Source: Iphione sp. A-MEVVRFRX5 (taxonomy: Eukaryota). From it: a stretch of 64,000 nucleotides of DNA. How positions within the stretch are numbered: the stretch's first letter is position 1; the number at the start of each line of letters is the position of its first letter. Positions 1 through 64,000 of the stretch are shown here, piece by piece. The notes below the pieces were generated by a model. The model saw only the letters and a list, made by a program, of their open reading frames with translations, ran no database searches and was not told where the DNA came from. The position numbers and the translations under genes were made by a program. The DNA lies in contig OZ320314.1 in NCBI GenBank assembly GCA_976226885.1, forward strand, positions 48,918,001 through 48,982,000. The letters run 5' to 3'.

Positions 1-3000
1 ATAGAGTTTATGTAACTGTCAGAGAAAATGAAACAAAGACTCTTAGACACTTAACATCGTAAGTAATTTATGAGAGAACTTTAAGAAACAACGGTTATCT
101 TTGAACTGTTACTTGGTCAGTGATATCTCAATACAAGGAAACGTTTTAACTCGGATCTCTGCCTATTTCTTCCTTAACTCACACCACTAGGTTACACCTT
201 TTGTTTCGCCTTGGTTAAATGTATATTTAATTATCACAGTATCATTTATCATACGACAGGGTTTCCAGTTTGAATTTGAACATCGTCAAAAGATAGAGGC
301 CATGAGTTCCACAAGGCGACATCCTTCCTGCGAGTCGAACTTCAGAAAAAGTGATTCCGAAGAGTGATTCTTGCACATTACAGCAATAGGGTGCGCTCGC
401 CTTGTGTATCTATTTTAAACTAGTTAAACTATAGAGAAAATAGGTTACTTTAGTAAATTTGAAAAAAGCACGAGTTCTTTACTTGACTGATTAATAAAAA
501 TTAGTTTTCAGATCTATTTAATCTTAAACAGTTTTCACTTACGCTTTCAGTTACCGCTGCTTTTACTTTCTCACGACAGTTTACATTATTTTTTTAAACA
601 TTGCCGATGATTCACATAAGGAACCTTTATTTAAATTCAGCTTCTATCTTAATTATACATGCATGGGCGCATTATAGCATTACTAAATGGACTACAAATT
701 TTTATATATATATACATCAACACACTTTACTAGATCATTTGTCTAAACACCTGGTCAGAGTACCAACCCTACACTGGCGGTTGGTATACAGCTCTCATTA
801 AATAAGGGTACCAAACAGAGATTATCTCTAATAGCGTAATTCAAGGCAAGTTAAAATGGCGACATGCATATATTGAATTGCCAGCTCATCAGCCTATGAG
901 CATGGTGGTGCGTTGTGGTATGCTACGTAGGGAGGGTTCGCCCCTAGGACGGGAGGGGGCGCTACTTAGGGGGGAAGAGGTTTAAGTTTTGGTCCCTAGT
1001 ATACGGGAAGGAGCTATAGAGTTGACTTCCTGAAAGACCTCAACAGAAACTGGTCTGTCTACATAGAATATGCTCTCGAGATGGCACAGGATAATCAGAG
1101 AATCAATTAATAAAAACCTCAACGAGACTATTTGAGACATTTAAAAGCACAACTGACTTAACTGGTGATGGGTTAGAATAAAGGGTATCGATAGACGGGG
1201 TATTAGGGAGGTGCTGACTCATTTGTTGAATATTTAAGTGGAAAAATTGTGGAATAATGCATACATGCACGACCTTACTGACACTAGGACTGGCTGCAGT
1301 TCAAATATGGCACCCAAGCTCGAGTTTTAGCGATCACAAAGCTCTTCCATGAGGCAAACTGAAGATAGTAGTATCTAATAGTCACAAAATTCTTTCCGAA
1401 AACATCTCTCCATGTCCATAAGAAGAGAATTGAATAGAAAGGAAGACAACTGAAGGAAACCATAAGACATAAGTTTAGATATAATTTTCACATCACGAGC
1501 AGATTTAAGGAGAGAGTCTTTTTCTCAGAGAAGGGATCATTGGAATAATTTCGGATAGGACGATGATTTCTCTTAACAGCTTTCAAAGCATTCAAAGCAA
1601 AGAAAATCCCCGAGGAGATACTTAATGCTAGAGAGTGCTGGTTAACTGTTTGCTTTCATAGAGGCTATTAGCCTTCTACTCCGCCACTGTGCGCTCCCGA
1701 TTTTCATCTTAAATTCTCATTGTTTTCATTGAAAAGCCCCCTTTTGGTTTTCGTCATGTAAACCCTCTATACCCTCAGGATGGTGACAAGCGTACAGTGC
1801 GGTATAAGCCTGAACAGGGCCGCTGTGCATTAAATAACTCATGCTAAAGAGGGAAGGAATATTTAGCAAGAGCATGACCTTTCCGTATAATATATATAGA
1901 GAGCAGTACATTTATCAGCACTTAATAAAGTATAGGGAGATACAAAAGAGATGTTTTATCACATGCAATTCTCAAAATCCCCAAGAGAGTAAAAATCAAT
2001 TGTAACGATAATTGAATGTGAAAGAAAGAATTAATCTCATGTTTCTTTCCCAACAAGGTTCTGTTGAAGATGGAAGAAAAATGACATGCTAACTTTGCAA
2101 TACTTTCTGAGACCACATTTGAAAGCACGGGCATGGGCAGCCAATGGCAGGCATAACAAGGTAGGGTAAAAATGCGAAGCACGGGTGAACAGCCGCAAAG
2201 GTGGGGTTTATAAAACAGGGCCTCTCTTCTCTTTTGTAACATACATTCATAACATTTGATTTTAAAGGAGCTTTTGTGGGACAATTCAGTCAAATGGAAT
2301 TAACATTTGCTTTTGCTTTCTTTTTACTTGGCTCTCTGTCTCCCCTCTCCATATGCAACAGAAGGAAGGGAAAGGGGGGATCCAATACACAGAAAACGAA
2401 AGATGTTTAAGAGGAGTAGACATAAAACATAAAAGAACAATTTCATTGCGCCATCTACAAATATTTTGGTGGTAGTATTTCTTTGTCCATTTTATAAGTC
2501 GCAAGAAAACAAAGAGTTTAGTCAGAATACCTACAGGAGATGTTTATCATTTATATTGAACTGAAAAAAACATCATTGCAATTTTAGAAGTTTATTCTAC
2601 AAATAAAAGAAACCAACATTGTATCATTCTATAGATAATTAATTAAAAAGGGATAAATGAGGGGGAGTTCTGATGAACCAAAATTTACTGACAAATACAG
2701 AAATGTGACACAACTACTTCGCAGTGTATTGTTGTTAATTTCATTTTTTTTTAATTTAACAGCTTAAACAATTTTTAAATTATTTTAACTCTTTCACAGG
2801 GATCTCTTTTGAAACAATTTTGAAATACACTGTTTTGAAAGATCTTTTGTCACTTGAACGTATCAAAAACAATCTGTAAATTCTCTTCTAACGTAACTTA
2901 AGAGCAACCGCTGCAGGGGCTTTCGGGTTTAAATTTCCAAATTAACAGGGAACTAATGTCGTTTACCGCTTTGACCAGAGGGGAGATTCGATAGGACTAG

Positions 3001-6000
3001 ATTTTTGTCTCTTTTGACAACCATAGGATGGGCGAAAAATACACAAATAGACGTTTGATTGGTTACCAGTTGGCGTGCCAATCAACTTGTGATTTGTGGG
3101 AGGGCCAGTGTGAAACACGTACAGCAATAGAGAGAGAGCTCACGAAGTGGAATGGAAATAGACCAAAGCTGGAATGACGCAGATTCAGCCTAAGAGGTGA
3201 ATCGATACATTGAGTAGGACATAAAGGTTTGTGATAATATGTGTGTAGCACATCGAAACGTCGGACAAGGATACCTACATCTCCCAAAACTATGTATTTC
3301 ACACCAGGCTTAAAAAACCAAAACCAATACAGTTATTTTTCATTTGTTTAAATTTGTTTATAGAGGATGCACAGTACTCGAATTCATAAAGAGTATGGCT
3401 AGGTTGGTTAGATAGACAGAAGGTCATCTGAAATTTACAATGGTTATCAAGAGAATGCATGCTAGATTACTAAAACTTGTTTAAGTCAACATTTATAGTT
3501 TGCATGTATGAAAATTTCGAACGCTATTTTAAGGAAAGGATTTTGATTTTATTTAAGTGCAGAAACATCAATAGAATGGTCAAATTTCTCAAAGTCAGTG
3601 GAAATTTGCATTGAGCAAGAATCAACATGTTTATTAGGACTGTTACAAAATGTTGACTTATGATTATTATGAAAAATCCAAACAATGTACGATTAATACA
3701 TTTAAGTGCAAGAGCAAATAATACACTAAATACACCAATATATATATCAACTAAATTGGCGCATTAAGGACAAAAGGAGAATACATAAATTATTGGTTAT
3801 TTGAAGTCTCATGAGAAACACTTTAAAATAAATTTTCTTTCCGGCTTTTTGTATTTTCTTCAGCTACAAAGGGAATATTTTGTGCTCTAAAAGGTATCAA
3901 AAGCTCCAATTTATTAAAGATATATGTCCCAAGTTTAGTCCACCAAAACGACGAACAATACATCTCTCAACAAAACAAAGATTCGCAAGGGTTTTCCAAG
4001 AATGAACAAGGAATAAGGAAAAACAGGGGGGAGTTCCAGGTCAGAGGTCAAGAGGTCAGGGCAGGTTAGGTCGAGGTCGGGCAGGATAGGTCAAGGTCAA
4101 GAGTGCATATAGAGCCAGAGGTCACAGAAATGTGGTCTCATAATCCAATGAATTCTAATATTTTCAATCCTATGTGCTTACAATTCAGGTTGCTCATATG
4201 CCTGTGTATCCCTTACTGTGATTGGGTTCTACCTAAACAATTAGGGGTTTTCTGATTGCGAAAGGTTCACACTAATCTTTACATGTCATACTGCAAAGAG
4301 ACAAGTGGACTGAATGCTCAGTAATCTTTAACTTGACCTTAGGTGCTCAGATGCCTCAATTATTCTATAATAGCAAACTACTGCTTTACAATGCAAAGAA
4401 AACCCAAAAAACACAATAAAAAATTATAAGAAAAACCCAAACAAAAATAATTATGTTTCTTGTAATAACCCTCTATATAGGTGTCCTATGTTTATTTTGG
4501 AGGAATATTCTAGAAATTTTCTTGTCTCTTTGCAACCTTTACAGGCAACCCATACCTCAGGCTGAAATCAAATGAATGAGAAAATGATAATATAAAACCA
4601 AATAAAACAAAAAGATCAGGCCAACGGAACAATAATCGTGAAATAAATATAAATGTTAAGATCATTTGAATAGTGATGACATCTGTTCAAGAGTAATTAG
4701 ATAATTTTGAAATCAAGTGTAATAAAGCAAGTCCCATCCCGAATTCAGTAAGAAAGACAGTATATCATGCTTCATGGAGTATCTTATCAGAATACCAATT
4801 TAAGTTTTGAAATCAAATATGGGAAATTAAGCAAGAGATGTGCATGTGAAAAGATATTTTCCTTATGAATTCTATGTAGAAAAAGGAACCTGAATGATTA
4901 AATGAAAGTGTGTTGCTGGGAGAATCACCAGTGTCTAAGTCGTTTAAAAAAATCTAATTAGACGTGTGCTAGATCTGAAATTTCTATTCTTGTAACACTG
5001 CTCCAGGGGGGCCCACAACGTAAGGTTCCGGGGTCCTATCTCTGGTTTTGGGAAAAGGGACAGAATCATACTTCCCGGGACAAAGTAAATGTAAACTTTC
5101 ATCAAAGGATAGAAATGATTTTGGGGGCGAGTCAGTCAATGGTTGCATGAAGAGTCAATAACGAATGACGAAATTTCCGTAGTTTCAGTATATGAAATTA
5201 TAAGGTCAAATATACCAAGATACCATACAATAACTCTAAATTGGATGAAATATACCACAATTAATTCCACATGCATATACATACAGGTAGACTTGTATAT
5301 AAATCTCGGATGATTGGGAGTCATAGGGACAAAAAGTAACCATTACAAGAACAAATTTCGAGGTTTCCATGATAATCCTAGGCAATCTGCACTGCCGCCG
5401 GCATCGAGAACTTACACTTTTAAGAGAATGTCTATCTTGGTGGAAGGGAAAACTTGTAGAGGGGTATAGCAATGAACGAATTGAGCTTTTTAAACGTATT
5501 ATATTAGCTAGTTAAGACAGGGACCTCGATTACCTTTTGGGTAACTGATAATGATTCCGGAAACTATTTTAACACTTGTTGCTTTTTGCAAAGTATCTTG
5601 AAGAATGCTTGGTAATTTTCGCCAGAGTGTTAACCTTTACCATTTTTTTTTCATCATTCTCGTTTACATATTTGTCCGTTTTTTTTCTAGGAAATTTTAA
5701 CACATGTTACCCCCTTTGTCTGCTTTTATACATGTTGCATAAATTGGCGTTTGTTTTCAATGCCTTTTTAAATTTCGTTCGCAAAATTAACAAAATAAAC
5801 CGTATCAGTAAGTAAGTATATGAAACAATAATGCAAAACATAATTCAATTTGTCTCAAAAACGTAACAGAACCAATTAAGCTGGCCGGACGCACATTGTC
5901 GCTATGACAACGACCTCTACTTTAGTATCGGGTCACTGTGATATATTTTACCTTGTACTTCGAAAATAGTACCAAGTTTCCATGAACAAAAATGGGGAGA

Positions 6001-7080
6001 AATAAAGAGACAAATACCATAATACACATGGCACCTAAAAGCTGTAACAACAGTCGAAAAGTCAATGGTTTAAAATATCTCTTTTACGCTTCCATTGCAT
6101 GCATCAAGATTACTGCATACAATTTAAACTCCTTTTGTATTCATAAATAAACAATTCGGTAAAAAGATAAATACCGGGTACATAATTTGAATTTGGAACG
6201 TGCAAATTTAACCTTTCAAAAACGTAATAGATTTTGAAAGCATTTTCTATTGCTATATATGATTGGGAGTACTTCTGCCTTGCCATTCCCAAAAGGCTGC
6301 TTATAATTTCTCCTATGAACCATAATATGTGTCTAAGAAACATAAGAACAAATTTAGACTTTGAAACTTATGGGAGTTTTTGAAAGACATCACTGGCAGA
6401 GACACTGAATCATAAATCAAGGCATAAATTCACCCATTCATTCCAGTTCTTACTGAAAAACTATGGAAAATTATTTTCAAATTTAGGTCTGAAACATCAT
6501 AGGGTGTAACCAAGTAATTCATAATATGAAGAAATGCAATCACAGGTAGTGGGCATTAAAATAATTCCATAGGGAAATAATAGTCTTACAGACCAATAAC
6601 ATTCATAATCAACAGAGTTTCGTACGTTGCCACTTGATGCAAGTAGGGTATTTCAGATATTCTCCATGCTGATAGAAATTTATTTATACATAAGTTTCAT
6701 TCAACTTTCAGAAATACAAACCACGACAGAGTTTAGTTAATATGTTGGGGGGGCGGGGAAATTTCAAACCTTCCTTGTACGTCTTGACAGCCAAGGTCAT
6801 TGGAGGCTGGTATTTGAACAACTGCAGTGTTAAACCCAAACGAGTGATAAACCACTGCACGGAAGCTTTACTCAAATGTAACAGAAACCTGGCTAGGACA
6901 TATAGACATCTCAGCTTAGCTCGGAGCTGTCGGATCTGCACCAATGAGTCTCTGCTCCAACATAGCAGGCGACAAGGTAGAAAACATACGAAATTAAATG
7001 CTCGCAAGTGGAAAAAGGAAAAGGGGTTAATCAACTATATATATATATATGCACAGCAGGTATAAATTAAGAATGCTGAC

Positions 7081-7164
7081 CTGGAACTCTGTTACTAGAA
7101 CATCCGTGATGCTGCCAATGACAGTGATGAAGTCGAACACGTTCCATGGATCCCGGAAATAATT
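7081..7164 (-). CDS. Cav2: Cav2 exon, IVS3 ([28 protein letters not shown])
   Basis: 84 nt; cccttttaag / gtcagc. Confidence 0.96.
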
Positions 7165-10100
7165 CTTAAAAGGGACGAAAAGTTAAAAAAAAACAAGAGA
7201 AAAGCATTAACTTGCTTCGAGAAAGGAATTATTCCTTGCATCACAAAGCCAATGCATCCTCGTTCTTTGGACACTGTATAAATACAGGTATTTGAACACC
7301 ACTTCAAAGTGTCTGAATGCTTATATTAAGAGAGATTTTTGCTCCAAAGATGCCGAAATGAAGTACTGTGACGACAAGAAAATATGAGAACTACAAATGG
7401 TGAATCGTTATTTTATAAATCACAGAGGCTATATCGTTGAATAGATGCAAGAATCGACACAAATATTTTTTTCACAGTTTCACCAAAATTTACCGGATGC
7501 CCGAATAGTTACGATAAAAAGTGAAATACAAACATGGTTAATATCGGACAAGAATATGCACCAAAGAGAAACATTTGAATCCCAACGTGCATTCAATAAC
7601 AGCACTTGACATCCAACTTCGTTTTTCGAATGAATTACATTTCCCCTCGTTTGGGAAATGTCCTTAAATTTAAAGAGAGATAGTTTTGAAAACAAATGCA
7701 GATAAGAACGCTTCCTTTTGAATGAAGGCAGGTTCAGGCAACAAAAGTTTCTGGTGAGATATTTTGATCGCGTTCTCGTGCTCATGCCGTTGAAGGTGCC
7801 ACTAGTAAAAATGTAATATTCCAAGGGCACCATGCAAGTAACAGGGTAGTGTTGGAGAGAAGATACAAACACAAGATAATTTCGGATCTCCGCTGCTTTG
7901 ACGGTACTGCGATGTCCGCAGTGACTTTGTTGTTGAGTTACATGTATATATCTACATACAATTGCAGTGAACGCAAGATCCGTCATAAATGTGATCCCTG
8001 CTTCCTCAACACAGACATATCTTTTGAACTTCAATTAAAGATCAAGTGTATATTTTAAAGTTTTTTCCCCTATTTTCAAATAATGCACACATTGAGTTAA
8101 TCTGAAATTAAACTGACACTATTCACTGTTTGGAAAGTCATTTGAACAGAAACACAGTTTCAAAAAGAATAAATGTATGTATCATTTAGCCTCCACATGA
8201 CGGATTTAAGAACTTCCTTTTGCTATGAAGTTGCACTGAATGCATTTCAAAGCGAAAAAGACATCTTTAATAATTCCTTATGGACTAGTGTCAGTTTTTA
8301 CTACCTATCAATTCACCCCACTGTACCACTGAAATAAGCTATTGAATAACATAATGAGGAGAAAGTAAATTGGTGGAAATAATGCAGTGACATACAAATA
8401 AAAAGAAAATCCACAGTTTAAGAAATGAATTGCCGCTAATTAAGTAAATACTGCGTCCCTGTATTACTATAAAAGTTGGAGCCAAATTAAAAGCGATATC
8501 TGGACAAATTAATATGGAATAAGTCACTACTGAATCATTATACAAAAACATTACTATAATAATAGGTCCCTGATAGTACAGTGGAGAGAAAAGTATACAG
8601 ATAAGATATAAGTGACTTTCACATCTAGAAATGTCGCACACTAATATGCAAATGTCTGGAATAAATCTTAGTACTGTTTCATATAATGAAACCACACAAT
8701 ATAAAGTAACTTAATTCGATACAATTTTGCGTGTCTTATAGTCACAAACATCTTCTGCTCAAGGACACTTTAACCATACCAGTGGTGAGTTGACCTTGAC
8801 GTTCCACCATAGAATAATTAATTTGGACATAATTTCCATAAATTATTTCCAAGAGACTTAACTAGTTAGGAGTGAAGAAATGAAGATAGAAAGTATCACA
8901 ATACAATAATCAAGGGAACTGTCGATCCACTTGATTTAAAACGAAACCCAAGAAGAAAGCTTGAATACCAATACGTTGAAAACAGGTAGTAACACATAAC
9001 TGTACTGCAGCTAGTATTTTGAATTCGCTTATAGACATCAAGACAATATGCAAGATGTATAGTCTCAGTGATCAATTCACCAATGGGTTGGGGTGACATA
9101 TTTACGATATCGGCAATATTACAAATAATTCGACTGGTTCTTAGGACAGCAGCCAACCTTAGGTCCGAATGCAAGTATCTTGAGGGTACATTCAAATGAG
9201 AACATCACGGTGAACGCCATGTTCATGTACTGCAAAGTTTCGCAGTACGTTTGGTATGAGACAGATCTATGCTCACTGTAGTACTGCATGTTGCAAGTTG
9301 AAAGAAAGATAAAAAACAAAGCCGAGATAAATAATGTGCAAACAGTAAAGGTAATGTATGTAACAGGCCAGCCCCAACCCGTGGCGAGTAGAAGGGTTGA
9401 ACGGGAAAGTTAGGTCCCATGATCGCCATTCAAACAGTCCGTCGCGCTGGGTTAGGGCAGGGAAAAAGGTTTCCATGGCCACAAGACCATGAACCACAAG
9501 TTCTCGTCAGATAAAAAAATGCTAACGTGTGATCCCTACCACCTGAAAGAATGCAACCATAAATTGTGGTGTAAAGCATCCATAACAAGGAATGTCTGTT
9601 CAAGACCAAAATGTTGGGCTTGTAATCGGCCAGCAGTGTGAGGCGAGGAAATAGTCTAGAACTAATGCTCCCCCCCCCCTCAAAAATTGGTGCACCTGCA
9701 TAGGAGAATATTAGGCACAGAATGTTGCAGTGGCTCTATGCAAGACTAACGCTTCTAGAATGTGTCGGGAAGGGAAAGGCATGGCGGGCAAATCAAATTC
9801 CTCTGATGCGTTCTACAGATAGCACTGCCGAGCATTCCTGTATGGCGAATGCTCGACACCACAAAATGCGGCTATTAGCAAAAAGGGACGTAAATTCTAC
9901 AGGGGACCAAACGTGTTAGTTGGTAGACAAATTGTGCAACCAGGCACAGAACAGTGTGTCTTTTTCTTACCCGTATGCCAAAGGCCAATAACTTGAGTAT
10001 ACATTCAATTGTAAAGAGTATTGTGAAGGCGGTATTAAGATATCGTAGGATGTTCTCATATGTTTCGGGCTGGCCATCAAACTGGGAGAGCAAACAAACA

Positions 10101-13100
10101 AGACAACATCAACGCAAATCAGCGTACCATAATATTGCGAAAGGTCAACGCAGATAAAAGAAAAAATGCACAAGCAATCATATTTAGCAGACGTCACATA
10201 TGTTCATAAGGCATTCCGCCTCTGGCTACAACGCGTACATCTTTTTGTTAACACCAAACCCTTTTCATTAATTTGGTTAGAGACTGGCTATCTTTTATTT
10301 TGACAAACATCTGACTTGTAAGTTCAAAATGACAATTTGTTTTGAGAGCAGGATGTAATACAGAGACCAACATTTCTATGTTTGCAGTTTTTAATATATT
10401 GTGGAAATAAATTTGCGTTTCAGTCCTTTAGTTATAGTTAGCCGAAGTAATTTCAAGGGAAACAATATATGACTTTATTTCTGTTAAATTTCATTATCAA
10501 CGTTATTTTACTTTTACATACAACAGAAATAAATGGAAATCTGGTTGGTAGGAGAGTAATATCGCCTTAAATGTAAACCCGATTCAGTAATTATGACAAT
10601 AAGGGTATGGTGTGGTAGGAAACATCGTCACATGCAAAATTATATTAAAATTGACAATAATTAATTACATAATATGTCATGCTTGGGATGATATGAAGAT
10701 CAACTCTATTGAACAGAGGCGGATTTGAACGCAGACACCAAACGTCATAAAACAACTGATCCCCTAAAAGCAAGGATTAAAGTTGATATACCTCTGTTTA
10801 CGAGTGTTATCAATCAGTGTTAGGAATTTCATTTTTTAATCAAAAGCAATATTAGATGTCAGAGATACGTATAGTGCTTGGGTAAAATTTACAAAAATTG
10901 GAACAGAACTAAAAAAAGGTTTCATCTACTCACGAAAAAGGTTACAAGATTTTACATAGGAATTGATTGATTGTGGAATTTTTCACACAGATGTAGTACT
11001 TGTCTTCTTTTAATCGGCTGTATTTCAATTTTTAATTTTTTTATGGACTGAAAGTTTTTTCTCAGGTGTACATGGTGATACATGAGGATGGTTGATAAAA
11101 CGAATAATTATTGGGGAAGGAGGTGAAGAGCTTTTCACGCAGGACATGATACAGGTAAGCCATAGGTTTAGCGAACTAATTACATGATAACATGGTATAA
11201 ATTATATGCGTTGCTTTGAATTGTGTCTAAATAACAGATGATAATGTTCATGCAGGCAATTTGGGTCACATAGATGGTGTGTCAAGTACGTGTTCCAACT
11301 AAAGCAAATGCGTAGAAAACTACTTCCATTCTCTTGTAATTGATCGTTATTTTCTGCAATTTCTTAGATTGAGAACCGTCTACGAGTGAAATTTTTTGGT
11401 AGTTATTTCTTAATTTTATCTTTGACAAATTAGTTCCCCTTACCAGGACAAAGAGAATGGATATCAAACTGAATTGTCTATGCAAAATATAAGCATGGCC
11501 TTTTATTTCTGTTGCATGGCTTTGGTAAGTATGTTCTGTATTGTTAGCCAAGACTTCCTCCATAAAAGCAATGCATAGAATTAACTTTTGAAAGAAAAAG
11601 TAGCTAAGGAACGCGTGTCTTCTTGGAATCACCAGTTAATCGTTTCTTCATTCTTTAGGATTGCTCTGATGGATTAAACTGGCTCTTTAATGTATTTCTT
11701 CATCATATTTCAACTTTGGTGGTTGCTATTTCATTTAATAACATTGGTTTTAATATTATGAGGACACAGATTATGGTATTGAATCAGACAGTTCGTTTTT
11801 GGAAAATGCACAACGGTTTTAATTTGTTACGATCATTTGACATATGCTTTCTCTGTGACCATGGGTAGAGAAAAAAGACAAATATTAATTTGAATATCGC
11901 ATGTGACTAAAATGAATTGACATTTCAAGCTGTGCATTTTCCACTAATCTATGTAATTTGTCTCTTGTTGTTTTGTATCTAGCATTTTAAACTATTTATG
12001 ATAAGAGAGAATCAATAATGAGGATTTACTTTCATTGTATTGAGCATGTAGGCCTATATGTTTATAGAAATGATGGCTTTCCGTAAAGGGAATACATTTT
12101 TCTGGGTCATGCACTTCACTTTGGAACACATGAAATGAAATGTGAAGTGTGAGTTAAAATCTTTTGTATATGGACATGCGCATTGTATTCCTCATTGTTG
12201 CTCTCTATTTATATAGCGTTTTCAGTTTTGCTAAAGTTTAACTGAGTTTTGATCAAAGAAAAAGTATCCCGTTTGGAAATTTTTACATGTATACTAGAAC
12301 CGATCGAAACGATTTTTGAATGGTTAAAAGTTGACATAAATACTAATATATTTCTATATAAAGCGGCAATGCTAACTTGCTTCCTAGCAAAGGGCTCCTT
12401 TGGGGTATCGCCGAAAGTTTCAGATACTTGTTCTTGGATTACTAGATATACACATATATATGCTTTGCCTAGATACCGTTGCTTTAAATTTTAATAGCAA
12501 CTTTGTGGCTATAGAGCGTATGGTCTTCATGTATATGACTTCAATTTCCCTTCCGCATTTGTGACAGATGTCGCGTTAGGTCATTCTATTTGTATTTATT
12601 TCATGATTATACCTAAGGCAGCTCTCCTACCTGAGGTCGCAAGCGGTACAGAGGCAAAGTTATTTATATTCTCTGACATCTACCATTAAACAGGATCAAA
12701 TATATTACAGGTATTGTGAATCATAAGATATCATCATAATCTTTACTAGTGAAATGGAATATTATATCAATGTTCTTGTCTTATGGTATTCTAGAAAATC
12801 TTTTGGATGAATAACATTTATTTCAGAAAACCATATACTTCGAAGTATATCTGATCCTGAAGAGTCTTCAGGACTTACCTTCATCATCAGGATTATTGTA
12901 TTGAGTGCGATCATAACCATTATAAAATATTCAAAAGGTGCTGAGACAACTAGCCGCCAAACCCGGTACTTGATCGAGTCCTTGTTCTTCGGCATGTATC
13001 GACACAAAGGCCTTGCATTGATTGCAAAGTCGATGCATTGTTTCTGGAAATTGGACAAACATATAAATGCTTTATCTGGCGGATATTCAACCGATGTAAT

Positions 13101-16100
13101 GTAATAAAATATGTGGGCTGCTTAAAATATATATTAATCTCAGACCAAGACCCAAAGGTTTAATTAGCTAAATTCCTCGATATGAGGTCACTTTTAGCTT
13201 TATTATTACCATTGTATAATAATTCAATACTTCAGTACTTCTATATGCATATACAATACTTCAGTTTAACTATATGCATATACACATCTATATATTGTTC
13301 GACAACTACTTCGACTGAAGTGTCCTGCCTTCTCAAAATTTTGATTTCCTGACCAACAAGCAGAAGCTGATGGCCATGCCGCTTTAAATTAAGTATAAGC
13401 TGGTTTATAATTTTTCGGGTAATCATTATCTTCAATATTGACATAAATTCTATAGAGCGATTGGTAAAATATGTAACACTATATCTGCTTATTTCGCTTT
13501 TCGTGTCAGCCGTAAACTGCATGATCTTAAGCCTACTTGCTACGTCAAAATTGCACCTGGTTTTTATCCAGATCTTGATCCATGAGCTCGCTCTCCCCTT
13601 GCTCCTGAAACGTGATGATGATCAAGGCCACGAATATGTTGATGAAGAAGAAAGGAAAGACGATGAAGTAGACCACATAGAAGATCGCCATCTCCATGCG
13701 GTATCCAGGCAGAGGCCCCATGTTCTCGTAAGTGGCATCCATGGAATGCTTAAGTACACTGTCAACGGAAAGTATGACATGTAGGTGCATATTTTACTTG
13801 TTTTCACTACATAGTTTGCAACACCTAATATTATACGGATCTATATCCACTCCATAATGTGAAACACCTAGTATTATACTGACCTGTTTCCATTACAACA
13901 TTTGCAATACATAGTTGTATTGCAATCTGTTATCACTACGAAATTTGCAACACTTAGTAGTATACCAACCTGTTTCCACTACATAGTTTACAACACTAAA
14001 TAGTATATCTGTTTCCACTACATGTACATAGTTTACAATACTTAGTAATATACCCACCTGTTTACACTACTATAAATTGCAAGACCTAGTAGTATACTAA
14101 CCTGATTCCACTACATAGCTTGCAACACATAGTATTATACCCACTTGTTTCCACTACATAGTTTGAAACACTTAGGTGTGCATCAAACAAGATTATGGTA
14201 CACATGTAGCTTTTTGTTTAATATTCTAATTTGCTTGGGACAACATTTCAAAATATCTACGCCGCTTCCCACAGAAAGCAAGGTACTGATATTCCTGTGG
14301 TTATAAACTTACTCTGGCCATCCTTCGCCTGTTTGAACAGTGAAGAGAGTAAGAATGGCAGTGAGAACACTGTCATAGTTGAAATCCCACCGTTGCCACA
14401 GTCGGGCTTCAACCTTGGGGACTGAATTGCCGCCGTCGTAGACAAAGTAGTCCCCTCTGAAAGAAGAGATGAGACAAACCATCATGACTTGTAAGCACTT
14501 TGCAATAATAGTATCTTTTTCAAAGAACAGAATCTGTAACAGAGTCTGTTGAGTTATAAAGGCTACAGCATCAAATAGGGAGATAAACGCCGGCGTTTAA
14601 ACGACGTGGTTACAGTCTCATAGAAACTGTTCTTACAGATGTTCTAGTTTTTCTTCTGTGATTGATGGACCACACAAATCTAGGCGATAATTAGAGAAAT
14701 GGCTAGCAATGATGTATTTCTTTATGCTTTACATATGACACTTAATGCAACAGTCGTAGGACAGTTAAGAAATAATATGTCATCTTCCATTATGACACTG
14801 ACAAGAAAACATCAATATGATATATATGGGATTGGCTAACTGTAGTACAACATTACTGATTCTTTGTGCAATATCATTTGAATACCATTTGCAAGGGCTG
14901 CTAAACCAGCACTGGCCGTCTAGTTGTGCAGATTTCCTGAAAACAAATTCAGTTACTTACTGGCATTCTTCCTCTCGAAGTTTGGATGCATCCGTACAGT
15001 AAAAGAATTTGCCCTTGAAGAGCTGAACAGCTATCACGGCGAAGATGAACTGGAACAGCATGTAGACTATCATAATGCTGAGAACATTCTTCAGAGAGTT
15101 CACCACGCAGTCGAAGACCGCCTGAAAAGAGAAACAACACATATTAGACATCAACATGAACTTGCTGAAACGAGAATCAACAGAAAACTATATCTCATAC
15201 AAATAAATTGTAGGAGAACCTGTTAGGGGTGGTGGGAAGACCTTTCCATTCCTGAGATGAAGCTTAGGAAGGAAGATGACATTTTCCAATTCAAGTACCT
15301 GTATATCTATGCATATTTATATGCAAAGCCCAGGTTTACACCATGAGAGCTAACTCTGCCTTAAGGAATAAAGCAAAATCGATACACAGACTACAACTAC
15401 ATGATGACCATATAAAACTCGAGTATATTTTGCTTCAACTGAAGACAATTATTGGAGATAAATACAGCTGACGGTCAAAAGAACTCAATAGAAGCCTCAA
15501 TAAACTTGCCTTGAGTTTAGGTACTCGATTGATGGTTTTGAGAGGTCGAAGGACGCGCAGAACGCGGAGTGACTTGATGGTGTTTAGGTTTTTTCCTGCA
15601 CTGCCACTGTCACTGTAACACAGACAGAAATACTTCAAATCACGGCCTTACATATGTGGAACATTGAGAGTCTCGTGGTTGTTGTTAAGTTAAACGTTAG
15701 ATATTACATAACAGCGTCAGTAACTAAAGGGGTGATGCTCTAGCGGCCATTTCTTCCACCAGTTATGCCCCTGCCATTCTGTAGAGCCACCCTGCTACTT
15801 TTGAATTAAAACATAATTTAAGCTCAAATACAAGACAAAAACTGCAGACGCAAATTTATCTTTCAACTGGCTCTGGAATGAGAACCGATGATATATTAAG
15901 AACGTCTGATTAGATTAACTATTTATGATACTATTTATAAATTATGATCTTAAAAACGGAAATCAGAATAATCTTAAAAAGTTAATTAGTACAGGTGAGA
16001 AATCCAATATAATTGTTTACTTTCGATAAATATATTTTTCTTTACAAGCAACGTTGCACATTCGGTATATTTAATAAGAAGTATCACTTCAGTTATGTAT

Positions 16101-19100
16101 AGCGTGACAAATTAATTACTCACTACCTGCTTACATTATCTAGCTTTCATAAGGTAGTGATATTAGGGTTTTTTTTAAAAGCTTTTACTCATGCCATTCT
16201 TGACAAACACGGAGGCTTACTGGGACCATCGTGAGCATCACCCAACTTCAGTAACAACAGAAAGATATGGGAGACTGACATCATAATACACACCAGCTTT
16301 CAGTGGGACACACCATGTCACCATATACTTAACTCACGGCAAACGCAATCTGAACAGAGAGATACCTATGGAAATGATATGTTGGTTATTGGTAAAACAT
16401 AGTTTAGCTTATGCCTTTCCTAATTTAGTTTGAGAATATACGTCATAAAAATGGAAATGCAGTCCTCTTGAATGAAAGAAAGATGTAGGGAATACAGAAG
16501 ACACTTCTTGTCTTGATGTTCGATTCTAGCCTATTTAATCATCCGGGGATCCTAATAATTTAGATTATAAACCAATATATTGGTGCGACATAAGAAGGCT
16601 CTTTTCGATTTTGATTTCCAAGAAGCTTAAAAAAGTCTAAATGTTTTGTAATCCTTTAAAATATCTATAATTTCTATATTTATCGAAGGAACAATCTTGG
16701 GAAGCAAGGTAACTAAGCAGGGAAAGAGTAGAGGTAGCTTTCGGCCTTTCTAAAAAAAGTCTATACTTTAACGACTTCTTGGCATCAATTTTTCCATTAG
16801 AGCTACATCTACAACATCTAATGAGCTGGAAATAGCAGCCTAATAGTGTAGAAAGATCTTTCCCTATGGCGAATGTCTACATACTTCTATGGAATGATGT
16901 CATGGAGGAACCAAAAGCAATGGTGCACAGGACGCTAAAAGTTATGACGAGGTACGCCTACACGACCAAGGTCTTATCTTATTTAAATCTATTTAGAGGA
17001 GTCTCTTGCACAAGAAGAACATGTTCCACACGGTATCTAAACCAAGAATATTTTCCTCTGCTATATCTCTATTTCTATATGGAAATGCCTAAACACATTT
17101 CATAAACATATAAGCCTAGAGAAATGCATACAATTTGCATTGGTTTATGATAAAAAATGTGTATATCAGTAAGAATAATTTAGATATATTTGCCAAATCA
17201 TGATTTACGTTACAAAAGATGTCATCGGCACGTGTTAGAATAACTCCCGGTTTTAAGGAAATGAGTATCTTTGACTTCAATAAATAGGTGATTTTTAGAG
17301 GTCAGTTTGTGATTGTTAATCCCCATATTCACAAGAAGTTATACAAACTTAAATTAGTCTTCGAGTAGTCGACAGTGAGACATCTACCCAGATTTCTCCG
17401 TGTTACGATTAGTTTTTTTCTTAGAAAAATTAGCCTGATTAGACCTTAAATGATACTAAATGATGGAAACAGTTTACGTTAAGCATACATTAAATGAGTA
17501 AGAGCACAAATATAATGCAATAATCAGCCTTTGTAACCTTGGAAGTTCCAAAGATGATTTTGAAAAAAAATTGTGCCATAAGATGCTGAGTATCCCATGC
17601 TTTTTGCATTTTTTAAAGTTTGAGTTATAACGCATATCTCACTAATCCTCAATTCATTGCATACACTTGATATACACATTCACTAGTGCTTTTGGTGACT
17701 TGCAGTTAAGTACTGTTGTGTGGTTCATTTTTAAATAACGTAAATAATTTCACAAAAATTCAAAATGCATAAAGAAAACTGTGTCGTTTTGAATGCTTAT
17801 TGGGGCAATTTCTTGCTTTCGTTGCTACGTGAAACAAAACGTAGATGAAATTCAAACAATCAAAATAATCATTGAAGCAAGGCCATGTAAATAACCTGGA
17901 GATCTTTACATTAACAGGAAACCAGAACAAACTTGGAGACAGATTGGATGAAAAAAGGAGACAATTTCGTCATAATGTACACTGGCCCTGAGCATGGCCA
18001 CTTGATGTAGAGAACGACAACATTGGCTAATTCTTAGTTTATATATATAACAATGGTCATAAAAGTGCGCATATATAATAAAAACAAAGTCATATATGTA
18101 TGTATATATATGTAACATCTGGGCAGGGATGGTTAGGACAACTGCTGTTATTCGTCACTCCTGGGTTTATAGGAGCTTCAGGCCATTAAGGCTCACTTAC
18201 CCACAGGCTTTGCAGTTGCTATAGTAAAGCAGCAGAAATCAAAAGGATCTGATAAGAAGCGACATTAAACAATGAGGCGACAGACACAGACAAGACATTG
18301 TGGACCCGGGAAAAGGTGCATTGGATCGGGCATAGTCTACCAGAGCAATGGTAATTGCAATACAGTTTCATTGACATGGGGTTGAGATTCACACAATCAA
18401 CTTGGGAATATCTGTGCATCGTTGGTTTTCAGTGCTCCTTTCTCAGAGGCTATAACAGTATAAGTGTTAATGTGTTAGGAGACATGAAACTGTATTTCAA
18501 CCATTTAAAATCAGACACGGGCCAAGGAAGTTATTGGATATGATTACTAGTTATAAAGAAAAGCTACTAGAATGAGGGCTCAGGAAGTAGAGATGGAAGA
18601 AAAGAAGCTCACGCTGATTCGAGACGAACCATTGCACCTTTTTAAAATCCCTGGCGATCACGTGGTGAATACCTAGCATCACATGACAACCAATCATCCA
18701 ATCAAAATCATTGATAGATGAACCTATCAGCACACCATTTAGGTGACTGACTACAGTAAAACATAAGTCTTGGTCGGACGATCGGTGGGCTTTATGTGCC
18801 ATGCCCTGTCGCATATGCACTTACCATAGGATGTATTCCATTGGGGAGGCATCGTCAGGCGATTGGTATACAAAAAAATCTTCATTCAAAGTCTACAAAT
18901 TAAGCTAAATCATTCCTCACCACGCCATAAATACGTAATGATTGTGCGTTTCAAGTTAAAATTTTAACGGCTGATGAAGTGGCAACATACGGGGCAGGAG
19001 AGAGGACACTCCCACTCAACACCTGGATTACCGCCCATATTAAAATCTCAAATAATCATTGTCAATGCACATAGACGCCAAACGTAACTGAGCTGTAAGT

Positions 19101-22100
19101 TTCAACATAAATATCAACAATATGAAAATTATCAACACCATATAAGTACTAAAATAGGAACACAATATATATGGGCTTTCTCTTTTATCAATGGAAACTA
19201 GATACTGAGAAAATGAATTAATAGAAGTATGATATGTTAGTAATTAATATCTTAGGGACTCTTTTTATTGATTCATTGAGGCAATATTCATTCAGAGAGG
19301 AAGGAAGGGCTGTTGGGATTGCCACAAAATCAAGCAGGTATCAAAGAATCGGAACAGAACACAGCCGGTTACTATAGCGAGCATTCTACAGCATTCTGTG
19401 CTATTAGTACTATGGACAATTCCTCCATACACTTCAGTTTTAACACGTGCGTTATGTATCTGATGGTTCAAAAACGTCGTTACTGGTACAAAATGCCTGG
19501 TTACCAAAAAGGCCTATTTCCCTTTTGAAACAAGTGTTTGGGGTCAATTTTGATTTTTTGTTTTTAATGTCAAATTTAAGTTTACAATTGCTCTACTTTG
19601 CTATAGTTTCTCGAAACATTACGTTGTGTTTTCGCAAATGGATCTATGCGCTTGCTCTACAGAATCGAATTGCTAATCACGAGAAAATTACAGGATATGT
19701 TTTCATCGCTCTATTAATAAAACAAAAAGCTTCCATTCCCATATAAACCTCAAGATGAAAGATATTTAGTTCGCTTTCATGGTGGATTAGCAATTACGCC
19801 TGCACTGAAAGGAAAATGCGTAATATAAAAGGTGAACTTAAAAACTTAAAACAAATGATAATAAATAACTCTCCTTTCTTAAATTATATCAAGGATTGTT
19901 AAAGTCAAAATATGACTATGGATATTGTTAGTAAAGTAAAACGTGCTTTTTGTAGAGATTCACTGTGTTGACAGAAAGTCATAAATGAGGAACCCCCCAA
20001 AAACCTTGTACTGAAGCTAATTTCCGAGAAAGAATTTTCATGCGCGATGCTGTTTCTGAAAGGTATTTTCAAATACAAAATGCCACTTTAAATCCCAAAG
20101 ATAACCGTGATTCATGACGTGATCATGCCACGACAAACACAATTGGAAATAGTATAGGAGAGTAAAATACGTATATATATAAATAAAAGGGTAACGATTA
20201 GTTACTTTAGGGAGAGGTATGGGAAGAGGGAGCAGGGGAGGGGGGATTTCATAATAAACAAATATTCTGGCACAAATACTATCTACGGTTAAAAAAATCG
20301 TTGGCAACACGAGTGCTAACCAGGTAAATGCCGCTGGCAACAACCTTCGACATTCACATCCGCTTTAAAAATGGTGTCAATCTTCGTCGAATGATCCAGA
20401 TGGGCGTGTTTCTCCTACTGCAGAATGCATACATGTATATATACATATACATATATACATATAAGATGAAGCACGAAGCGTGTAGTTGAGCAAGGGCGAC
20501 ACACGAAAAGGGCACACGAAATATGGGCATCTATTCTCGGCACAACGGTGTAGTCACATACAGGGTCAAACGACTATCTGATATATTCACTGCACCACAC
20601 AGACAAAATATGTTCAGGAGGGAACCGCCATAGATCAGTATCAATTTCTTTTCCCTTCCTCGCGTTCCGTTCCGTCGTTGCCTGTCAAGGGGCCGCGGTG
20701 CAAACGTAGTGCCCCTCGCCCCCTCTGACGGCAATGCGGAGAAGTATATCTTGGGCGATCACGGATGGGAAGCCCTCTACTTTGAAAGGTGAAGCCAAGG
20801 TCAGATGACTTACGTAAAGGTGAAGGCCACGAGGGCACAGATGACCACTGTGGCGTCTAGGATGTTCCAGAGGTCGCGGCAGTAAGCGCCCGGATGGAAG
20901 ATGACCCCAAGGTCCACCACCTGGAAATATAATGTAGCCGATGATGGCCGTAAAATATATCATATGTATTGGTACACAGGACATTTTTATTTTAAAGGAG
21001 GTGACCTGGTGAGTCGCCAGGAACAATCTTCTAAAAATGAATGTTTTTGTGTATGATTTTCGCAGATGACGTATACAAAGTGCACAAATTTATAGACACT
21101 TTAGACATGGATGGAACTACATGTATGACAATGACGCATGACGAAAACAGATATATCGCCCAATATACTTTGTACTCATAGATATTTGGTTACTACATGC
21201 AAGTTAACCCCTTCCTGACCAAATATGCCTGAAGCTCAGGGATGGTTAGTAGATGTGATTGAAACTGTAGCAACCTACACTAATGATTTCATTCATTTCT
21301 TATGGAGGCAATTCATACTTAACACCCATTTAGAACCCCTAGTTCCCAGATCAAAGGCTCTGATTTTCACCATATATATACACTAACTCATGGGTCTCGA
21401 GGTCTGCACTATGTTTGACAGAAGTACATATTTTATTTCTTAATCCCTTTCACGCAGAACTCTACACTTGATTGTGGGGGCGAAATATAATCTCTTCAGC
21501 AAACAGACAGCACAGTCACATTATCAGAAAATCCTGGATATTCATGATATTGTAACATTATTCCTCACGAGTGCACCAGCCAGTAAAGAATTGACGGCTG
21601 ACTTCAACCTGGAGAGGACTTCTTTGGGCATTGACAGGTTCTTGAATGGTTACAAAGTAGAGGAATATTGAATGTTGAGCAGAGACTGACCTACTACCTA
21701 TTATTATGTATGTTTGACATGCAGATCACAGGAAGGAGCAGAGCTAGGAGGACAAGTATCACTAGGTGCGGAGATGGGCCTCGCTTTGACCTTGCGAGAC
21801 CAAGACTTCAGGCATACAGAACCAGCTTTGTGTACAGGGGTGGACGGATATGGAATGCACTCAATCCCGCGATAAGAGGTCTGGCAAAACCACAATTCAA
21901 GGCCCAGATCAAGAGGATGATACTATCTGGGATGATTGAATCTGCATTGACTCTCTAATGTCCTTGTGTCTACACCCCTGAGGCAACTGTAGCTGCCATG
22001 ATCTAGACAGCACAAGCAGTATAGCATGACATGGACAAAGATGGAGCTGTACTGAATGGCTCAACTCATTTTTACACTTACATTAATCTGCCATAAGCAA

Positions 22101-25100
22101 GTAGTTCATAGCTTATTCTTCGCTTAGAAGTTTACCCCATAGTTATGAGTATCTGGTTGAAAAGCATCCCCTGCATGGGTGACATCTGTTTTGCTCAATA
22201 AAATTCATTGTCATTGTCATTGTCATTGTCATTGACTCTTCCCCTTTCCACCACGAGGCAGGTAGTATGTGGAGGGGAAAGGCCCCTGGTGTTACTGCAG
22301 GGAACTAATACCTATTGACTGTATCCAAGCAATCTGCCGCCACATTTGAAATCCAGAATTTGACACTGCCAGATGTGTGCCCCTCAGCATAGGTCGACAA
22401 TTTCTTTCTTTTGGTTGAATTGATGCAGTGAAGACAGGATAAGAGCTCGCTCTTAACCTGTTAGCATAGATACTACGTTTACCTACCCCATACTAAAACC
22501 GTGCACCGCCCGACAGAGTAACTGACAAAAAAAGACAACAAATATGTACCCACCAGCCATGGTCTTCCCTACCACAAAAAAGGTCATACATCAATGTAAA
22601 ACCAAAGAGGCGAAGCAAGTTACATTGCCGATGTCACAACATCTCTACCCTAGGGAAAACGAATGGAGTACATGTGGGTTATGTAGTACAAAAGTAACTG
22701 TAACTGACACGTACCTTGAGTACCATTTCTATGGTGAACACTCCCGTGAAAACGTAATCGAAGTAATTGAGGATAACGTTACGGTACGAGCCCTCAACTA
22801 CAGGATCCTCAGCGGCAAGTGCCACGCTACTGGCACAGATGACAATCATAATAAATAAATCAAAATATCGGAGATTCACGACAAAGTGGCAGAAGCGGCG
22901 CACCCTGCAAAATAAAAGAAACATAGGGTTCGATTTTTTGGTCCGATAATTCGAGTATGAGTAGGAAATTAAATTTTTTGAAATAGTTTCGGAGGGGGGG
23001 GGGGGGCGTTAATGTTTTTTTTTCCAATGGTTTACCAGGAACTCGACAGAAAGAAATAAGAAAGGAGGCAATGTCATTTACATACCGACCGCTCTTTCAA
23101 CTCATTCATGTTTCAGTTCAAGATTTTGTTTCGTCTTCTCACTTTACATGCATAGCAACTGCACATACAGCGGAAAGTCACCTTAGGGGCACATCTTCTA
23201 TAGGGGCATGTCTCTAATAGGGACGCTTCAGGAAAGAACAGGTCCTACTTATTCAATATTAAAAGATGTCTCTAATGGGGACACATCTAAAATTGGGACA
23301 CTTTGGGACAGGACCAAGGGTGTCCTGATTAGAGGCTTTCCACTGCATGTATGTGTGTGCAATCTGCTCATTTCTAACAATTATGGCAATGGCACAGTGT
23401 CATGTTTGGGCATGATGGTGCATACTCAACTGATGCAGGGGGAGTTTGACAAAAGGATGGTCGTACATATATATAGCTAGGCACACTGCGTGTGTGTTGG
23501 ATAGACTGAGACTTGTAATTCTTCTTGTGGACGTTATGGGATATTCCCACTGGAGGAATAGTCTGTGCTTAAAATATAATAGTTTCTTATGGCCTCTCAC
23601 TTCTAGCGAGTTTAGTCCAATTATCCTCCTCAGTGAAAAAGCACTTTCCAGTAGACCAAATATGTGGTTGCTAACGATGGTAGCGGGGCAAACTTGGCTG
23701 TCAATTAACTTAGTGGCTCATATCTCCTATCATTGATAAAAGAGCTGTTACTCTGTCCAACTCCAGAGTTTGCCCTCCGTCAACATTGTGTTTATCATTT
23801 CTGCACAAAGGTTATTAGTAGAACATGTGTTTCAAGAGCTGGAGAGAGAAACCTGCAGAGGAGAACCATCTTGTAATAGCCAAATAGTACTCACGGATTG
23901 GTGGGGCCAAAGATGAACATGGAACTGTACGGAAGCATGGGTTTGGGGCCCCCAAAAGGTGCTCCATCTCCTTCTCCCCCTCCGTCTGCGCCACTGCCAT
24001 CTGAACACTCTGCAAAAAGACAGCATGGAAAATATGGTTTAGTTCTCCTCTCTCTCAAAACAAAACAGTATCTTAGTTGGCTTGAGTGAAACTCGGGGAA
24101 TTACACTCAAGGCGAACGGAAAACAATTCTCTGACAACAACGGCTAAGCACAATAAAAATCTTTAGACCATTCTTGCACATGACGTGTTTGATAACGTAC
24201 ACAATCCGAACAAATCTGATGACAGTGACATTATCGTAGTTCTCATGCAGATTGTAGAAAAAGAAGGCAAAATGTGCATATCATAATCGCAACGTGTCGA
24301 TAAGGAAATTAGAAAGAGTTATTTATTTCATTCAGTTGATTCGTATCATTCTGGACTTTGTTAATATCTGTTCGGAATCGAATGACTAAAGGAGGAAAAA
24401 ATCACATTCAAAAAGATAAACAGTTCCAACACTGATATTTTGGTGCAAGTTTCCTCTTTACAATGTCTACCATGAGGAATATCTGAATGAAAAAAAGTAT
24501 GAAGAAAACCATGTTTTACATATATAGGGGTATCCAAAAGAGGGTAGTGAAAAATAAAAATGGGAGAAAAGTTTCTAGGAGAAGTGTGATAATGTATCCG
24601 GTGTGGCTTACTGGGCAGAACTCTAAAATTAATAACGACTGGGTAGTTTTAAATATTTATTCGATTGCGATATTACAGACCACTACTGACAACGGCTCCA
24701 TGGTCCCCATGCACATTCACCTCGACGAACTGAGGCCGTATGTTAAAAGCAAGTGCCACCTTGAGACCTGTTATCTTTAATTTAACCTGGATCTTTCGTT
24801 ATCCCAATGAGACTCCAAGCATTACGTAGTTAGTACTTTACCATTAAAGACGAATATAAATAAGGATAGAAAAAAATAACCTTCATTCTAAAGGAAAGAG
24901 TGCAGCAAATACATGAAGGTTGATACTGAAATTAAATTGTGCATGTTGATTGGAGAGAACCGCATCCTTTGCCATTAGTACCATTAATCCATTGTTGATC
25001 TAAGAGATTTAAGCAAATGCCCTAAATGATACCTTTTGACTCATCTTTCCCTTCTTTGGGGGCTGAAAGGTACGTCAAACATAAAAGTTTTTTTTAAATA

Positions 25101-28100
25101 TAAAAAATTGGATGAGACAAATCGAATGGCTGTTTTTTCAATTAATGAATTTACATTTTAAATATACCCATGAAATATTGGTAGAACAATCAGCAAGAAG
25201 ATCGTCAGTTAGAGAAGTTTTAAAGGTTTCGTCCGAAATATTCCGAAATAAACAGGTTTAATTTTTGTAGTGCCTTTTGTATAAAATATCTGATAAACAT
25301 TACACCTCGACAGCAAGAATATCAATCTTTGAAATTCAGGGTGTGCCTGTGATCTGGAGGAATGCTGATTTGTATTTAAAATATCAGCAAATTCAAAACC
25401 GTAAAGGTCTCTGTGGTGAAACTGAGAAAGACCAGTGATTCGAACACCGTGACTTCAGGTCCTTATAATGAACAACATGAAAATTGTTAGTACAAAGTTT
25501 TTCCACCAGAAGTCTCACCTGAGTCGGAATCTCCACCGCCACCTTTTCCGTCAATGTTGATGGCGACTTGTTTTCCGGTGCTTTTGTTGAGGTTGCTCTT
25601 GTCTAGATTACTCTTCCCATCACCACTGAAAGAAATGCTGCGAGTGAAGGTCCCGTCTTAGAATAAGGCCATCAACAGACACAGGGCACGGACACACACA
25701 CACACGATATGACAAACAAAAGCCCATCGCTTGCAAGCATTGCCTCTCGCATCAGCCGCCTCGACAAGGTAGATTCAAGGTCAAAGAACTTGAATGAGGT
25801 ATTGGACCAGGGTGGAAGACAGAGTTAATTCACGTAAGGGAACGTATATTCAGCTAGTAAGTCAAGTTAGTCCTTGTCCTCAACGGAAGACCAGGAATCT
25901 AGTCAAGTTTCGCTAATACTTCGGTACCACAGACAAAACTTGCAGCGCAGACGGATAGGAGAAATGCTTTACACTATTACACTTTTAGATTGCATATAAT
26001 GGTGACATTTGTCGGCAGAGGCATCCCATAAAACATTACGAAAAAGAGAGGAATGGAATATGAAAAAGAACTCCCCTCACAACACATGAGGCTGCACGTG
26101 TAAAATTAACACTTATGCTTAGGTGTTTGGCAAACAGTCAGCAAGGAGCCCATAAGTGGTCAGTACGATTGGCAATGGCAAGTGTGCGCATAGTCACGTA
26201 TTGAAACAGAGGTATATGACTCATTTATAATGAAGGATTTTGTCGGACGTGTAAAGAACGTCTGGATTATATAACAGAAAGGTGATCTTACTGATGCATT
26301 TAGGGACTTATATAATGACTAAATCAATAAAGCTAAGTGGATAAACTGGCTATACATGTATACGCCACAGTCAAGAATATTACCGATGGCAAGCAAATTA
26401 ATTATGCTTGATATATGAACATTCAGAATCGGGTGAGGCACAGACAAATTTACAGATTGTCACAAAGGAATGAAGCTACTGATTTCCTTCAACATATCAA
26501 AGCAACGAAACCATTTCTTGTACTTCCTTGTAATGCATGCATTTTCTCGACATCTTCATTCAAGTGAAGATCCCAGTTTTCAACTTGGAGTATTCAATAG
26601 GAGTATGAATAGAGAACACTACTATTTAAATGAACAAAAGTCATGCATGATTCCATATCTATTACGGCTTTATTTGCTATGCGTATCTTTCATAATTTTA
26701 GAATTCTATAATTATGCTAATAACTCAGAATTAAGACCAATGATAGAATGGGAAGATTTTACCCGTAGTTCTGAGGTATCCTGCTACCTGAGATGTTTAC
26801 TTTGCAGAAAATAAACCACTGGGGCCGACCAAATGTGCTCTTGATTCTGAGTTGCCTGCCTAATTGAGTTGTCCACAAGGTTAGCTACTACAGAACACAT
26901 AATTCATGTTTAACAGGATACTTACTATGAGAAGTTTCCTGTTTTTGGATCCCTATCGTTATTCTGTGGGGACGGCGGACATATGTTCACTTGGGGCGGT
27001 GCTATTCCCATTGGGATCTGAAGAGTCTGCACATTTTGGCCTTGTTGTTGATCTGCTGCGAAGTCGTTCTTCTTCTACAATGAACAGATACACAAACAAT
27101 AAAGAACTGGAAGCTTAAACACAGTATTACTCAAAGCAGAAGCAGAAGCAAGCACAATATAATCACCATCCTCATTTCAGATCAACACATGGGAACTTGC
27201 AACGAATTCGAACTTAAATACAAAGAATTAAATTATAGTGAACATTGAAGATTAAAAAAAGAGATCACTCAGTGGTAAATTCCACCACATATTATGGCGG
27301 AGGAACCCATGTAAACAAGCTAGTCATGTCTCCGCAACTAAAATTAATGGAAAAATTACTGAAAAAAATTAACGTTGGTGTAAAATGGTGAACGTTCCAG
27401 ATGGGTGCACATAGAGATTCTTAGGAAGCATTTCACTTAATGTGGTACGCAAACGAAAGATATTTCAGAGTAGTACATAGTAATTAGATATGCAATCAAT
27501 TAAGTGTGAAAAATGAGCTAGAATAAAGACAGATAGCTGCATTCGGTGAATTTGGTAATGTAAATGGAATTCAGATCATGGAAATAACATTATTTTCCCT
27601 TTATAGTAGATTTCGAAGCCCTAGTAGTTATTTCAGTTGCGACGGAAAGTGACGCTTCTAAGTGACTGTTGCTGGTAACGTTAATATCTTTATTCCCTAA
27701 ATGATAGAGAAAGACAGTTTCCCTCGGAATAGCTACATGGAAATATGAAACACTGTGTTAGTAAAATCGCCGCTACTATTTTACATTATCTGTTTTGATT
27801 AGAGTCTATTTTCTATGCCGCCACCGGATAAAATAAAAAAAAACTTCATTTGTGTTGGAAATGCATTTTCATCACTTTTCAATGTCTAAACCGAAATGCA
27901 AAATGAATTCTTCTATGTAATGCAAGCCAGGAAAGGAAAACTTATCCCTTTGAAGGGAACTTTGAAGTACAGTAGATGAAAATGCATAGGATGATCGTGC
28001 ATGATCACGAGGCCACTGGCAATGTTGGGCCCTAGTCAGACCCATATGTCCTTAGTTTGCTCTGAAGTAGCCAAACAATAGCACAGCACTTCATGTAATC

Positions 28101-31100
28101 TCATGCGACTGAAAACATGGAGTGCCGACGGATCATGGGACAAGTAGTTGACCTGCTCTGCGGCGAATTGTTGCGCAGCTTCCTCCTTCACTTCCTGCCG
28201 TTTCTGAAAGTTTCAAAACGTGGCTTGTGTTAGGGCTGGGGTGAAGCTGTTTAGCGAAGGAGAACGTTTCAGTGCAGCGAGCTTCTTAACTTACCTTCGA
28301 TAACTGAAGCGTTGCACATCGAACCATGCTAAGATCTTGCTAAGCAAGCAGAGTTTCTACAGAACAGAATAGTTCTACCGATGATGCGTAGTCACAACCG
28401 ACCAATTACAACAGTTAAGAATAACCCGCTCAAGTTGTAACTTGATAGGGTCGGAACTGTATTGTTTTGGAAGGGCACTGGAAACTCAAAATGGTGGATT
28501 GGGTCATGCAGCTTACAAGAAGCCAAACAATTACCAATGGATTAAAATGCCATAAGTACAAACGTTTCAAACCTGGACACGATTAACACTGACAAGTATC
28601 GAGCGTCTATTTTTTTTTATGACAGAGAAGAACAGCCGTATTCAAGTGACAACAGTGGTTCTCTCGTCATTTTGGATGTAACACGCCGAAGCGTGCAATA
28701 CTGGTTTTTAAAAGGGTTTTTGGTTAGATTTCTTTTCTGTTCTAGGACCTGCGGAAGTCGCATTATGCAGCCACATTTTTTGTTGTGAAAATGAAGGGTA
28801 GGCAGTCGCCATGCTACACGCTAAAGAAGATAGTGAAGCCAAAGCCAGGCCTTTGGGAGATCGATAATTTCATCGATCTAAGCCGACAAATAAAAGCAAT
28901 ATCACCTGTTGAGCAAACCATGTTAGTCTGCCAAACAATAAAAATAGGGCGAAAACAGCAACTTGCAAATATATATTAAATCCCTTTTTTAGTTCGTATA
29001 GCGTTCTTACTTAAAGGTAGAAGTACTGAATAGTTGAATAGTCCAGTTTTCGTGTTCACGATTAAAATGTACATGTTATAGCGTATTAGGTCGCATTTTT
29101 AAGCGAACTCCATTATCAAGTACGTGACATCAATGATACACGTGAATGACTTCGCATGGTACCCAGCTTGCCGTCATGTAAATCGAATATACGCTCAATG
29201 CAACTGTTTTTTTCTCAAATAACTGATAAACTACAACAGAACGTTTCCTTGGTCGACTATCAAAAGGCTGTTTGTTGGAGCGGTTTTTTTTGGGGGGTGG
29301 GGATTCGTCTCAAAATATAGCGTATGAAGAAGAACCCTCAAAGGTCATTCTACAGAACAAGACAGACGCCGGAGAATATCGTCTACCTATGAGGTGTGGA
29401 CAGAGGGGTTGGCAAGGGTGAGGAAGGAGTGATTTTAAAAGGGCTACCACACACGTAAATTCACCTTGTCTGTTTGAATCCTGAGCAGAGGTAAGTGTCT
29501 GTCCCACAAAGGTCTATTCTGGCTATTTGCAAAAAATTAATTGTTGAGAAAAGTCAGGGTTTACCTTGCGGCCTGTTTCTCTGTTACTGATTATGATACA
29601 CCTGAATTGGGGTGATAGAAGGAAAGCAATAAAGAGATTCCAAACTAACTACATGTAAAAACTACCCGAAGGATGGTAATAGGTTCCAGCCATGTGGTTT
29701 CCACCACTGGCTCCCTGGTGAACACTAATAGTGGTCGCCTTGACGGTGAAGCGGAGACTCACTGGGACGAGAGTTCGTATTACCTTATCTTCTTCAACCT
29801 CGGCCTCTTCTTCTGCAGCAGTCAGTTCCTGTGCACTGGCCAAGTTGTCGACAGCGATGGCCAAGAAGACATTCAGCAGTGTGTCTGGAGAGGGCTAGTC
29901 AAGGTAACTTTCATTGCAAAGAGAACGGTTAACGAGCTATGAATTTTGGAATTCACTACGACATTCTGTATGTGAGGAGCTTCCCTTAGCAAATTGCTCA
30001 TCACTGCTAGGGAAGAGAGCTTACATTTCACGAGGTCCAGACACAATGAAATGTGGATGGTTCACGCCATAATCACAATTACGCCATTACAGTGTCATAT
30101 TATAATCAGCTCATGGCACAACGAATTCGTGCTCTGACCACCTCGTGCCAACTTTACACCTGAGGATGTCTCCTATGTCACTTCGAGGTTTCTGACTCAA
30201 TTTTCTTCTAATGGAGTATCGGAGCTATGTTGGTTCTTATGAACTGTTCATAAATGAAAATCCACAAGGAAAAATACGGCGACATTAATATTTCAATCTG
30301 CGACGGTTCAAAATGGATCTGGCGTAAGTTAGCAATGGTAGTCATGATGGTGTACTTTGTCTTGTTCCCATCCATAACACTTCAATAGGAGGTCGGTAAC
30401 CGAAGTTGTTACAGTGCTACTCCCATTGATACACTTGGATGAGCCAATGGACAAAAGAATTCTTATGGAGTTAAATCATAGTCTGATGTGTCTGTCAAGG
30501 ATACAGTTTCCAAAAAGCACCAAGATGATGAAATAAAAGCAGTAGATCATGCCTCCGCCGTCAATGCCACCACGCGATTGGATTCCATTATACATCACCT
30601 CATTCCAGTCCTCTCCTGTGAGGATCTGCAATAATACACGATACATACAGTCGACACACTCTTAAAGACCAAGATGCAGAGGAGATCAATCAGGGGGAGT
30701 GACTGAAATCCTCAAGTCTTAAACTGTTCACGTTACTAATGAACTCACAGGGGAGGCCAATCTTGGGGCGAGACCAAAATCCTGGAGTCTCCAGGTTGTT
30801 CTTCTACCTGAATTCCCACTGTTCACAGTAGAACCCTAGTATTGGGGCATTCGAGCTTTAAAGCCCCCCCCCCCCTTTGATAAGGATGGAATTCCTGGAA
30901 CCGAGCCATTTAGCTGTAATTTATGTATCTCTCAAAACCGAGGACAGCCCCTAAATGGAGACAGTTTCACCAAGAAAAAGGGCGTCCAGCTGAGCGAGGT
31001 TTTAGTTTATGTCCATAAATGGTTAACTATTTTTGAGTGAACATTTTTTTTTATTTTCACTGAAATATTGCCGCGTTAGATCAGTTGATCTATTTCTGGG

Positions 31101-34100
31101 CAATCAGGTCTCATTTCTTATCGCTTTTGTGATATTTCCTTGCTTACTTCGAACAGTTTCTATTACAACTGGCTTACATGTTCTTCATGTAATGTATCAC
31201 ATATTTACAATTCTCTTACGATGAAGGCTACTGTTGTTTATTACCTTGTTACATCATTTCTGTACCAATCCAAGCTTTAATTATTGACATTTACCTGTAA
31301 CAAAAGCAATAGCTTCCTTGCAATGTGTCCTATTGTGGTACGTATCCTTTGCAATTTCCTATGAAGACTGGCGTTTCATATGTTTTTGGATAGAGAATTC
31401 ATCAAAAAGACTTAGATATGAACTGTGATGGTCGATATATTTAAACCTACCTGGAAAACTGTGAGCAAGGCTATGGTGAATGTATCAAAGTTACTGAATG
31501 GGCGTCCTTCGGGGAAATTCCACCTAGAAAGAAGGTCAGTAGAATTAGTGACTGGAAAGAAAAGTTGACCTGCCTAGAACAAACAAAAGAAAGAAAGTTC
31601 ACTTAAGGATACCGACTTAGGACTAAACATTAAGTGCCTATTTATGGCACCAAGAATACCGGGCACCTGAAGCGAATTCACCATGCAATTTTACGATGCC
31701 AGCCTTGAAGAGCATTCATGGCAAATTAAATGAACTTAACAGTATCCATACGTTTACACAGGAAAAGGCATCAAAACAGATATTCATTACGAATATCTGT
31801 CACATGACAACTGCTCCTTAGATAGATATAATAGATAAGCTAAGGAAGTAAATACATGTATATATTATATATGTACTTTATTTTGATGATCATATTTTCA
31901 TATTTGTTACCGGGAGCTTGTTTACAGTTTGCATTTACTCTCATATAAAAGAACAAAAAATCTCTATAAACTTAGTCAAACGAACAAACAAGAAAATCGG
32001 CAGATATAATGAAGTTTGTCCATAATGCTCATGCAAGGATAAAGAGTATGAATTTAAACGAAATGTTTTTTTTTTTCTGTAAAAGGTCCTCTTTTAAGAC
32101 TGACACTATATCCTTCTGACGCCGCAGTGTCTAAGTATATCTAGGCCTCATTACTGAATACCAAATCTTACTCTGTTGACAATTGGATACTATTTGTTAT
32201 GTCTTTGGTAAATACATGTGTTTTGTATCGTCTATCATTTTTGTCATTTGCAAATGTACATGAATGCAGTTTAGATACATATGTCATTCATGAGTTGATA
32301 TTGTGGCCTTTCATAACTCATCACTATAATATAATATATAAATATGTAAATACTTTCTAACAGAAAGTATTTGAAAGCAACCCAATGGCAGAAGCTTTTG
32401 CATGCAATTGGGAGCCCTTTCCATTTAGAAAGGACACTAAGATTTGTTTTTTTTTATGATTTATCACCCCTTACAAAATCCCAGTACTACCAGACTCATT
32501 CGAGTTTGTAATAAAGGACTGTAGATTTGATGCGTACGAAAGCGCAGAGAAGTTGTTTACTTTTGAAAATTTAAGTACATTAAGCCCTGGTTTAATTACC
32601 GCCCTGATTTCGAAAAGCAAACGGGGACAGACTTTGGTACAAGTCAAGTCCGCAACGGGAATAACGGGTAGCTTGTGGCTGCCACAGTTTGAAGATAGTG
32701 TAGGTAGTTATGTAAAGATACATAGTTTTTGCAGGCACACAACAGCCATACTGGCTCAGTGAAAAGGTGTATGCATACAGCACCAAAATGTCGTTAGATT
32801 CTGACCATGAAAAACAAAGGACACGATGAGCATTGAGCACAACGCACACAATATAAAATGTCTGAAAAATCATCATCACAGCGCACTGTTTGAATGATGA
32901 TATTTTTTCTCATTGTCTTCAGGCTCCAAATGAATCTGATCAGATGACAGCGTGGAGGATGTCTGATAGATATTAAGCAGTATGATCTGGACAGGTGCGT
33001 AATTGTGTAGGCTCCCTTCGAGGGATTGGACACTCTTAAGACGTGTATATATGTATCAGGAGACACAACTGGCTTGATCAACCTACCACATCTCCTGGGG
33101 AAAGGTCCTGAAATTAACCATTGCTGTACTAATTACTATCATTTATATTTTCATGTTTTCCAACTGTTCTTTCCTAATGTGATGATGATTAGGGTGCAAT
33201 GCGCCGTTTAGATATATTGTGTTCTGGTGTGCTTGATAAAAAGTAATTTTATTATTCATAAAAATAAGATACATGTATTGTGATATTGTTTGTGAATCAA
33301 AATCTCAATTTAAAGTGCTTTCACCGTAGGTGAGGGCCTATAAAAATCGCCAGTACATTTAATTTTCAGGCTAGTGCACAGTCTGCAAAAAGGCCCTAAA
33401 GGACAATAAACATAACATTTTACCAAAACATTTATCTTAATTGGTATTTATTTGATGGTCGAACTCAAATTCCCTGAAAAAGTATCTGACGAAAAGACAG
33501 AATTTTACTTACTCTCCACCGAAGAGTTGCATGCCTAACAGTGCGAATATTAGTATGAACAAGAAGAGGAGGAACAGCAAGCTGACGATGGAACGCATAC
33601 TGTTGAGCAGAGATACCACCAGATTCCGTAGAGAAGCCCAATACCTGATGGAACAATGCAGTTTTCGATTAGTGTATGTCCAGTTGAATAGGCAAGTTGC
33701 ACAAAAAATTCCCTCGGCTCATTACTTGTATCTTGATATAATTATATAAATACAAAAACTAATGGAATGGACCAATTACTATGTATGTATTATGTAAGAT
33801 TTACTAGGTAGTGAATGCTTTCGTCTTATTAGACAAATTATGGAAATTTCAACCATAAAATGCGTATAGAGAGTATACGATTGCAGATAACTATTATGTA
33901 CATACCCGTATTTTAATGGCGCAAACTAAAGGATACCCACAATTATAGAGAGTATAAAAAACCTTTGCAACAAGAAATGTTTGAACATATACCACTGTCC
34001 AATAAAGGAGAAGTAAGGGCATTTATTGCGAAGAAAAAAGTCATGTCTTAATGTAAGAGTAGCAGACATCAGAGACATGCAATAGATACATAAAACGGTA

Positions 34101-37100
34101 CACGGGTCTATTCTTTTGTTAATCAAACTAATCTACTGAACACGACTAACCCAAAATATGTCTTTCGCATATTGTAAAATAGCCGGCAAGTTTTATTCAT
34201 AGCGCTAATACCATCACCCTTGTTACGCGAATTCTGCTATTTACAGGAAGAGGGGGGCACATTTTGGCGTTGATTTTCTTTTAAAAAAACTTTTGATACA
34301 CTTCCCTTCATCTGCCATTTCCTCTACTTGCCTTGTTATCTTAAAGATCCGAAGTAGGCGTAGCGACCTGAGTACTCCTATGCCGAGAGAGGAGCCAGGG
34401 ATTAAGAACGTCGTCACTACCAACTCACATGCACTTCCGACAATCACCTGCCATGTTCGTGGGGAGGCATAATAAGACGCCAGATAAAAAAAACAAGGCT
34501 CAACGTCCTGTTGGTGAGAGCTTGGGTGAACACCTGCTGAACTGCGCAGGGCCCACGTGCGATTTTCTGGGTCATTGGTTAGGGTTAGTCGGTCCGGGGC
34601 AAAAAATCCATTCCAGGAATGCTATTATATTCACCCTGACAGTCCATCCCCTCCACCAGGTTGGTCTATATCGTTCTCAGGACTTACCTGCCTTTGTTTT
34701 TCACGTTAGTCGTATACATCAAAGGGTTGCCGTGGCAGATGCCGACCTGAGAGGCCCATCATATGTCTTGATATGATCTTTTTTCCCTAATCAGTAATCT
34801 ATCCCTCAGAAGTCCCTAACAACCTTAACAAAATTACTTGGCTTGTTCACGAGAGAGAAAGCCGTTTACACACCATAGTTGTAAACAGAGAGGGCCATGG
34901 AGACGGTTTGTGCCGTAGAAAGTATTAGTATCATAAGCAAGAAAAGATTTACAGCTGGGAAGGCTGACTACATGCTAAGAAAACCCACCACAGAGTGATA
35001 AGTAGTACACAAGATTAAGTACCTAGTTGTCGATTCCACAACCGAAAATTAGTTATTTCTTGTGATTAGGTAACCTTATCCGACATGCACAGGGGGCAAC
35101 CCTCTAGATAAACCACGTGATGTTATGTGATGTTATTTGTTTGAGTCTGCATTCAGCTACACCTCACCTGGTGACTTTGAATATCCTCAGGAGTCGAAGA
35201 GACCGCAGGACACTGAGGCCAAACGAGTCATGCGGTATAAAGACCTGATAGATCACTTCAAACAGGCTTGCCACTATAACCTGTCATAGATACACACATA
35301 GACACGACAACCGTCAGTTGGGCTGCACCCAAGGCAAAGCTAGAAAACTGGTGGTAATCGCCATCTAACCTACAAGCCACCACCACCATCCTCGTCAGAT
35401 CGAATATGTGGTATTATAGCCCTTCCGCCGCGGAGTGACAGATAATACAGCGCTTTGCCTAGCACACCAGGATAGTGAGGATGCTCAGAGATTAGTGTGT
35501 GCCGATTTACTAAGGAAGACCGTGCGGAGCAGAAAAGCTGCACAAATGGACGGACAGAGAGACACACAAGAATTCACGCATTAGAGCGTAGTGGGTTTTA
35601 TATTGAAACACAGGAACAAAGAGACGTAAGACTGCACAGGATAGCATCACAAACACAGACCTAGTCTATTTAAAAAAGGTCAGCTATGTGGCGGCAGAGA
35701 GAGAGAGAGAGAGAGCGAGAATAAGAGAAAAGGACTTAGCCATCGGGCACTGACTTACCTGGTCACCTTGAAGATGCGAAGTAAACGCAGGGCTCGCAAC
35801 ACACTAACACCGAATGAGGAGTCTACCTTAAACTCTGACCAGATCACCTCAAAGATGCTGCCCACTATGACCTATAGTACGACACCACGACCAAGGGGGA
35901 AGGCTCATTACAGAGTTATTAACCACCACCAATAGGATTTTGTAAAAAAAAAACAAATGTGACACAAAGCAAAAACACTATGCATATGTCGAAGGAATAT
36001 TTATAAACCTCAATTTCCACACACGTGTGTACCTTTGTTTCTTGGCCATGTAGGGACCAACCAATTCTGCCCTTAGTGAAGGATTCCCTAATTAAAGGGG
36101 TTGTTTTTCTTACATATTGTATAGTCCTGGGACCCAAAAAGTTACTCTGAATTCTGGGCGGCCGTTCTAGTGTGAGTTGCTACTGTATCCAATATATGTA
36201 ATATGGAAAAATTCAGACAAGAAAATATATCTTTACTATTTCTTTTTAGTTGCTAATGAATCAGAGCATACTTCAAATTCAGACTGGCTTATATTTCTTA
36301 AATATATGTATGGTTTTTGCATTGTGTCACTCGGAAAATGATGAAACAGTAATAAAATGTGTAAATTTATGCGTCAAGCAAGGAGGGAAAAAGTGTTAAT
36401 TCCTTACGATAACACAAAATGTGAAACAGGTTATTGACTATTGAATTATACTCCAGGGATTCTGACCCAAAGTATATTCACAATTGTTATATGTTAGGTG
36501 AAATATTATTGAAGTTGTCGTTAATGTTGTGTATACAACAAATATTCTTAATATATCTAAAGGTGTGTAGTTCCAGCGGCTTGGCAGTGTAACTCAATAA
36601 TATAGCGATTATATCAGCATTTCTAATGTAATTGATCGACAACCAGCAAATAAATAACGTGATATTCAATAATTAACCATTACATTGATTATTGCAATTT
36701 ACTTATCCGGGAAAATACTTACGACACAGTCAAATATGTTGAATGAAGATTGGAAGTACATGTGAACTCCTAATCCATACATCTTTAAAACTACTTCGAA
36801 TATAAATAGGGCCAAAAATACAAATTCTGCATAGTCTGCAAAAAAGAAGCATAATTGTGACATTTAAATCAGCTTTATGTTCTGTCCCATTAGTTGTTCC
36901 ATTAAGTATGATGTCATCTCAAGAGGTACAGGAATACCACTGACCTGAATAATAGGGAAGAAACTTTCTCACTGTGGAAACCTTTCAGGTTATTTGAACG
37001 TCGCTAGTTCGGATAAAATGTTATCATTATTCTCCTTACTGTTATCCATTACGACGTATTATCAGGTTGTATTTATTGACTAGCGATTAAAACATTCCGA

Positions 37101-40100
37101 CACTGAAGCCAGAGAAACTGACGTTCGGCAACATTTTATACTGATTTGGGATAAAATCGCTGACTAAAGCTTTGTTTGTTGGCCTGTAGTATAAACTTAC
37201 ATAAAAAATCCGTCAGCCAGAGAGGCTGGCCGTAATGCTCTACAGCGACACACGCGGTGTTGAGGAATACGAGAACAATGACACACCAGTAAAATGTTTG
37301 ACATTTTACTAGTCTTCGCACGGCGAACCTGGATGGACACACACAAGGAAGTAAAAAAGACAAATCTTCATATTGCGTCAAACATTCCCTCGTTAGAGGT
37401 TCTTATATAGTAAGATTATAAAAAGGAAGACTCTTAGGGAACGTTACGTTCACTCGGAGTAGCAATGATCTGTAGAAAAGATTTGGCCTTCCGTTCAAGG
37501 TTTTTGCACTCTGGTATACTCAGCTGAAGCTTTGCGAACGGTCCGAAGACTACACCTCCTTTCAATAAAAGGGGCTGCTTTGTGCCTTACTGCATGTAAT
37601 TTTGCCTTGACTGTAATTTTGGATGGAAAAATGTGCCACCGGCAGATGTATCCATAGGGTTACAGTTTAATTTTCGGACTTGCTCGGGGCGGTTTTAATC
37701 GAATATCTTTCAGAATGATAAGTTTTCATTGTCCTCCTTCCATGTTTGTTTACCTGGCGTATAAGACCCAAATGGCTAGCTGTATCATGTATTACATCTT
37801 ATGTATCTTTTGTAAAATGGAGGTTACAATCCTGTGAAATGTTCCGGAAACGAATGAAAGTAATATAATACAACTTAATGAAATGAACTATTTCGTGGTT
37901 TAAAACGCATTCATTATTTGAAGATTATACGTATCTATGAATTAGAAAAAAGATTATCTATGATCCTTAATATAAAGTAAGCCAAATACTACAAAAAACA
38001 CGCAATGCAATTATCTGAATAATTTCATTCCTAATTTTTCCTGAAAAAGTGCCTTAGATGAAAAAGAAATCTTGGGAAAATAATTTCTATGACTAAGTTC
38101 TAGTTTATATTCAAGGGGATCTATGGTGAAATGCATACATCTGCACTTATTAAAGAGTTAATCTTAAACTAAATTGAACTAGTTTTAACTATGCACTTAT
38201 ACAAACGTTTTTAACAACTCAGGAAAAGTGATATTCGATTTGTCTAGAGAAATTTTCAGGATTGATGACACTAAACTTGCGTGGCTAAAACAAATGTCAT
38301 TTCTTTTCTATGCGAAACTAAAAATTAACCTCGAATAGTAGTTACATGTTTACTGAGAGAGTGATAACTTAACATCTATATAGTTTTAACTATTCTCACA
38401 TCCACGTCGGACAAGGGCAGACTAAGGCCATAGAACAGAAAGTATGGATGGTAAGGAATATTTAAGCGTAGCTGTTGAGCCGGAGACTATGCCTATAGAG
38501 ATTGAAAAAGCATGGTGCATCCTTGAAATTGAAGATGCTATTAAAACATCGAAAGCACTGGAAAATGAAACTGTGCGCATGTAACTGTTGTGCCCAGAGG
38601 AGTCCAAGCTACAAAAGTGAGTAACGAGTAATCTATTGGTCTATGAGTACATCTGGGATGCTTCTTATAATAAGGTGCGGCCCAAGGAGGGAAAACACGA
38701 TTATTTCTTGCAAAAGAAAAGCCCCTAATAACTATTCTGTGGAAAGAAGAATATATGGAGCAGTGCAAAAACTAAAAAGGAACGAGTTCTGAAACTGTCG
38801 TATGAAATAAGATGATGAACTTAAAGACAAGGCATCAAAGAGAATCCATATTTCAGAACAATTCAGGACTGGTCTCCAAAGACTGCCAGGTGGTTTCTTA
38901 TTTCGGTAAGAGAAAATAGATAGGCAGCTCAGCAGCAAAAGGAAAGAGTAAGCATGATACAGGTTCGCCTGTCTGGAGAGTCCTTGGTGGTGGAGAATAG
39001 GAAAGTGAGGCAAACCTAGAGTACCTAAACCGCTTCTCTGCTCGCCAGCACCCTGCACATTTGCTGTTGGCTTTCTTTTTGGCGCCGAAGCCATTTCTGG
39101 CAAACGGACTCCCTGCCAAGCCAGCTGGAAAGACAAAGATGTCATCTGAATCAACATTCGCACATGAAAAAATAATAGTGGAAGAAGCTGCGTGTCATAC
39201 AGAATTAGAACGAGGCCATAGTCTGACGGTTGATAGCACTGTATAAATATTTTTAGTTTTAACAAGTTCATGTTTCGAGACAGACTGGCGTCCTTTCTAG
39301 TGGCTTCATGAACCTACACCTTTAGATATCAATTTTATTTTCCTGTAAACACCAATGAAGTTCTTGAAAAATATCAGAAGCATATTAACATAGTAATCCA
39401 TTCATTTCTGTTAACACATATAGGCAATTTTTAAAAAATACGAAGATATGAAAACACTTAGTGTTTGCTTTAAACATTTTGTCATATATTTTTCTTTCAT
39501 ATGTTCGTATTTTTTAAAAATTGCCTATAGGCCTATGTGTTAACAGAAATGAATGGATTACTATGTTAATATGCTTCTGATATTTTTCAAGAACTTCATT
39601 AGTGTTTGCAGGAAAATAAAATTGATATCTAAAGGTGTAGGTTCATGAAGCCACTAGAAAGGACGCCAGTCTGTCTCGAAACATGAACTTGTTAAAACTA
39701 AAAATATTTATACAGTGCTATCAACCGTCAGACTATGGCCTCCCATACACTGACGTCCGTTGTGATTTTATACAATGGTGTATTTTATTTCGCACCGTTT
39801 GCCTGAAAAACTATAATTAAGAACTGACTACATTCCTTAATGATTTTACTATAGTTCACATTTAGAGCAAAGGGAAATTTTGAGTACGGAAGCTGTAAAG
39901 TCTTACCAATTTCTGCAAAAAGATCTTCATTGTCATCTTCATTCTCAAGTTCGTCGGTATCTTTGCTCCCTTGCTGTTTCATTTGTTTCATTTTCCTAGA
40001 AGCTGCCCTTCGACGAGCTGTGTAGAGTAAAAATAAGTAACGACATTTTTAATTGAAAAAGGCACCATGCGGGGCTGCTGACGACAATAAGAAACAAAAC

Positions 40101-43100
40101 AATCTTCGATCACCCACGCGGTGATCTTGATTTTACATTATTGCAGATAAATAAAATACAGGGACAAATATGACATTAAAAATTAGATTCCCGCCTTACT
40201 ACTCATGGTGGAGAGATATCCTGGAGAAAGGTCCCTAAATTATTCGAGAGTCATAGAGATTTGAAAGTCCTAATCATCAATATGTTGGTCACATATATGT
40301 TTAGAAGACAATTGCTTAACACCATGATAATAAAGGCATGGGAAAAAGTAAAGAAAAGTGAAGAGAAAAGCAAATTTATGAATGCCCTGGCCTTACACGG
40401 AAAGATCGAAAGCTATCAGTTACCGTCTTAAAAATCATCAAAAAAAGCGTCTGCATTTATAAACTTGGGTAGTTGCTGTGAAAGAATATGCGCTAACAAA
40501 ACCGCTTGAACTTTTATAAGGAATTCTCTGAAGTTATCCGAAAAACCTGTTTAGAAAATACAAAATATGCTTTATATGTAGTTATACAATAGACATCTGC
40601 TTTTAAAGATATCTCTAGAATACGTTATCGTTCATATAAAGATAGGAAAAAAGGAAGAAACAAAGTGCACAATGGACTGGAGTTTTTCAGTGATAGTGCG
40701 GTCAAATATGTCTATCTAAACATAAGAATATTCACTGCACGGACACAAGACTGATCACTATATGTGGGACAGGTAGCGGGGTATAGGTAAAGGAAGAGAG
40801 GGCTGTAATATAAAGTTAACTTCCCATAGTTTATCTAGCATGTGCTTCATTGATACTGTCAAACCATCAATACACATTGTCGAACATAAACTATCGATTT
40901 TGAATGTAAGGATAAAGTAATGATTTGCGCCAAAAACAATTTAAGTTAGAAGTATCTGACAAAAAAACGCGAGTCAACAGACAACAAATCATACTCATGT
41001 TCCAATAATTAGCAAAGGTAAATTCAAATAATATGACAAAAACATAGACAAGAAGCAGAACTAAATTTTGAGCGTAAGGTTTCACCTTGCAAATTTCAAA
41101 TGTTCGAAGCAACGTACAGATACGCCGCACCATTTCTTTGTGATAGATCTTTGTCGCAGATGGTGCGAAATCTCTCTGGTCTCTTAATGGTAAAGTGTTG
41201 AGCGCACTTAACTGTTTCTAGTCTATGTACCTTGGTAGGAACTGTAGAGGGAGGATTGCTGAAATCTGTCATCTAAAATTTAGCCGCCTACAAAAAAATT
41301 CCTTAATACTCTATCTCCACAAATAAGAGAGGTAATGACTACAGAAAGGTAGGGAAGTGCTGAGATGATAGGTTACGGCGGAATTCGCCGTCTCTTTCTT
41401 TTCTTTCCATGGCCTTATGATAATGTAATGACCTTAAGACTACAGCGACACATCTTGGGCCCTGTGAAGTACTACCTAAAAGCGACTGAATATCAATATT
41501 AAATCGAAGATACGGGGGGGGGGTAACTGATAATAAATAAATAAAGATCCCATGGTCTAGCCTCTCGTGGTCTTAGCTAGGAGATGTTCATATGCCTAGG
41601 TCTGTGTCGGCATTATTATGTGATGTGTCAGTACGTAAGTCTCAGTAAATGCAAGCATGCATCGCCTAGCAACGGTGTTTTCAAAAGGGAAGGGGGTCAG
41701 AGTTACCACAAATATACCCACACTTTATTCGACCTGCATTGGTTGTAGGAGAAAAAAACCGTAACAATTTTACTTCGAACAGCAACAAGTAGAACTTGCT
41801 TGGTAAAATAATACTTCATCCCGAACCAATTAGGAAAATAATCCAATAGTTAATACTCTGCGGCGACTTCAATGAATCAAAAACACTGCAACTTACAATA
41901 CTGAATATAACAAAGATTAGAGGTCAAACAATAAGTACATAGTCATAAAAGTTCGATATATTTGTTTTGTAGTATTTTGAGTTCTGACTTTGGATGCGAC
42001 TTGATGAATTAAATAACAACATATACAACCTAGCCTATGACGCGAGTAAGATTGTGCTAATAATTCGTTAATCTTAAAAGTGAATTCTTATTGAACATTA
42101 TCATGAGTAATGGGAGTGTTCTTAAAGAGCTAATGGTTATTAAGCGGGGTTTTAGGAGACAGCCAGGTATGCTATACTGGGATGTGGAGCCAAGGATAGA
42201 AAACAGCTAGAGTTGAATGGAATTGGTGGTAGAGACATTGAATATATAGACACCATCAACAGGGTACAGCAATAACCGCTTTCCATGAATGCAAAGGTGT
42301 CAAATAGCTAGGAGGAGTCGATGCTTATATGGATGGAACAAGGACCTTATGACGTGAGCGATAATACAAAGGTTTGTCAATAGAACGGCTATAGGTCTGC
42401 TCAGAGTGAGGATTGAAGTGTGGTTCGTGATACAGGCGGCACTGACATTTCACCAAATGTTTCCTGTTAAGTATTACATCCCAACAGAGGAATTGCTTTT
42501 CACTTCAGGCCGGCTTAAACTACAAATTACTTCGAAGACAAGATTTGACTTTTCGACCGAAGACAACACAGAAACAACGTTTACAGACTTATTTTCCTAA
42601 AGGAGAACCGCCAACAGGGTTTAGTTTGCACTGTGGTTACACTAGGGTTATGTTATTAGTCTATTTAATGTGGGCACGGGACTACATGCTGACTGTCATG
42701 AAATAATCCAACTGGTATGTACAAAACAAAACAAAACAAGTCTTCTTGCACTTCTATGTAAATACCCACATTTTATGCGAGCTGGATCGGTCAAATGAGA
42801 ACAAGGAAAAGGCAGAGGAAGAAAGAAACGGAATACAACATTAGACTGAAATTGATTTGTTTTCTGAAACGTTCCCTGTCAATAGCATAACACCCTTTTG
42901 GAGATGCCGGGTGAGGTTAGTCGCATGGGCAAGGCAGAGCATATTTCATGCCCGAATGGTTCAGAATCATAAGGTCCCGTCCTCACAAGCTGGTGAATGC
43001 CGCGACATTCCCATCTTCAACATTCAAACAATACTCATTCTTTTAGTTTATGCGAAGGAAGAGAATTGAAAAAAGAAACTTCATACTTATAGAAAGGTAT

Positions 43101-46100
43101 ATTTAGACACTCCGTGTGTAAAGTGAATATTACCTTTGGCTTTAATAAAGAAAGTGTAGAAGTCATTGTTTTGAAATGTATGACAAAGAACCGGAATTAT
43201 GAGGATCTCACAAAATAGTTTAGGTCATTGGCAGATGATAATACATGAATCATCTTGATTAACCTAATTCCTCATATAAATGTAATTTGGTATTTGGTTA
43301 ATAGACCCATATTCCATAGTAAATCTCATCGTCAGGTGTTCTGTGCAATTAAAATGATATAACATTTGATTTAACTGTGATTATAACACGAACATCTTTC
43401 AGGTAATGGCATCTTCGACATTTACTAATAACGATTAGTAGACAAGTCTATCTCTTCGCTTTCGATGCCGAATGTTGTGCTATGGGCTCTTATAACTTAG
43501 GTTATCTTCGGAAAATGTTATCAAAATATGCTTTTGCTCACCTTCGATGATTTTCATTTTTTCCTCGTCTGTTGTTCGTTCCTCGTTTAAAATCACCTCC
43601 TCTGCAAAACAATCAACATAATACAGTTAGCAGAAAGCACAAAGATAGAAAGTAAGAAAGACACAAACCAGGCGCATATGATGAAAGGAGGATGATAAAT
43701 CTCTAAAACAATGTATCGAATTTTCTTACGTCTTTACTTTACTCACCTGCTTTGCATATCCATTCTAAATACCCGTTTAATTCTCGGTCTATTTGTTGCT
43801 GTTTTCGCAATTTAAGGAAAGCTCTTCGGTTCTCTACTCTTTCTCTTTCTTTAGCAAATTCTCTGCAAAATAAAGTCGTTAACATTTGTTGAGCCATGTT
43901 ACATCGCCTTCCGTTGCAAGACGTTGAACATAGGCCTTGCTGATTGCGTGTTATCACTTTTGCGCAAACAGTCCTACTAAAATAATGGCTCTCTCAACCG
44001 TTACAGTAGGTAGTAGACAAAGCAACTAAAATAAGAAATAGAGCATGGCTTATAAACGGAATTTGCTCGTCCCCTGTTCAATCTTGGCTCGAAAATCTCT
44101 GTGTGTGCTGCCATGAGACGAGGCCCACCTGAGGCACAGTCGTGTAACAAACACAACCCAGAACTATTGCAGTACGGTTAAATTGGTCTTTATTGTGTTT
44201 ACTCTTGTACAGTAGCACATGTTTGTAGTCGACAGAAGAAAGAAGTTGGCGTTAATGATTTTATAGCAAGATACATTTGATTTCAGTTACACTTAGACCT
44301 GCCATATATGGCAGCTGTACCTACCATACGCTTATACATTAATTATCGCATCTATTACACTTTACAGTATACGACCTTTCTATACCCTGAACATTATTAG
44401 CGTAATAATTAGCTTAATAATGTCTTAAATACTATAACTGTGGTACAGTTGCTTCACTACTCATATAGTGTTCATAATCATATGTTTATTTTGTTTCATT
44501 TGGATATCTATACATACAATTTAGACCATCCGTGGAGATACTATTTCACGTTGAAATGACATTTAGCACTTGATACAACTGAGTGACGTATTGGGAAATA
44601 TCCTACTACCAGCGGCTTGTTAACTGCATTTAATATCTCATCAGTCAGGTGTGACAGAGTATTATTTAGATTCTATACTGCTCCCCTAGCAATAGTTGCT
44701 TCCCTTTTACAGGACCATTTGGTCTGCTAAAGCATTCTAGATTGGCTTTCTCACTACAAGCACTTTTGTGTATCCATACAATTGTATAGCTCTTTTCCAA
44801 TGTAGCAGAAATATCGATTTCCTACAGAAGCACAAGAGAAGAATTTAAATTGATTTGACAGTGGTGGAAATGCACTGCTCAGACTCATAGCAGGTTAACA
44901 GTTTGATAGAAAAATGTATATAAAATAGAATTCGTATACATGAACTTCCTCTAACTGAGATAGCAATTCTATCAGTAGATAAGTCTGACAAACGCAGGTA
45001 TAAAATAATCTTCGCTCCGATTCTTGAACACTCTGGACAGTGTGGCCACAGCTGTGCTTCTCCATACATTTCGCGACAGATCAAAGACCGCGTGACCATA
45101 TTATGTCAATGCCTAGTGTTATAAAATACAATGGTACAGTGCTATATTTTCCTAGGCAATCCCGACTTTCATTCCGACTATATTACTAATTTCAGTTATA
45201 CCCGCCTCGCAGATGGGCGGGCGGAGGACGGCGGAGGGGTGCGCTTCACACACTAGAAAAGACCATCGCTTTCCGCGACAGCGGTTGCGTCAGTTAGGTT
45301 TTCCATAGTCCAATCCCTCTGGCTTAAAGCAATAACAATCCGTGCATTGAAGAGAGATGGCCAGCGGCTGGCGCATCCTTAAACAGCATGCTGTAAACAC
45401 AGACATCAATCAACGTACTCGCCGCCACCGCCGCCGCCTCCTCCAGCACTAGCATCGACCACCAGCACCACCGCTGCCACCACCGCCACCGCCCCTGCCG
45501 GCCAGCGAGCGAGCGCTATTTATCTCTCCACTGTGACGTCACAGAGCAGCATCCAGCTCCTCCGCACCGCTGCTAGCATGAGCTCATCTACAGCTAGCTC
45601 AGCCGCTGTTTAGAGACGGTCAAAATGTTGCTCGCTGTTTCCTCAGCCTGAGATTATGACAAATAATACACGGTGTTACTGGGTACTCTATACTGCTCTA
45701 AGCGTTGCCGGTTGAGTCTCTAAACTGTTACCAGGTATGTTCGGAGAGTGGTTCACCCTCCCTCTGCCTCTCCACAAAGGTTAACAATACCGTCAAAGGA
45801 ACTGTAGACCGTAGCATCAGCTGTGGCGGCATAGATGTCGGAAGCCTCGGGCGGGGAGGACATAGAGAGGCGGAGAGAGGCTTGGGTAAAAAGACAGTAG
45901 ACGGCAAGTCTGCAAGACGTAGATGGCCGGGTGCGGGGAAAATATCGGTAAGGCCGCCAAGGCCTTGTCACGAGATGAAAGCGGATAAATGTGCTCTTCT
46001 CTCTTCTCCCAACGTCTCAGTCTGTCTGTCTGTCTGTCTCTGTCTGTCTCTCTGTCTCTAAACTGACTCCCGTCTGAATGTTCTAACAGCTACAGGCCTC

Positions 46101-47922
46101 TGTTTTTCTACAAAGCAAAGGTGGTCATTCGTTGGCTATTTAAACATTTTGGCTTTAACATGTAGATCTGTGTTAAAAAAAGTATTTTGAAGACAACTAC
46201 CGTCTTGACTACTACCACACTGACTACATGTAACAATTCGTATACTTCAACAAAAATGTGTCAATATGTACATTATTGTTGACAGACACTAGCTAGCAAA
46301 CCCAGAGACGATAAAAATAAAAATGTTACCATTGTGTATGCCGCATATGACTGAACCTCAGTGTTACTGAACATTATGACGACAACATAGGTTTTCTGTA
46401 CATGAGTAGTTCCCCAAGGAAACTGGCCGGCTACTGTGTTCTTCATCTGACCTAAATCCTGTTCTTTACCGCTTTCATGTCAAAAGGTTCAGGACAACAT
46501 ATTTTACCGTTTTATATAGATTGGTATTATAATAACTTCTGCTCTACTAGGTTATATGGAGCCATCTCCATTGTTTATAGGCATGGACCTCTTCTTTCAG
46601 TGAAAATTATAGTTGGTTTTCCATGAAAGAGATTCCTAAGAATGTCTTAAACTTAGGGAAGAGATTTAACTTCATCAACTTGAACAATGTCACAAACGAA
46701 AATTTTTGAACCTGACATACACATGCTTGGAAAATACTTAGGAAGTGCCTGGGGACTGACAGGTGGAGCCAGTTGGTACAGAACGGCTGATCCACGTCCT
46801 TTCGAGAAATGAACCCCTTCACGCCAGTTCTTTTTATGTGACACTTCTTGTTTATGTAGAAATAAGGTGTCATACTCGCCTGGGAAACCTGATCATTTTT
46901 CTATACTACTAGTGCGGCTGACACACCTTAACACAGGGCGTTTCTGTTAACTGTCAGACTTATATATTTATGGCTTGTGTACCGCAAATCGAGAGCGACA
47001 GTTCTGGGCAGGGCTCAAGGCCAGCGACATTTTTCTAGCTATCGTAGTAATAGATGGTATTTATGAACACCGTTAGGTATCTCGTTTGACGAGTTTGTGG
47101 TATTTCACGCAAACCTGCAAGGAATACGGTGAGATGAGAAAGCTAGCTCAGACTGGCTCTGCAGTATACAGCACGAAGTCAATTCTTCTTGTTGAAACCT
47201 TTCATGGTTCCAGATCAAGAGGAAAATAATAGAATATTCATTTGGATCTACAGATACAGGAATAAAGGTTGGTCAATACACTGATCAAGAGATTTCGGCA
47301 AACATCCTTAAAGTAAATACCAGATCACCCAACTTTTCATATTATTATTTGTCTATTCATGAATGTTGTAATGTGTTTAAACCATTTATCCGCAACTTAA
47401 ATTATCAGCAAAACAGTAATTTCAAGCTGAGATGAGAGAGATGTACGAGATGCGCCAACCCCATATCAACGAATAGTAGAAATAAGTAATCTCAGTTGGC
47501 TGCAATTAATACCTCCGGTAGGTAGTGAAACGTTCGCATCAGAGAGTGGAGACCTGGGCCTGTATGATTAAATACGTATAGCATGCACGTGTTAATTGAG
47601 TGAAGTAACCGTCGGCTTGTCCTTGGTCCTTTACAAGGCATAATGCATTATTTCTAGCAGTCGACACACGAGGAAGGCCTGGAAAGCGAGGGAATGATGG
47701 GGACCATGAGGGAGAGAGAGACAGAGAGACAGACAGAGAGATTAACAGAACCGTTTTACACTCCACCATCGTGTAAAAGAGGCCTCTTTCTCCTGGTTAC
47801 ACGTGATTAGTACAACCACTAGCATTCCATCTGCGGGGGTGTCTGCCCGCCGAGCAACTGTGACGTCAGCATTATTCAAACCTTATCGACAGTCTCGGCC
47901 GGTTCAAGAGGGTCGAAGCAGC

Positions 47923-47967
<45 letters not shown>

Positions 47968-50900
47968 GAGAAAGAGAGGATGAATCACGTGATGGTGTCC
48001 AGTTTCAACCACTTATGACGTCACGGGGTCGTTGTACGGAATTTGTCAAAGGCCATTTCTCATCCGACCGAAGTGTATTGGTGTATCGGTCTTAGTCATC
48101 ATATATTTTAAACTGAGCATATGAGCTAATCTTACCATAATCATTTTTGAGAACCCAAACATTTGCAGAACAAACCGTAAAACCTCACTATCACAGTACT
48201 GCCTGGTACAAGATGATCACGTTTGTAATAGTGAGGGTACTGGAGCATTAAGTAGTGTCCTCCTTAACCATGTACGTTTGCTCAGAATAACGAGGGTCCT
48301 CAAATAAGGATCAGGTGTGAGACAGAATCAAGTCTATATATTCATGTTAGTATTAGGGACATCCCACTCTACAGACAGTTTATGGCCAGTCCCTTTGCTG
48401 TTCGTATTAGAAAGGCCTGACTTTATATATACATATATATATACTGAAACTTTTACTAGAAGTATGAGGCCCTTGGTGGAGTCTCATAATTCCCAGGTGC
48501 ACGGTAAACCAGCAATTGTTGTCAATGCGTGGGAAATAACCTTTACGTTTGGCTACTGCCCTCTCTTCCAACAGCATGCCCACCTGCAGGAAACAGCCAA
48601 GAAACTGCAGTCCTGAAAATGCCTTGGCACGCTGCCATACTCTGATAATAGCACTGAGCTGACCCCTCTAATCAATATTAACCAATCAGGACCCATCAGT
48701 ATTTGCTCGCCAGGTGGCAGCACACAGACAAACATGGCGGAGCCCAGTGTGTTGACGGCTCCAGATGAAATGGTTTTGCCTCAGTTCCGGTTAACAGAAT
48801 GAGATTAACGCTCCATGCTCTATTTCACTCATTTTTGACACTTGCGAAGTGCAAGGTATTGATTAGCTGAGGACACTTGAATACTGACGCCCACTAAAAT
48901 ACAATTATTGATGAAACTGTAGTAAATGTTACCCACTTTGTGAGCACAAACTTATGTAGTGAGGAACCATTATGAGATAGACTGCTTTACTAGATTACAG
49001 CTGGAGGCCACTACTTGTCAGACTGCTTCATCAAATTTTCAGTGGTAAGTGATAGTTATGCGTGTTTGTTTGAAGAGAAATATGACTGATTCGTGGTACT
49101 TACCCACTAAGAACTCCTAGAACTAAGTTGAGCATAAAAAAGGATCCCAGAATTATGAGGGGAAAAAAATATATCCAGTTAAAATTGCTGCCGAGTGCAT
49201 CATTGGTCTGAAATGAAATAGAAAAAGCTGGAATTATTCACCTCGCACAGGACACAATAGTAAAAAGCTCATATTATCCATAAAATAGCAAGAATTAAAT
49301 AAACTATCAATCAGAATTATAAACTATGATAAAAAAGCAAACTTCACGGCTGTGATTATTTGAAATATGGTCAATAAACATATTATTACACACATATAGC
49401 CAAATGCCACATTCTGGACAACCATACTGTGGATATGAGTATGCTGGCCACCTTCATTACAGAACCAAATTATTTGACCTTATAGTAATATCATTCAATG
49501 ATTTGGGCATCACCACCCTGTAGACAGCTTATGCTCAGAATCCAGCCCTGTCCTTAATGTGGTGTTTTTGAATACACAATCACTTACATGATATAAAAAT
49601 AGCTACAGAACACCTGATTTCAAATGGGACATTCGTGACATGATAAATATGGACGATCACTCACATAATATAACACGGTGGTCCAGCCCTCCATTGTGAT
49701 GCATTGGAATACAGTCAACATAGCATAGCCGATATTGTCGAAGCTTGTAATGCCGTAGTTGGGCCCTTCCCAGTACAACTGACACTCGGACTGGTTAGGG
49801 CATTGGAATCCCCCTGGAGCACGCTCCTTCACTAACGCGCACGGAGTAACCTCTTGTTCCCCTGCCGCATCTAGCTCACCTGAAAAGTAAGCGCCGCTTA
49901 CCTTTATGTAACAGAGCGTCAACGGATGTAATAATCCACATATGAAGTCAACTGATTGACATACATACGGTAGCCCACTCTGGGAAACTAGTTTTAAAAA
50001 TATAGCGGAGTAATACGGCTCATCCACAACGTAAGCCCCGTCTTCTGTATGAAACAGCATGATGGGCGTGTGGGTGTATGCCTCAGTGGGTCTACCTCAT
50101 CTCCCCCCAAAATAAGATATCCTTTTCTATATCTGAGATTTTTGTTACATTATCGCAGTCCTTTCTATCCTAAGTATGTCCAAGGAGAAGTAAGCTGCAG
50201 TACCTAATATATCACACCTACTGACTTCTTTAAAGACCTAAACTTGTTGGGCACCCACTGTAGGTAACAGTGTTGTACAGTTGACACAGTGTTAAGACCA
50301 AATCGCAGGATAGACCAACTAAGAGGAGAGGCCAAAATCCTCCAGTCTCAAACTGTTTGTTAATATTATTAATTACCTGCCAAGGGAGACAAACTCTGTC
50401 AGAGACTAAAATCATACAGTCCCTAGGTTGGTCTCCTATGTAAGTTGGAGCTGTATAAGCAAAAATCAATGTCTAGTGACATGTTACCTGTTTGTCTGTT
50501 TCTGCAGGCTGCATGAAAAGCACCATTGTAGAACTCTAAGCCGATAATGGCGAATATGACGATGGCGAAGAGCACGAGGAGGCCTATTTGTAGTAAGGGC
50601 GCCATCGCCCGTATGATTGACTTGAGCACAACCTGTAAGCCTGCAAGGAAACATCTCGCCGTCAGGGGCGAGTTGCTGTCGAGCAACTCACCCTGAGCTC
50701 CGCTAAAAAGGCTGAGACAGTTTGGAGGTCAAAAGGTCATAGAAGGAAAGGGAAGGTAACTTCTGACTACGATGAGTGATTCTAACCTTTTAATTTTAAG
50801 GCGCTTTCAGAAATATGCCACTCTAAGGTTAATGGAAATTTTCACGCGACAATTTTTTAAATGTTGAAGGGTATAGGACTGTCATTTGAATAGTTGAAAA

Positions 50901-53900
50901 AATTCCAGTAAACACTTCTCAGAATGGACGCCATGTATGCTTTTTCAATTTAAGTGAAGCACGTTTAGAACGTAACTTTGGCAAAGTTACTCCAACATTT
51001 TTTTTCCCACATGAAATCTCCCTTCCTTGATACATGCGTATGTACTAATATTAGAATACACATGTATAATTTGGAAACTATCAGCAGCTATTTATCTCAC
51101 AAATTAATGTGAAGTAAAAAAGAGAATCGAAACCACGCATCTAATGCAAACGGAAACTTTAAGTAGTTATATCAATACATCCAAGAACAAACGCTTACGT
51201 CTCATGCTTTATAATTGTAGAGAAAATCTTTTGTCATCAAATATTATTCGAAAAAGAAGATAGTAAAGCATGCGTTCTTAAACTGATTGAAGCACGTGGC
51301 AATCCACTCATGGGATTTTCGTTTGTAAATGCTACTCATGTAAACATTATTATCAATATTCCACATGCATTTAGTTTTCATTTACTTTGTTTTGCAGAAC
51401 GTATATCATCTTTAAGGTACTTATCTGAACATGGCAAAGACACTGGTTTATTAAAATTACCAATTCTATACACAGGAACAGTTAGCAGATAATTTATCCA
51501 TTAGTAGTATTTCTTTGTTGGAAGAAAAGACTAATAAATGTATAATTTCAAATGTCCTCTGAAAATAACATGCTTTAAAACATTCAAAACAAATTCATTG
51601 CATTAAGTATGAAAAAGATCATATATATAACACAATATTGGTTAGGAGAATAAACATTTAGTAAAACCATGATTCCGGAAAGGAGGTTGAAATATAAGCT
51701 CTTTTATAGACATTTTCATCAGGAGAGGAAAAAGGCGTCAGAACACATTTAGTAACGCACATCGTGGTGCACCGAGTACACAGAATAATCCCTATAATCA
51801 TTATGGTAACCAGTTTGATCAGAAAACAGTACGATTAATCCTTAATGTCAAGCAGTAGAAGGAAGTTGAAGGTTTCACGATACAGGTTTTAGTCGCACAC
51901 TCATGCTCTGATGTGAGTAGACAAGTGCTTACCAGTTGATGCATGCATGCAAGGTACCCTGCCTTTTTCTTAGTAGTCCTCATGCAAGTAGCTAGTTAAG
52001 GAGTAATTCATTAGACGGTTAACTGGTCACAAAAGTACATTCAGTACCATTGTCAGCTATGGTGTCCCTGGCCTACGCCTCTGCACCTAGTAGTGCGCTG
52101 TGCAGAAAGCACTGTCTTTGCTATTCAAAGGGTCAGTGAAGAACGTTGAGAAGGTGGATCTAGCATTAATGGAGTCGCCCACGTTTAAGGCGAGGTGGGA
52201 AGGGATGATGTTCTTCGAAGGCGTGCCCTTACATTTGGGAGGTGGCTTTGGTCATTGGGAGAAGAGGAGGAGGGAAACAGACAGGGCAGGTGTGACATCA
52301 CGACACACGGGAGTTAAATTGGGCTAGGTGTGGAAAGGATTAGCAGTTACACAGAACAAAAGATGAAAACAGAATTTGCAAAAGAAACATGAAAACACCC
52401 CCTTCCTTTATAATCACCTATCGTTCTTGAGATTTTGCTATAGGTTTACTACTAAAACGAAAACGCCATCATATGCATCCTTTCAGCGTAGAATTACAGT
52501 GGATGTTTACTTCTAAATTTTACGTCAACTTTACAGAGACGCGGGCCATGCCAGATGCTAACCTGTCCCCTACATGTCTCTTAAAATCTATATAGCTGTC
52601 TGCCAAGGCCCGTCAGGAACTTAGCTATGTCTACTCTATACCTTCTAATGCGATCATTGGAAGGGCCAGCTAATTCTTCCCTTAATGGAGAGTAACCTTT
52701 GATAGACAGTTGCTTTTCTTCCATATCATATACTATTAAGATATTGTCCTCATTTCTGGGCTGCCCTCGCAACTGGGTTGTCCTTGGGGTGAATTGCTAC
52801 TGTGCTTCGTGATTCACATGGAAAAATGATCCGACTACTTAATTTAGCCCTCAAAGCCGGTTATACCCTCGCAGACTCGACGATTTAATTAACAGAACGG
52901 GCGTGGCTTGTCCGATAATGACCCCACTGATCTGCCTGGTGACTAATGGCTCCAGCAGGTGTGGGAACATACTGGGGAACTATTTAATGAAGAGACCTCC
53001 ACTCTCCACAACATGGATCATCCTCCAAAACTACATATAGCAGTGGATGAGGTTGCATTAGAACGTCTACCCGTACTAGCTTCCTTGTCTGTCTGTCGGT
53101 CCGTCTGAACGTATCTATTAGTCTCACTGTCTCCGCTCTTCTATTTCGATGCCTGTCTGTCCTATGGGCTGTTAGTCTCTCTTTCCTATTATCCATCTGT
53201 CCATTTGCAACTTTCCTCTGTACTACTTAGTTCCACCCATCCATCTCTAAGGCCCAATTTCCATATATCTGGACTTTGTATCGGCGCCACAGATAATTAT
53301 GTGTATTAAGAAAAAAAGACACGATGACTTTCTACATGATTGTTTCCATGTATCTGCACCTGTGGTCTGTGGTCCATGGTTTTTGGTCCGGAGATGGAAA
53401 ACAGACAATGTTTGTTTTTTCCTCACCATGGACACACACAGATGAGTAGGCTCAAGAAATGGATGTCTTAAGAAGGAAAAACATTGTATAACATATCTTA
53501 GATAATATGAATTATTTTATAATTTGCATATCATTTGCATAAAAAACACGATTTCCATTGATATGCCTCAATCTCCATAAAAAAATGCACAAACTTTCTC
53601 CTTCTTTGTTTCTCTGCACCACGGATGAGCAGGGACATGTAAATTTCTCTCTCCCTCTCTTTCTCCCTCCCTCCCTCCCTCTCTCTCTCACCCTTGTACA
53701 TGGAAATTGGGTGTCCATGCTTGTCGTAAAAAATGCTGGTTTTCCGCACTGTCAGAGACTACAGAAAAAAACCCACACATTTGAAAACTAGGCCTTAATT
53801 CTTTTCTTTCTCAATCTCATCGTTTTCACCATGCATTTCTTACCATTGCCTCTTGGCCCTTCAGTCCTACCATGGTTAACTTGTATCTACGTACAAAACA

Positions 53901-56900
53901 CGCACTCTTGGCCATTATCCCCAGCACGGTGGTCGATCTGACAGTAGGTAATGGCGATGCCAACATCCCTATCAGAGGGCTTTACACATAATGGTATCAC
54001 GAAAGGTTGGGAGAATAATTTTGCTGAGCTGCTCGAAACTGCTCGTCGTCCTGACATTGGAGTTACTTGCTCATTTGTCATCGATAGACCCTTACGCACG
54101 ATACAATTTTCTTGAACTGAATGTGGTTCAAACCGTTTATAAAGGGAATGCTCGGTAGGAAAAGCACCACATTTTCTCCATCTAATGTGTATGCCAGCCA
54201 GGTTTTGCTCAACAGAACCAACGGAATTCGATCACACCAGGAGTGGTGGTACCGACCAATGGCGGGGCGCGCCACAATTATGTAAGAGTTCGCATCACTC
54301 ATTTTTTTGGTGTAACACGAGTGCACTAACACCGCACTAAAAATTATATTCTTTTGTTGCTTATCTATACTTAAAAAATGAAAACCCGGTGCTGAGGACT
54401 TTCACACATAGTGACATGGCAACTTTTCTACCCAAATGATCAGAAAAAAATACACTGATGAGGTTTTTGAAACAGCGGTAGCTGGTAGCGGCAAACACTT
54501 GCCCGTCGCCTTGGATATTATATCTCGAACACAATACAAGTTAGAGCTAATGGCCTAACGATGTCTGTGGTTGAGGTTCAAGGCAACCGGCCATAGAGCA
54601 TGGGTGCTCCTAGATTAAAGCTCTCGTCAAAGCTCCACCAGTGGGGCGAGACCCTCTCGGTCGCATGTGCTGTAAGCGAGCGGGCGCGGGCTTTAGCCTT
54701 CCCCCAACAAGGTGACATTATGGCGGGACCCAGTGAGCTGTGAAAATGGCATTCAGAGCATTCTGCTCTCTGCTTCCAGCAGGCCGATCCTGGTTAGCCT
54801 AGAATCTTTCATCCCCAGCCAAATTTTGCCTTTCTGGAGCCACGTGTCACCCACGTGGAAAATAACCCCAGTCGGGCGAATACGCACAGTTAACCGGGGA
54901 GTAAAAAATTTCCGAGCGCTTTCAAAAGTATGCCAGCAGCGCCAATTCATAGCCGATAGGTATGCATATGACGAAATTAAATGAAAGTAGAATTTGACAT
55001 TTGATTACTTTTTTTGTTCTTCTACGGATTGCATTTTTTGCGTTTGCATCTTACATGTATTGAATCAGGATTTGCCCCGAGTCTCACACATTTCAGTTAA
55101 CAGTACTTAGCATAGATACAAGTGCAAAATTAGTAAAGGGTTAGTGACCATTGTAGCACTTATCTATGATGTGCAGCATAATACAATTTATAAAGTGAAG
55201 TATTTTGGACAGCTTTCCTATTAGTCGTCTTAATTTTATTTGTAGGTGCGTTGTTACAAACGGCCAAGAAAGTAATCTGATAAAATTTTAGGACCTTATA
55301 AACTAGAGAAAAATAAAAATTGCATTCTTACATGATGGTAGTTAGATTTAAGGCATTCCATTTCAAATATTTGACCTTATTGAATTGATCATTCATGCCT
55401 TTAGGTATTTGTTATGAAAAATTGAGGAAAATCAAAAAAGAAATCTAAAGGCCTCAAAAATGGACATTGATGCCAAAATGCAAATTCAGTGAAGTTATAC
55501 AAAACGTATTTGGCGAAAATACGACTTGTAAAGTTTTCGCAATATTGTAATTGCCGAAATTCGACAGGTTCCAAAATACATAAAGAAGAAAATATCACAT
55601 GACAAAATTTAAATTCCCATTCCCAAACAGTCAATTGTTATCCAAAGGCAGAATCTGTATAAAGGCAAAGTGACAAAAAAATCAGATCCTCCACCTTTAA
55701 ACCTTTTTGGTCGCGTTAGGAAATCTCACAGACTTGCCAGAGAATGTAAAACAAAGAAATATAATCAATGGAATTAATAGAAAGAAAAACGAGTAGAGGG
55801 GACTAAAATTAGTGTCGGACGGTGGTTAACCAAAGACAAAAAAGGCCTTGTCTTATACGTACTTGGTATTCCCGAGACCAACTTGAGGGGTCTCAATACT
55901 CTGACGGCTCGAAGCGTTCTCAAATCAAAGTTATCTCCAGAATTCCCCCCACTAACAGACAAGGTTATAAACCTAAAAGATGGAGAAAAAAATAAGCAGG
56001 AACCTTGGTCAGGATCGGACAAAGACATCACATAGGTAATGAGCCTTTTGTAAAGGCAACATAGATTAAATCAATGATCTTCTCGTGGGTGAGGGAGTGA
56101 GGGTTCCTTCGCATCGCCTCCAAGACGTGGAGGTGGGAAGGTGAAGTGAGGACGGAGGCCTGCCTTGACCTCCAGCAAGGGGTCGCGGTAGGACGCAGAG
56201 AGGGGACGGGGTGGACTTGGGGTCCATTGCGGAGGGTTACAGCGTCCACTGCTGGTCGATGATCACTCGCTAAAAAGCATTCATCAACCAGAAACCTGAG
56301 TGACTACTTGGCAAGGTAGCGTCACACCCACAGTTGCAACGTTAATCAGAGGCAATCAGGCACACAACGTTTTTTTAAAGGAAATAGAAATGCCGATAAA
56401 ATGCCTGCTATTTCTGAAAGATAAACCGGAAACTTCATTGAAATGGTTCGATTACAATCATACAGCAACCATACCTAGTTGTCACGCAGGTGCTGTTGCA
56501 AGAAAAGGCACTTTTATTGAAAAGGGCAACGAAAATGAATTTTAAGAGGTCCAGGGAGGATCGAGGCAGTAGAGGAAATCCACCTAGACGGAGGAAAAAA
56601 AGTCGGGAGGATCACGTGAAAACAAGTTATGTGTAGAGTTGGGGTTTTAAAGAAAGACGATGATTCTTGGCTATGTAGCAGTTATGGCTTGGTAACTGGT
56701 GTGTAGAGGTATATTGTTCTCTCTCTTCATACTCACTGCAAACTTTCAATGCGCAGGAGGGTCCAGGGACACGGTCCTTTGACTATAGAAACTCCAAGCT
56801 GGCTTCGACTTCACTTTATGAGCATTTGGTTCGGTCGTTGTGTACTTGCCTGTTTTCTGTTTACTTTTAGTCATGTTGGACGCATCGTTCGAATACAGGT

Positions 56901-59900
56901 AATTGTCTACCTAATTTACCGGATTATTTAAGGATACTATGCGGTTATTGGTAGCTATCTGCTTAATACTAGAAGGCATTAATGTCCATATGGGATGGGT
57001 AACCTGTGTAACATTTAGAGGGAATTTGCTTTTGTTGGCGTGAAATGGATTGTTTGTAGCTTCCATCTCCGGTTTCAATTTTTGAAGGATATCTTTTCTG
57101 ATGTCCCTCTTTACTGTACTTTACTGTGCCTTTCGAAAATGGCTATGAGATTCATACATGTGTAAGGCCCTAGTGATCCTCTGATCATTTTTCAGAAGCT
57201 CATTAAATTCCCGCTTGCATAAACGACTATCAAACCAATTGGATTCTTTTCTCCTTTCCGTTGCGGTTACGCCAATTAAACTGACTTACTGATTGTTCCA
57301 GCTTGTTTAATTCCATGAAATGTCGTGTTTTATATCTTATGACAGAATATAGTGCAATCTTTTTTTTTTCAAATTTCTCTAACCCTGATGGACCGAAGCG
57401 GAGGGGGTACACACTCGCCAACAGTCGAAGTTGAGGCGGTGGCGGCTCGGACAGTTGCCTCGGTCATCGACCCCGCCCATCGCTGATTTCCCACGTGCCG
57501 TGCTGACCATTTCAATGACCAGTCTGTCTCTCACCGTCACTGGGTAAGCCCAACACAGTAGGTCGGTCGAGAAGCGGGGAAGCGGGGAAGCAAACCTATG
57601 GGGTGGAGAGGCAGTGGTAGGGTGGTCTGGTGGTGGTGGCGTTGGTGGTGATGGTGGGAGACAGATGATGACAATGATGGTGGCCAGCATCACCAGCGGC
57701 GCAAGTGGCGGTCCTAGGGCAGTTTTTTGTTTCAGTGCACAAGCCATTCCACATATTATGGCGCCTGCATGACATACACAAGCAAACCAACTTACGCACA
57801 CACACAAACACACACATGCTCCAACACACACATTATCAATGCACGCGCCATATATGCAGTCCCTCCTCCGTGTGCCACTGCGTACTTGTCACGCCTGTAC
57901 CATCACTCCCGATGAGCTGCTCTCTCGACTTCTCTCTCGTTTTAACTCAATGCTCCCCGGCCGAGTCTGACGGGATGCAGGCGCCATTAATACCGCAGGA
58001 TTGCTTTTGATGGCAGATGCTGTGTCAGCGGCTGACATGACGCCAGTGTGCGCATTATTTGGCCAGCATGCAGTTCTGCAAGGCCCAACAGCGTGTCCTG
58101 GGCATCTCTAAGGCCCCGTTCAAATACAACCGGACAAAAAATCCTTCCCCGGACACAGGTGCAGAGAATACCCCCTGCAGATATTGTTGTTAATTGATCA
58201 CATATGCTCACCAGATGTATTTTACTATAGGCTCTTATGGAATCTGGATCCGGATCCGGACAAAATCCATGCTCAATGGGTTCACATTCTGTGTTCACAT
58301 GCGGACACAGAATGTGAACCCAATATCTGTATGTATGTGAACCCAATATCTGTATGTATGTGAATGCCTTCAATAGTATAGGAGGGCTGGAGAAATATCC
58401 ACACCCGTGTCCAGACGCGGAACGGAAATATCCGGTTGTATGTGAGAGGGGCTCGAGAGGCAGGAATACCAACTGCCCATTAACAATGCTTTCCTCATCT
58501 TCCACCCGCTATGTCCCGAGGCTGGCCCCCTTGAGCACTTTCCTAATGATAAAGGGCTACCCTGGGAAATCACAATGAGCAATGCTGAATATTGTCAACA
58601 ATATTTATCGCGAGGCATTGTCTGTCCGGCTTGTACGTCATATACAAGATAACGCCTAACAAGACGGGAGGAAATGTTCATCAAACCTCTTTACCCTTAC
58701 TAAGCTGTGTTTTGAACTGTCGATTTCCTACAGGCAATCCATACGTGAAGCTACTTTTACTAAAGAGGTATTAATTTCTATAATTAGAGTCTATATTTCG
58801 GTTCTCTTGCTTGCTTTCCATGGCTACAGCTCTTGGCTTCCGACTGCCATGATGTTTCTATTGAGGGTACGGTAACGCCTGTGCGATACTATAACTACTC
58901 CATGTACATCCCAGTCAGCTAACACTCATTGTACTCGGTGCTGATCATTCACTGCTCTAATTAATAACAATGAACCGGTGAGCCCGGGCATCTAGTAGGC
59001 TAGTGGTACCAAGCACGCATCGGGGGCGCACAACTGTATAAATTATGTTAGAAAAACTACACTGTAGCACTGTGGTTCTTCGGCAAGGACAGTTTATGTG
59101 AAGGAAATATGGACTATGTGTACCACATCAACGACAACGAACTGACACGTACCTACGTGCTACGATACCAGAACGCATTATATATGTGAACAGTCGATAG
59201 GCACTAGTGTTTGCACGGCAAATATTGCAGTCAAATATGTACAGATATATATGGGCACAGACAATGGTAAAGGTATAGCACTGACTAGAATACTCAGTTA
59301 CACTATAGGGCTTCTTAGATCGATGTTGAAGGTGAAACCACCTTGGTCAGGGAGGGGTTGGGGATGGAAAGGTGATCGTTATTTACCTAACTAGAGCTAC
59401 TGCTCTGGATCTAAAGCCTAGAATAGCATCTCATGGCAGGGCAAGGCTATCACGGGAGGTCAACAGAGAGACAGTGTAATTGCAAAGGAATTTGAACCTC
59501 CAAAAATTCTATTATTTTAAGAAGAAAAAATAATCACAGTTCACATGAGATTCCGTTATTCAAAACGTATGATCCAGGAAAAGTGTTGCCTACCAACAGG
59601 TTTTCTTTGAACAAAAAGAAAACAAAAAAACCTGTGCATCTGCATGCAAAAATCAATGATTTTCTTTCAATAACCGATACATTTTGATTGAGATATACGC
59701 CTCAAATTTGTTGTATGGAAAAATCGGTCGGCAGCATTAGTAATTAAGTCAAACTAAAATACAAAGGCAGAGGGAGACAGAATGTATTGTCCTTGCCCTG
59801 CGGTGGTGATACATTTCTAAGCAACAGATTTCTATAACTGATAAGTGTACTGACCTTTCTAGTTCCAATTTCTTACTCACTACTTTTACTAACAATGATT

Positions 59901-62900
59901 ACCAAGTTTCACTGAAACCATATCTTTTTTTTTGAGATTTGGAACCAAATCATGAAAATATGCCGGCTTAAATTTAGACCTTGAGATTTTGAGGCCGAGA
60001 TAGGTACACACCATGATGAGTTCTATTATACGAGTAAGGGGATCCTTCGGGGATGGGGGAATTTACCATGTACGCGACGTAATTAAGTCCCTTAAACATC
60101 ACATACATGGTGAATTCCTGAAATACAGGTATTTGAATATAAATGCCAGTCCTCGTCCCATACTAGACGATGTGCAGCATACCATGGTTTTGGATTTGTA
60201 GAAGTAACATTTTCTTACTGACGTGTTCTCTACTGAAGGGGCAGTGATAATGAATCTGTGATCCTACTTGTTCTAAAACTGGGAGGTTGGCTAACTCAAA
60301 GAGGGCCTCTATCAATTTGAATGAAATAGCTTGGAATACAATCGCACCTAATACTCCACTTACAATACGCATACGATATACACATGCACGTGTTAAGCAA
60401 CATGTGTATATGCGTAAGCATAATGAAGGATATCGCGAAAGGAACGCTTAAATTGAATTAAAATCACTATGGCAGCTAGCAAGTAGGGAACCATAAGCGC
60501 GTTAGCTTATGTTCCGCAGTGAAATGCAAACATGCATAAAGGTATATGTGTTTTGGTATATGCAATTCAATAAATGACGTTGTAGCAGCAAACGCTCACA
60601 ACCATGGCCACTTTGGCGAGAGTTTGAGAAGCACGGAATTGATCGTAAAAAGCAATGAGAGCGGTGTTATGTTGTTGATATATTGAGGTGAGAATGAAAT
60701 TAACATGGTGTTGGAATTTTCAGGAGTCTTTTAAGGAAGTATTTCATTGTCTGTAATTAGGACTAATCAGAGCTTGCCCTTGTCTTAGTGATTGTTCGAT
60801 TGGTTTCGGATAAACAAATCAATGCGTTTTCAAACTGATTCAGATTAGCGAGCGTGGATCACCGTTTGCATTGAGCGCATGCGCCAACGGAAGGAAAGCA
60901 ATCGATTTTTGTGCATTTGCGATTGTGTCCTGGGACAGCTTTTTAATTGTCGTGAAGGAAAAAGGAACTGTTTAAAGATGTGTGGCTGTGAGATGTATAT
61001 GTTTGAAAGTAAAATTAAAACTTAAAACAGGAGTAAAATATACATATATATAGTACTGCGTCCACTTGAGACAAAGGTCTGTGATCACTTACTTTCAAAC
61101 CCCGTAACCAATTTGAGGGGACGTAAAACCCTTATTGCTCTTAAGGCCGGCTGATCAAAGTTTTCACTAAATAATGCAAGTAACCTGTAGGGAATAGAAG
61201 TAGTAACAACAGACAATGTTAAACAGTCAGATTCACGTGACGAGGTCGGGCGACAAAACGGCGCCATCTGCTGGGAGAAAGAGAAAACACAAAAAGGAGA
61301 GATCATTTGAACACTACTGACAACATCTAACGGACAACATCTAAGCAGTTTAACGTCAAAGTTAACGCAAGGGACTTAAGAATTCATGACTTCTTTCTTG
61401 TTTGGAAGTGCGTGATTTCTATGTGTAAAACTTGTGACATTCGCGCATGAATTCGAAACATGTTTGTATCATTGTGATGATTTATGAAGGGCATTCAGTA
61501 CGAGAGAATGTCGGAGAATGCATTCTAATAAAAGAAAAGTGATTGGTGTCAAATAAGAGCATTTGTGAGTTTACATTCTATAAGGATATCATTTGTCATG
61601 AGCTCTTTTGCAACAACATTATCACAATATATTTCTGTGATAAGAAATAGATATGACAGTTTTTTTCTTATCCATTTGGGAACGCAGGCCAGAGGTCCAG
61701 AGGTAATGGACGAACATATTTAATTGGTAAATGAAAAGCTTTCGCTCTTCCTCTCGGGACCGGTAGCATCTTCCCAAAAGGAAAGACACTTATAATGACT
61801 AGCACGAGAGCAAACAAGATAACTACAAGCACATTCGTTTTACTTGTTGAGCCTCATTGATCCCCATGCGCAAGGTTGTAACATTAGAAGTGGAGTACTA
61901 CTCAATTTCAGTTTATACGTATGTGCTTCCAGCCATCGGCATTTGCGGAAAGTAACTGGCGTAACAAGACACCGTGACCTAGATCGGTTTAAGTGGCTTT
62001 TAGACTTAGCAGAGAGCATCTTTACTCGGTCTGAACCCGACTCAGTGAGCCTGACAAGCTTTACTTCTACTTTTGAGGATTATGTGGGAGGCCTGGTCGA
62101 TGCTGCGGTTAAATCCATGCCAAGCAACCGTCCAGGGCTTCCGAACAAAGGATACAAGTTTCAGGCAGTGACACGGACATAAATATCGGCTCTCATTCAA
62201 AAAAGGTAGAAACCAAGGTTGTAAAGAAACGCTGGCTATAATTAGACAACAAATGGCACGGCGCAACCTGAAACGGTAGCATCGAAATGTCGGCCTTGTT
62301 TGGTTCCAGGCAAATTCAAGGTAACATTTGAAGCTAAACAATTGACAGATTCCATCATAATTAAAGCAGTATGAGCATCAGCAAATCGATTACTACAGTT
62401 TCTACTGAATAATGTGTGATCTTTATAAGGTATGAAATATCAATAAATTAATTGTGTATCAATATTCTACAGTATTGATATTAACAATTAGCAAACATAG
62501 ATTACCACTATAAAGCTACGTTTTTATAATAATAATAATAAAAATCTCAGAGTAATGTTGGCTTCTACACATATATTTTGGAGAAGATAACTTATGTTTT
62601 TATTATAGAAATCCGATAAATACCGCTTAGCTATTTACTATCTATATTGAAACAAGATTATTCTACGTTTACGGTACCACTATGCCTCATCATAACGGTA
62701 GCGTAGATGAAATGGAAGCCAGCCTGATGAGCTTGTAGCTATAAAGCTGTGCACAATGCTGCAAAAATTATCACCTACCCCGTAACCACGACCACAAAAT
62801 CCATTATGTTCCAAACGTTTCGTAGGTAGGCCCCTTTGTGTAGTACAAATCCTAGTGCAACGATTTTTAATAAAGCTTCTACACAGAAAATTCCTAGGAA

Positions 62901-63345
62901 GTAAACTTCTGTTTGTTCCTGCAAAATAAATACATGTGATGGTCATTAGTAACTGTGTGATATTTGTTTCGTGGTACTGTAAAAACAACATGTTGTATCT
63001 ATTTTCAAAAGCATTAAGTGATATATAGGTTCTCATTCAATGTTTATATGAAAATAAACTTGAATAAAAAATAAAACTTGAAAAAAAAAATGAATTTCAG
63101 CGTTGCTCCTTGCTCGTGTAACGGCGGGTTTACCACATAATGAAAACCGAACAAAACTCGAACTATATTAGAACCAAGTAACACCAGTTTCCAGTGCACT
63201 TGACTCGGCAAGTCATGTTGCTGGGTAAGGTAGACTTACAAGCTGTAAGGCGAGCGGTGTTTTGTCCCCTTCCGGTAGGTGCTCCTCCAACGCCAGAACG
63301 ATGCAGTTGGCAATGATAGTGAGCAGCACCATGTACTCGAAAGGC
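7081..63345 (-). CDS. Cav2: Multi-exon gene for a voltage-gated calcium channel alpha-1 subunit, Cav2 family (co-ortholog of CACNA1A/B/E; cacophony/unc-2-like); partial at both ends
   Basis: Phase-consistent exon chain encodes S1-S6 repeats with pore motifs TMEGWT (I), TGEDWN (II), TGEGWP (III), [22 protein letters not shown] and Cav2-typical [13 protein letters not shown]. Many exon sizes match those I recall for vertebrate CACNA1A (106,140,92,153,104,116,113,113,132,73,161,202,165,111,84 nt). Confidence 0.98.
9158..9283 (-). CDS. Cav2: Cav2 alternative IVS1-S2 exon B ([42 protein letters not shown])
   Basis: 126 nt; caacatgcag / gttggc; phase 0 to 0; paralogous to exon A. Confidence 0.9.
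9971..10081 (-). CDS. Cav2: Cav2 alternative IVS1-S2 exon A ([37 protein letters not shown])
   Basis: 111 nt; tttgctctcccag / gtaaga; phase 0 to 0. Confidence 0.94.
12879..13043 (-). CDS. Cav2: Cav2 exon, III-IV linker and IVS1 ([55 protein letters not shown])
   Basis: 165 nt; aatttccag / gtaagt. Confidence 0.97.
13557..13758 (-). CDS. Cav2: Cav2 exon, IIIS6 ([67 protein letters not shown])
   Basis: 202 nt; gttgacag / gtgcaa. Confidence 0.97.
13803..14176. repeat. Degenerate minisatellite, ~42-bp unit, about 8-9 copies
   Basis: Repeated CCTGTTTCCACTACATAGTTTGCAACACTTAGTAGTATAC-like units in the intron between the domain III pore and IIIS6 exons. Confidence 0.85.
14313..14456 (-). CDS. Cav2: Cav2 exon, domain III pore ([47 protein letters not shown])
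   Basis: 144 nt; ttctttcag / gtaagt; phase 2 to 2. Confidence 0.96.
14961..15121 (-). CDS. Cav2: Cav2 exon, IIIS5 ([54 protein letters not shown])
   Basis: 161 nt; tcttttcag / gtaagt. Confidence 0.97.
15510..15612 (-). CDS. Cav2: Cav2 exon, IIIS4 ([34 protein letters not shown])
   Basis: 103 nt; gtgttacag acceptor; GC donor AAG|gcaagt, required for a phase-0 join to AVFDCVV. Confidence 0.95.
16338..16349 (-). CDS. Cav2: Candidate 12-nt microexon, IIIS3-S4 loop (LRLP)
   Basis: tatctctctgttcag|ATTGCGTTTGCC|gtgagt; phase 2 to 2; no stop. Confidence 0.55.
16700..17050 (-). mobile_element. Decayed LINE reverse-transcriptase fragment, tentative
   Basis: Minus frame [11 protein letters not shown]...FLHDII.*KYVD resembles GVPQG..LGP...NDL...YVDD; heavily mutated. 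Confidence 0.25.
18201..18218 (-). CDS. Cav2: Candidate 18-nt microexon, IIIS3-S4 loop (NCKACG)
   Basis: gatttctgctgctttactatag|CAACTGCAAAGCCTGTGG|gtaagtgag; phase 2 to 2; no stop. Confidence 0.65.
20814..20920 (-). CDS. Cav2: Cav2 exon, IIIS3 ([36 protein letters not shown])
   Basis: 107 nt; atttccag / gtaagt; phase 0 to 2. Confidence 0.97.
21580..22234 (+). mobile_element. 5'-truncated LINE (CR1/L2/Crack-like) 3' end with a (CATTGT)n tail
   Basis: ORF2 C-terminus-like text [14 protein letters not shown]...[20 protein letters not shown]...FKAQIK, then a 3'UTR, AATAAA and tandem CATTGT. The 5' boundary is approximate. Confidence 0.75.
22715..22904 (-). CDS. Cav2: Cav2 exon, IIIS1-S2 ([63 protein letters not shown])
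   Basis: 190 nt; ttattttgcag / gtacgt. Confidence 0.97.
23168..23345. mobile_element. Short Tc1/mariner-like MITE
   Basis: Imperfect TIRs CAGCGGAAAGTC / revcomp CAGTGGAAAGCC; TA on the left; internal repeated TCTCTAAT-GGGAC motifs. Confidence 0.5.
23895..24009 (-). CDS. Cav2: Cav2 exon, end of II-III linker ([39 protein letters not shown])
   Basis: 115 nt; ctttttgcag / gtgagt; conserved [17 protein letters not shown]. Confidence 0.95.
25519..25625 (-). CDS. Cav2: Cav2 exon, II-III linker ([35 protein letters not shown])
   Basis: 107 nt; tttctttcag / gtgaga; phase 2 to 1 bridges the flanking exons. Confidence 0.8.
26926..27074 (-). CDS. Cav2: Cav2 exon, II-III linker ([49 protein letters not shown])
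   Basis: 149 nt; ttcattgtag / gtaagt; phase 0 to 2; only frame that fits. Confidence 0.8.
28153..28203 (-). CDS. Cav2: Probable Cav2 exon, II-III linker ([17 protein letters not shown])
   Basis: 51 nt; aactttcag acceptor; donor CAG|gtcaac is weak, so the 3' end of the exon is uncertain; phase 0 to 0 fits its neighbours. Confidence 0.65.
28295..28303 (-). CDS. Cav2: Candidate 9-nt microexon, II-III linker (LSK)
   Basis: gtgcaacgcttcag|TTATCGAAG|gtaagt; phase 0 to 0. Confidence 0.55.
29784..29884 (-). CDS. Cav2: Cav2 exon, IIS6 end ([34 protein letters not shown])
   Basis: 101 nt; U12 branch TACCTTGAC then ctctccag; donor gtaata (alternative donor gtgagt 21 nt further on). Confidence 0.93.
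29885..30504 (-). other. U12-type GT-AG intron inside IIS6
   Basis: 5' GTATCCTTG (30496-30504); branch TACCTTGAC (29898-29906) followed by tagccctctccag. Confidence 0.9.
30505..30625 (-). CDS. Cav2: Cav2 exon, domain II pore and IIS6 ([40 protein letters not shown])
   Basis: 121 nt; attgcag acceptor; U12-type donor GTATCCTTG. Confidence 0.96.
31451..31523 (-). CDS. Cav2: Cav2 exon, domain II pore loop ([24 protein letters not shown])
   Basis: 73 nt; tctttctag / gtaggt. Confidence 0.95.
33513..33644 (-). CDS. Cav2: Cav2 exon, IIS4-S5 linker and IIS5 ([44 protein letters not shown])
   Basis: 132 nt; ttccatcag / gtaagt; phase 2 to 2. Confidence 0.97.
34332..34447 (-). CDS. Cav2: Cav2 alternative IIS3-S4 exon C ([39 protein letters not shown])
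   Basis: 116 nt; catggcag acceptor, GC donor AG|gcaagt; phase 0 to 2; intact frame. Confidence 0.85.
35168..35280 (-). CDS. Cav2: Cav2 alternative IIS3-S4 exon B ([38 protein letters not shown])
   Basis: 113 nt; ctatgacag / gtgagg; phase 0 to 2; intact frame. Confidence 0.92.
35696..35720. repeat. (GA)n microsatellite just downstream of IIS3-S4 exon A
   Basis: agagagagagagagagagagcgaga. Confidence 0.9.
35759..35871 (-). CDS. Cav2: Cav2 alternative IIS3-S4 exon A ([38 protein letters not shown])
   Basis: 113 nt; actatag / gtaagt; phase 0 to 2; closest to the canonical sequence. Confidence 0.95.
36723..36835 (-). CDS. Cav2: Cav2 exon, IIS2 ([37 protein letters not shown])
   Basis: 113 nt; tttttgcag / gtaagt; phase 1 to 0. 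Confidence 0.96.
37201..37328 (-). CDS. Cav2: Cav2 exon, IIS1 ([42 protein letters not shown])
   Basis: 128 nt; gtccatccag / gtaagt; phase 2 to 1. Confidence 0.96.
39025..39124 (-). CDS. Cav2: Cav2 exon, I-II linker ([34 protein letters not shown])
   Basis: 100 nt; tctttccag / gtactc; conserved GSPFAR motif; phase 1 to 2. Confidence 0.92.
39212..39742. repeat. Long foldback inverted repeat (~240-bp arms, ~40-nt loop)
   Basis: 39212-~39454 is the near-perfect reverse complement of ~39495-39742 (gaggccatagtctgacggttgatagcactg... / ...cagtgctatcaaccgtcagactatggcctc). Confidence 0.95.
39907..40017 (-). CDS. Cav2: Cav2 exon, I-II linker ([37 protein letters not shown])
   Basis: 111 nt; ctctacacag / gtaaga; phase 1 to 1. 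Confidence 0.9.
40200..40220 (-). CDS. Cav2: Candidate 21-nt microexon, I-II linker (GYLSTMS, next codon T)
   Basis: GATATCTCTCCACCATGAGTA; ctttctccag acceptor, gtaagg donor; frame-preserving with no stop. Confidence 0.55.
42770..42781 (-). CDS. Cav2: Candidate 12-nt microexon, I-II linker (adds ARIK, next codon S)
   Basis: CTCGCATAAAAT after a very long pyrimidine tract ending gatccag; donor gtgggt; frame-preserving with no stop. Confidence 0.5.
43542..43601 (-). CDS. Cav2: Cav2 exon, I-II linker ([20 protein letters not shown])
   Basis: 60 nt; ttttgcag / gtgagc; phase 1 to 1; EEVIL follows the AID as in other Cav2 channels. Confidence 0.93.
43747..43862 (-). CDS. Cav2: Cav2 exon, AID / beta-subunit binding site ([38 protein letters not shown])
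   Basis: 116 nt; ttttgcag / gtgagt; phase 2 to 1. Confidence 0.97.
45419..45544 (-). promoter_or_regulatory. Candidate internal promoter and first exon: CRE palindrome, TATA-like box, GC-rich leader, 5' splice site
   Basis: 14-bp palindrome CTGTGACGTCACAG (45531-45544); ATAAATA 10 nt downstream of the CRE on minus (45517-45523); (GGT/GGC)n leader; donor gtacgt at 45418. Confidence 0.35.
46018..46058. repeat. (TGTC/TC)n simple repeat
   Basis: tctgtctgtctgtctgtctctgtctgtctctctgtctct. Confidence 0.85.
47926..47978. repeat. (GA)n microsatellite
   Basis: Visible GA/GAAA run. Confidence 0.95.
49104..49207 (-). CDS. Cav2: Cav2 exon, IS6 ([35 protein letters not shown])
   Basis: 104 nt; tttcatttcag / gtaagt; read directly from the sequence (absent from the ORF track). 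Confidence 0.97.
49665..49879 (-). CDS. Cav2: Cav2 exon, domain I pore loop ([13 protein letters not shown]...[34 protein letters not shown])
   Basis: 215 nt; ttttcag / gtgagt; contains the domain I selectivity glutamate. Confidence 0.96.
50488..50640 (-). CDS. Cav2: Cav2 exon, IS5 ([50 protein letters not shown])
   Basis: 153 nt; ttccttgcag / gtaaca; phase 1 to 1. Confidence 0.97.
53645..53690. repeat. (CT/CCCT)n simple repeat
   Basis: ctctctccctctctttctccctccctccctccctctctctctc. Confidence 0.85.
55863..55972 (-). CDS. Cav2: Cav2 alternative IS4 exon B ([37 protein letters not shown])
   Basis: 110 nt; tcttttag acceptor, gtacgt donor; phase 2 to 1; canonical IS4. Confidence 0.96.
58112..58453. 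mobile_element. Non-autonomous TIR element (Harbinger-like MITE)
   Basis: Ends GGCCCCGTTCAAATACAACCGGA / revcomp AGCCCCTCTCACATACAACCGGA; internal inverted repeat gggttcacattctgtgt...acacagaatgtgaaccc and a short tandem duplication. Confidence 0.55.
61093..61184 (-). CDS. Cav2: Cav2 alternative IS4 exon A ([31 protein letters not shown])
   Basis: 92 nt; ctattccctacag acceptor, gtaagt donor; phase 2 to 1; open frame with an S4 pattern. Confidence 0.88.
61790..62330 (+). mobile_element. Decayed LINE ORF2 fragment (endonuclease-RT linker), tentative
   Basis: Interrupted text resembling TR.N..., F.STF...LVD...P and ISALIQKR*K; multiple stops; similarity judged by eye only. Confidence 0.3.
62779..62918 (-). 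CDS. Cav2: Cav2 exon, IS2-IS3 ([47 protein letters not shown])
   Basis: 140 nt; ttttgcag acceptor, gtaggt donor; phase 0 to 2. Confidence 0.97.
63240..63345 (-). CDS. Cav2: Cav2 exon, IS1 ([35 protein letters not shown])
   Basis: 106 nt; preceded by a non-canonical AC acceptor with a U12 branch site; donor gtaagt. Confidence 0.95.
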
Positions 63346-63366
63346 GTGAGCAGTTCAGTTAAGGCA
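63346..63366 (-). other. 3' end of a U12-type AT-AC intron (branch CCTTAAC, terminal AC)
   Basis: Minus strand reads tatttgCCTTAACtgaactgctcAC|G; no upstream AG fits the frame. Confidence 0.85.
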
Positions 63367-64000
63367 AATACGTCGTGCACAGGCAGAAATATTCAATAGA
63401 TAATATCCTACATAGGTAGGAATTATTGCATTCATATATTCAGTATTGTCTTCTGTAATCTTAGTGTGTATGCTAATGTGTACGGAAAAAAGACAGTGGA
63501 GACTATAAGGAAAAGTACTTCTCACCATTTTCGGACGGCAGCGATATTTCATTCGATTCATCTTGACTTTGGAAGACTTACCGCTGGCTTCTTTGGCACA
63601 CAGTGTCTTACGATAGAAAATAGACACTTACCTTTCGAAGTACATGTACAGTGGAAAGTACTCAAATTAAGACATCCTGGGTGCTTGCATCAACTATGCC
63701 TACTTGAGATGTGTCCTTATTAGAGGCCATTCTGAAATATCACTGACGTCATAATTATTAGCATGAGATATTGGCATTCAACTTGTGTACTTCAGTCTTA
63801 TCGACCGTCTACATTTATTTATCTGTTCATTAATTTTCATAATAATAGTAATAAAGATTACCAAACAAAAGACGAAAATAAAAGTACAATTTAGACGCAC
63901 ATCATGGGAAAGTGACAATCTGAAGTTTCAAAGACACTCCCGTATTCGTTCTGGTCACTTGTATAAAGCAGTTGATCGTTTGCGGCGATATTTTCGATTC

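What the first reader, a model, noticed from the sequence alone, without database searches (positions are those of the whole stretch)
7081..63345. Combinatorial exon-swap system tuning several voltage sensors of one Cav2 channel
Seen: three separate tandem duplicate-exon clusters (IS4 x2, IIS3-S4 x3, IVS1-S2 x2), giving 12 combinations. Candidate microexons add three states in the I-II linker, two in II-III and four in IIIS3-S4, for an arithmetic upper bound of 288 isoforms from this window alone. Established: Drosophila cacophony has mutually exclusive IS4 exons, and vertebrate Cav2 genes have S3-S4 microexons. I am not aware of a three-way IIS3-S4 array in a Cav2 gene. Inference: a single-copy invertebrate Cav2 may generate P/Q/N/R-like diversity by splicing instead of gene duplication.
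Basis: partly seen in the sequence, partly recalled or inferred. Interest (0 to 1): 0.8.

Follow-up and report, generated by a model that had tools for sequence, protein, structure and literature searches.

The report
Alternative voltage-sensor exons in worm Cav2
A presynaptic-type (Cav2) calcium-channel gene of an annelid-like invertebrate has intact duplicate exons for parts of three of its four voltage sensors; two of these sites are old and already recorded in other animals, while the three-copy set in domain II appears undescribed, and no RNA data were available to show how the copies are used.

Summary
A Cav2 alpha-1 gene lies on the minus strand, from IS1 to IVS3. It has two IS4 exons (92 and 110 nt), three IIS3-S4 exons (113, 113 and 116 nt) and two IVS1-S2 exons (111 and 126 nt). 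All are open, in matching phase and have splice sites.

Related genomes keep the copies with the same lengths and splice sites, including a GC donor on the last IIS3-S4 copy. Introns are otherwise unalignable. Every copy changes far less at replacement sites than at silent sites, so these are coding exons, not relics.

Including two copies gives a stop codon in domains I and II, but not in domain IV.

- **IS4:** the pair is old. It also occurs in a bivalve, gastropods, flatworms and a crinoid, where it appears as annotated isoforms.
- **IVS1-S2:** the pair was published for molluscs (Dunn 2018).
- **IIS3-S4:** the array appears only in this lineage. It is absent from a leech, from an oyster relative and from about 180 near-full-length homologues (nearly all Cav2).

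No sequencing run was listed, so one-at-a-time use, free combination, the microexons and the 288 figure are all untested. Other notes of this scan report similar exon pairs in other genes of this genome.

The parts
63240..63344 (-). IS1 exon ([35 protein letters not shown]). The upstream boundary was not fixed.
   Evidence: tblastn with Crassostrea P0014 and Schistosoma P0016
62779..62918 (-). Constitutive IS2-S3 exon. It ends 2 bases into a codon.
   Evidence: Best matches are human Cav2.2/2.3/2.1. Splice context and in-silico joining give an open frame.
61093..61184 (-). IS4a alternative exon, 92 nt: [30 protein letters not shown]. Proline sits at the position of gating charge R1.
   Evidence: AG acceptor and GTAAGT donor. 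Aligns to Cav2.2 residues 179-206 with QP over LR. 97% aa identity in relative L001, same length and sites. The exon's 3' part and about 50 nt of downstream intron are nearly invariant.
55863..55972 (-). IS4b alternative exon, 110 nt, with the canonical S4: [22 protein letters not shown].
   Evidence: Splice sites. 86% aa identity in L001, same length; replacement-site difference (pN) 0.077 vs silent-site difference (pS) 0.39.
51924..51989 (-). Conserved intronic island between IS4b and the next exon, with three TGCATG (Rbfox-type) words. Candidate splicing regulator.
   Evidence: blastn island, 79% identity to L001 in an otherwise unalignable intron. Sequence shown, two TGCATG kept in L001.
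50488..50640 (-). Constitutive IS4-S5 exon.
41653..42831 (-). Two conserved islands in the I-II-linker intron (42831-42714 and 41741-41653) sharing the core ATAAARTGTGGGTAT. Undecided whether exon or regulatory element.
   Evidence: The encoded RIKCGY peptide is absent from 360 proteins in hand.
36723..36835 (-). Constitutive IIS2-S3 exon.
   Evidence: 95% nt identity to L003.
35759..35871 (-). IIS3-S4 exon A, 113 nt, canonical type: [37 protein letters not shown].
   Evidence: Splice sites. Aligns to Cav2.2 residues 553-589. 95% aa identity to L003; pN 0.05 vs pS 0.59, p=5e-9.
35168..35280 (-). IIS3-S4 exon B, 113 nt: [37 protein letters not shown].
   Evidence: Splice sites. Ortholog in L003 has the same length, 78% aa identity; pN 0.12 vs pS 0.71, p=1e-8.
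34332..34447 (-). IIS3-S4 exon C, 116 nt, with a GC donor: [38 protein letters not shown].
   Evidence: AG acceptor and AAG|GCAAGT donor, also kept in L003. 63% aa identity; pN 0.27 vs pS 0.74, p=5e-6.
33513..33644 (-). Constitutive IIS4-S5 exon.
18201..18218 (-). Candidate 18-nt microexon (inserts NCKACG) in the IIIS3-S4 loop. Unverified.
   Evidence: Good acceptor and GTAAGT donor, in frame. No match in L007 or L008. Cassettes at this site are known in Aplysia, Crassostrea and vertebrates.
12879..13043 (-). Constitutive exon for the III-IV linker and IVS1. Ends in phase 0.
9971..10081 (-). IVS1-S2 exon A, 111 nt, phase 0-0: [37 protein letters not shown].
   Evidence: Splice sites. Kept at 111 nt in L006, L007 and L008. 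pN 0.11 vs pS about 0.6.
9158..9283 (-). IVS1-S2 exon B, 126 nt, phase 0-0: [42 protein letters not shown].
   Evidence: Splice sites. Kept at 126 nt in L006 and L007. pN 0.24-0.27 vs pS 0.59-0.71. Absent from L008.
7081..7164 (-). Constitutive IVS2-S3 exon ([28 protein letters not shown]).

Best explanation
This is one Cav2 (N/P/Q/R-type) calcium-channel alpha-1 gene with three sites of tandem-duplicated alternative exons. At each site the mature mRNA most likely carries exactly one copy.

- **Domain I.** The choice is between a canonical S4 (IS4b) and an S4 lacking the outermost gating charge (IS4a, proline at R1). This probably shifts the voltage range or steepness of activation, because sensor I tracks pore opening in Cav2.2.
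- **Domain II.** The three copies keep all S4 charges and the S3 glutamate. They swap the outer end of S3 and the S3-S4 linker: charged in A, His/Asp in B, uncharged and one residue longer in C. They therefore change the outward-facing paddle of sensor II.
- **Domain IV.** The two copies swap the S1-S2 loop (five residues longer, with a cysteine, in B) and the surface of S2.

One-at-a-time use is enforced by reading frame, presumably followed by nonsense-mediated decay, in domains I and II. In domain IV it can come only from splicing regulation.

Copy A is probably the default. It is the canonical sequence, has the consensus donor and is the best conserved. B and C are probably regulated choices, and the conserved weak GC donor of the last copy fits that.

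Shown: the anatomy, the frames, conservation and purifying selection, and the use of the IS4 and IVS1-S2 alternatives in annotated isoforms of other phyla.

Inferred: expression and exclusivity in this species, any effect on gating, and which factors choose the exon.
For: - **Cav2 identity:**. The AID motif and the pore glutamates of domains I-III are in the exons.
- **Anatomy:** exact exons and splice sites; frames.
- **Relative L001-L003 (Logan contigs):** IS4a, IS4b and A, B, C lie in the same order, with the same lengths and the same donor types, while introns do not align.
- **Relatives L006 and L007:** both IVS1-S2 copies at 111 and 126 nt. L007 also has two IIS3-S4 copies, the second with a GC donor.
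- **Selection:** replacement-site differences (pN) are far below silent-site differences (pS) for every copy, Fisher p 2.5e-2 to 5e-9.
- **Use of the alternatives elsewhere:** Antedon isoform X5 carries the IS4a type and the other 16 isoforms the IS4b type. Crassostrea virginica X14 and a C. angulata isoform carry the other IVS1-S2 exon. Dunn 2018 reports this as a mutually exclusive pair from transcriptome data.
- **Pinctada genome:** IS4a and IS4b in tandem, and two IVS1-S2 exons.
- **Function of the fly IS4 pair:** the exon choice changes activation voltage and synaptic localisation.
Against: - There is no RNA evidence for this species or its close relatives. No sequencing run was listed, and all fragmentary hits were genomic read-through frames.
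- No B- or C-type IIS3-S4 sequence occurs in any of the roughly 180 near-full-length homologues in hand (nearly all Cav2).
- A word search with exon C found nothing, though that search was length-limited.
- In mammalian Cav2.2, sensor II gave no voltage response, so a gating effect of the A/B/C choice is uncertain.
- I found no conserved docking/selector RNA structure or local fold that would explain exon choice.
- The selection tests rest on only 30-42 codons each.
Confidence: 0.75

Rival explanations
1. One reading: the three clusters and several microexons are spliced independently, so the gene yields up to 12 to 288 isoforms that replace the vertebrate P/Q/N/R gene family.
For: The seven exon copies are intact. 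A plausible microexon lies at 18218-18201. Cassette exons at the I-II linker and IIIS3-S4 are known in Aplysia. Many annotated isoforms exist in oysters and Antedon.
Against: Nothing here shows independence between the sites, or the use of any microexon. The conserved islands in the I-II-linker intron do not behave as clean 3n exons, and their peptide is absent from known Cav2 proteins. Copy number of Cav2 in this genome is untested, and one foreign assembly has two Cav2 loci.
Confidence: 0.15
2. The extra copies (IIS3-S4 B and C above all) are decaying duplicates that are never spliced in.
For: No annotated protein carries a B or C type. C has a non-canonical GC donor and is the least conserved copy (63% aa identity). 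A leech and a bivalve manage with one exon.
Against: Between two species whose introns no longer align, B and C keep exact length, open frame, the AG acceptor and the same donor type, including the GC donor. Replacement-site to silent-site difference ratios (pN/pS) are 0.17 and 0.36, p=1e-8 and 5e-6. All S4 charges and the S3 glutamate are kept.
Confidence: 0.07
3. The duplicates are an assembly artefact, such as uncollapsed haplotypes or a local mis-join.
For: None beyond the general possibility.
Against: The copies are only 55-70% identical in protein. The same arrays occur in independent assemblies from other samples.
Confidence: 0.01

Closest known systems
Drosophila cacophony IS4A/IS4B mutually exclusive exons (Bell et al. 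2025, PMC11828482; PMC12370356)
   Same: A single invertebrate Cav2 gene with two tandem exons for S4 of domain I. The two differ by one positive charge. In the fly the choice changes activation voltage and synaptic localisation.
   Different: The fly exons are both 99 nt and both keep R1. The extra charge sits in the upstream exon. Here the exons are 92 and 110 nt, and the upstream exon lacks R1 (proline). This QPA type is shared with molluscs, flatworms, an orthonectid and a crinoid, not with flies.
Mollusc Cav2 domain IV (IVS2) mutually exclusive pair (Dunn et al. 2018, PMC5818475)
   Same: Same position: the S1-S2 loop plus S2 of domain IV. Two alternative obligate exons, seen in Aplysia, Crassostrea and Octopus transcripts and in the Pinctada genome.
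   Different: One-to-one orthology of the copies with the mollusc copies is unclear. The order and the loop lengths differ.
S3-S4 mutually exclusive exons of sodium channels: vertebrate SCN exon 5a/5b (IS3-S4; PMC12772994), and four exons 27A-D for IIIS3-S4 in the Liposcelis para gene (PMC3805903)
   Same: Tandem copies of the exon for the end of S3, the linker and S4 of one domain of a four-domain channel, in arrays of two to four (abstracts).
   Different: A different gene family and different domains. The function of the array here is untested, and I found no conserved intronic RNA structure.
Vertebrate Cav2 S3-S4 cassette exons (e24a in IIIS3-S4, cited in Dunn 2018 Table 1; e31a in IVS3-S4, from my own knowledge)
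   Same: They vary the extracellular S3-S4 linker of a Cav2 voltage sensor without touching the gating charges.
   Different: Those are short optional inserts in domains III and IV. Here whole exons are substituted in domain II.

Membership tests
Cav2 (non-L-type high-voltage-activated) calcium channel alpha-1 subunit | Closer in sequence to Cav2.1/2.2/2.3 than to Cav1 or Cav3 | tested here: met
   IS2-S3 exon: E 3e-36 to 2e-33 for Cav2.x against about 1e-21 to 1e-23 for Cav1 and 1e-15 for Cav3. Only Cav2 chains match the IIS3-S4 and IS4 exons. The best full-length relatives are named 'type A subunit alpha-1'.
Cav2 (non-L-type high-voltage-activated) calcium channel alpha-1 subunit | Four homologous six-helix domains with glutamates in the pore loops (EEEE) | tested here: inconclusive
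   Domains I-III and IVS1-S3 lie in the window. The pore motifs TMEGW, TGEDW and TGEGW are present. The domain IV pore and the C-terminus lie outside the window.
Cav2 (non-L-type high-voltage-activated) calcium channel alpha-1 subunit | Beta-subunit binding motif (AID) in the I-II linker | tested here: met
   Exon 43861-43742 encodes [15 protein letters not shown], 80% identical to oyster Cav2.
Tandem-duplicated mutually exclusive exon cluster | Adjacent homologous exons of like length and identical phase, each with its own splice sites and an open frame | tested here: met
Tandem-duplicated mutually exclusive exon cluster | Each copy kept by purifying selection in other species | tested here: met
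   Same lengths and splice sites in L001, L003, L006 and L007. Replacement-site differences (pN) are well below silent-site differences (pS) for all seven copies.
Tandem-duplicated mutually exclusive exon cluster | Joint inclusion or joint skipping is incompatible with the reading frame | tested here: met
   IS4 (92 and 110 nt) and IIS3-S4 (113, 113 and 116 nt) are all 2 mod 3. Any two or three copies together give a stop. Not met for IVS1-S2 (111 and 126 nt, A+B stays open); there exclusivity must be regulated.
Tandem-duplicated mutually exclusive exon cluster | Transcripts carry exactly one copy | not testable with these tools
   No run was listed for this DNA. In other phyla, annotated isoforms carry one or the other at IS4 (Antedon) and at IVS1-S2 (oysters; Dunn 2018). 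There is nothing for IIS3-S4.
Drosophila cac IS4A/IS4B pair (orthology) | Same two sequence types as the fly exons | tested here: not met
   Fly exons read [23 protein letters not shown] and [23 protein letters not shown], and both keep R1. The [22 protein letters not shown] type is absent from the fly isoforms in hand.
Docking-site/selector (competing RNA structure) control, as in Dscam and related genes | Conserved complementary intronic elements, one shared and one per variable exon | tested here: inconclusive
   Inverted-repeat scans of the IIS3-S4 cluster in the window and in L003 gave only short, non-homologous pairs. The invariant block at IS4a folds no better than shuffles. Long-range pairing was not searched exhaustively.

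The most novel reading that the evidence does not exclude
The lineage-specific three-way IIS3-S4 array gives this Cav2 channel switchable versions of voltage sensor II, the sensor that is locked down and voltage-insensitive in mammalian Cav2.2. Under this reading, the B or C paddle would free, re-lock or re-couple sensor II, or alter a partner or toxin site. Together with the ancient R1-less IS4a exon, it would form a natural isoform series for asking what sensor II does in Cav2 channels.
Probability: 0.2. Interest if true: 0.7.

Novelty: new member of a known kind. Interest (0 to 1): 0.5.

Why it matters
Most invertebrates are thought to run transmitter release with a single Cav2 gene. How they obtain different channel behaviours is an active question, tested so far only in the fly.

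This locus shows three things:
1. An IS4 exon lacking the first gating charge is an old, widely kept alternative in Bilateria. It is distinct from the fly pair.
2. The domain IV pair known from molluscs extends to this annelid-like lineage.
3. A further, younger array has arisen in domain II, whose voltage sensor is functionally puzzling in mammals.

The three domain II exons are ready-made natural variants for expression and voltage-clamp fluorometry. The kind of system, tandem alternative exons in voltage sensors, is well known, so this extends existing knowledge and does not overturn it.

Tried and rejected
- **RNA evidence.** Two run searches, one on the 4-kb cluster region and one on a 225-nt pure exon, listed no run. 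So read laying could not be used.
- **Word search with exon C.** Querying its 126-aa open frame found nothing. This is uninformative because of the length filter.
- **Spliced transcripts among fragment hits.** The 72 fragment hits to the III-IV exon were checked for spliced forms. All but the flatworm gene models are genomic read-through frames.
- **Crassostrea virginica gene DNA.** It could not be fetched: the product is not on record.
- **Docking/selector RNA pairing in the IIS3-S4 cluster.** Only short pairs, not conserved.
- **Local fold at the invariant IS4a block.** z-scores 0.39 and -0.18.
- **Islands at 42.7 and 41.7 kb as I-II-linker microexons.** No shared donor gives a 3n exon, and their peptide is absent from known Cav2 proteins. 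Left undecided.
- **Conservation of the 18-nt microexon in L007 and L008.** None found.
- **Earlier findings by sequence and by 'Cav2' words.** Nothing returned.
- **Pseudo-exon and assembly-artefact readings.** Rejected on conservation and selection.

Full report
**What is in the window.** The window is AT-rich (about 38% G+C) with no gaps. A comparison of all stop-to-stop frames against each other showed that the coding signal is on the minus strand. It also showed three groups of mutually similar short frames: 61.1 kb against 55.9 kb; 35.8, 35.2 and 34.4 kb; and 10.0 against 9.2 kb.

The IS2-S3 exon matches human Cav2.2, Cav2.3 and Cav2.1 at E 3e-36 to 2e-33, against about 1e-21 to 1e-23 for L-type and 1e-15 for T-type channels. 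Pfam places the repeated pieces at S1-S2 or S3-S4 positions of the Ion_trans model. tblastn with full-length relatives (oyster XP_078326088 and Schistosoma KAH8859404, obtained) lays out the gene from IS1 (63344) to IVS2-S3 (7081). The layout includes the beta-subunit binding motif and the pore glutamates of domains I-III.

**The three clusters.** I read the DNA at each copy and joined exons in silico, which fixes the exons as follows.

| Site | Copy | Coordinates | Length |
|---|---|---|---|
| IS4 | a | 61184-61093 | 92 nt |
| IS4 | b | 55972-55863 | 110 nt |
| IIS3-S4 | A | 35871-35759 | 113 nt |
| IIS3-S4 | B | 35280-35168 | 113 nt |
| IIS3-S4 | C | 34447-34332 | 116 nt |
| IVS1-S2 | A | 10081-9971 | 111 nt |
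| IVS1-S2 | B | 9283-9158 | 126 nt |

- Every copy follows an AG. Every copy precedes a GT, except C, whose donor is AAG|GCAAGT, the usual form of a GC donor.
- Each single copy gives an open frame with its neighbours.
- In domains I and II all lengths are 2 mod 3. Skipping shifts the frame, and any two or three copies together run into a stop inside the second copy.
- A sensitive search finds no further copies.

**Are the extra copies real exons?** No sequencing run could be listed for this DNA, so I used comparative genomics.

The library search with the domain I pore-loop exon gave a fragment from a Logan contig. Fetching that contig and walking along it gave a related genome (L001-L005). 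Its exons are 77-95% identical in DNA to the window, while its introns do not align.

- That relative has IS4a and IS4b, and A, B and C in the same order.
- The lengths are identical (92, 110; 113, 113, 116), with AG acceptors and the same donor types, including GCAAGT after C.

A second route, through the III-IV-linker exon, gave three more loci.

- L006 and L007 each have both IVS1-S2 exons, at 111 and 126 nt.
- L007 also has two IIS3-S4 exons, of 113 and 110 nt, the second again with a GC donor.
- L008 has only the A-type IVS1-S2 exon.

Nei-Gojobori counts show replacement-site differences (pN) far below silent-site differences (pS) for each copy.

| Copy | pN | pS | Fisher p |
|---|---|---|---|
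| IIS3-S4 A | 0.05 | 0.59 | 5e-9 |
| IIS3-S4 B | 0.12 | 0.71 | 1e-8 |
| IIS3-S4 C | 0.27 | 0.74 | 5e-6 |
| IS4a | 0.03 | 0.19 | 0.025 |
| IS4b | 0.08 | 0.39 | 3e-4 |
| IVS1-S2 A | 0.11 | about 0.6 | 1e-6 to 6e-6 |
| IVS1-S2 B | 0.24-0.27 | 0.59-0.71 | 1e-5 to 2e-3 |

These are small samples (30-42 codons each). Even so, together with the kept lengths and splice sites they exclude decaying relics and assembly artefacts.

**How old and how widespread each cluster is.**

*IS4.*
- The upstream exon encodes [22 protein letters not shown]. It aligns to human Cav2.2 IS4 with QP over the first LR, so gating charge R1 is replaced by proline.
- The same type occurs in proteins of Schistosoma, Heterobilharzia, Aplysia, Bulinus, Pinctada, the orthonectid Intoshia, and in isoform X5 of the crinoid Antedon. 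Antedon's other 16 isoforms carry the canonical type.
- The Pinctada gene has both exons in tandem, in the same order as here.
- The pair is therefore probably as old as Bilateria.
- It is not the fly pair. Both fly exons keep R1 and differ elsewhere. In the fly the upstream exon has the extra charge.

*IVS1-S2.*
- Dunn et al. [quoted passage not shown] They also describe cassettes in the I-II linker, IIIS3-S4 and the C-terminus.
- I see the two forms among oyster isoforms and two exons in the Pinctada gene.
- The B type here is closest to the form annotated in flatworms.

*IIS3-S4.*
- All of the roughly 180 near-full-length homologues in hand (nearly all Cav2) carry only the A type. These include 20 oyster, 17 Antedon and several Octopus isoforms.
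- The Helobdella and Pinctada genes each have a single 113-nt exon with a GT donor.
- The held literature returned nothing on IIS3-S4 splicing in Cav2.
- The array is therefore confined, as far as I can see, to the lineage of the window, its close relative (three copies) and L007 (two copies).
- Identity between copies groups A with A (89-95%), B with B (78%) and C with C (63%). So the duplications predate the split of the window species from its close relative.
- Other notes of this scan call the genome annelid-like. I did not test this directly. Overall identity to mollusc, leech and flatworm Cav2 is similar, at 67-74%.

**What the alternatives change.**
- The IS4 choice removes or keeps R1. 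In Cav2.2, sensor I activation tracks pore opening, and in the fly the IS4 choice shifts activation voltage. A gating effect is therefore likely, though it is an inference.
- The three IIS3-S4 copies keep the S3 glutamate and the R-R-R-K ladder. They differ at the outer end of S3 and in the linker: SEFKVDSS in A, QVFIPHDS in [10 protein letters not shown] (one residue longer) in C.
- In mammalian Cav2.2, sensor II gave no fluorescence response to voltage and is seen in the down state in structures. So the array may not tune voltage sensing in the ordinary sense. What it does is open, and this is the most interesting point of the locus.
- The IVS1-S2 copies keep the S2 phenylalanine, glutamate and lysine. 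They differ in loop length and in a cysteine.

**How the choice may be made.**
- Frame plus nonsense-mediated decay can police domains I and II. Domain IV needs regulation.
- The introns between copies are 478-5120 nt long, so steric exclusion is unlikely. The splice sites are all of the major type.
- I found no conserved complementary elements.
- Several features do point to regulation:
  - the conserved GC donor of the last IIS3-S4 copy;
  - an almost invariant block covering the 3' part of IS4a and about 50 nt of its downstream intron, which local folding does not explain;
  - a conserved island with TGCATG words between IS4b and the next exon.

**What remains unsupported.** Independent, combinatorial use, the microexon states and the 288 bound have no evidence beyond plausible splice sites at 18218-18201. 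'Single-copy' is untested, and one foreign assembly holds two distinct Cav2 loci. The general idea that a lone invertebrate Cav2 gene diversifies by splicing is already in the literature.

**Verdict.** This is a new member of a known kind. It contains one apparently undescribed element, the IIS3-S4 array, and one under-appreciated ancient element, the R1-less IS4 exon.

Noticed in passing
window 39212-39742: A near-perfect inverted repeat in the intron between two I-II-linker exons. Arms are 39212-39420 and 39534-39742: 209 nt, 99% complementary, with a 113-nt loop. The orthologous intron in relative L003 is only about 186 nt, so this is a recent foldback or MITE-like insertion. It would form a long double-stranded hairpin in the pre-mRNA.
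   Followed up: partly
window 61030-61150: The 3' 60 nt of exon IS4a and about 50 nt of the following intron are almost invariant between the window and L001. Silent-site difference (pS) is 0.19, against 0.39-0.74 for the other alternative exons. Local RNA folding is no better than shuffles.
   Followed up: partly
window 42714-42831 and 41653-41741: Two conserved islands in the I-II-linker intron share the core ATAAARTGTGGGTAT and an open RIKCGY frame in both species. No such peptide occurs in 360 proteins in hand. Undecided whether exon or regulatory element.
   Followed up: partly
window 51924-51989: A conserved intronic island with three TGCATG words on the gene strand, two of them kept in L001. 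TGCATG occurs 35 times on the gene strand, against about 14 expected from a simple shuffle.
   Followed up: partly
window 28172-28218: A conserved acceptor and the start of a II-III-linker exon ([17 protein letters not shown]) are shared with L003. Whether the exon is constitutive or a cassette is unknown.
   Followed up: no
window 13856-14175: A 43-nt tandem repeat, 7.4 copies, 70% matches, in the intron between the domain III pore-loop exon and the IIIS6 exon.
   Followed up: no
L006 and L007 (ENA assembly ERZ25070786): One assembly holds two different Cav2 loci, 92% and 82% identical to the window on the III-IV-linker exon. Both have the IVS1-S2 pair. Two species or two paralogues: not resolved.
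   Followed up: no
P0242 (Globodera pallida protein): The predicted protein contains the same IIS3-S4 stretch twice (residues 447 and 794, identical). This is probably a gene-model or assembly duplication.
   Followed up: no

What the first reader, a model, noticed from the sequence alone, without database searches (positions are those of the whole stretch)
55863..61184. Two IS4 exons, one with the first gating arginine replaced by proline
Seen: exon A (92 nt) reads [22 protein letters not shown]; exon B (110 nt) reads [23 protein letters not shown] has four basic S4 residues against five in B, a loop six residues shorter, and IP changed to FE at the start of the S4-S5 linker. Both are phase 2 to 1, so including both frameshifts. 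Established: cacophony has an IS4a/IS4b pair. Inference: A would shift the voltage dependence of activation. Whether the pair is homologous to or convergent with the fly pair is open.
Basis: partly seen in the sequence, partly recalled or inferred. Interest (0 to 1): 0.75.

Follow-up and report, generated by a model that had tools for sequence, protein, structure and literature searches.

The report
Ancient either-or IS4 exons, Cav2 channel
A presynaptic-type calcium channel gene of a marine invertebrate carries two alternative versions of the exon for its first voltage-sensing helix, one lacking the outermost charge, and the same pair is kept in molluscs, other worm-like animals and (as annotated isoforms) echinoderms, so it is an old and apparently undescribed way of making two kinds of channel from one gene.

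Summary
On the minus strand of a Cav2-type calcium channel gene, exon A (61184-61093, 92 nt) and exon B (55972-55863, 110 nt) lie between the IS2-IS3 exon and the IS5 exon. Both have AG/GT borders and the same phases. Using one keeps the frame; using both gives a stop two codons into B, and skipping both shifts the frame.

B matches human Cav2.1/2.2 at 22 of 22 residues. A has Q-P where B has L-R (the outermost S4 arginine, human Cav2.1 R192), a loop six residues shorter, and GFES instead of GIPS.

A is not a decayed copy. It is 92 nt with intact splice sites in nine genomes, with saturated synonymous change and almost no change in the S4 core. RefSeq isoforms of a sea urchin and a feather star use A-type or B-type in one gene, and flatworm models use A-type.

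The fly IS4A/IS4B pair sits at the same exon position but looks different: both copies keep the outer arginine. Orthology is unresolved.

No RNA run was listed for this genome, so use of A here and any gating effect are inferred.

The parts
62779..62918 (-). Constitutive IS2-IS3 exon (140 nt). It ends ...[10 protein letters not shown] + GG of a split Gly codon. Donor GTAGGT lies at 62778-62773.
   Evidence: The same exon lies upstream of the A-type exon in L001 and Littorina L022.
61093..61184 (-). Exon A (92 nt): short IS3-S4 loop plus IS4 with Q-P in place of L-R(R1), and GFES at the start of the S4-S5 linker. Acceptor ctacAG, donor GTAAGT.
   Evidence: It is 92 nt with conserved splice sites in 9 genomes. 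Pairwise differences in 8 of them: pS 0.80, pN 0.13 (0.05 in the S4 core).
55973..61092 (-). Intron of 5120 nt between A and B. No conserved block or convincing docking/selector pairing was found in it.
   Evidence: only short inverted repeats; similarity to relatives is confined to the exons.
55863..55972 (-). Exon B (110 nt): longer IS3-S4 loop plus canonical Cav2 IS4, [23 protein letters not shown]. Acceptor has a strong pyrimidine tract; donor is GTACGT.
   Evidence: It matches human Cav2.1/2.2 at 22 of 22 residues. B-type exons of 101-107 nt sit at the same place in L001, L003 and Littorina.
50488..50640 (-). Constitutive exon for the S4-S5 linker and IS5 (153 nt). It starts GC TTA CAG (completing the Ser codon, then [17 protein letters not shown]...).

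Best explanation
Exons A and B are an old tandem duplication of the Cav2 exon that encodes the IS3-S4 loop, the S4 helix of voltage sensor I and the first residues of the S4-S5 linker. They are used one at a time, so a single Cav2 gene yields two channels that differ only in voltage sensor I.

- B gives the canonical sensor: five basic residues, a GIPS elbow and a longer extracellular loop.
- A gives a sensor without the outermost charge (R1 replaced by Pro, preceded by Gln), with a loop of vertebrate length and Glu in place of the elbow Pro.

Shown: the anatomy; frame compatibility of each single choice; frame failure of both or neither; strong purifying selection on A; conservation of the arrangement in other phyla; and use of A-type or B-type in annotated isoforms of relatives.

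Inferred:
- A is spliced in this animal, probably in a subset of cells.
- Exclusivity is enforced at least by frame, with decay of the wrong products, plus regulated splice-site choice. A has consensus donors and B has weaker GTAYGT donors.
- A changes activation and/or inactivation gating of the channel. The direction of the change is unknown.
For: - Anatomy and frames.
- B is canonical Cav2. A aligns gap-free to Cav2.2 179-207, with Q-P opposite L188-R189.
- The A-type exon is present as a 92-nt exon with AG and GTRAGT borders in 9 genomes.
- In 8 of those genomes, Nei-Gojobori mean pS is 0.80 against pN 0.13, and pN 0.05 in the S4 core. Flanking introns are unalignable.
- A profile search of 1.84 billion proteins found about 33 A-type representatives, distinct from the canonical Cav2 and Cav1 types.
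- The order IS3-A-B-IS5 is seen in the window, L001, L003 and Littorina saxatilis.
- One gene gives both isoform types in two echinoderms. Lytechinus variegatus X7 is A-type and the 13 other L. variegatus isoforms listed are B-type. Antedon mediterranea X5 is A-type and 14 others are B-type.
- Flatworm Cav2 models use A-type.
- A-types from lophotrochozoans and echinoderms fall on one side of a branch with support 86/95.9.
- IS4 is rate-limiting for Cav activation, and its charges shape activation slope and inactivation (PMC6096772). IS4 exon choice changes activation voltage in the fly (PMC11828482).
Against: - There is no RNA evidence from this genome.
- The isoform evidence in relatives comes from automated gene models that I could not check against reads.
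- Published surveys of Aplysia Cav2 splicing list no IS4 site (PMC5818475, PMC10657410), although an Aplysia partial model holds an A-type exon. This could mean rare or restricted use.
- No intronic pairing elements were found.
- The tree rests on 23 columns, and the key branch is not strongly supported.
Confidence: 0.82

Rival explanations
1. The pair is the direct orthologue of the arthropod cacophony IS4A/IS4B pair. On this view one duplication occurred before the protostome radiation, A corresponds to IS4A (upstream) and B to IS4B (downstream), and the fly's upstream copy later regained the outer arginine.
For: - Same exon and same 1+3n+1 phases in the arthropod-like loci L020/L021, where both exons are 101 nt.
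- Same upstream/downstream layout.
- The downstream arthropod-type exon starts FITM..., like lophotrochozoan B exons (FITL/FITI).
- The upstream arthropod-type exon shares Ser in R-S-x-R with mollusc and sea urchin A-types.
- The AU test does not reject joining arthropod exon 1 with the A-types (p 0.41).
Against: - Both arthropod-type exons keep D-L-R (R1) and G/R-IPS. Neither has Q-P, the short loop or the F/I-E-S ending.
- The fly cac cDNA carries Arg135, equivalent to human R192 (bioRxiv 10.1101/141366); Bell et al. state that the rescuing UAS-cac1 construct contains IS4B. IS4A has one more positive charge, not one fewer (PMC11828482, PMC12370356).
- In the best tree the two arthropod-type exons pair with each other (support 76/85.6) among the B-types.
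- L020/L021 are unnamed contigs. Their arthropod origin is inferred from agreement with the published description: 33 full codons each, 14 differences against 13 published, and an extra Arg in the upstream exon.
Confidence: 0.25
2. Exon A is a relic. It would be a duplicated exon that is no longer spliced, or is included only as noise leading to decay, and the channel is made with B only.
For: - No RNA run could be listed for this genome.
- Only 1 of about 15 listed RefSeq isoforms per echinoderm uses A.
- Aplysia splice surveys do not report it (PMC5818475, PMC10657410).
- A's pyrimidine tract is weaker than B's in most genomes.
Against: - An unused exon would not keep its frame, length, both splice sites and 19 of 31 invariant residues while synonymous sites saturate (pS 0.80, core pN 0.05).
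- A-type is the IS4 of flatworm Cav2 models.
- A alone preserves the reading frame.
Confidence: 0.06
3. The A-type exons of echinoderms and of lophotrochozoans arose independently. The similar sequence (x-Q/V-P-A-x-R, short loop, F-E-S) would then be convergence under a shared functional demand, so the pair is not of bilaterian age.
For: - Only about 23 alignable residues are available.
- Support for the A-type branch is 86/95.9 and not starred.
- The sea urchin A-type ends NIPS rather than GFES, and the feather star has V-P rather than Q-P.
- Duplication of this very exon has happened independently in chordate sodium channels (exons 5a/5b, both 92 nt; PMC12772994).
- I could not fetch echinoderm DNA to check exon order.
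Against: - The Pro at R1, Ala after it, Ile/Leu before the third Arg, and the 92-nt length (31 residues) are shared across both groups.
- All A-types form one group in the best tree.
Confidence: 0.3

Closest known systems
Drosophila cacophony (Cav2) exons 5/6 = IS4A/IS4B (Bell et al. 2025, PMC11828482; PMC12370356)
   Same: - Same gene family.
- Same exon (IS3-S4 loop, IS4 and start of the S4-S5 linker), and in arthropod-like loci the same phases.
- A tandem pair used one at a time.
- The copies differ by one positive charge.
- In the fly, exon choice changes activation voltage and synaptic localisation.
   Different: - Both fly-type exons keep the outermost arginine and the IPS elbow, and are equal in length.
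- The fly's extra charge is in the upstream exon.
- Here the upstream exon has lost R1 (Pro), has a shorter loop and has Glu for the elbow Pro.
- The pair here extends to molluscs and echinoderms, whereas Bell et al. state only that the fly's two pairs are not conserved in vertebrates.
- Orthology is unresolved.
Vertebrate sodium channel SCN exons 5a/5b (5N/5A)
   Same: - The homologous exon of a four-domain channel (domain I S3-S4).
- 92 nt, duplicated in tandem and mutually exclusive.
- Double inclusion or double skipping shifts the frame (PMC12772994).
   Different: - A different gene family and a separate duplication of chordate age.
- The copies are about 91% identical and do not remove an S4 charge.
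Human CACNA1A R192Q (familial hemiplegic migraine type 1)
   Same: It neutralises the same position, the outermost IS4 arginine R1 (PMC9864995), which exon A replaces by Pro (alignment).
   Different: - It is a disease point mutation, not a regulated isoform.
- It substitutes Gln, not Pro, and does not carry the loop and elbow changes.
- Its reported effects vary by system: a hyperpolarising shift in HEK cells and none in oocytes (PMC9864995). It therefore gives no firm prediction for A.
Aplysia/mollusc Cav2 alternative exons (33a/33b in IVS1-S2, e24a-like insert in IIIS3-S4)
   Same: Lophotrochozoan Cav2 diversified by alternative exons in voltage-sensor regions (PMC10657410, PMC5818475).
   Different: Those surveys list no site in IS4. 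The A-type exon seen here in Littorina, Bulinus and an Aplysia partial model is not among them.

Membership tests
Cav2 (N/P/Q/R-type) alpha1 subunit, domain I S4 exon | Best sequence match to Cav2 IS4 rather than Cav1, Cav3 or Nav | tested here: met
   B: Cav2.2 E 1.9e-12, then Cav2.1, Cav2.3, then Cav1. A: the same order, Cav2.2 E 8.9e-06.
Cav2 (N/P/Q/R-type) alpha1 subunit, domain I S4 exon | Basic residue at every third position of S4 | tested here: met
   B has R-R-R-R-K. A has the inner four (R-R-R-K) in register, and the outermost is Pro.
Mutually exclusive tandem-duplicated exons | Two homologous exons side by side between the same constitutive exons, each with canonical splice sites | tested here: met
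   There is no third copy.
Mutually exclusive tandem-duplicated exons | Either exon alone keeps the frame; both or neither breaks it | tested here: met
   A+B gives a stop two codons into B. Skipping both gives a frameshift.
Mutually exclusive tandem-duplicated exons | Both copies kept by selection in relatives | tested here: met
   A. B. The arrangement recurs in L001, L003 and Littorina.
Mutually exclusive tandem-duplicated exons | Transcripts carry exactly one of the two | tested here: inconclusive
   No run was listed for this genome. RefSeq isoform sets of Lytechinus and Antedon carry one or the other, but their read support could not be checked.
Orthologue of fly cacophony IS4A/IS4B | Same exon position and phases | tested here: met
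   Arthropod-like L020/L021: both exons are 101 nt, 1+3n+1, between IS3 and IS5. The taxon of these contigs is inferred.
Orthologue of fly cacophony IS4A/IS4B | Upstream copy carries one more positive charge; both copies retain R1; equal length | tested here: not met
   Here the upstream copy has one charge fewer and lacks R1, and the lengths are 92 and 110 nt (PMC11828482; PMC12370356; 10.1101/141366).
Orthologue of fly cacophony IS4A/IS4B | Copy-by-copy grouping in a tree (A with IS4A, B with IS4B) | tested here: inconclusive
   The best tree pairs the two arthropod-type exons (76/85.6). Forcing exon 1 to join the A-types is not rejected (p-AU 0.41). Only 23 columns are available.

The most novel reading that the evidence does not exclude
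The A/B pair dates to the last common ancestor of protostomes and deuterostomes. On this reading it encodes a conserved functional split of the single invertebrate Cav2 channel into a canonical sensor-I form and an R1-less, short-loop form with different activation threshold, inactivation or subcellular targeting. That would be an isoform-level counterpart of the Cav2.1/2.2/2.3 gene split in vertebrates, which have the B-type only. The fly IS4A/IS4B switch would then be either its remodelled descendant or a replacement for it.
Probability: 0.4. Interest if true: 0.8.

Novelty: new member of a known kind. Interest (0 to 1): 0.6.

Why it matters
Invertebrates mostly have one Cav2 gene for all fast transmitter release. 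How they tune it is therefore an open question, and the only studied voltage-sensor switch is the fly's.

This pair gives a second switch that is apparently older. It naturally removes the very charge mutated in human hemiplegic migraine (R192). It is present in the genomes of electrophysiologically tractable animals (snails, sea urchins, and probably Aplysia), where published splice surveys missed it. Annotation pipelines also stumble over it: Littorina's gene model is split at this spot.

The question is directly testable by cloning both isoforms and comparing G-V curves, inactivation, G-protein modulation and localisation.

Tried and rejected
- RNA evidence. The look-up of sequencing runs with exon A alone and with the whole A-B stretch listed no run, so read laying could not be used.
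- Docking/selector RNA pairing. Inverted repeats in 50600-62800 are short (14-29 nt, 79-93% complementary) and none recurs. blastn against eight related loci found similarity only in the exons. No structure-based mechanism can be proposed.
- Structure. AlphaFold2 of Antedon domain I with the A exon and the B exon gave mean pLDDT 48.4 and 47.6. I did not use the models and ran no fold search.
- Word search with a 96-residue region of the Antedon A isoform. It returned mostly vertebrate Cav2 (117 B-type, 1 A-type).
- Word search with a 42-residue A-type region of Schistosoma. It reached flatworms only, so neither search gave arthropod proteins.
- Fly exon peptides. They are not in the text of the papers held, and Smith 1996 and 1998 are not held. 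A search for the peptide string found nothing.
- Echinoderm locus. The look-up of the Lytechinus protein was not on record, so exon order in echinoderms is unknown.
- My early idea that the fly exons (99 bp in PMC11828482) have different borders was wrong. The arthropod-like exons are 101 nt with the same phases, that is 33 full codons plus two split ones.
- L019 turned out to have a single IS4 exon and says nothing about arthropods.
Full report
**What is there.**
The window carries most of a Cav2-type calcium channel alpha1 gene on the minus strand. Around the finding the gene model is as follows.
- An IS2-IS3 exon at 62918-62779 (140 nt). It ends ...[10 protein letters not shown] plus GG of a split glycine codon, with donor GTAGGT.
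- Exon A at 61184-61093 (92 nt; ctacAG|G...A|GTAAGT).
- A 5120-nt intron.
- Exon B at 55972-55863 (110 nt; ttttAG|G...A|GTACGT).
- The exon for the S4-S5 linker and IS5 at 50640-50488 (153 nt).

A encodes [31 protein letters not shown] encodes [36 protein letters not shown]. Both are 1+3n+1 nt. Translating the four possible products gives these results:
- A alone and B alone each run on into [18 protein letters not shown]...
- A plus B hits a stop two codons into B.
- Skipping both shifts the frame, with a stop 52 codons into the IS5 exon.

A sensitive tblastn of both peptides against the window finds no third IS4 copy between IS3 and IS5.

**Identity of the two copies.**
B matches human Cav2.2 and Cav2.1 at all 22 residues from FDLR to GIP. 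Its best solved-structure matches run Cav2.2, Cav2.1, Cav2.3, then Cav1. A gives the same ranking and aligns without a gap to Cav2.2 residues 179-207, which places Q-P opposite L188-R189. That arginine is the outermost basic residue of IS4. In Cav2.1 numbering it is R192, called R1 in PMC9864995, the site of the migraine mutation R192Q. At the DNA level the cores of A and B share 41 of 67 bases, so the duplication is old.

**Is A a live exon?**
A word search with the open frame around A found nine other genomic open frames. All read F[DN]QP[AS][LV]RA[IL][14 protein letters not shown] and then run into unrelated intron-derived sequence. I fetched the DNA of seven other genomes. Adding the window and Littorina gives nine genomes in all.
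- In every genome the exon is 92 nt, with an AG exactly 26 nt before the F-D/N codons.
- The donor is GTAAGT in the window and the seven other genomes, and GTGAGT in Littorina.
- Nineteen of 31 residues are invariant.
- Pairwise Nei-Gojobori counts give mean pS 0.80 (saturated) against pN 0.13, and pN 0.05 in the 22-codon S4 core.
- blastn finds no similarity beyond the exons.

A decayed duplicate would not look like this.

**How far does the pair reach?**
A profile of the eight A peptides, searched against 1.84 billion representative proteins, gave 138 hits at E up to 0.001. About the first 33 carry the A-type signature. The rest are canonical Cav2 (FDLRTLRAV...GIPS) or Cav1 (FDVKALRAF...GVPS).

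Named holders of A-type IS4 spliced between IS3 and IS5:
- Schistosoma japonicum KAH8859404.1 and many other flatworm Cav2 models.
- Intoshia linei OAF66841.1.
- The snail Bulinus truncatus KAH9505336.1.
- Antedon mediterranea XP_071948425.1 (isoform X5).
- Lytechinus variegatus XP_041481260.1 (isoform X7).

An Aplysia partial model (XP_035829518.1) and Littorina saxatilis XP_070175557.1 also carry an A-type exon joined to IS3. In them the sequence after the exon is not IS5.

In both echinoderms the other listed isoforms of the same gene use a B-type exon: 14 in Antedon and 13 in L. variegatus. The same either-or choice is therefore annotated in deuterostomes.

At the genome level the order IS3, A, B, IS5 is found in:
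- the window;
- L001 (a 21% G+C genome, with all four exons within 3 kb);
- L003 (A, B and IS5 on the contig);
- Littorina saxatilis chromosome CM074573.1.

A is always 92 nt. B is 110, 107, 101 and 104 nt in these four genomes. The echinoderm B-type peptides (39 and 43 residues) imply 116 and 128 nt if the phases are the same. A keeps the length of the human exon, since the alignment is gap-free, while B carries lineage-specific loop insertions.

Because Cav1 and the single-exon forms seen here (L019, P0179) have a basic residue at R1 and a G-I/V-P-S elbow, the A-type features are the derived state.

**Relation to the fly pair.**
Bell et al. (PMC11828482) describe cacophony IS4A and IS4B as 99 bp and 33 residues each. 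They differ at 13 residues, and IS4A carries one more positive charge. IS4B is needed for active-zone localisation and sustained high-voltage current. The eNeuro paper (PMC12370356) places IS4A (exon 5) upstream of IS4B (exon 6). It adds that the more used exon 6 carries less positive charge.

Two unnamed contigs (L020 from a JGI metagenome and L021 from Logan) fit that description.
- Between an IS3 exon (...IWNIMDFFVVVTG) and an IS5 exon lie [33 protein letters not shown] and [33 protein letters not shown].
- Each has 33 full codons in 101 nt. They differ at 14 residues, and the upstream copy has the extra Arg.
- I take these contigs as arthropod, by inference only.

They show that the exon borders and phases are the same as here. 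They also show that both copies keep R1, and neither has Q-P, the short loop or the FES ending. The fly cac-eGFP cDNA has Arg135 as the equivalent of human R192 (bioRxiv 10.1101/141366). According to Bell et al., the rescuing UAS-cac1 construct contains IS4B.

I built a maximum-likelihood tree of the 23-residue core.
- All lophotrochozoan and echinoderm A-types fall on one side of a branch (support 86/95.9, not decisive).
- The two arthropod-type exons pair together (76/85.6) among the B-types.
- Forcing the upstream arthropod exon to join the A-types is not rejected (p-AU 0.41).

My reading is that the A/B pair is a separate and probably older switch than the fly's. The fly pair is either a later duplication of the B-type or a strongly remodelled descendant. 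I put orthology at about one in four.

**How it most likely works.**
Shown: only one of the two exons can be used for a full-length channel.

Inferred:
- The choice is regulated at the splice sites.
- Products with both or neither exon are removed by nonsense-mediated decay.
- One conserved asymmetry may matter. All nine A exons have consensus GTRAGT donors and often modest pyrimidine tracts. All four B exons have GTAYGT donors, and three of the four have strong tracts.
- Steric exclusion is ruled out by the 5.1-kb intron.
- I found no competing RNA pairings.

On function:
- IS4 movement is rate-limiting for Cav1.2 opening. Neutralising its charges flattens the activation curve and alters inactivation (review PMC6096772).
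- R192Q in Cav2.1 gives a hyperpolarising shift in HEK cells and none in oocytes (PMC9864995).
- The fly's IS4 choice changes activation voltage (PMC11828482).

A therefore very probably changes gating, and its Glu-for-Pro change at the S4/S4-S5 elbow may change coupling to the pore. The direction and size of these effects cannot be read from the sequence. My two AlphaFold models of domain I were too poor to use (pLDDT 48).

**What is not known.**
- No sequencing run could be listed for this genome. Use of A in this animal is therefore inferred from selection and from relatives.
- The taxon of the window is not established here. Earlier scan notes call the genome annelid-like. I did not test that.
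- The closest A-type exons are on unnamed contigs.
- Exon order in echinoderms could not be read.

**Novelty.**
- Mutually exclusive voltage-sensor exons are a familiar device: fly cacophony, and chordate sodium channel exons 5a/5b, which are also 92 nt (PMC12772994).
- The papers I could search describe an IS4 pair only in Drosophila.
- Two surveys of Aplysia Cav2 splicing, one of which also compared oyster and octopus, list no IS4 site (PMC5818475, PMC10657410).
- An R1-less A-type exon shared by worm-like lophotrochozoans, snails, flatworms and echinoderms therefore appears to be undescribed, although it sits in public isoform models.
- I file it as a new member of a known kind, with a real chance that it is a bilaterian-age isoform switch.
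- The same gene also has three alternative IIS3-S4 exons (sibling finding s1-347227). Voltage-sensor diversification by exon choice thus seems to be a general feature of this channel.

Noticed in passing
window 34322-35817, minus strand: Three IIS4-like exon copies ([57 protein letters not shown]) turned up in the tblastn scan. This is the sibling finding of three alternative IIS3-S4 exons in the same gene.
   Followed up: no
L022 (Littorina saxatilis CM074573.1) 15808-22750: RefSeq splits the snail's Cav2 gene at this spot. XP_070175557.1 (133 aa) is IS2-IS3 plus the A-type exon read through its donor into the intron, and the next model starts at the IS5 exon. The either-or pair seems to derail automatic annotation.
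   Followed up: partly
P0015 (Intoshia linei OAF66841.1): A protein named 'mitochondrial folate transporter/carrier, partial' is a fused model. It contains a Cav2 domain I with an A-type IS4 ([23 protein letters not shown]).
   Followed up: no
window 61092-61087 and 55862-55857; L001, L003, L022: There is a conserved donor asymmetry. A exons have GTAAGT or GTGAGT in 9 of 9 genomes. B exons have GTACGT or GTATGT in 4 of 4 genomes. This may be part of how the choice is set.
   Followed up: partly
L001/L002 (ENA metagenome contigs): This genome is very A+T-rich (21% G+C), with TA-microsatellite-filled short introns. It carries the whole IS3-A-B-IS5 block within 3 kb. The organism is unknown.
   Followed up: no
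L019 9612-12216: An unnamed compact Cav2-like locus has a single IS4 exon ([23 protein letters not shown], with Lys at the R1 position) between IS3 and IS5. It is an example of the unduplicated state.
   Followed up: partly
window 58277-58357: Inside the A-B intron there is a perfect tandem 23-mer (58312-58334 and 58335-58357), overlapped by a 23-nt palindromic arm pair (58277-58322). It is probably a small repeat element.
   Followed up: no
window 62918-62779, 61184-61093, 50640-50488: The exon sizes 140, 92 and 153 nt are, as far as I recall, those of vertebrate CACNA1A exons 3-5. That comes from memory and was not checked here. It would mean the intron positions around IS4 are very old.
   Followed up: no
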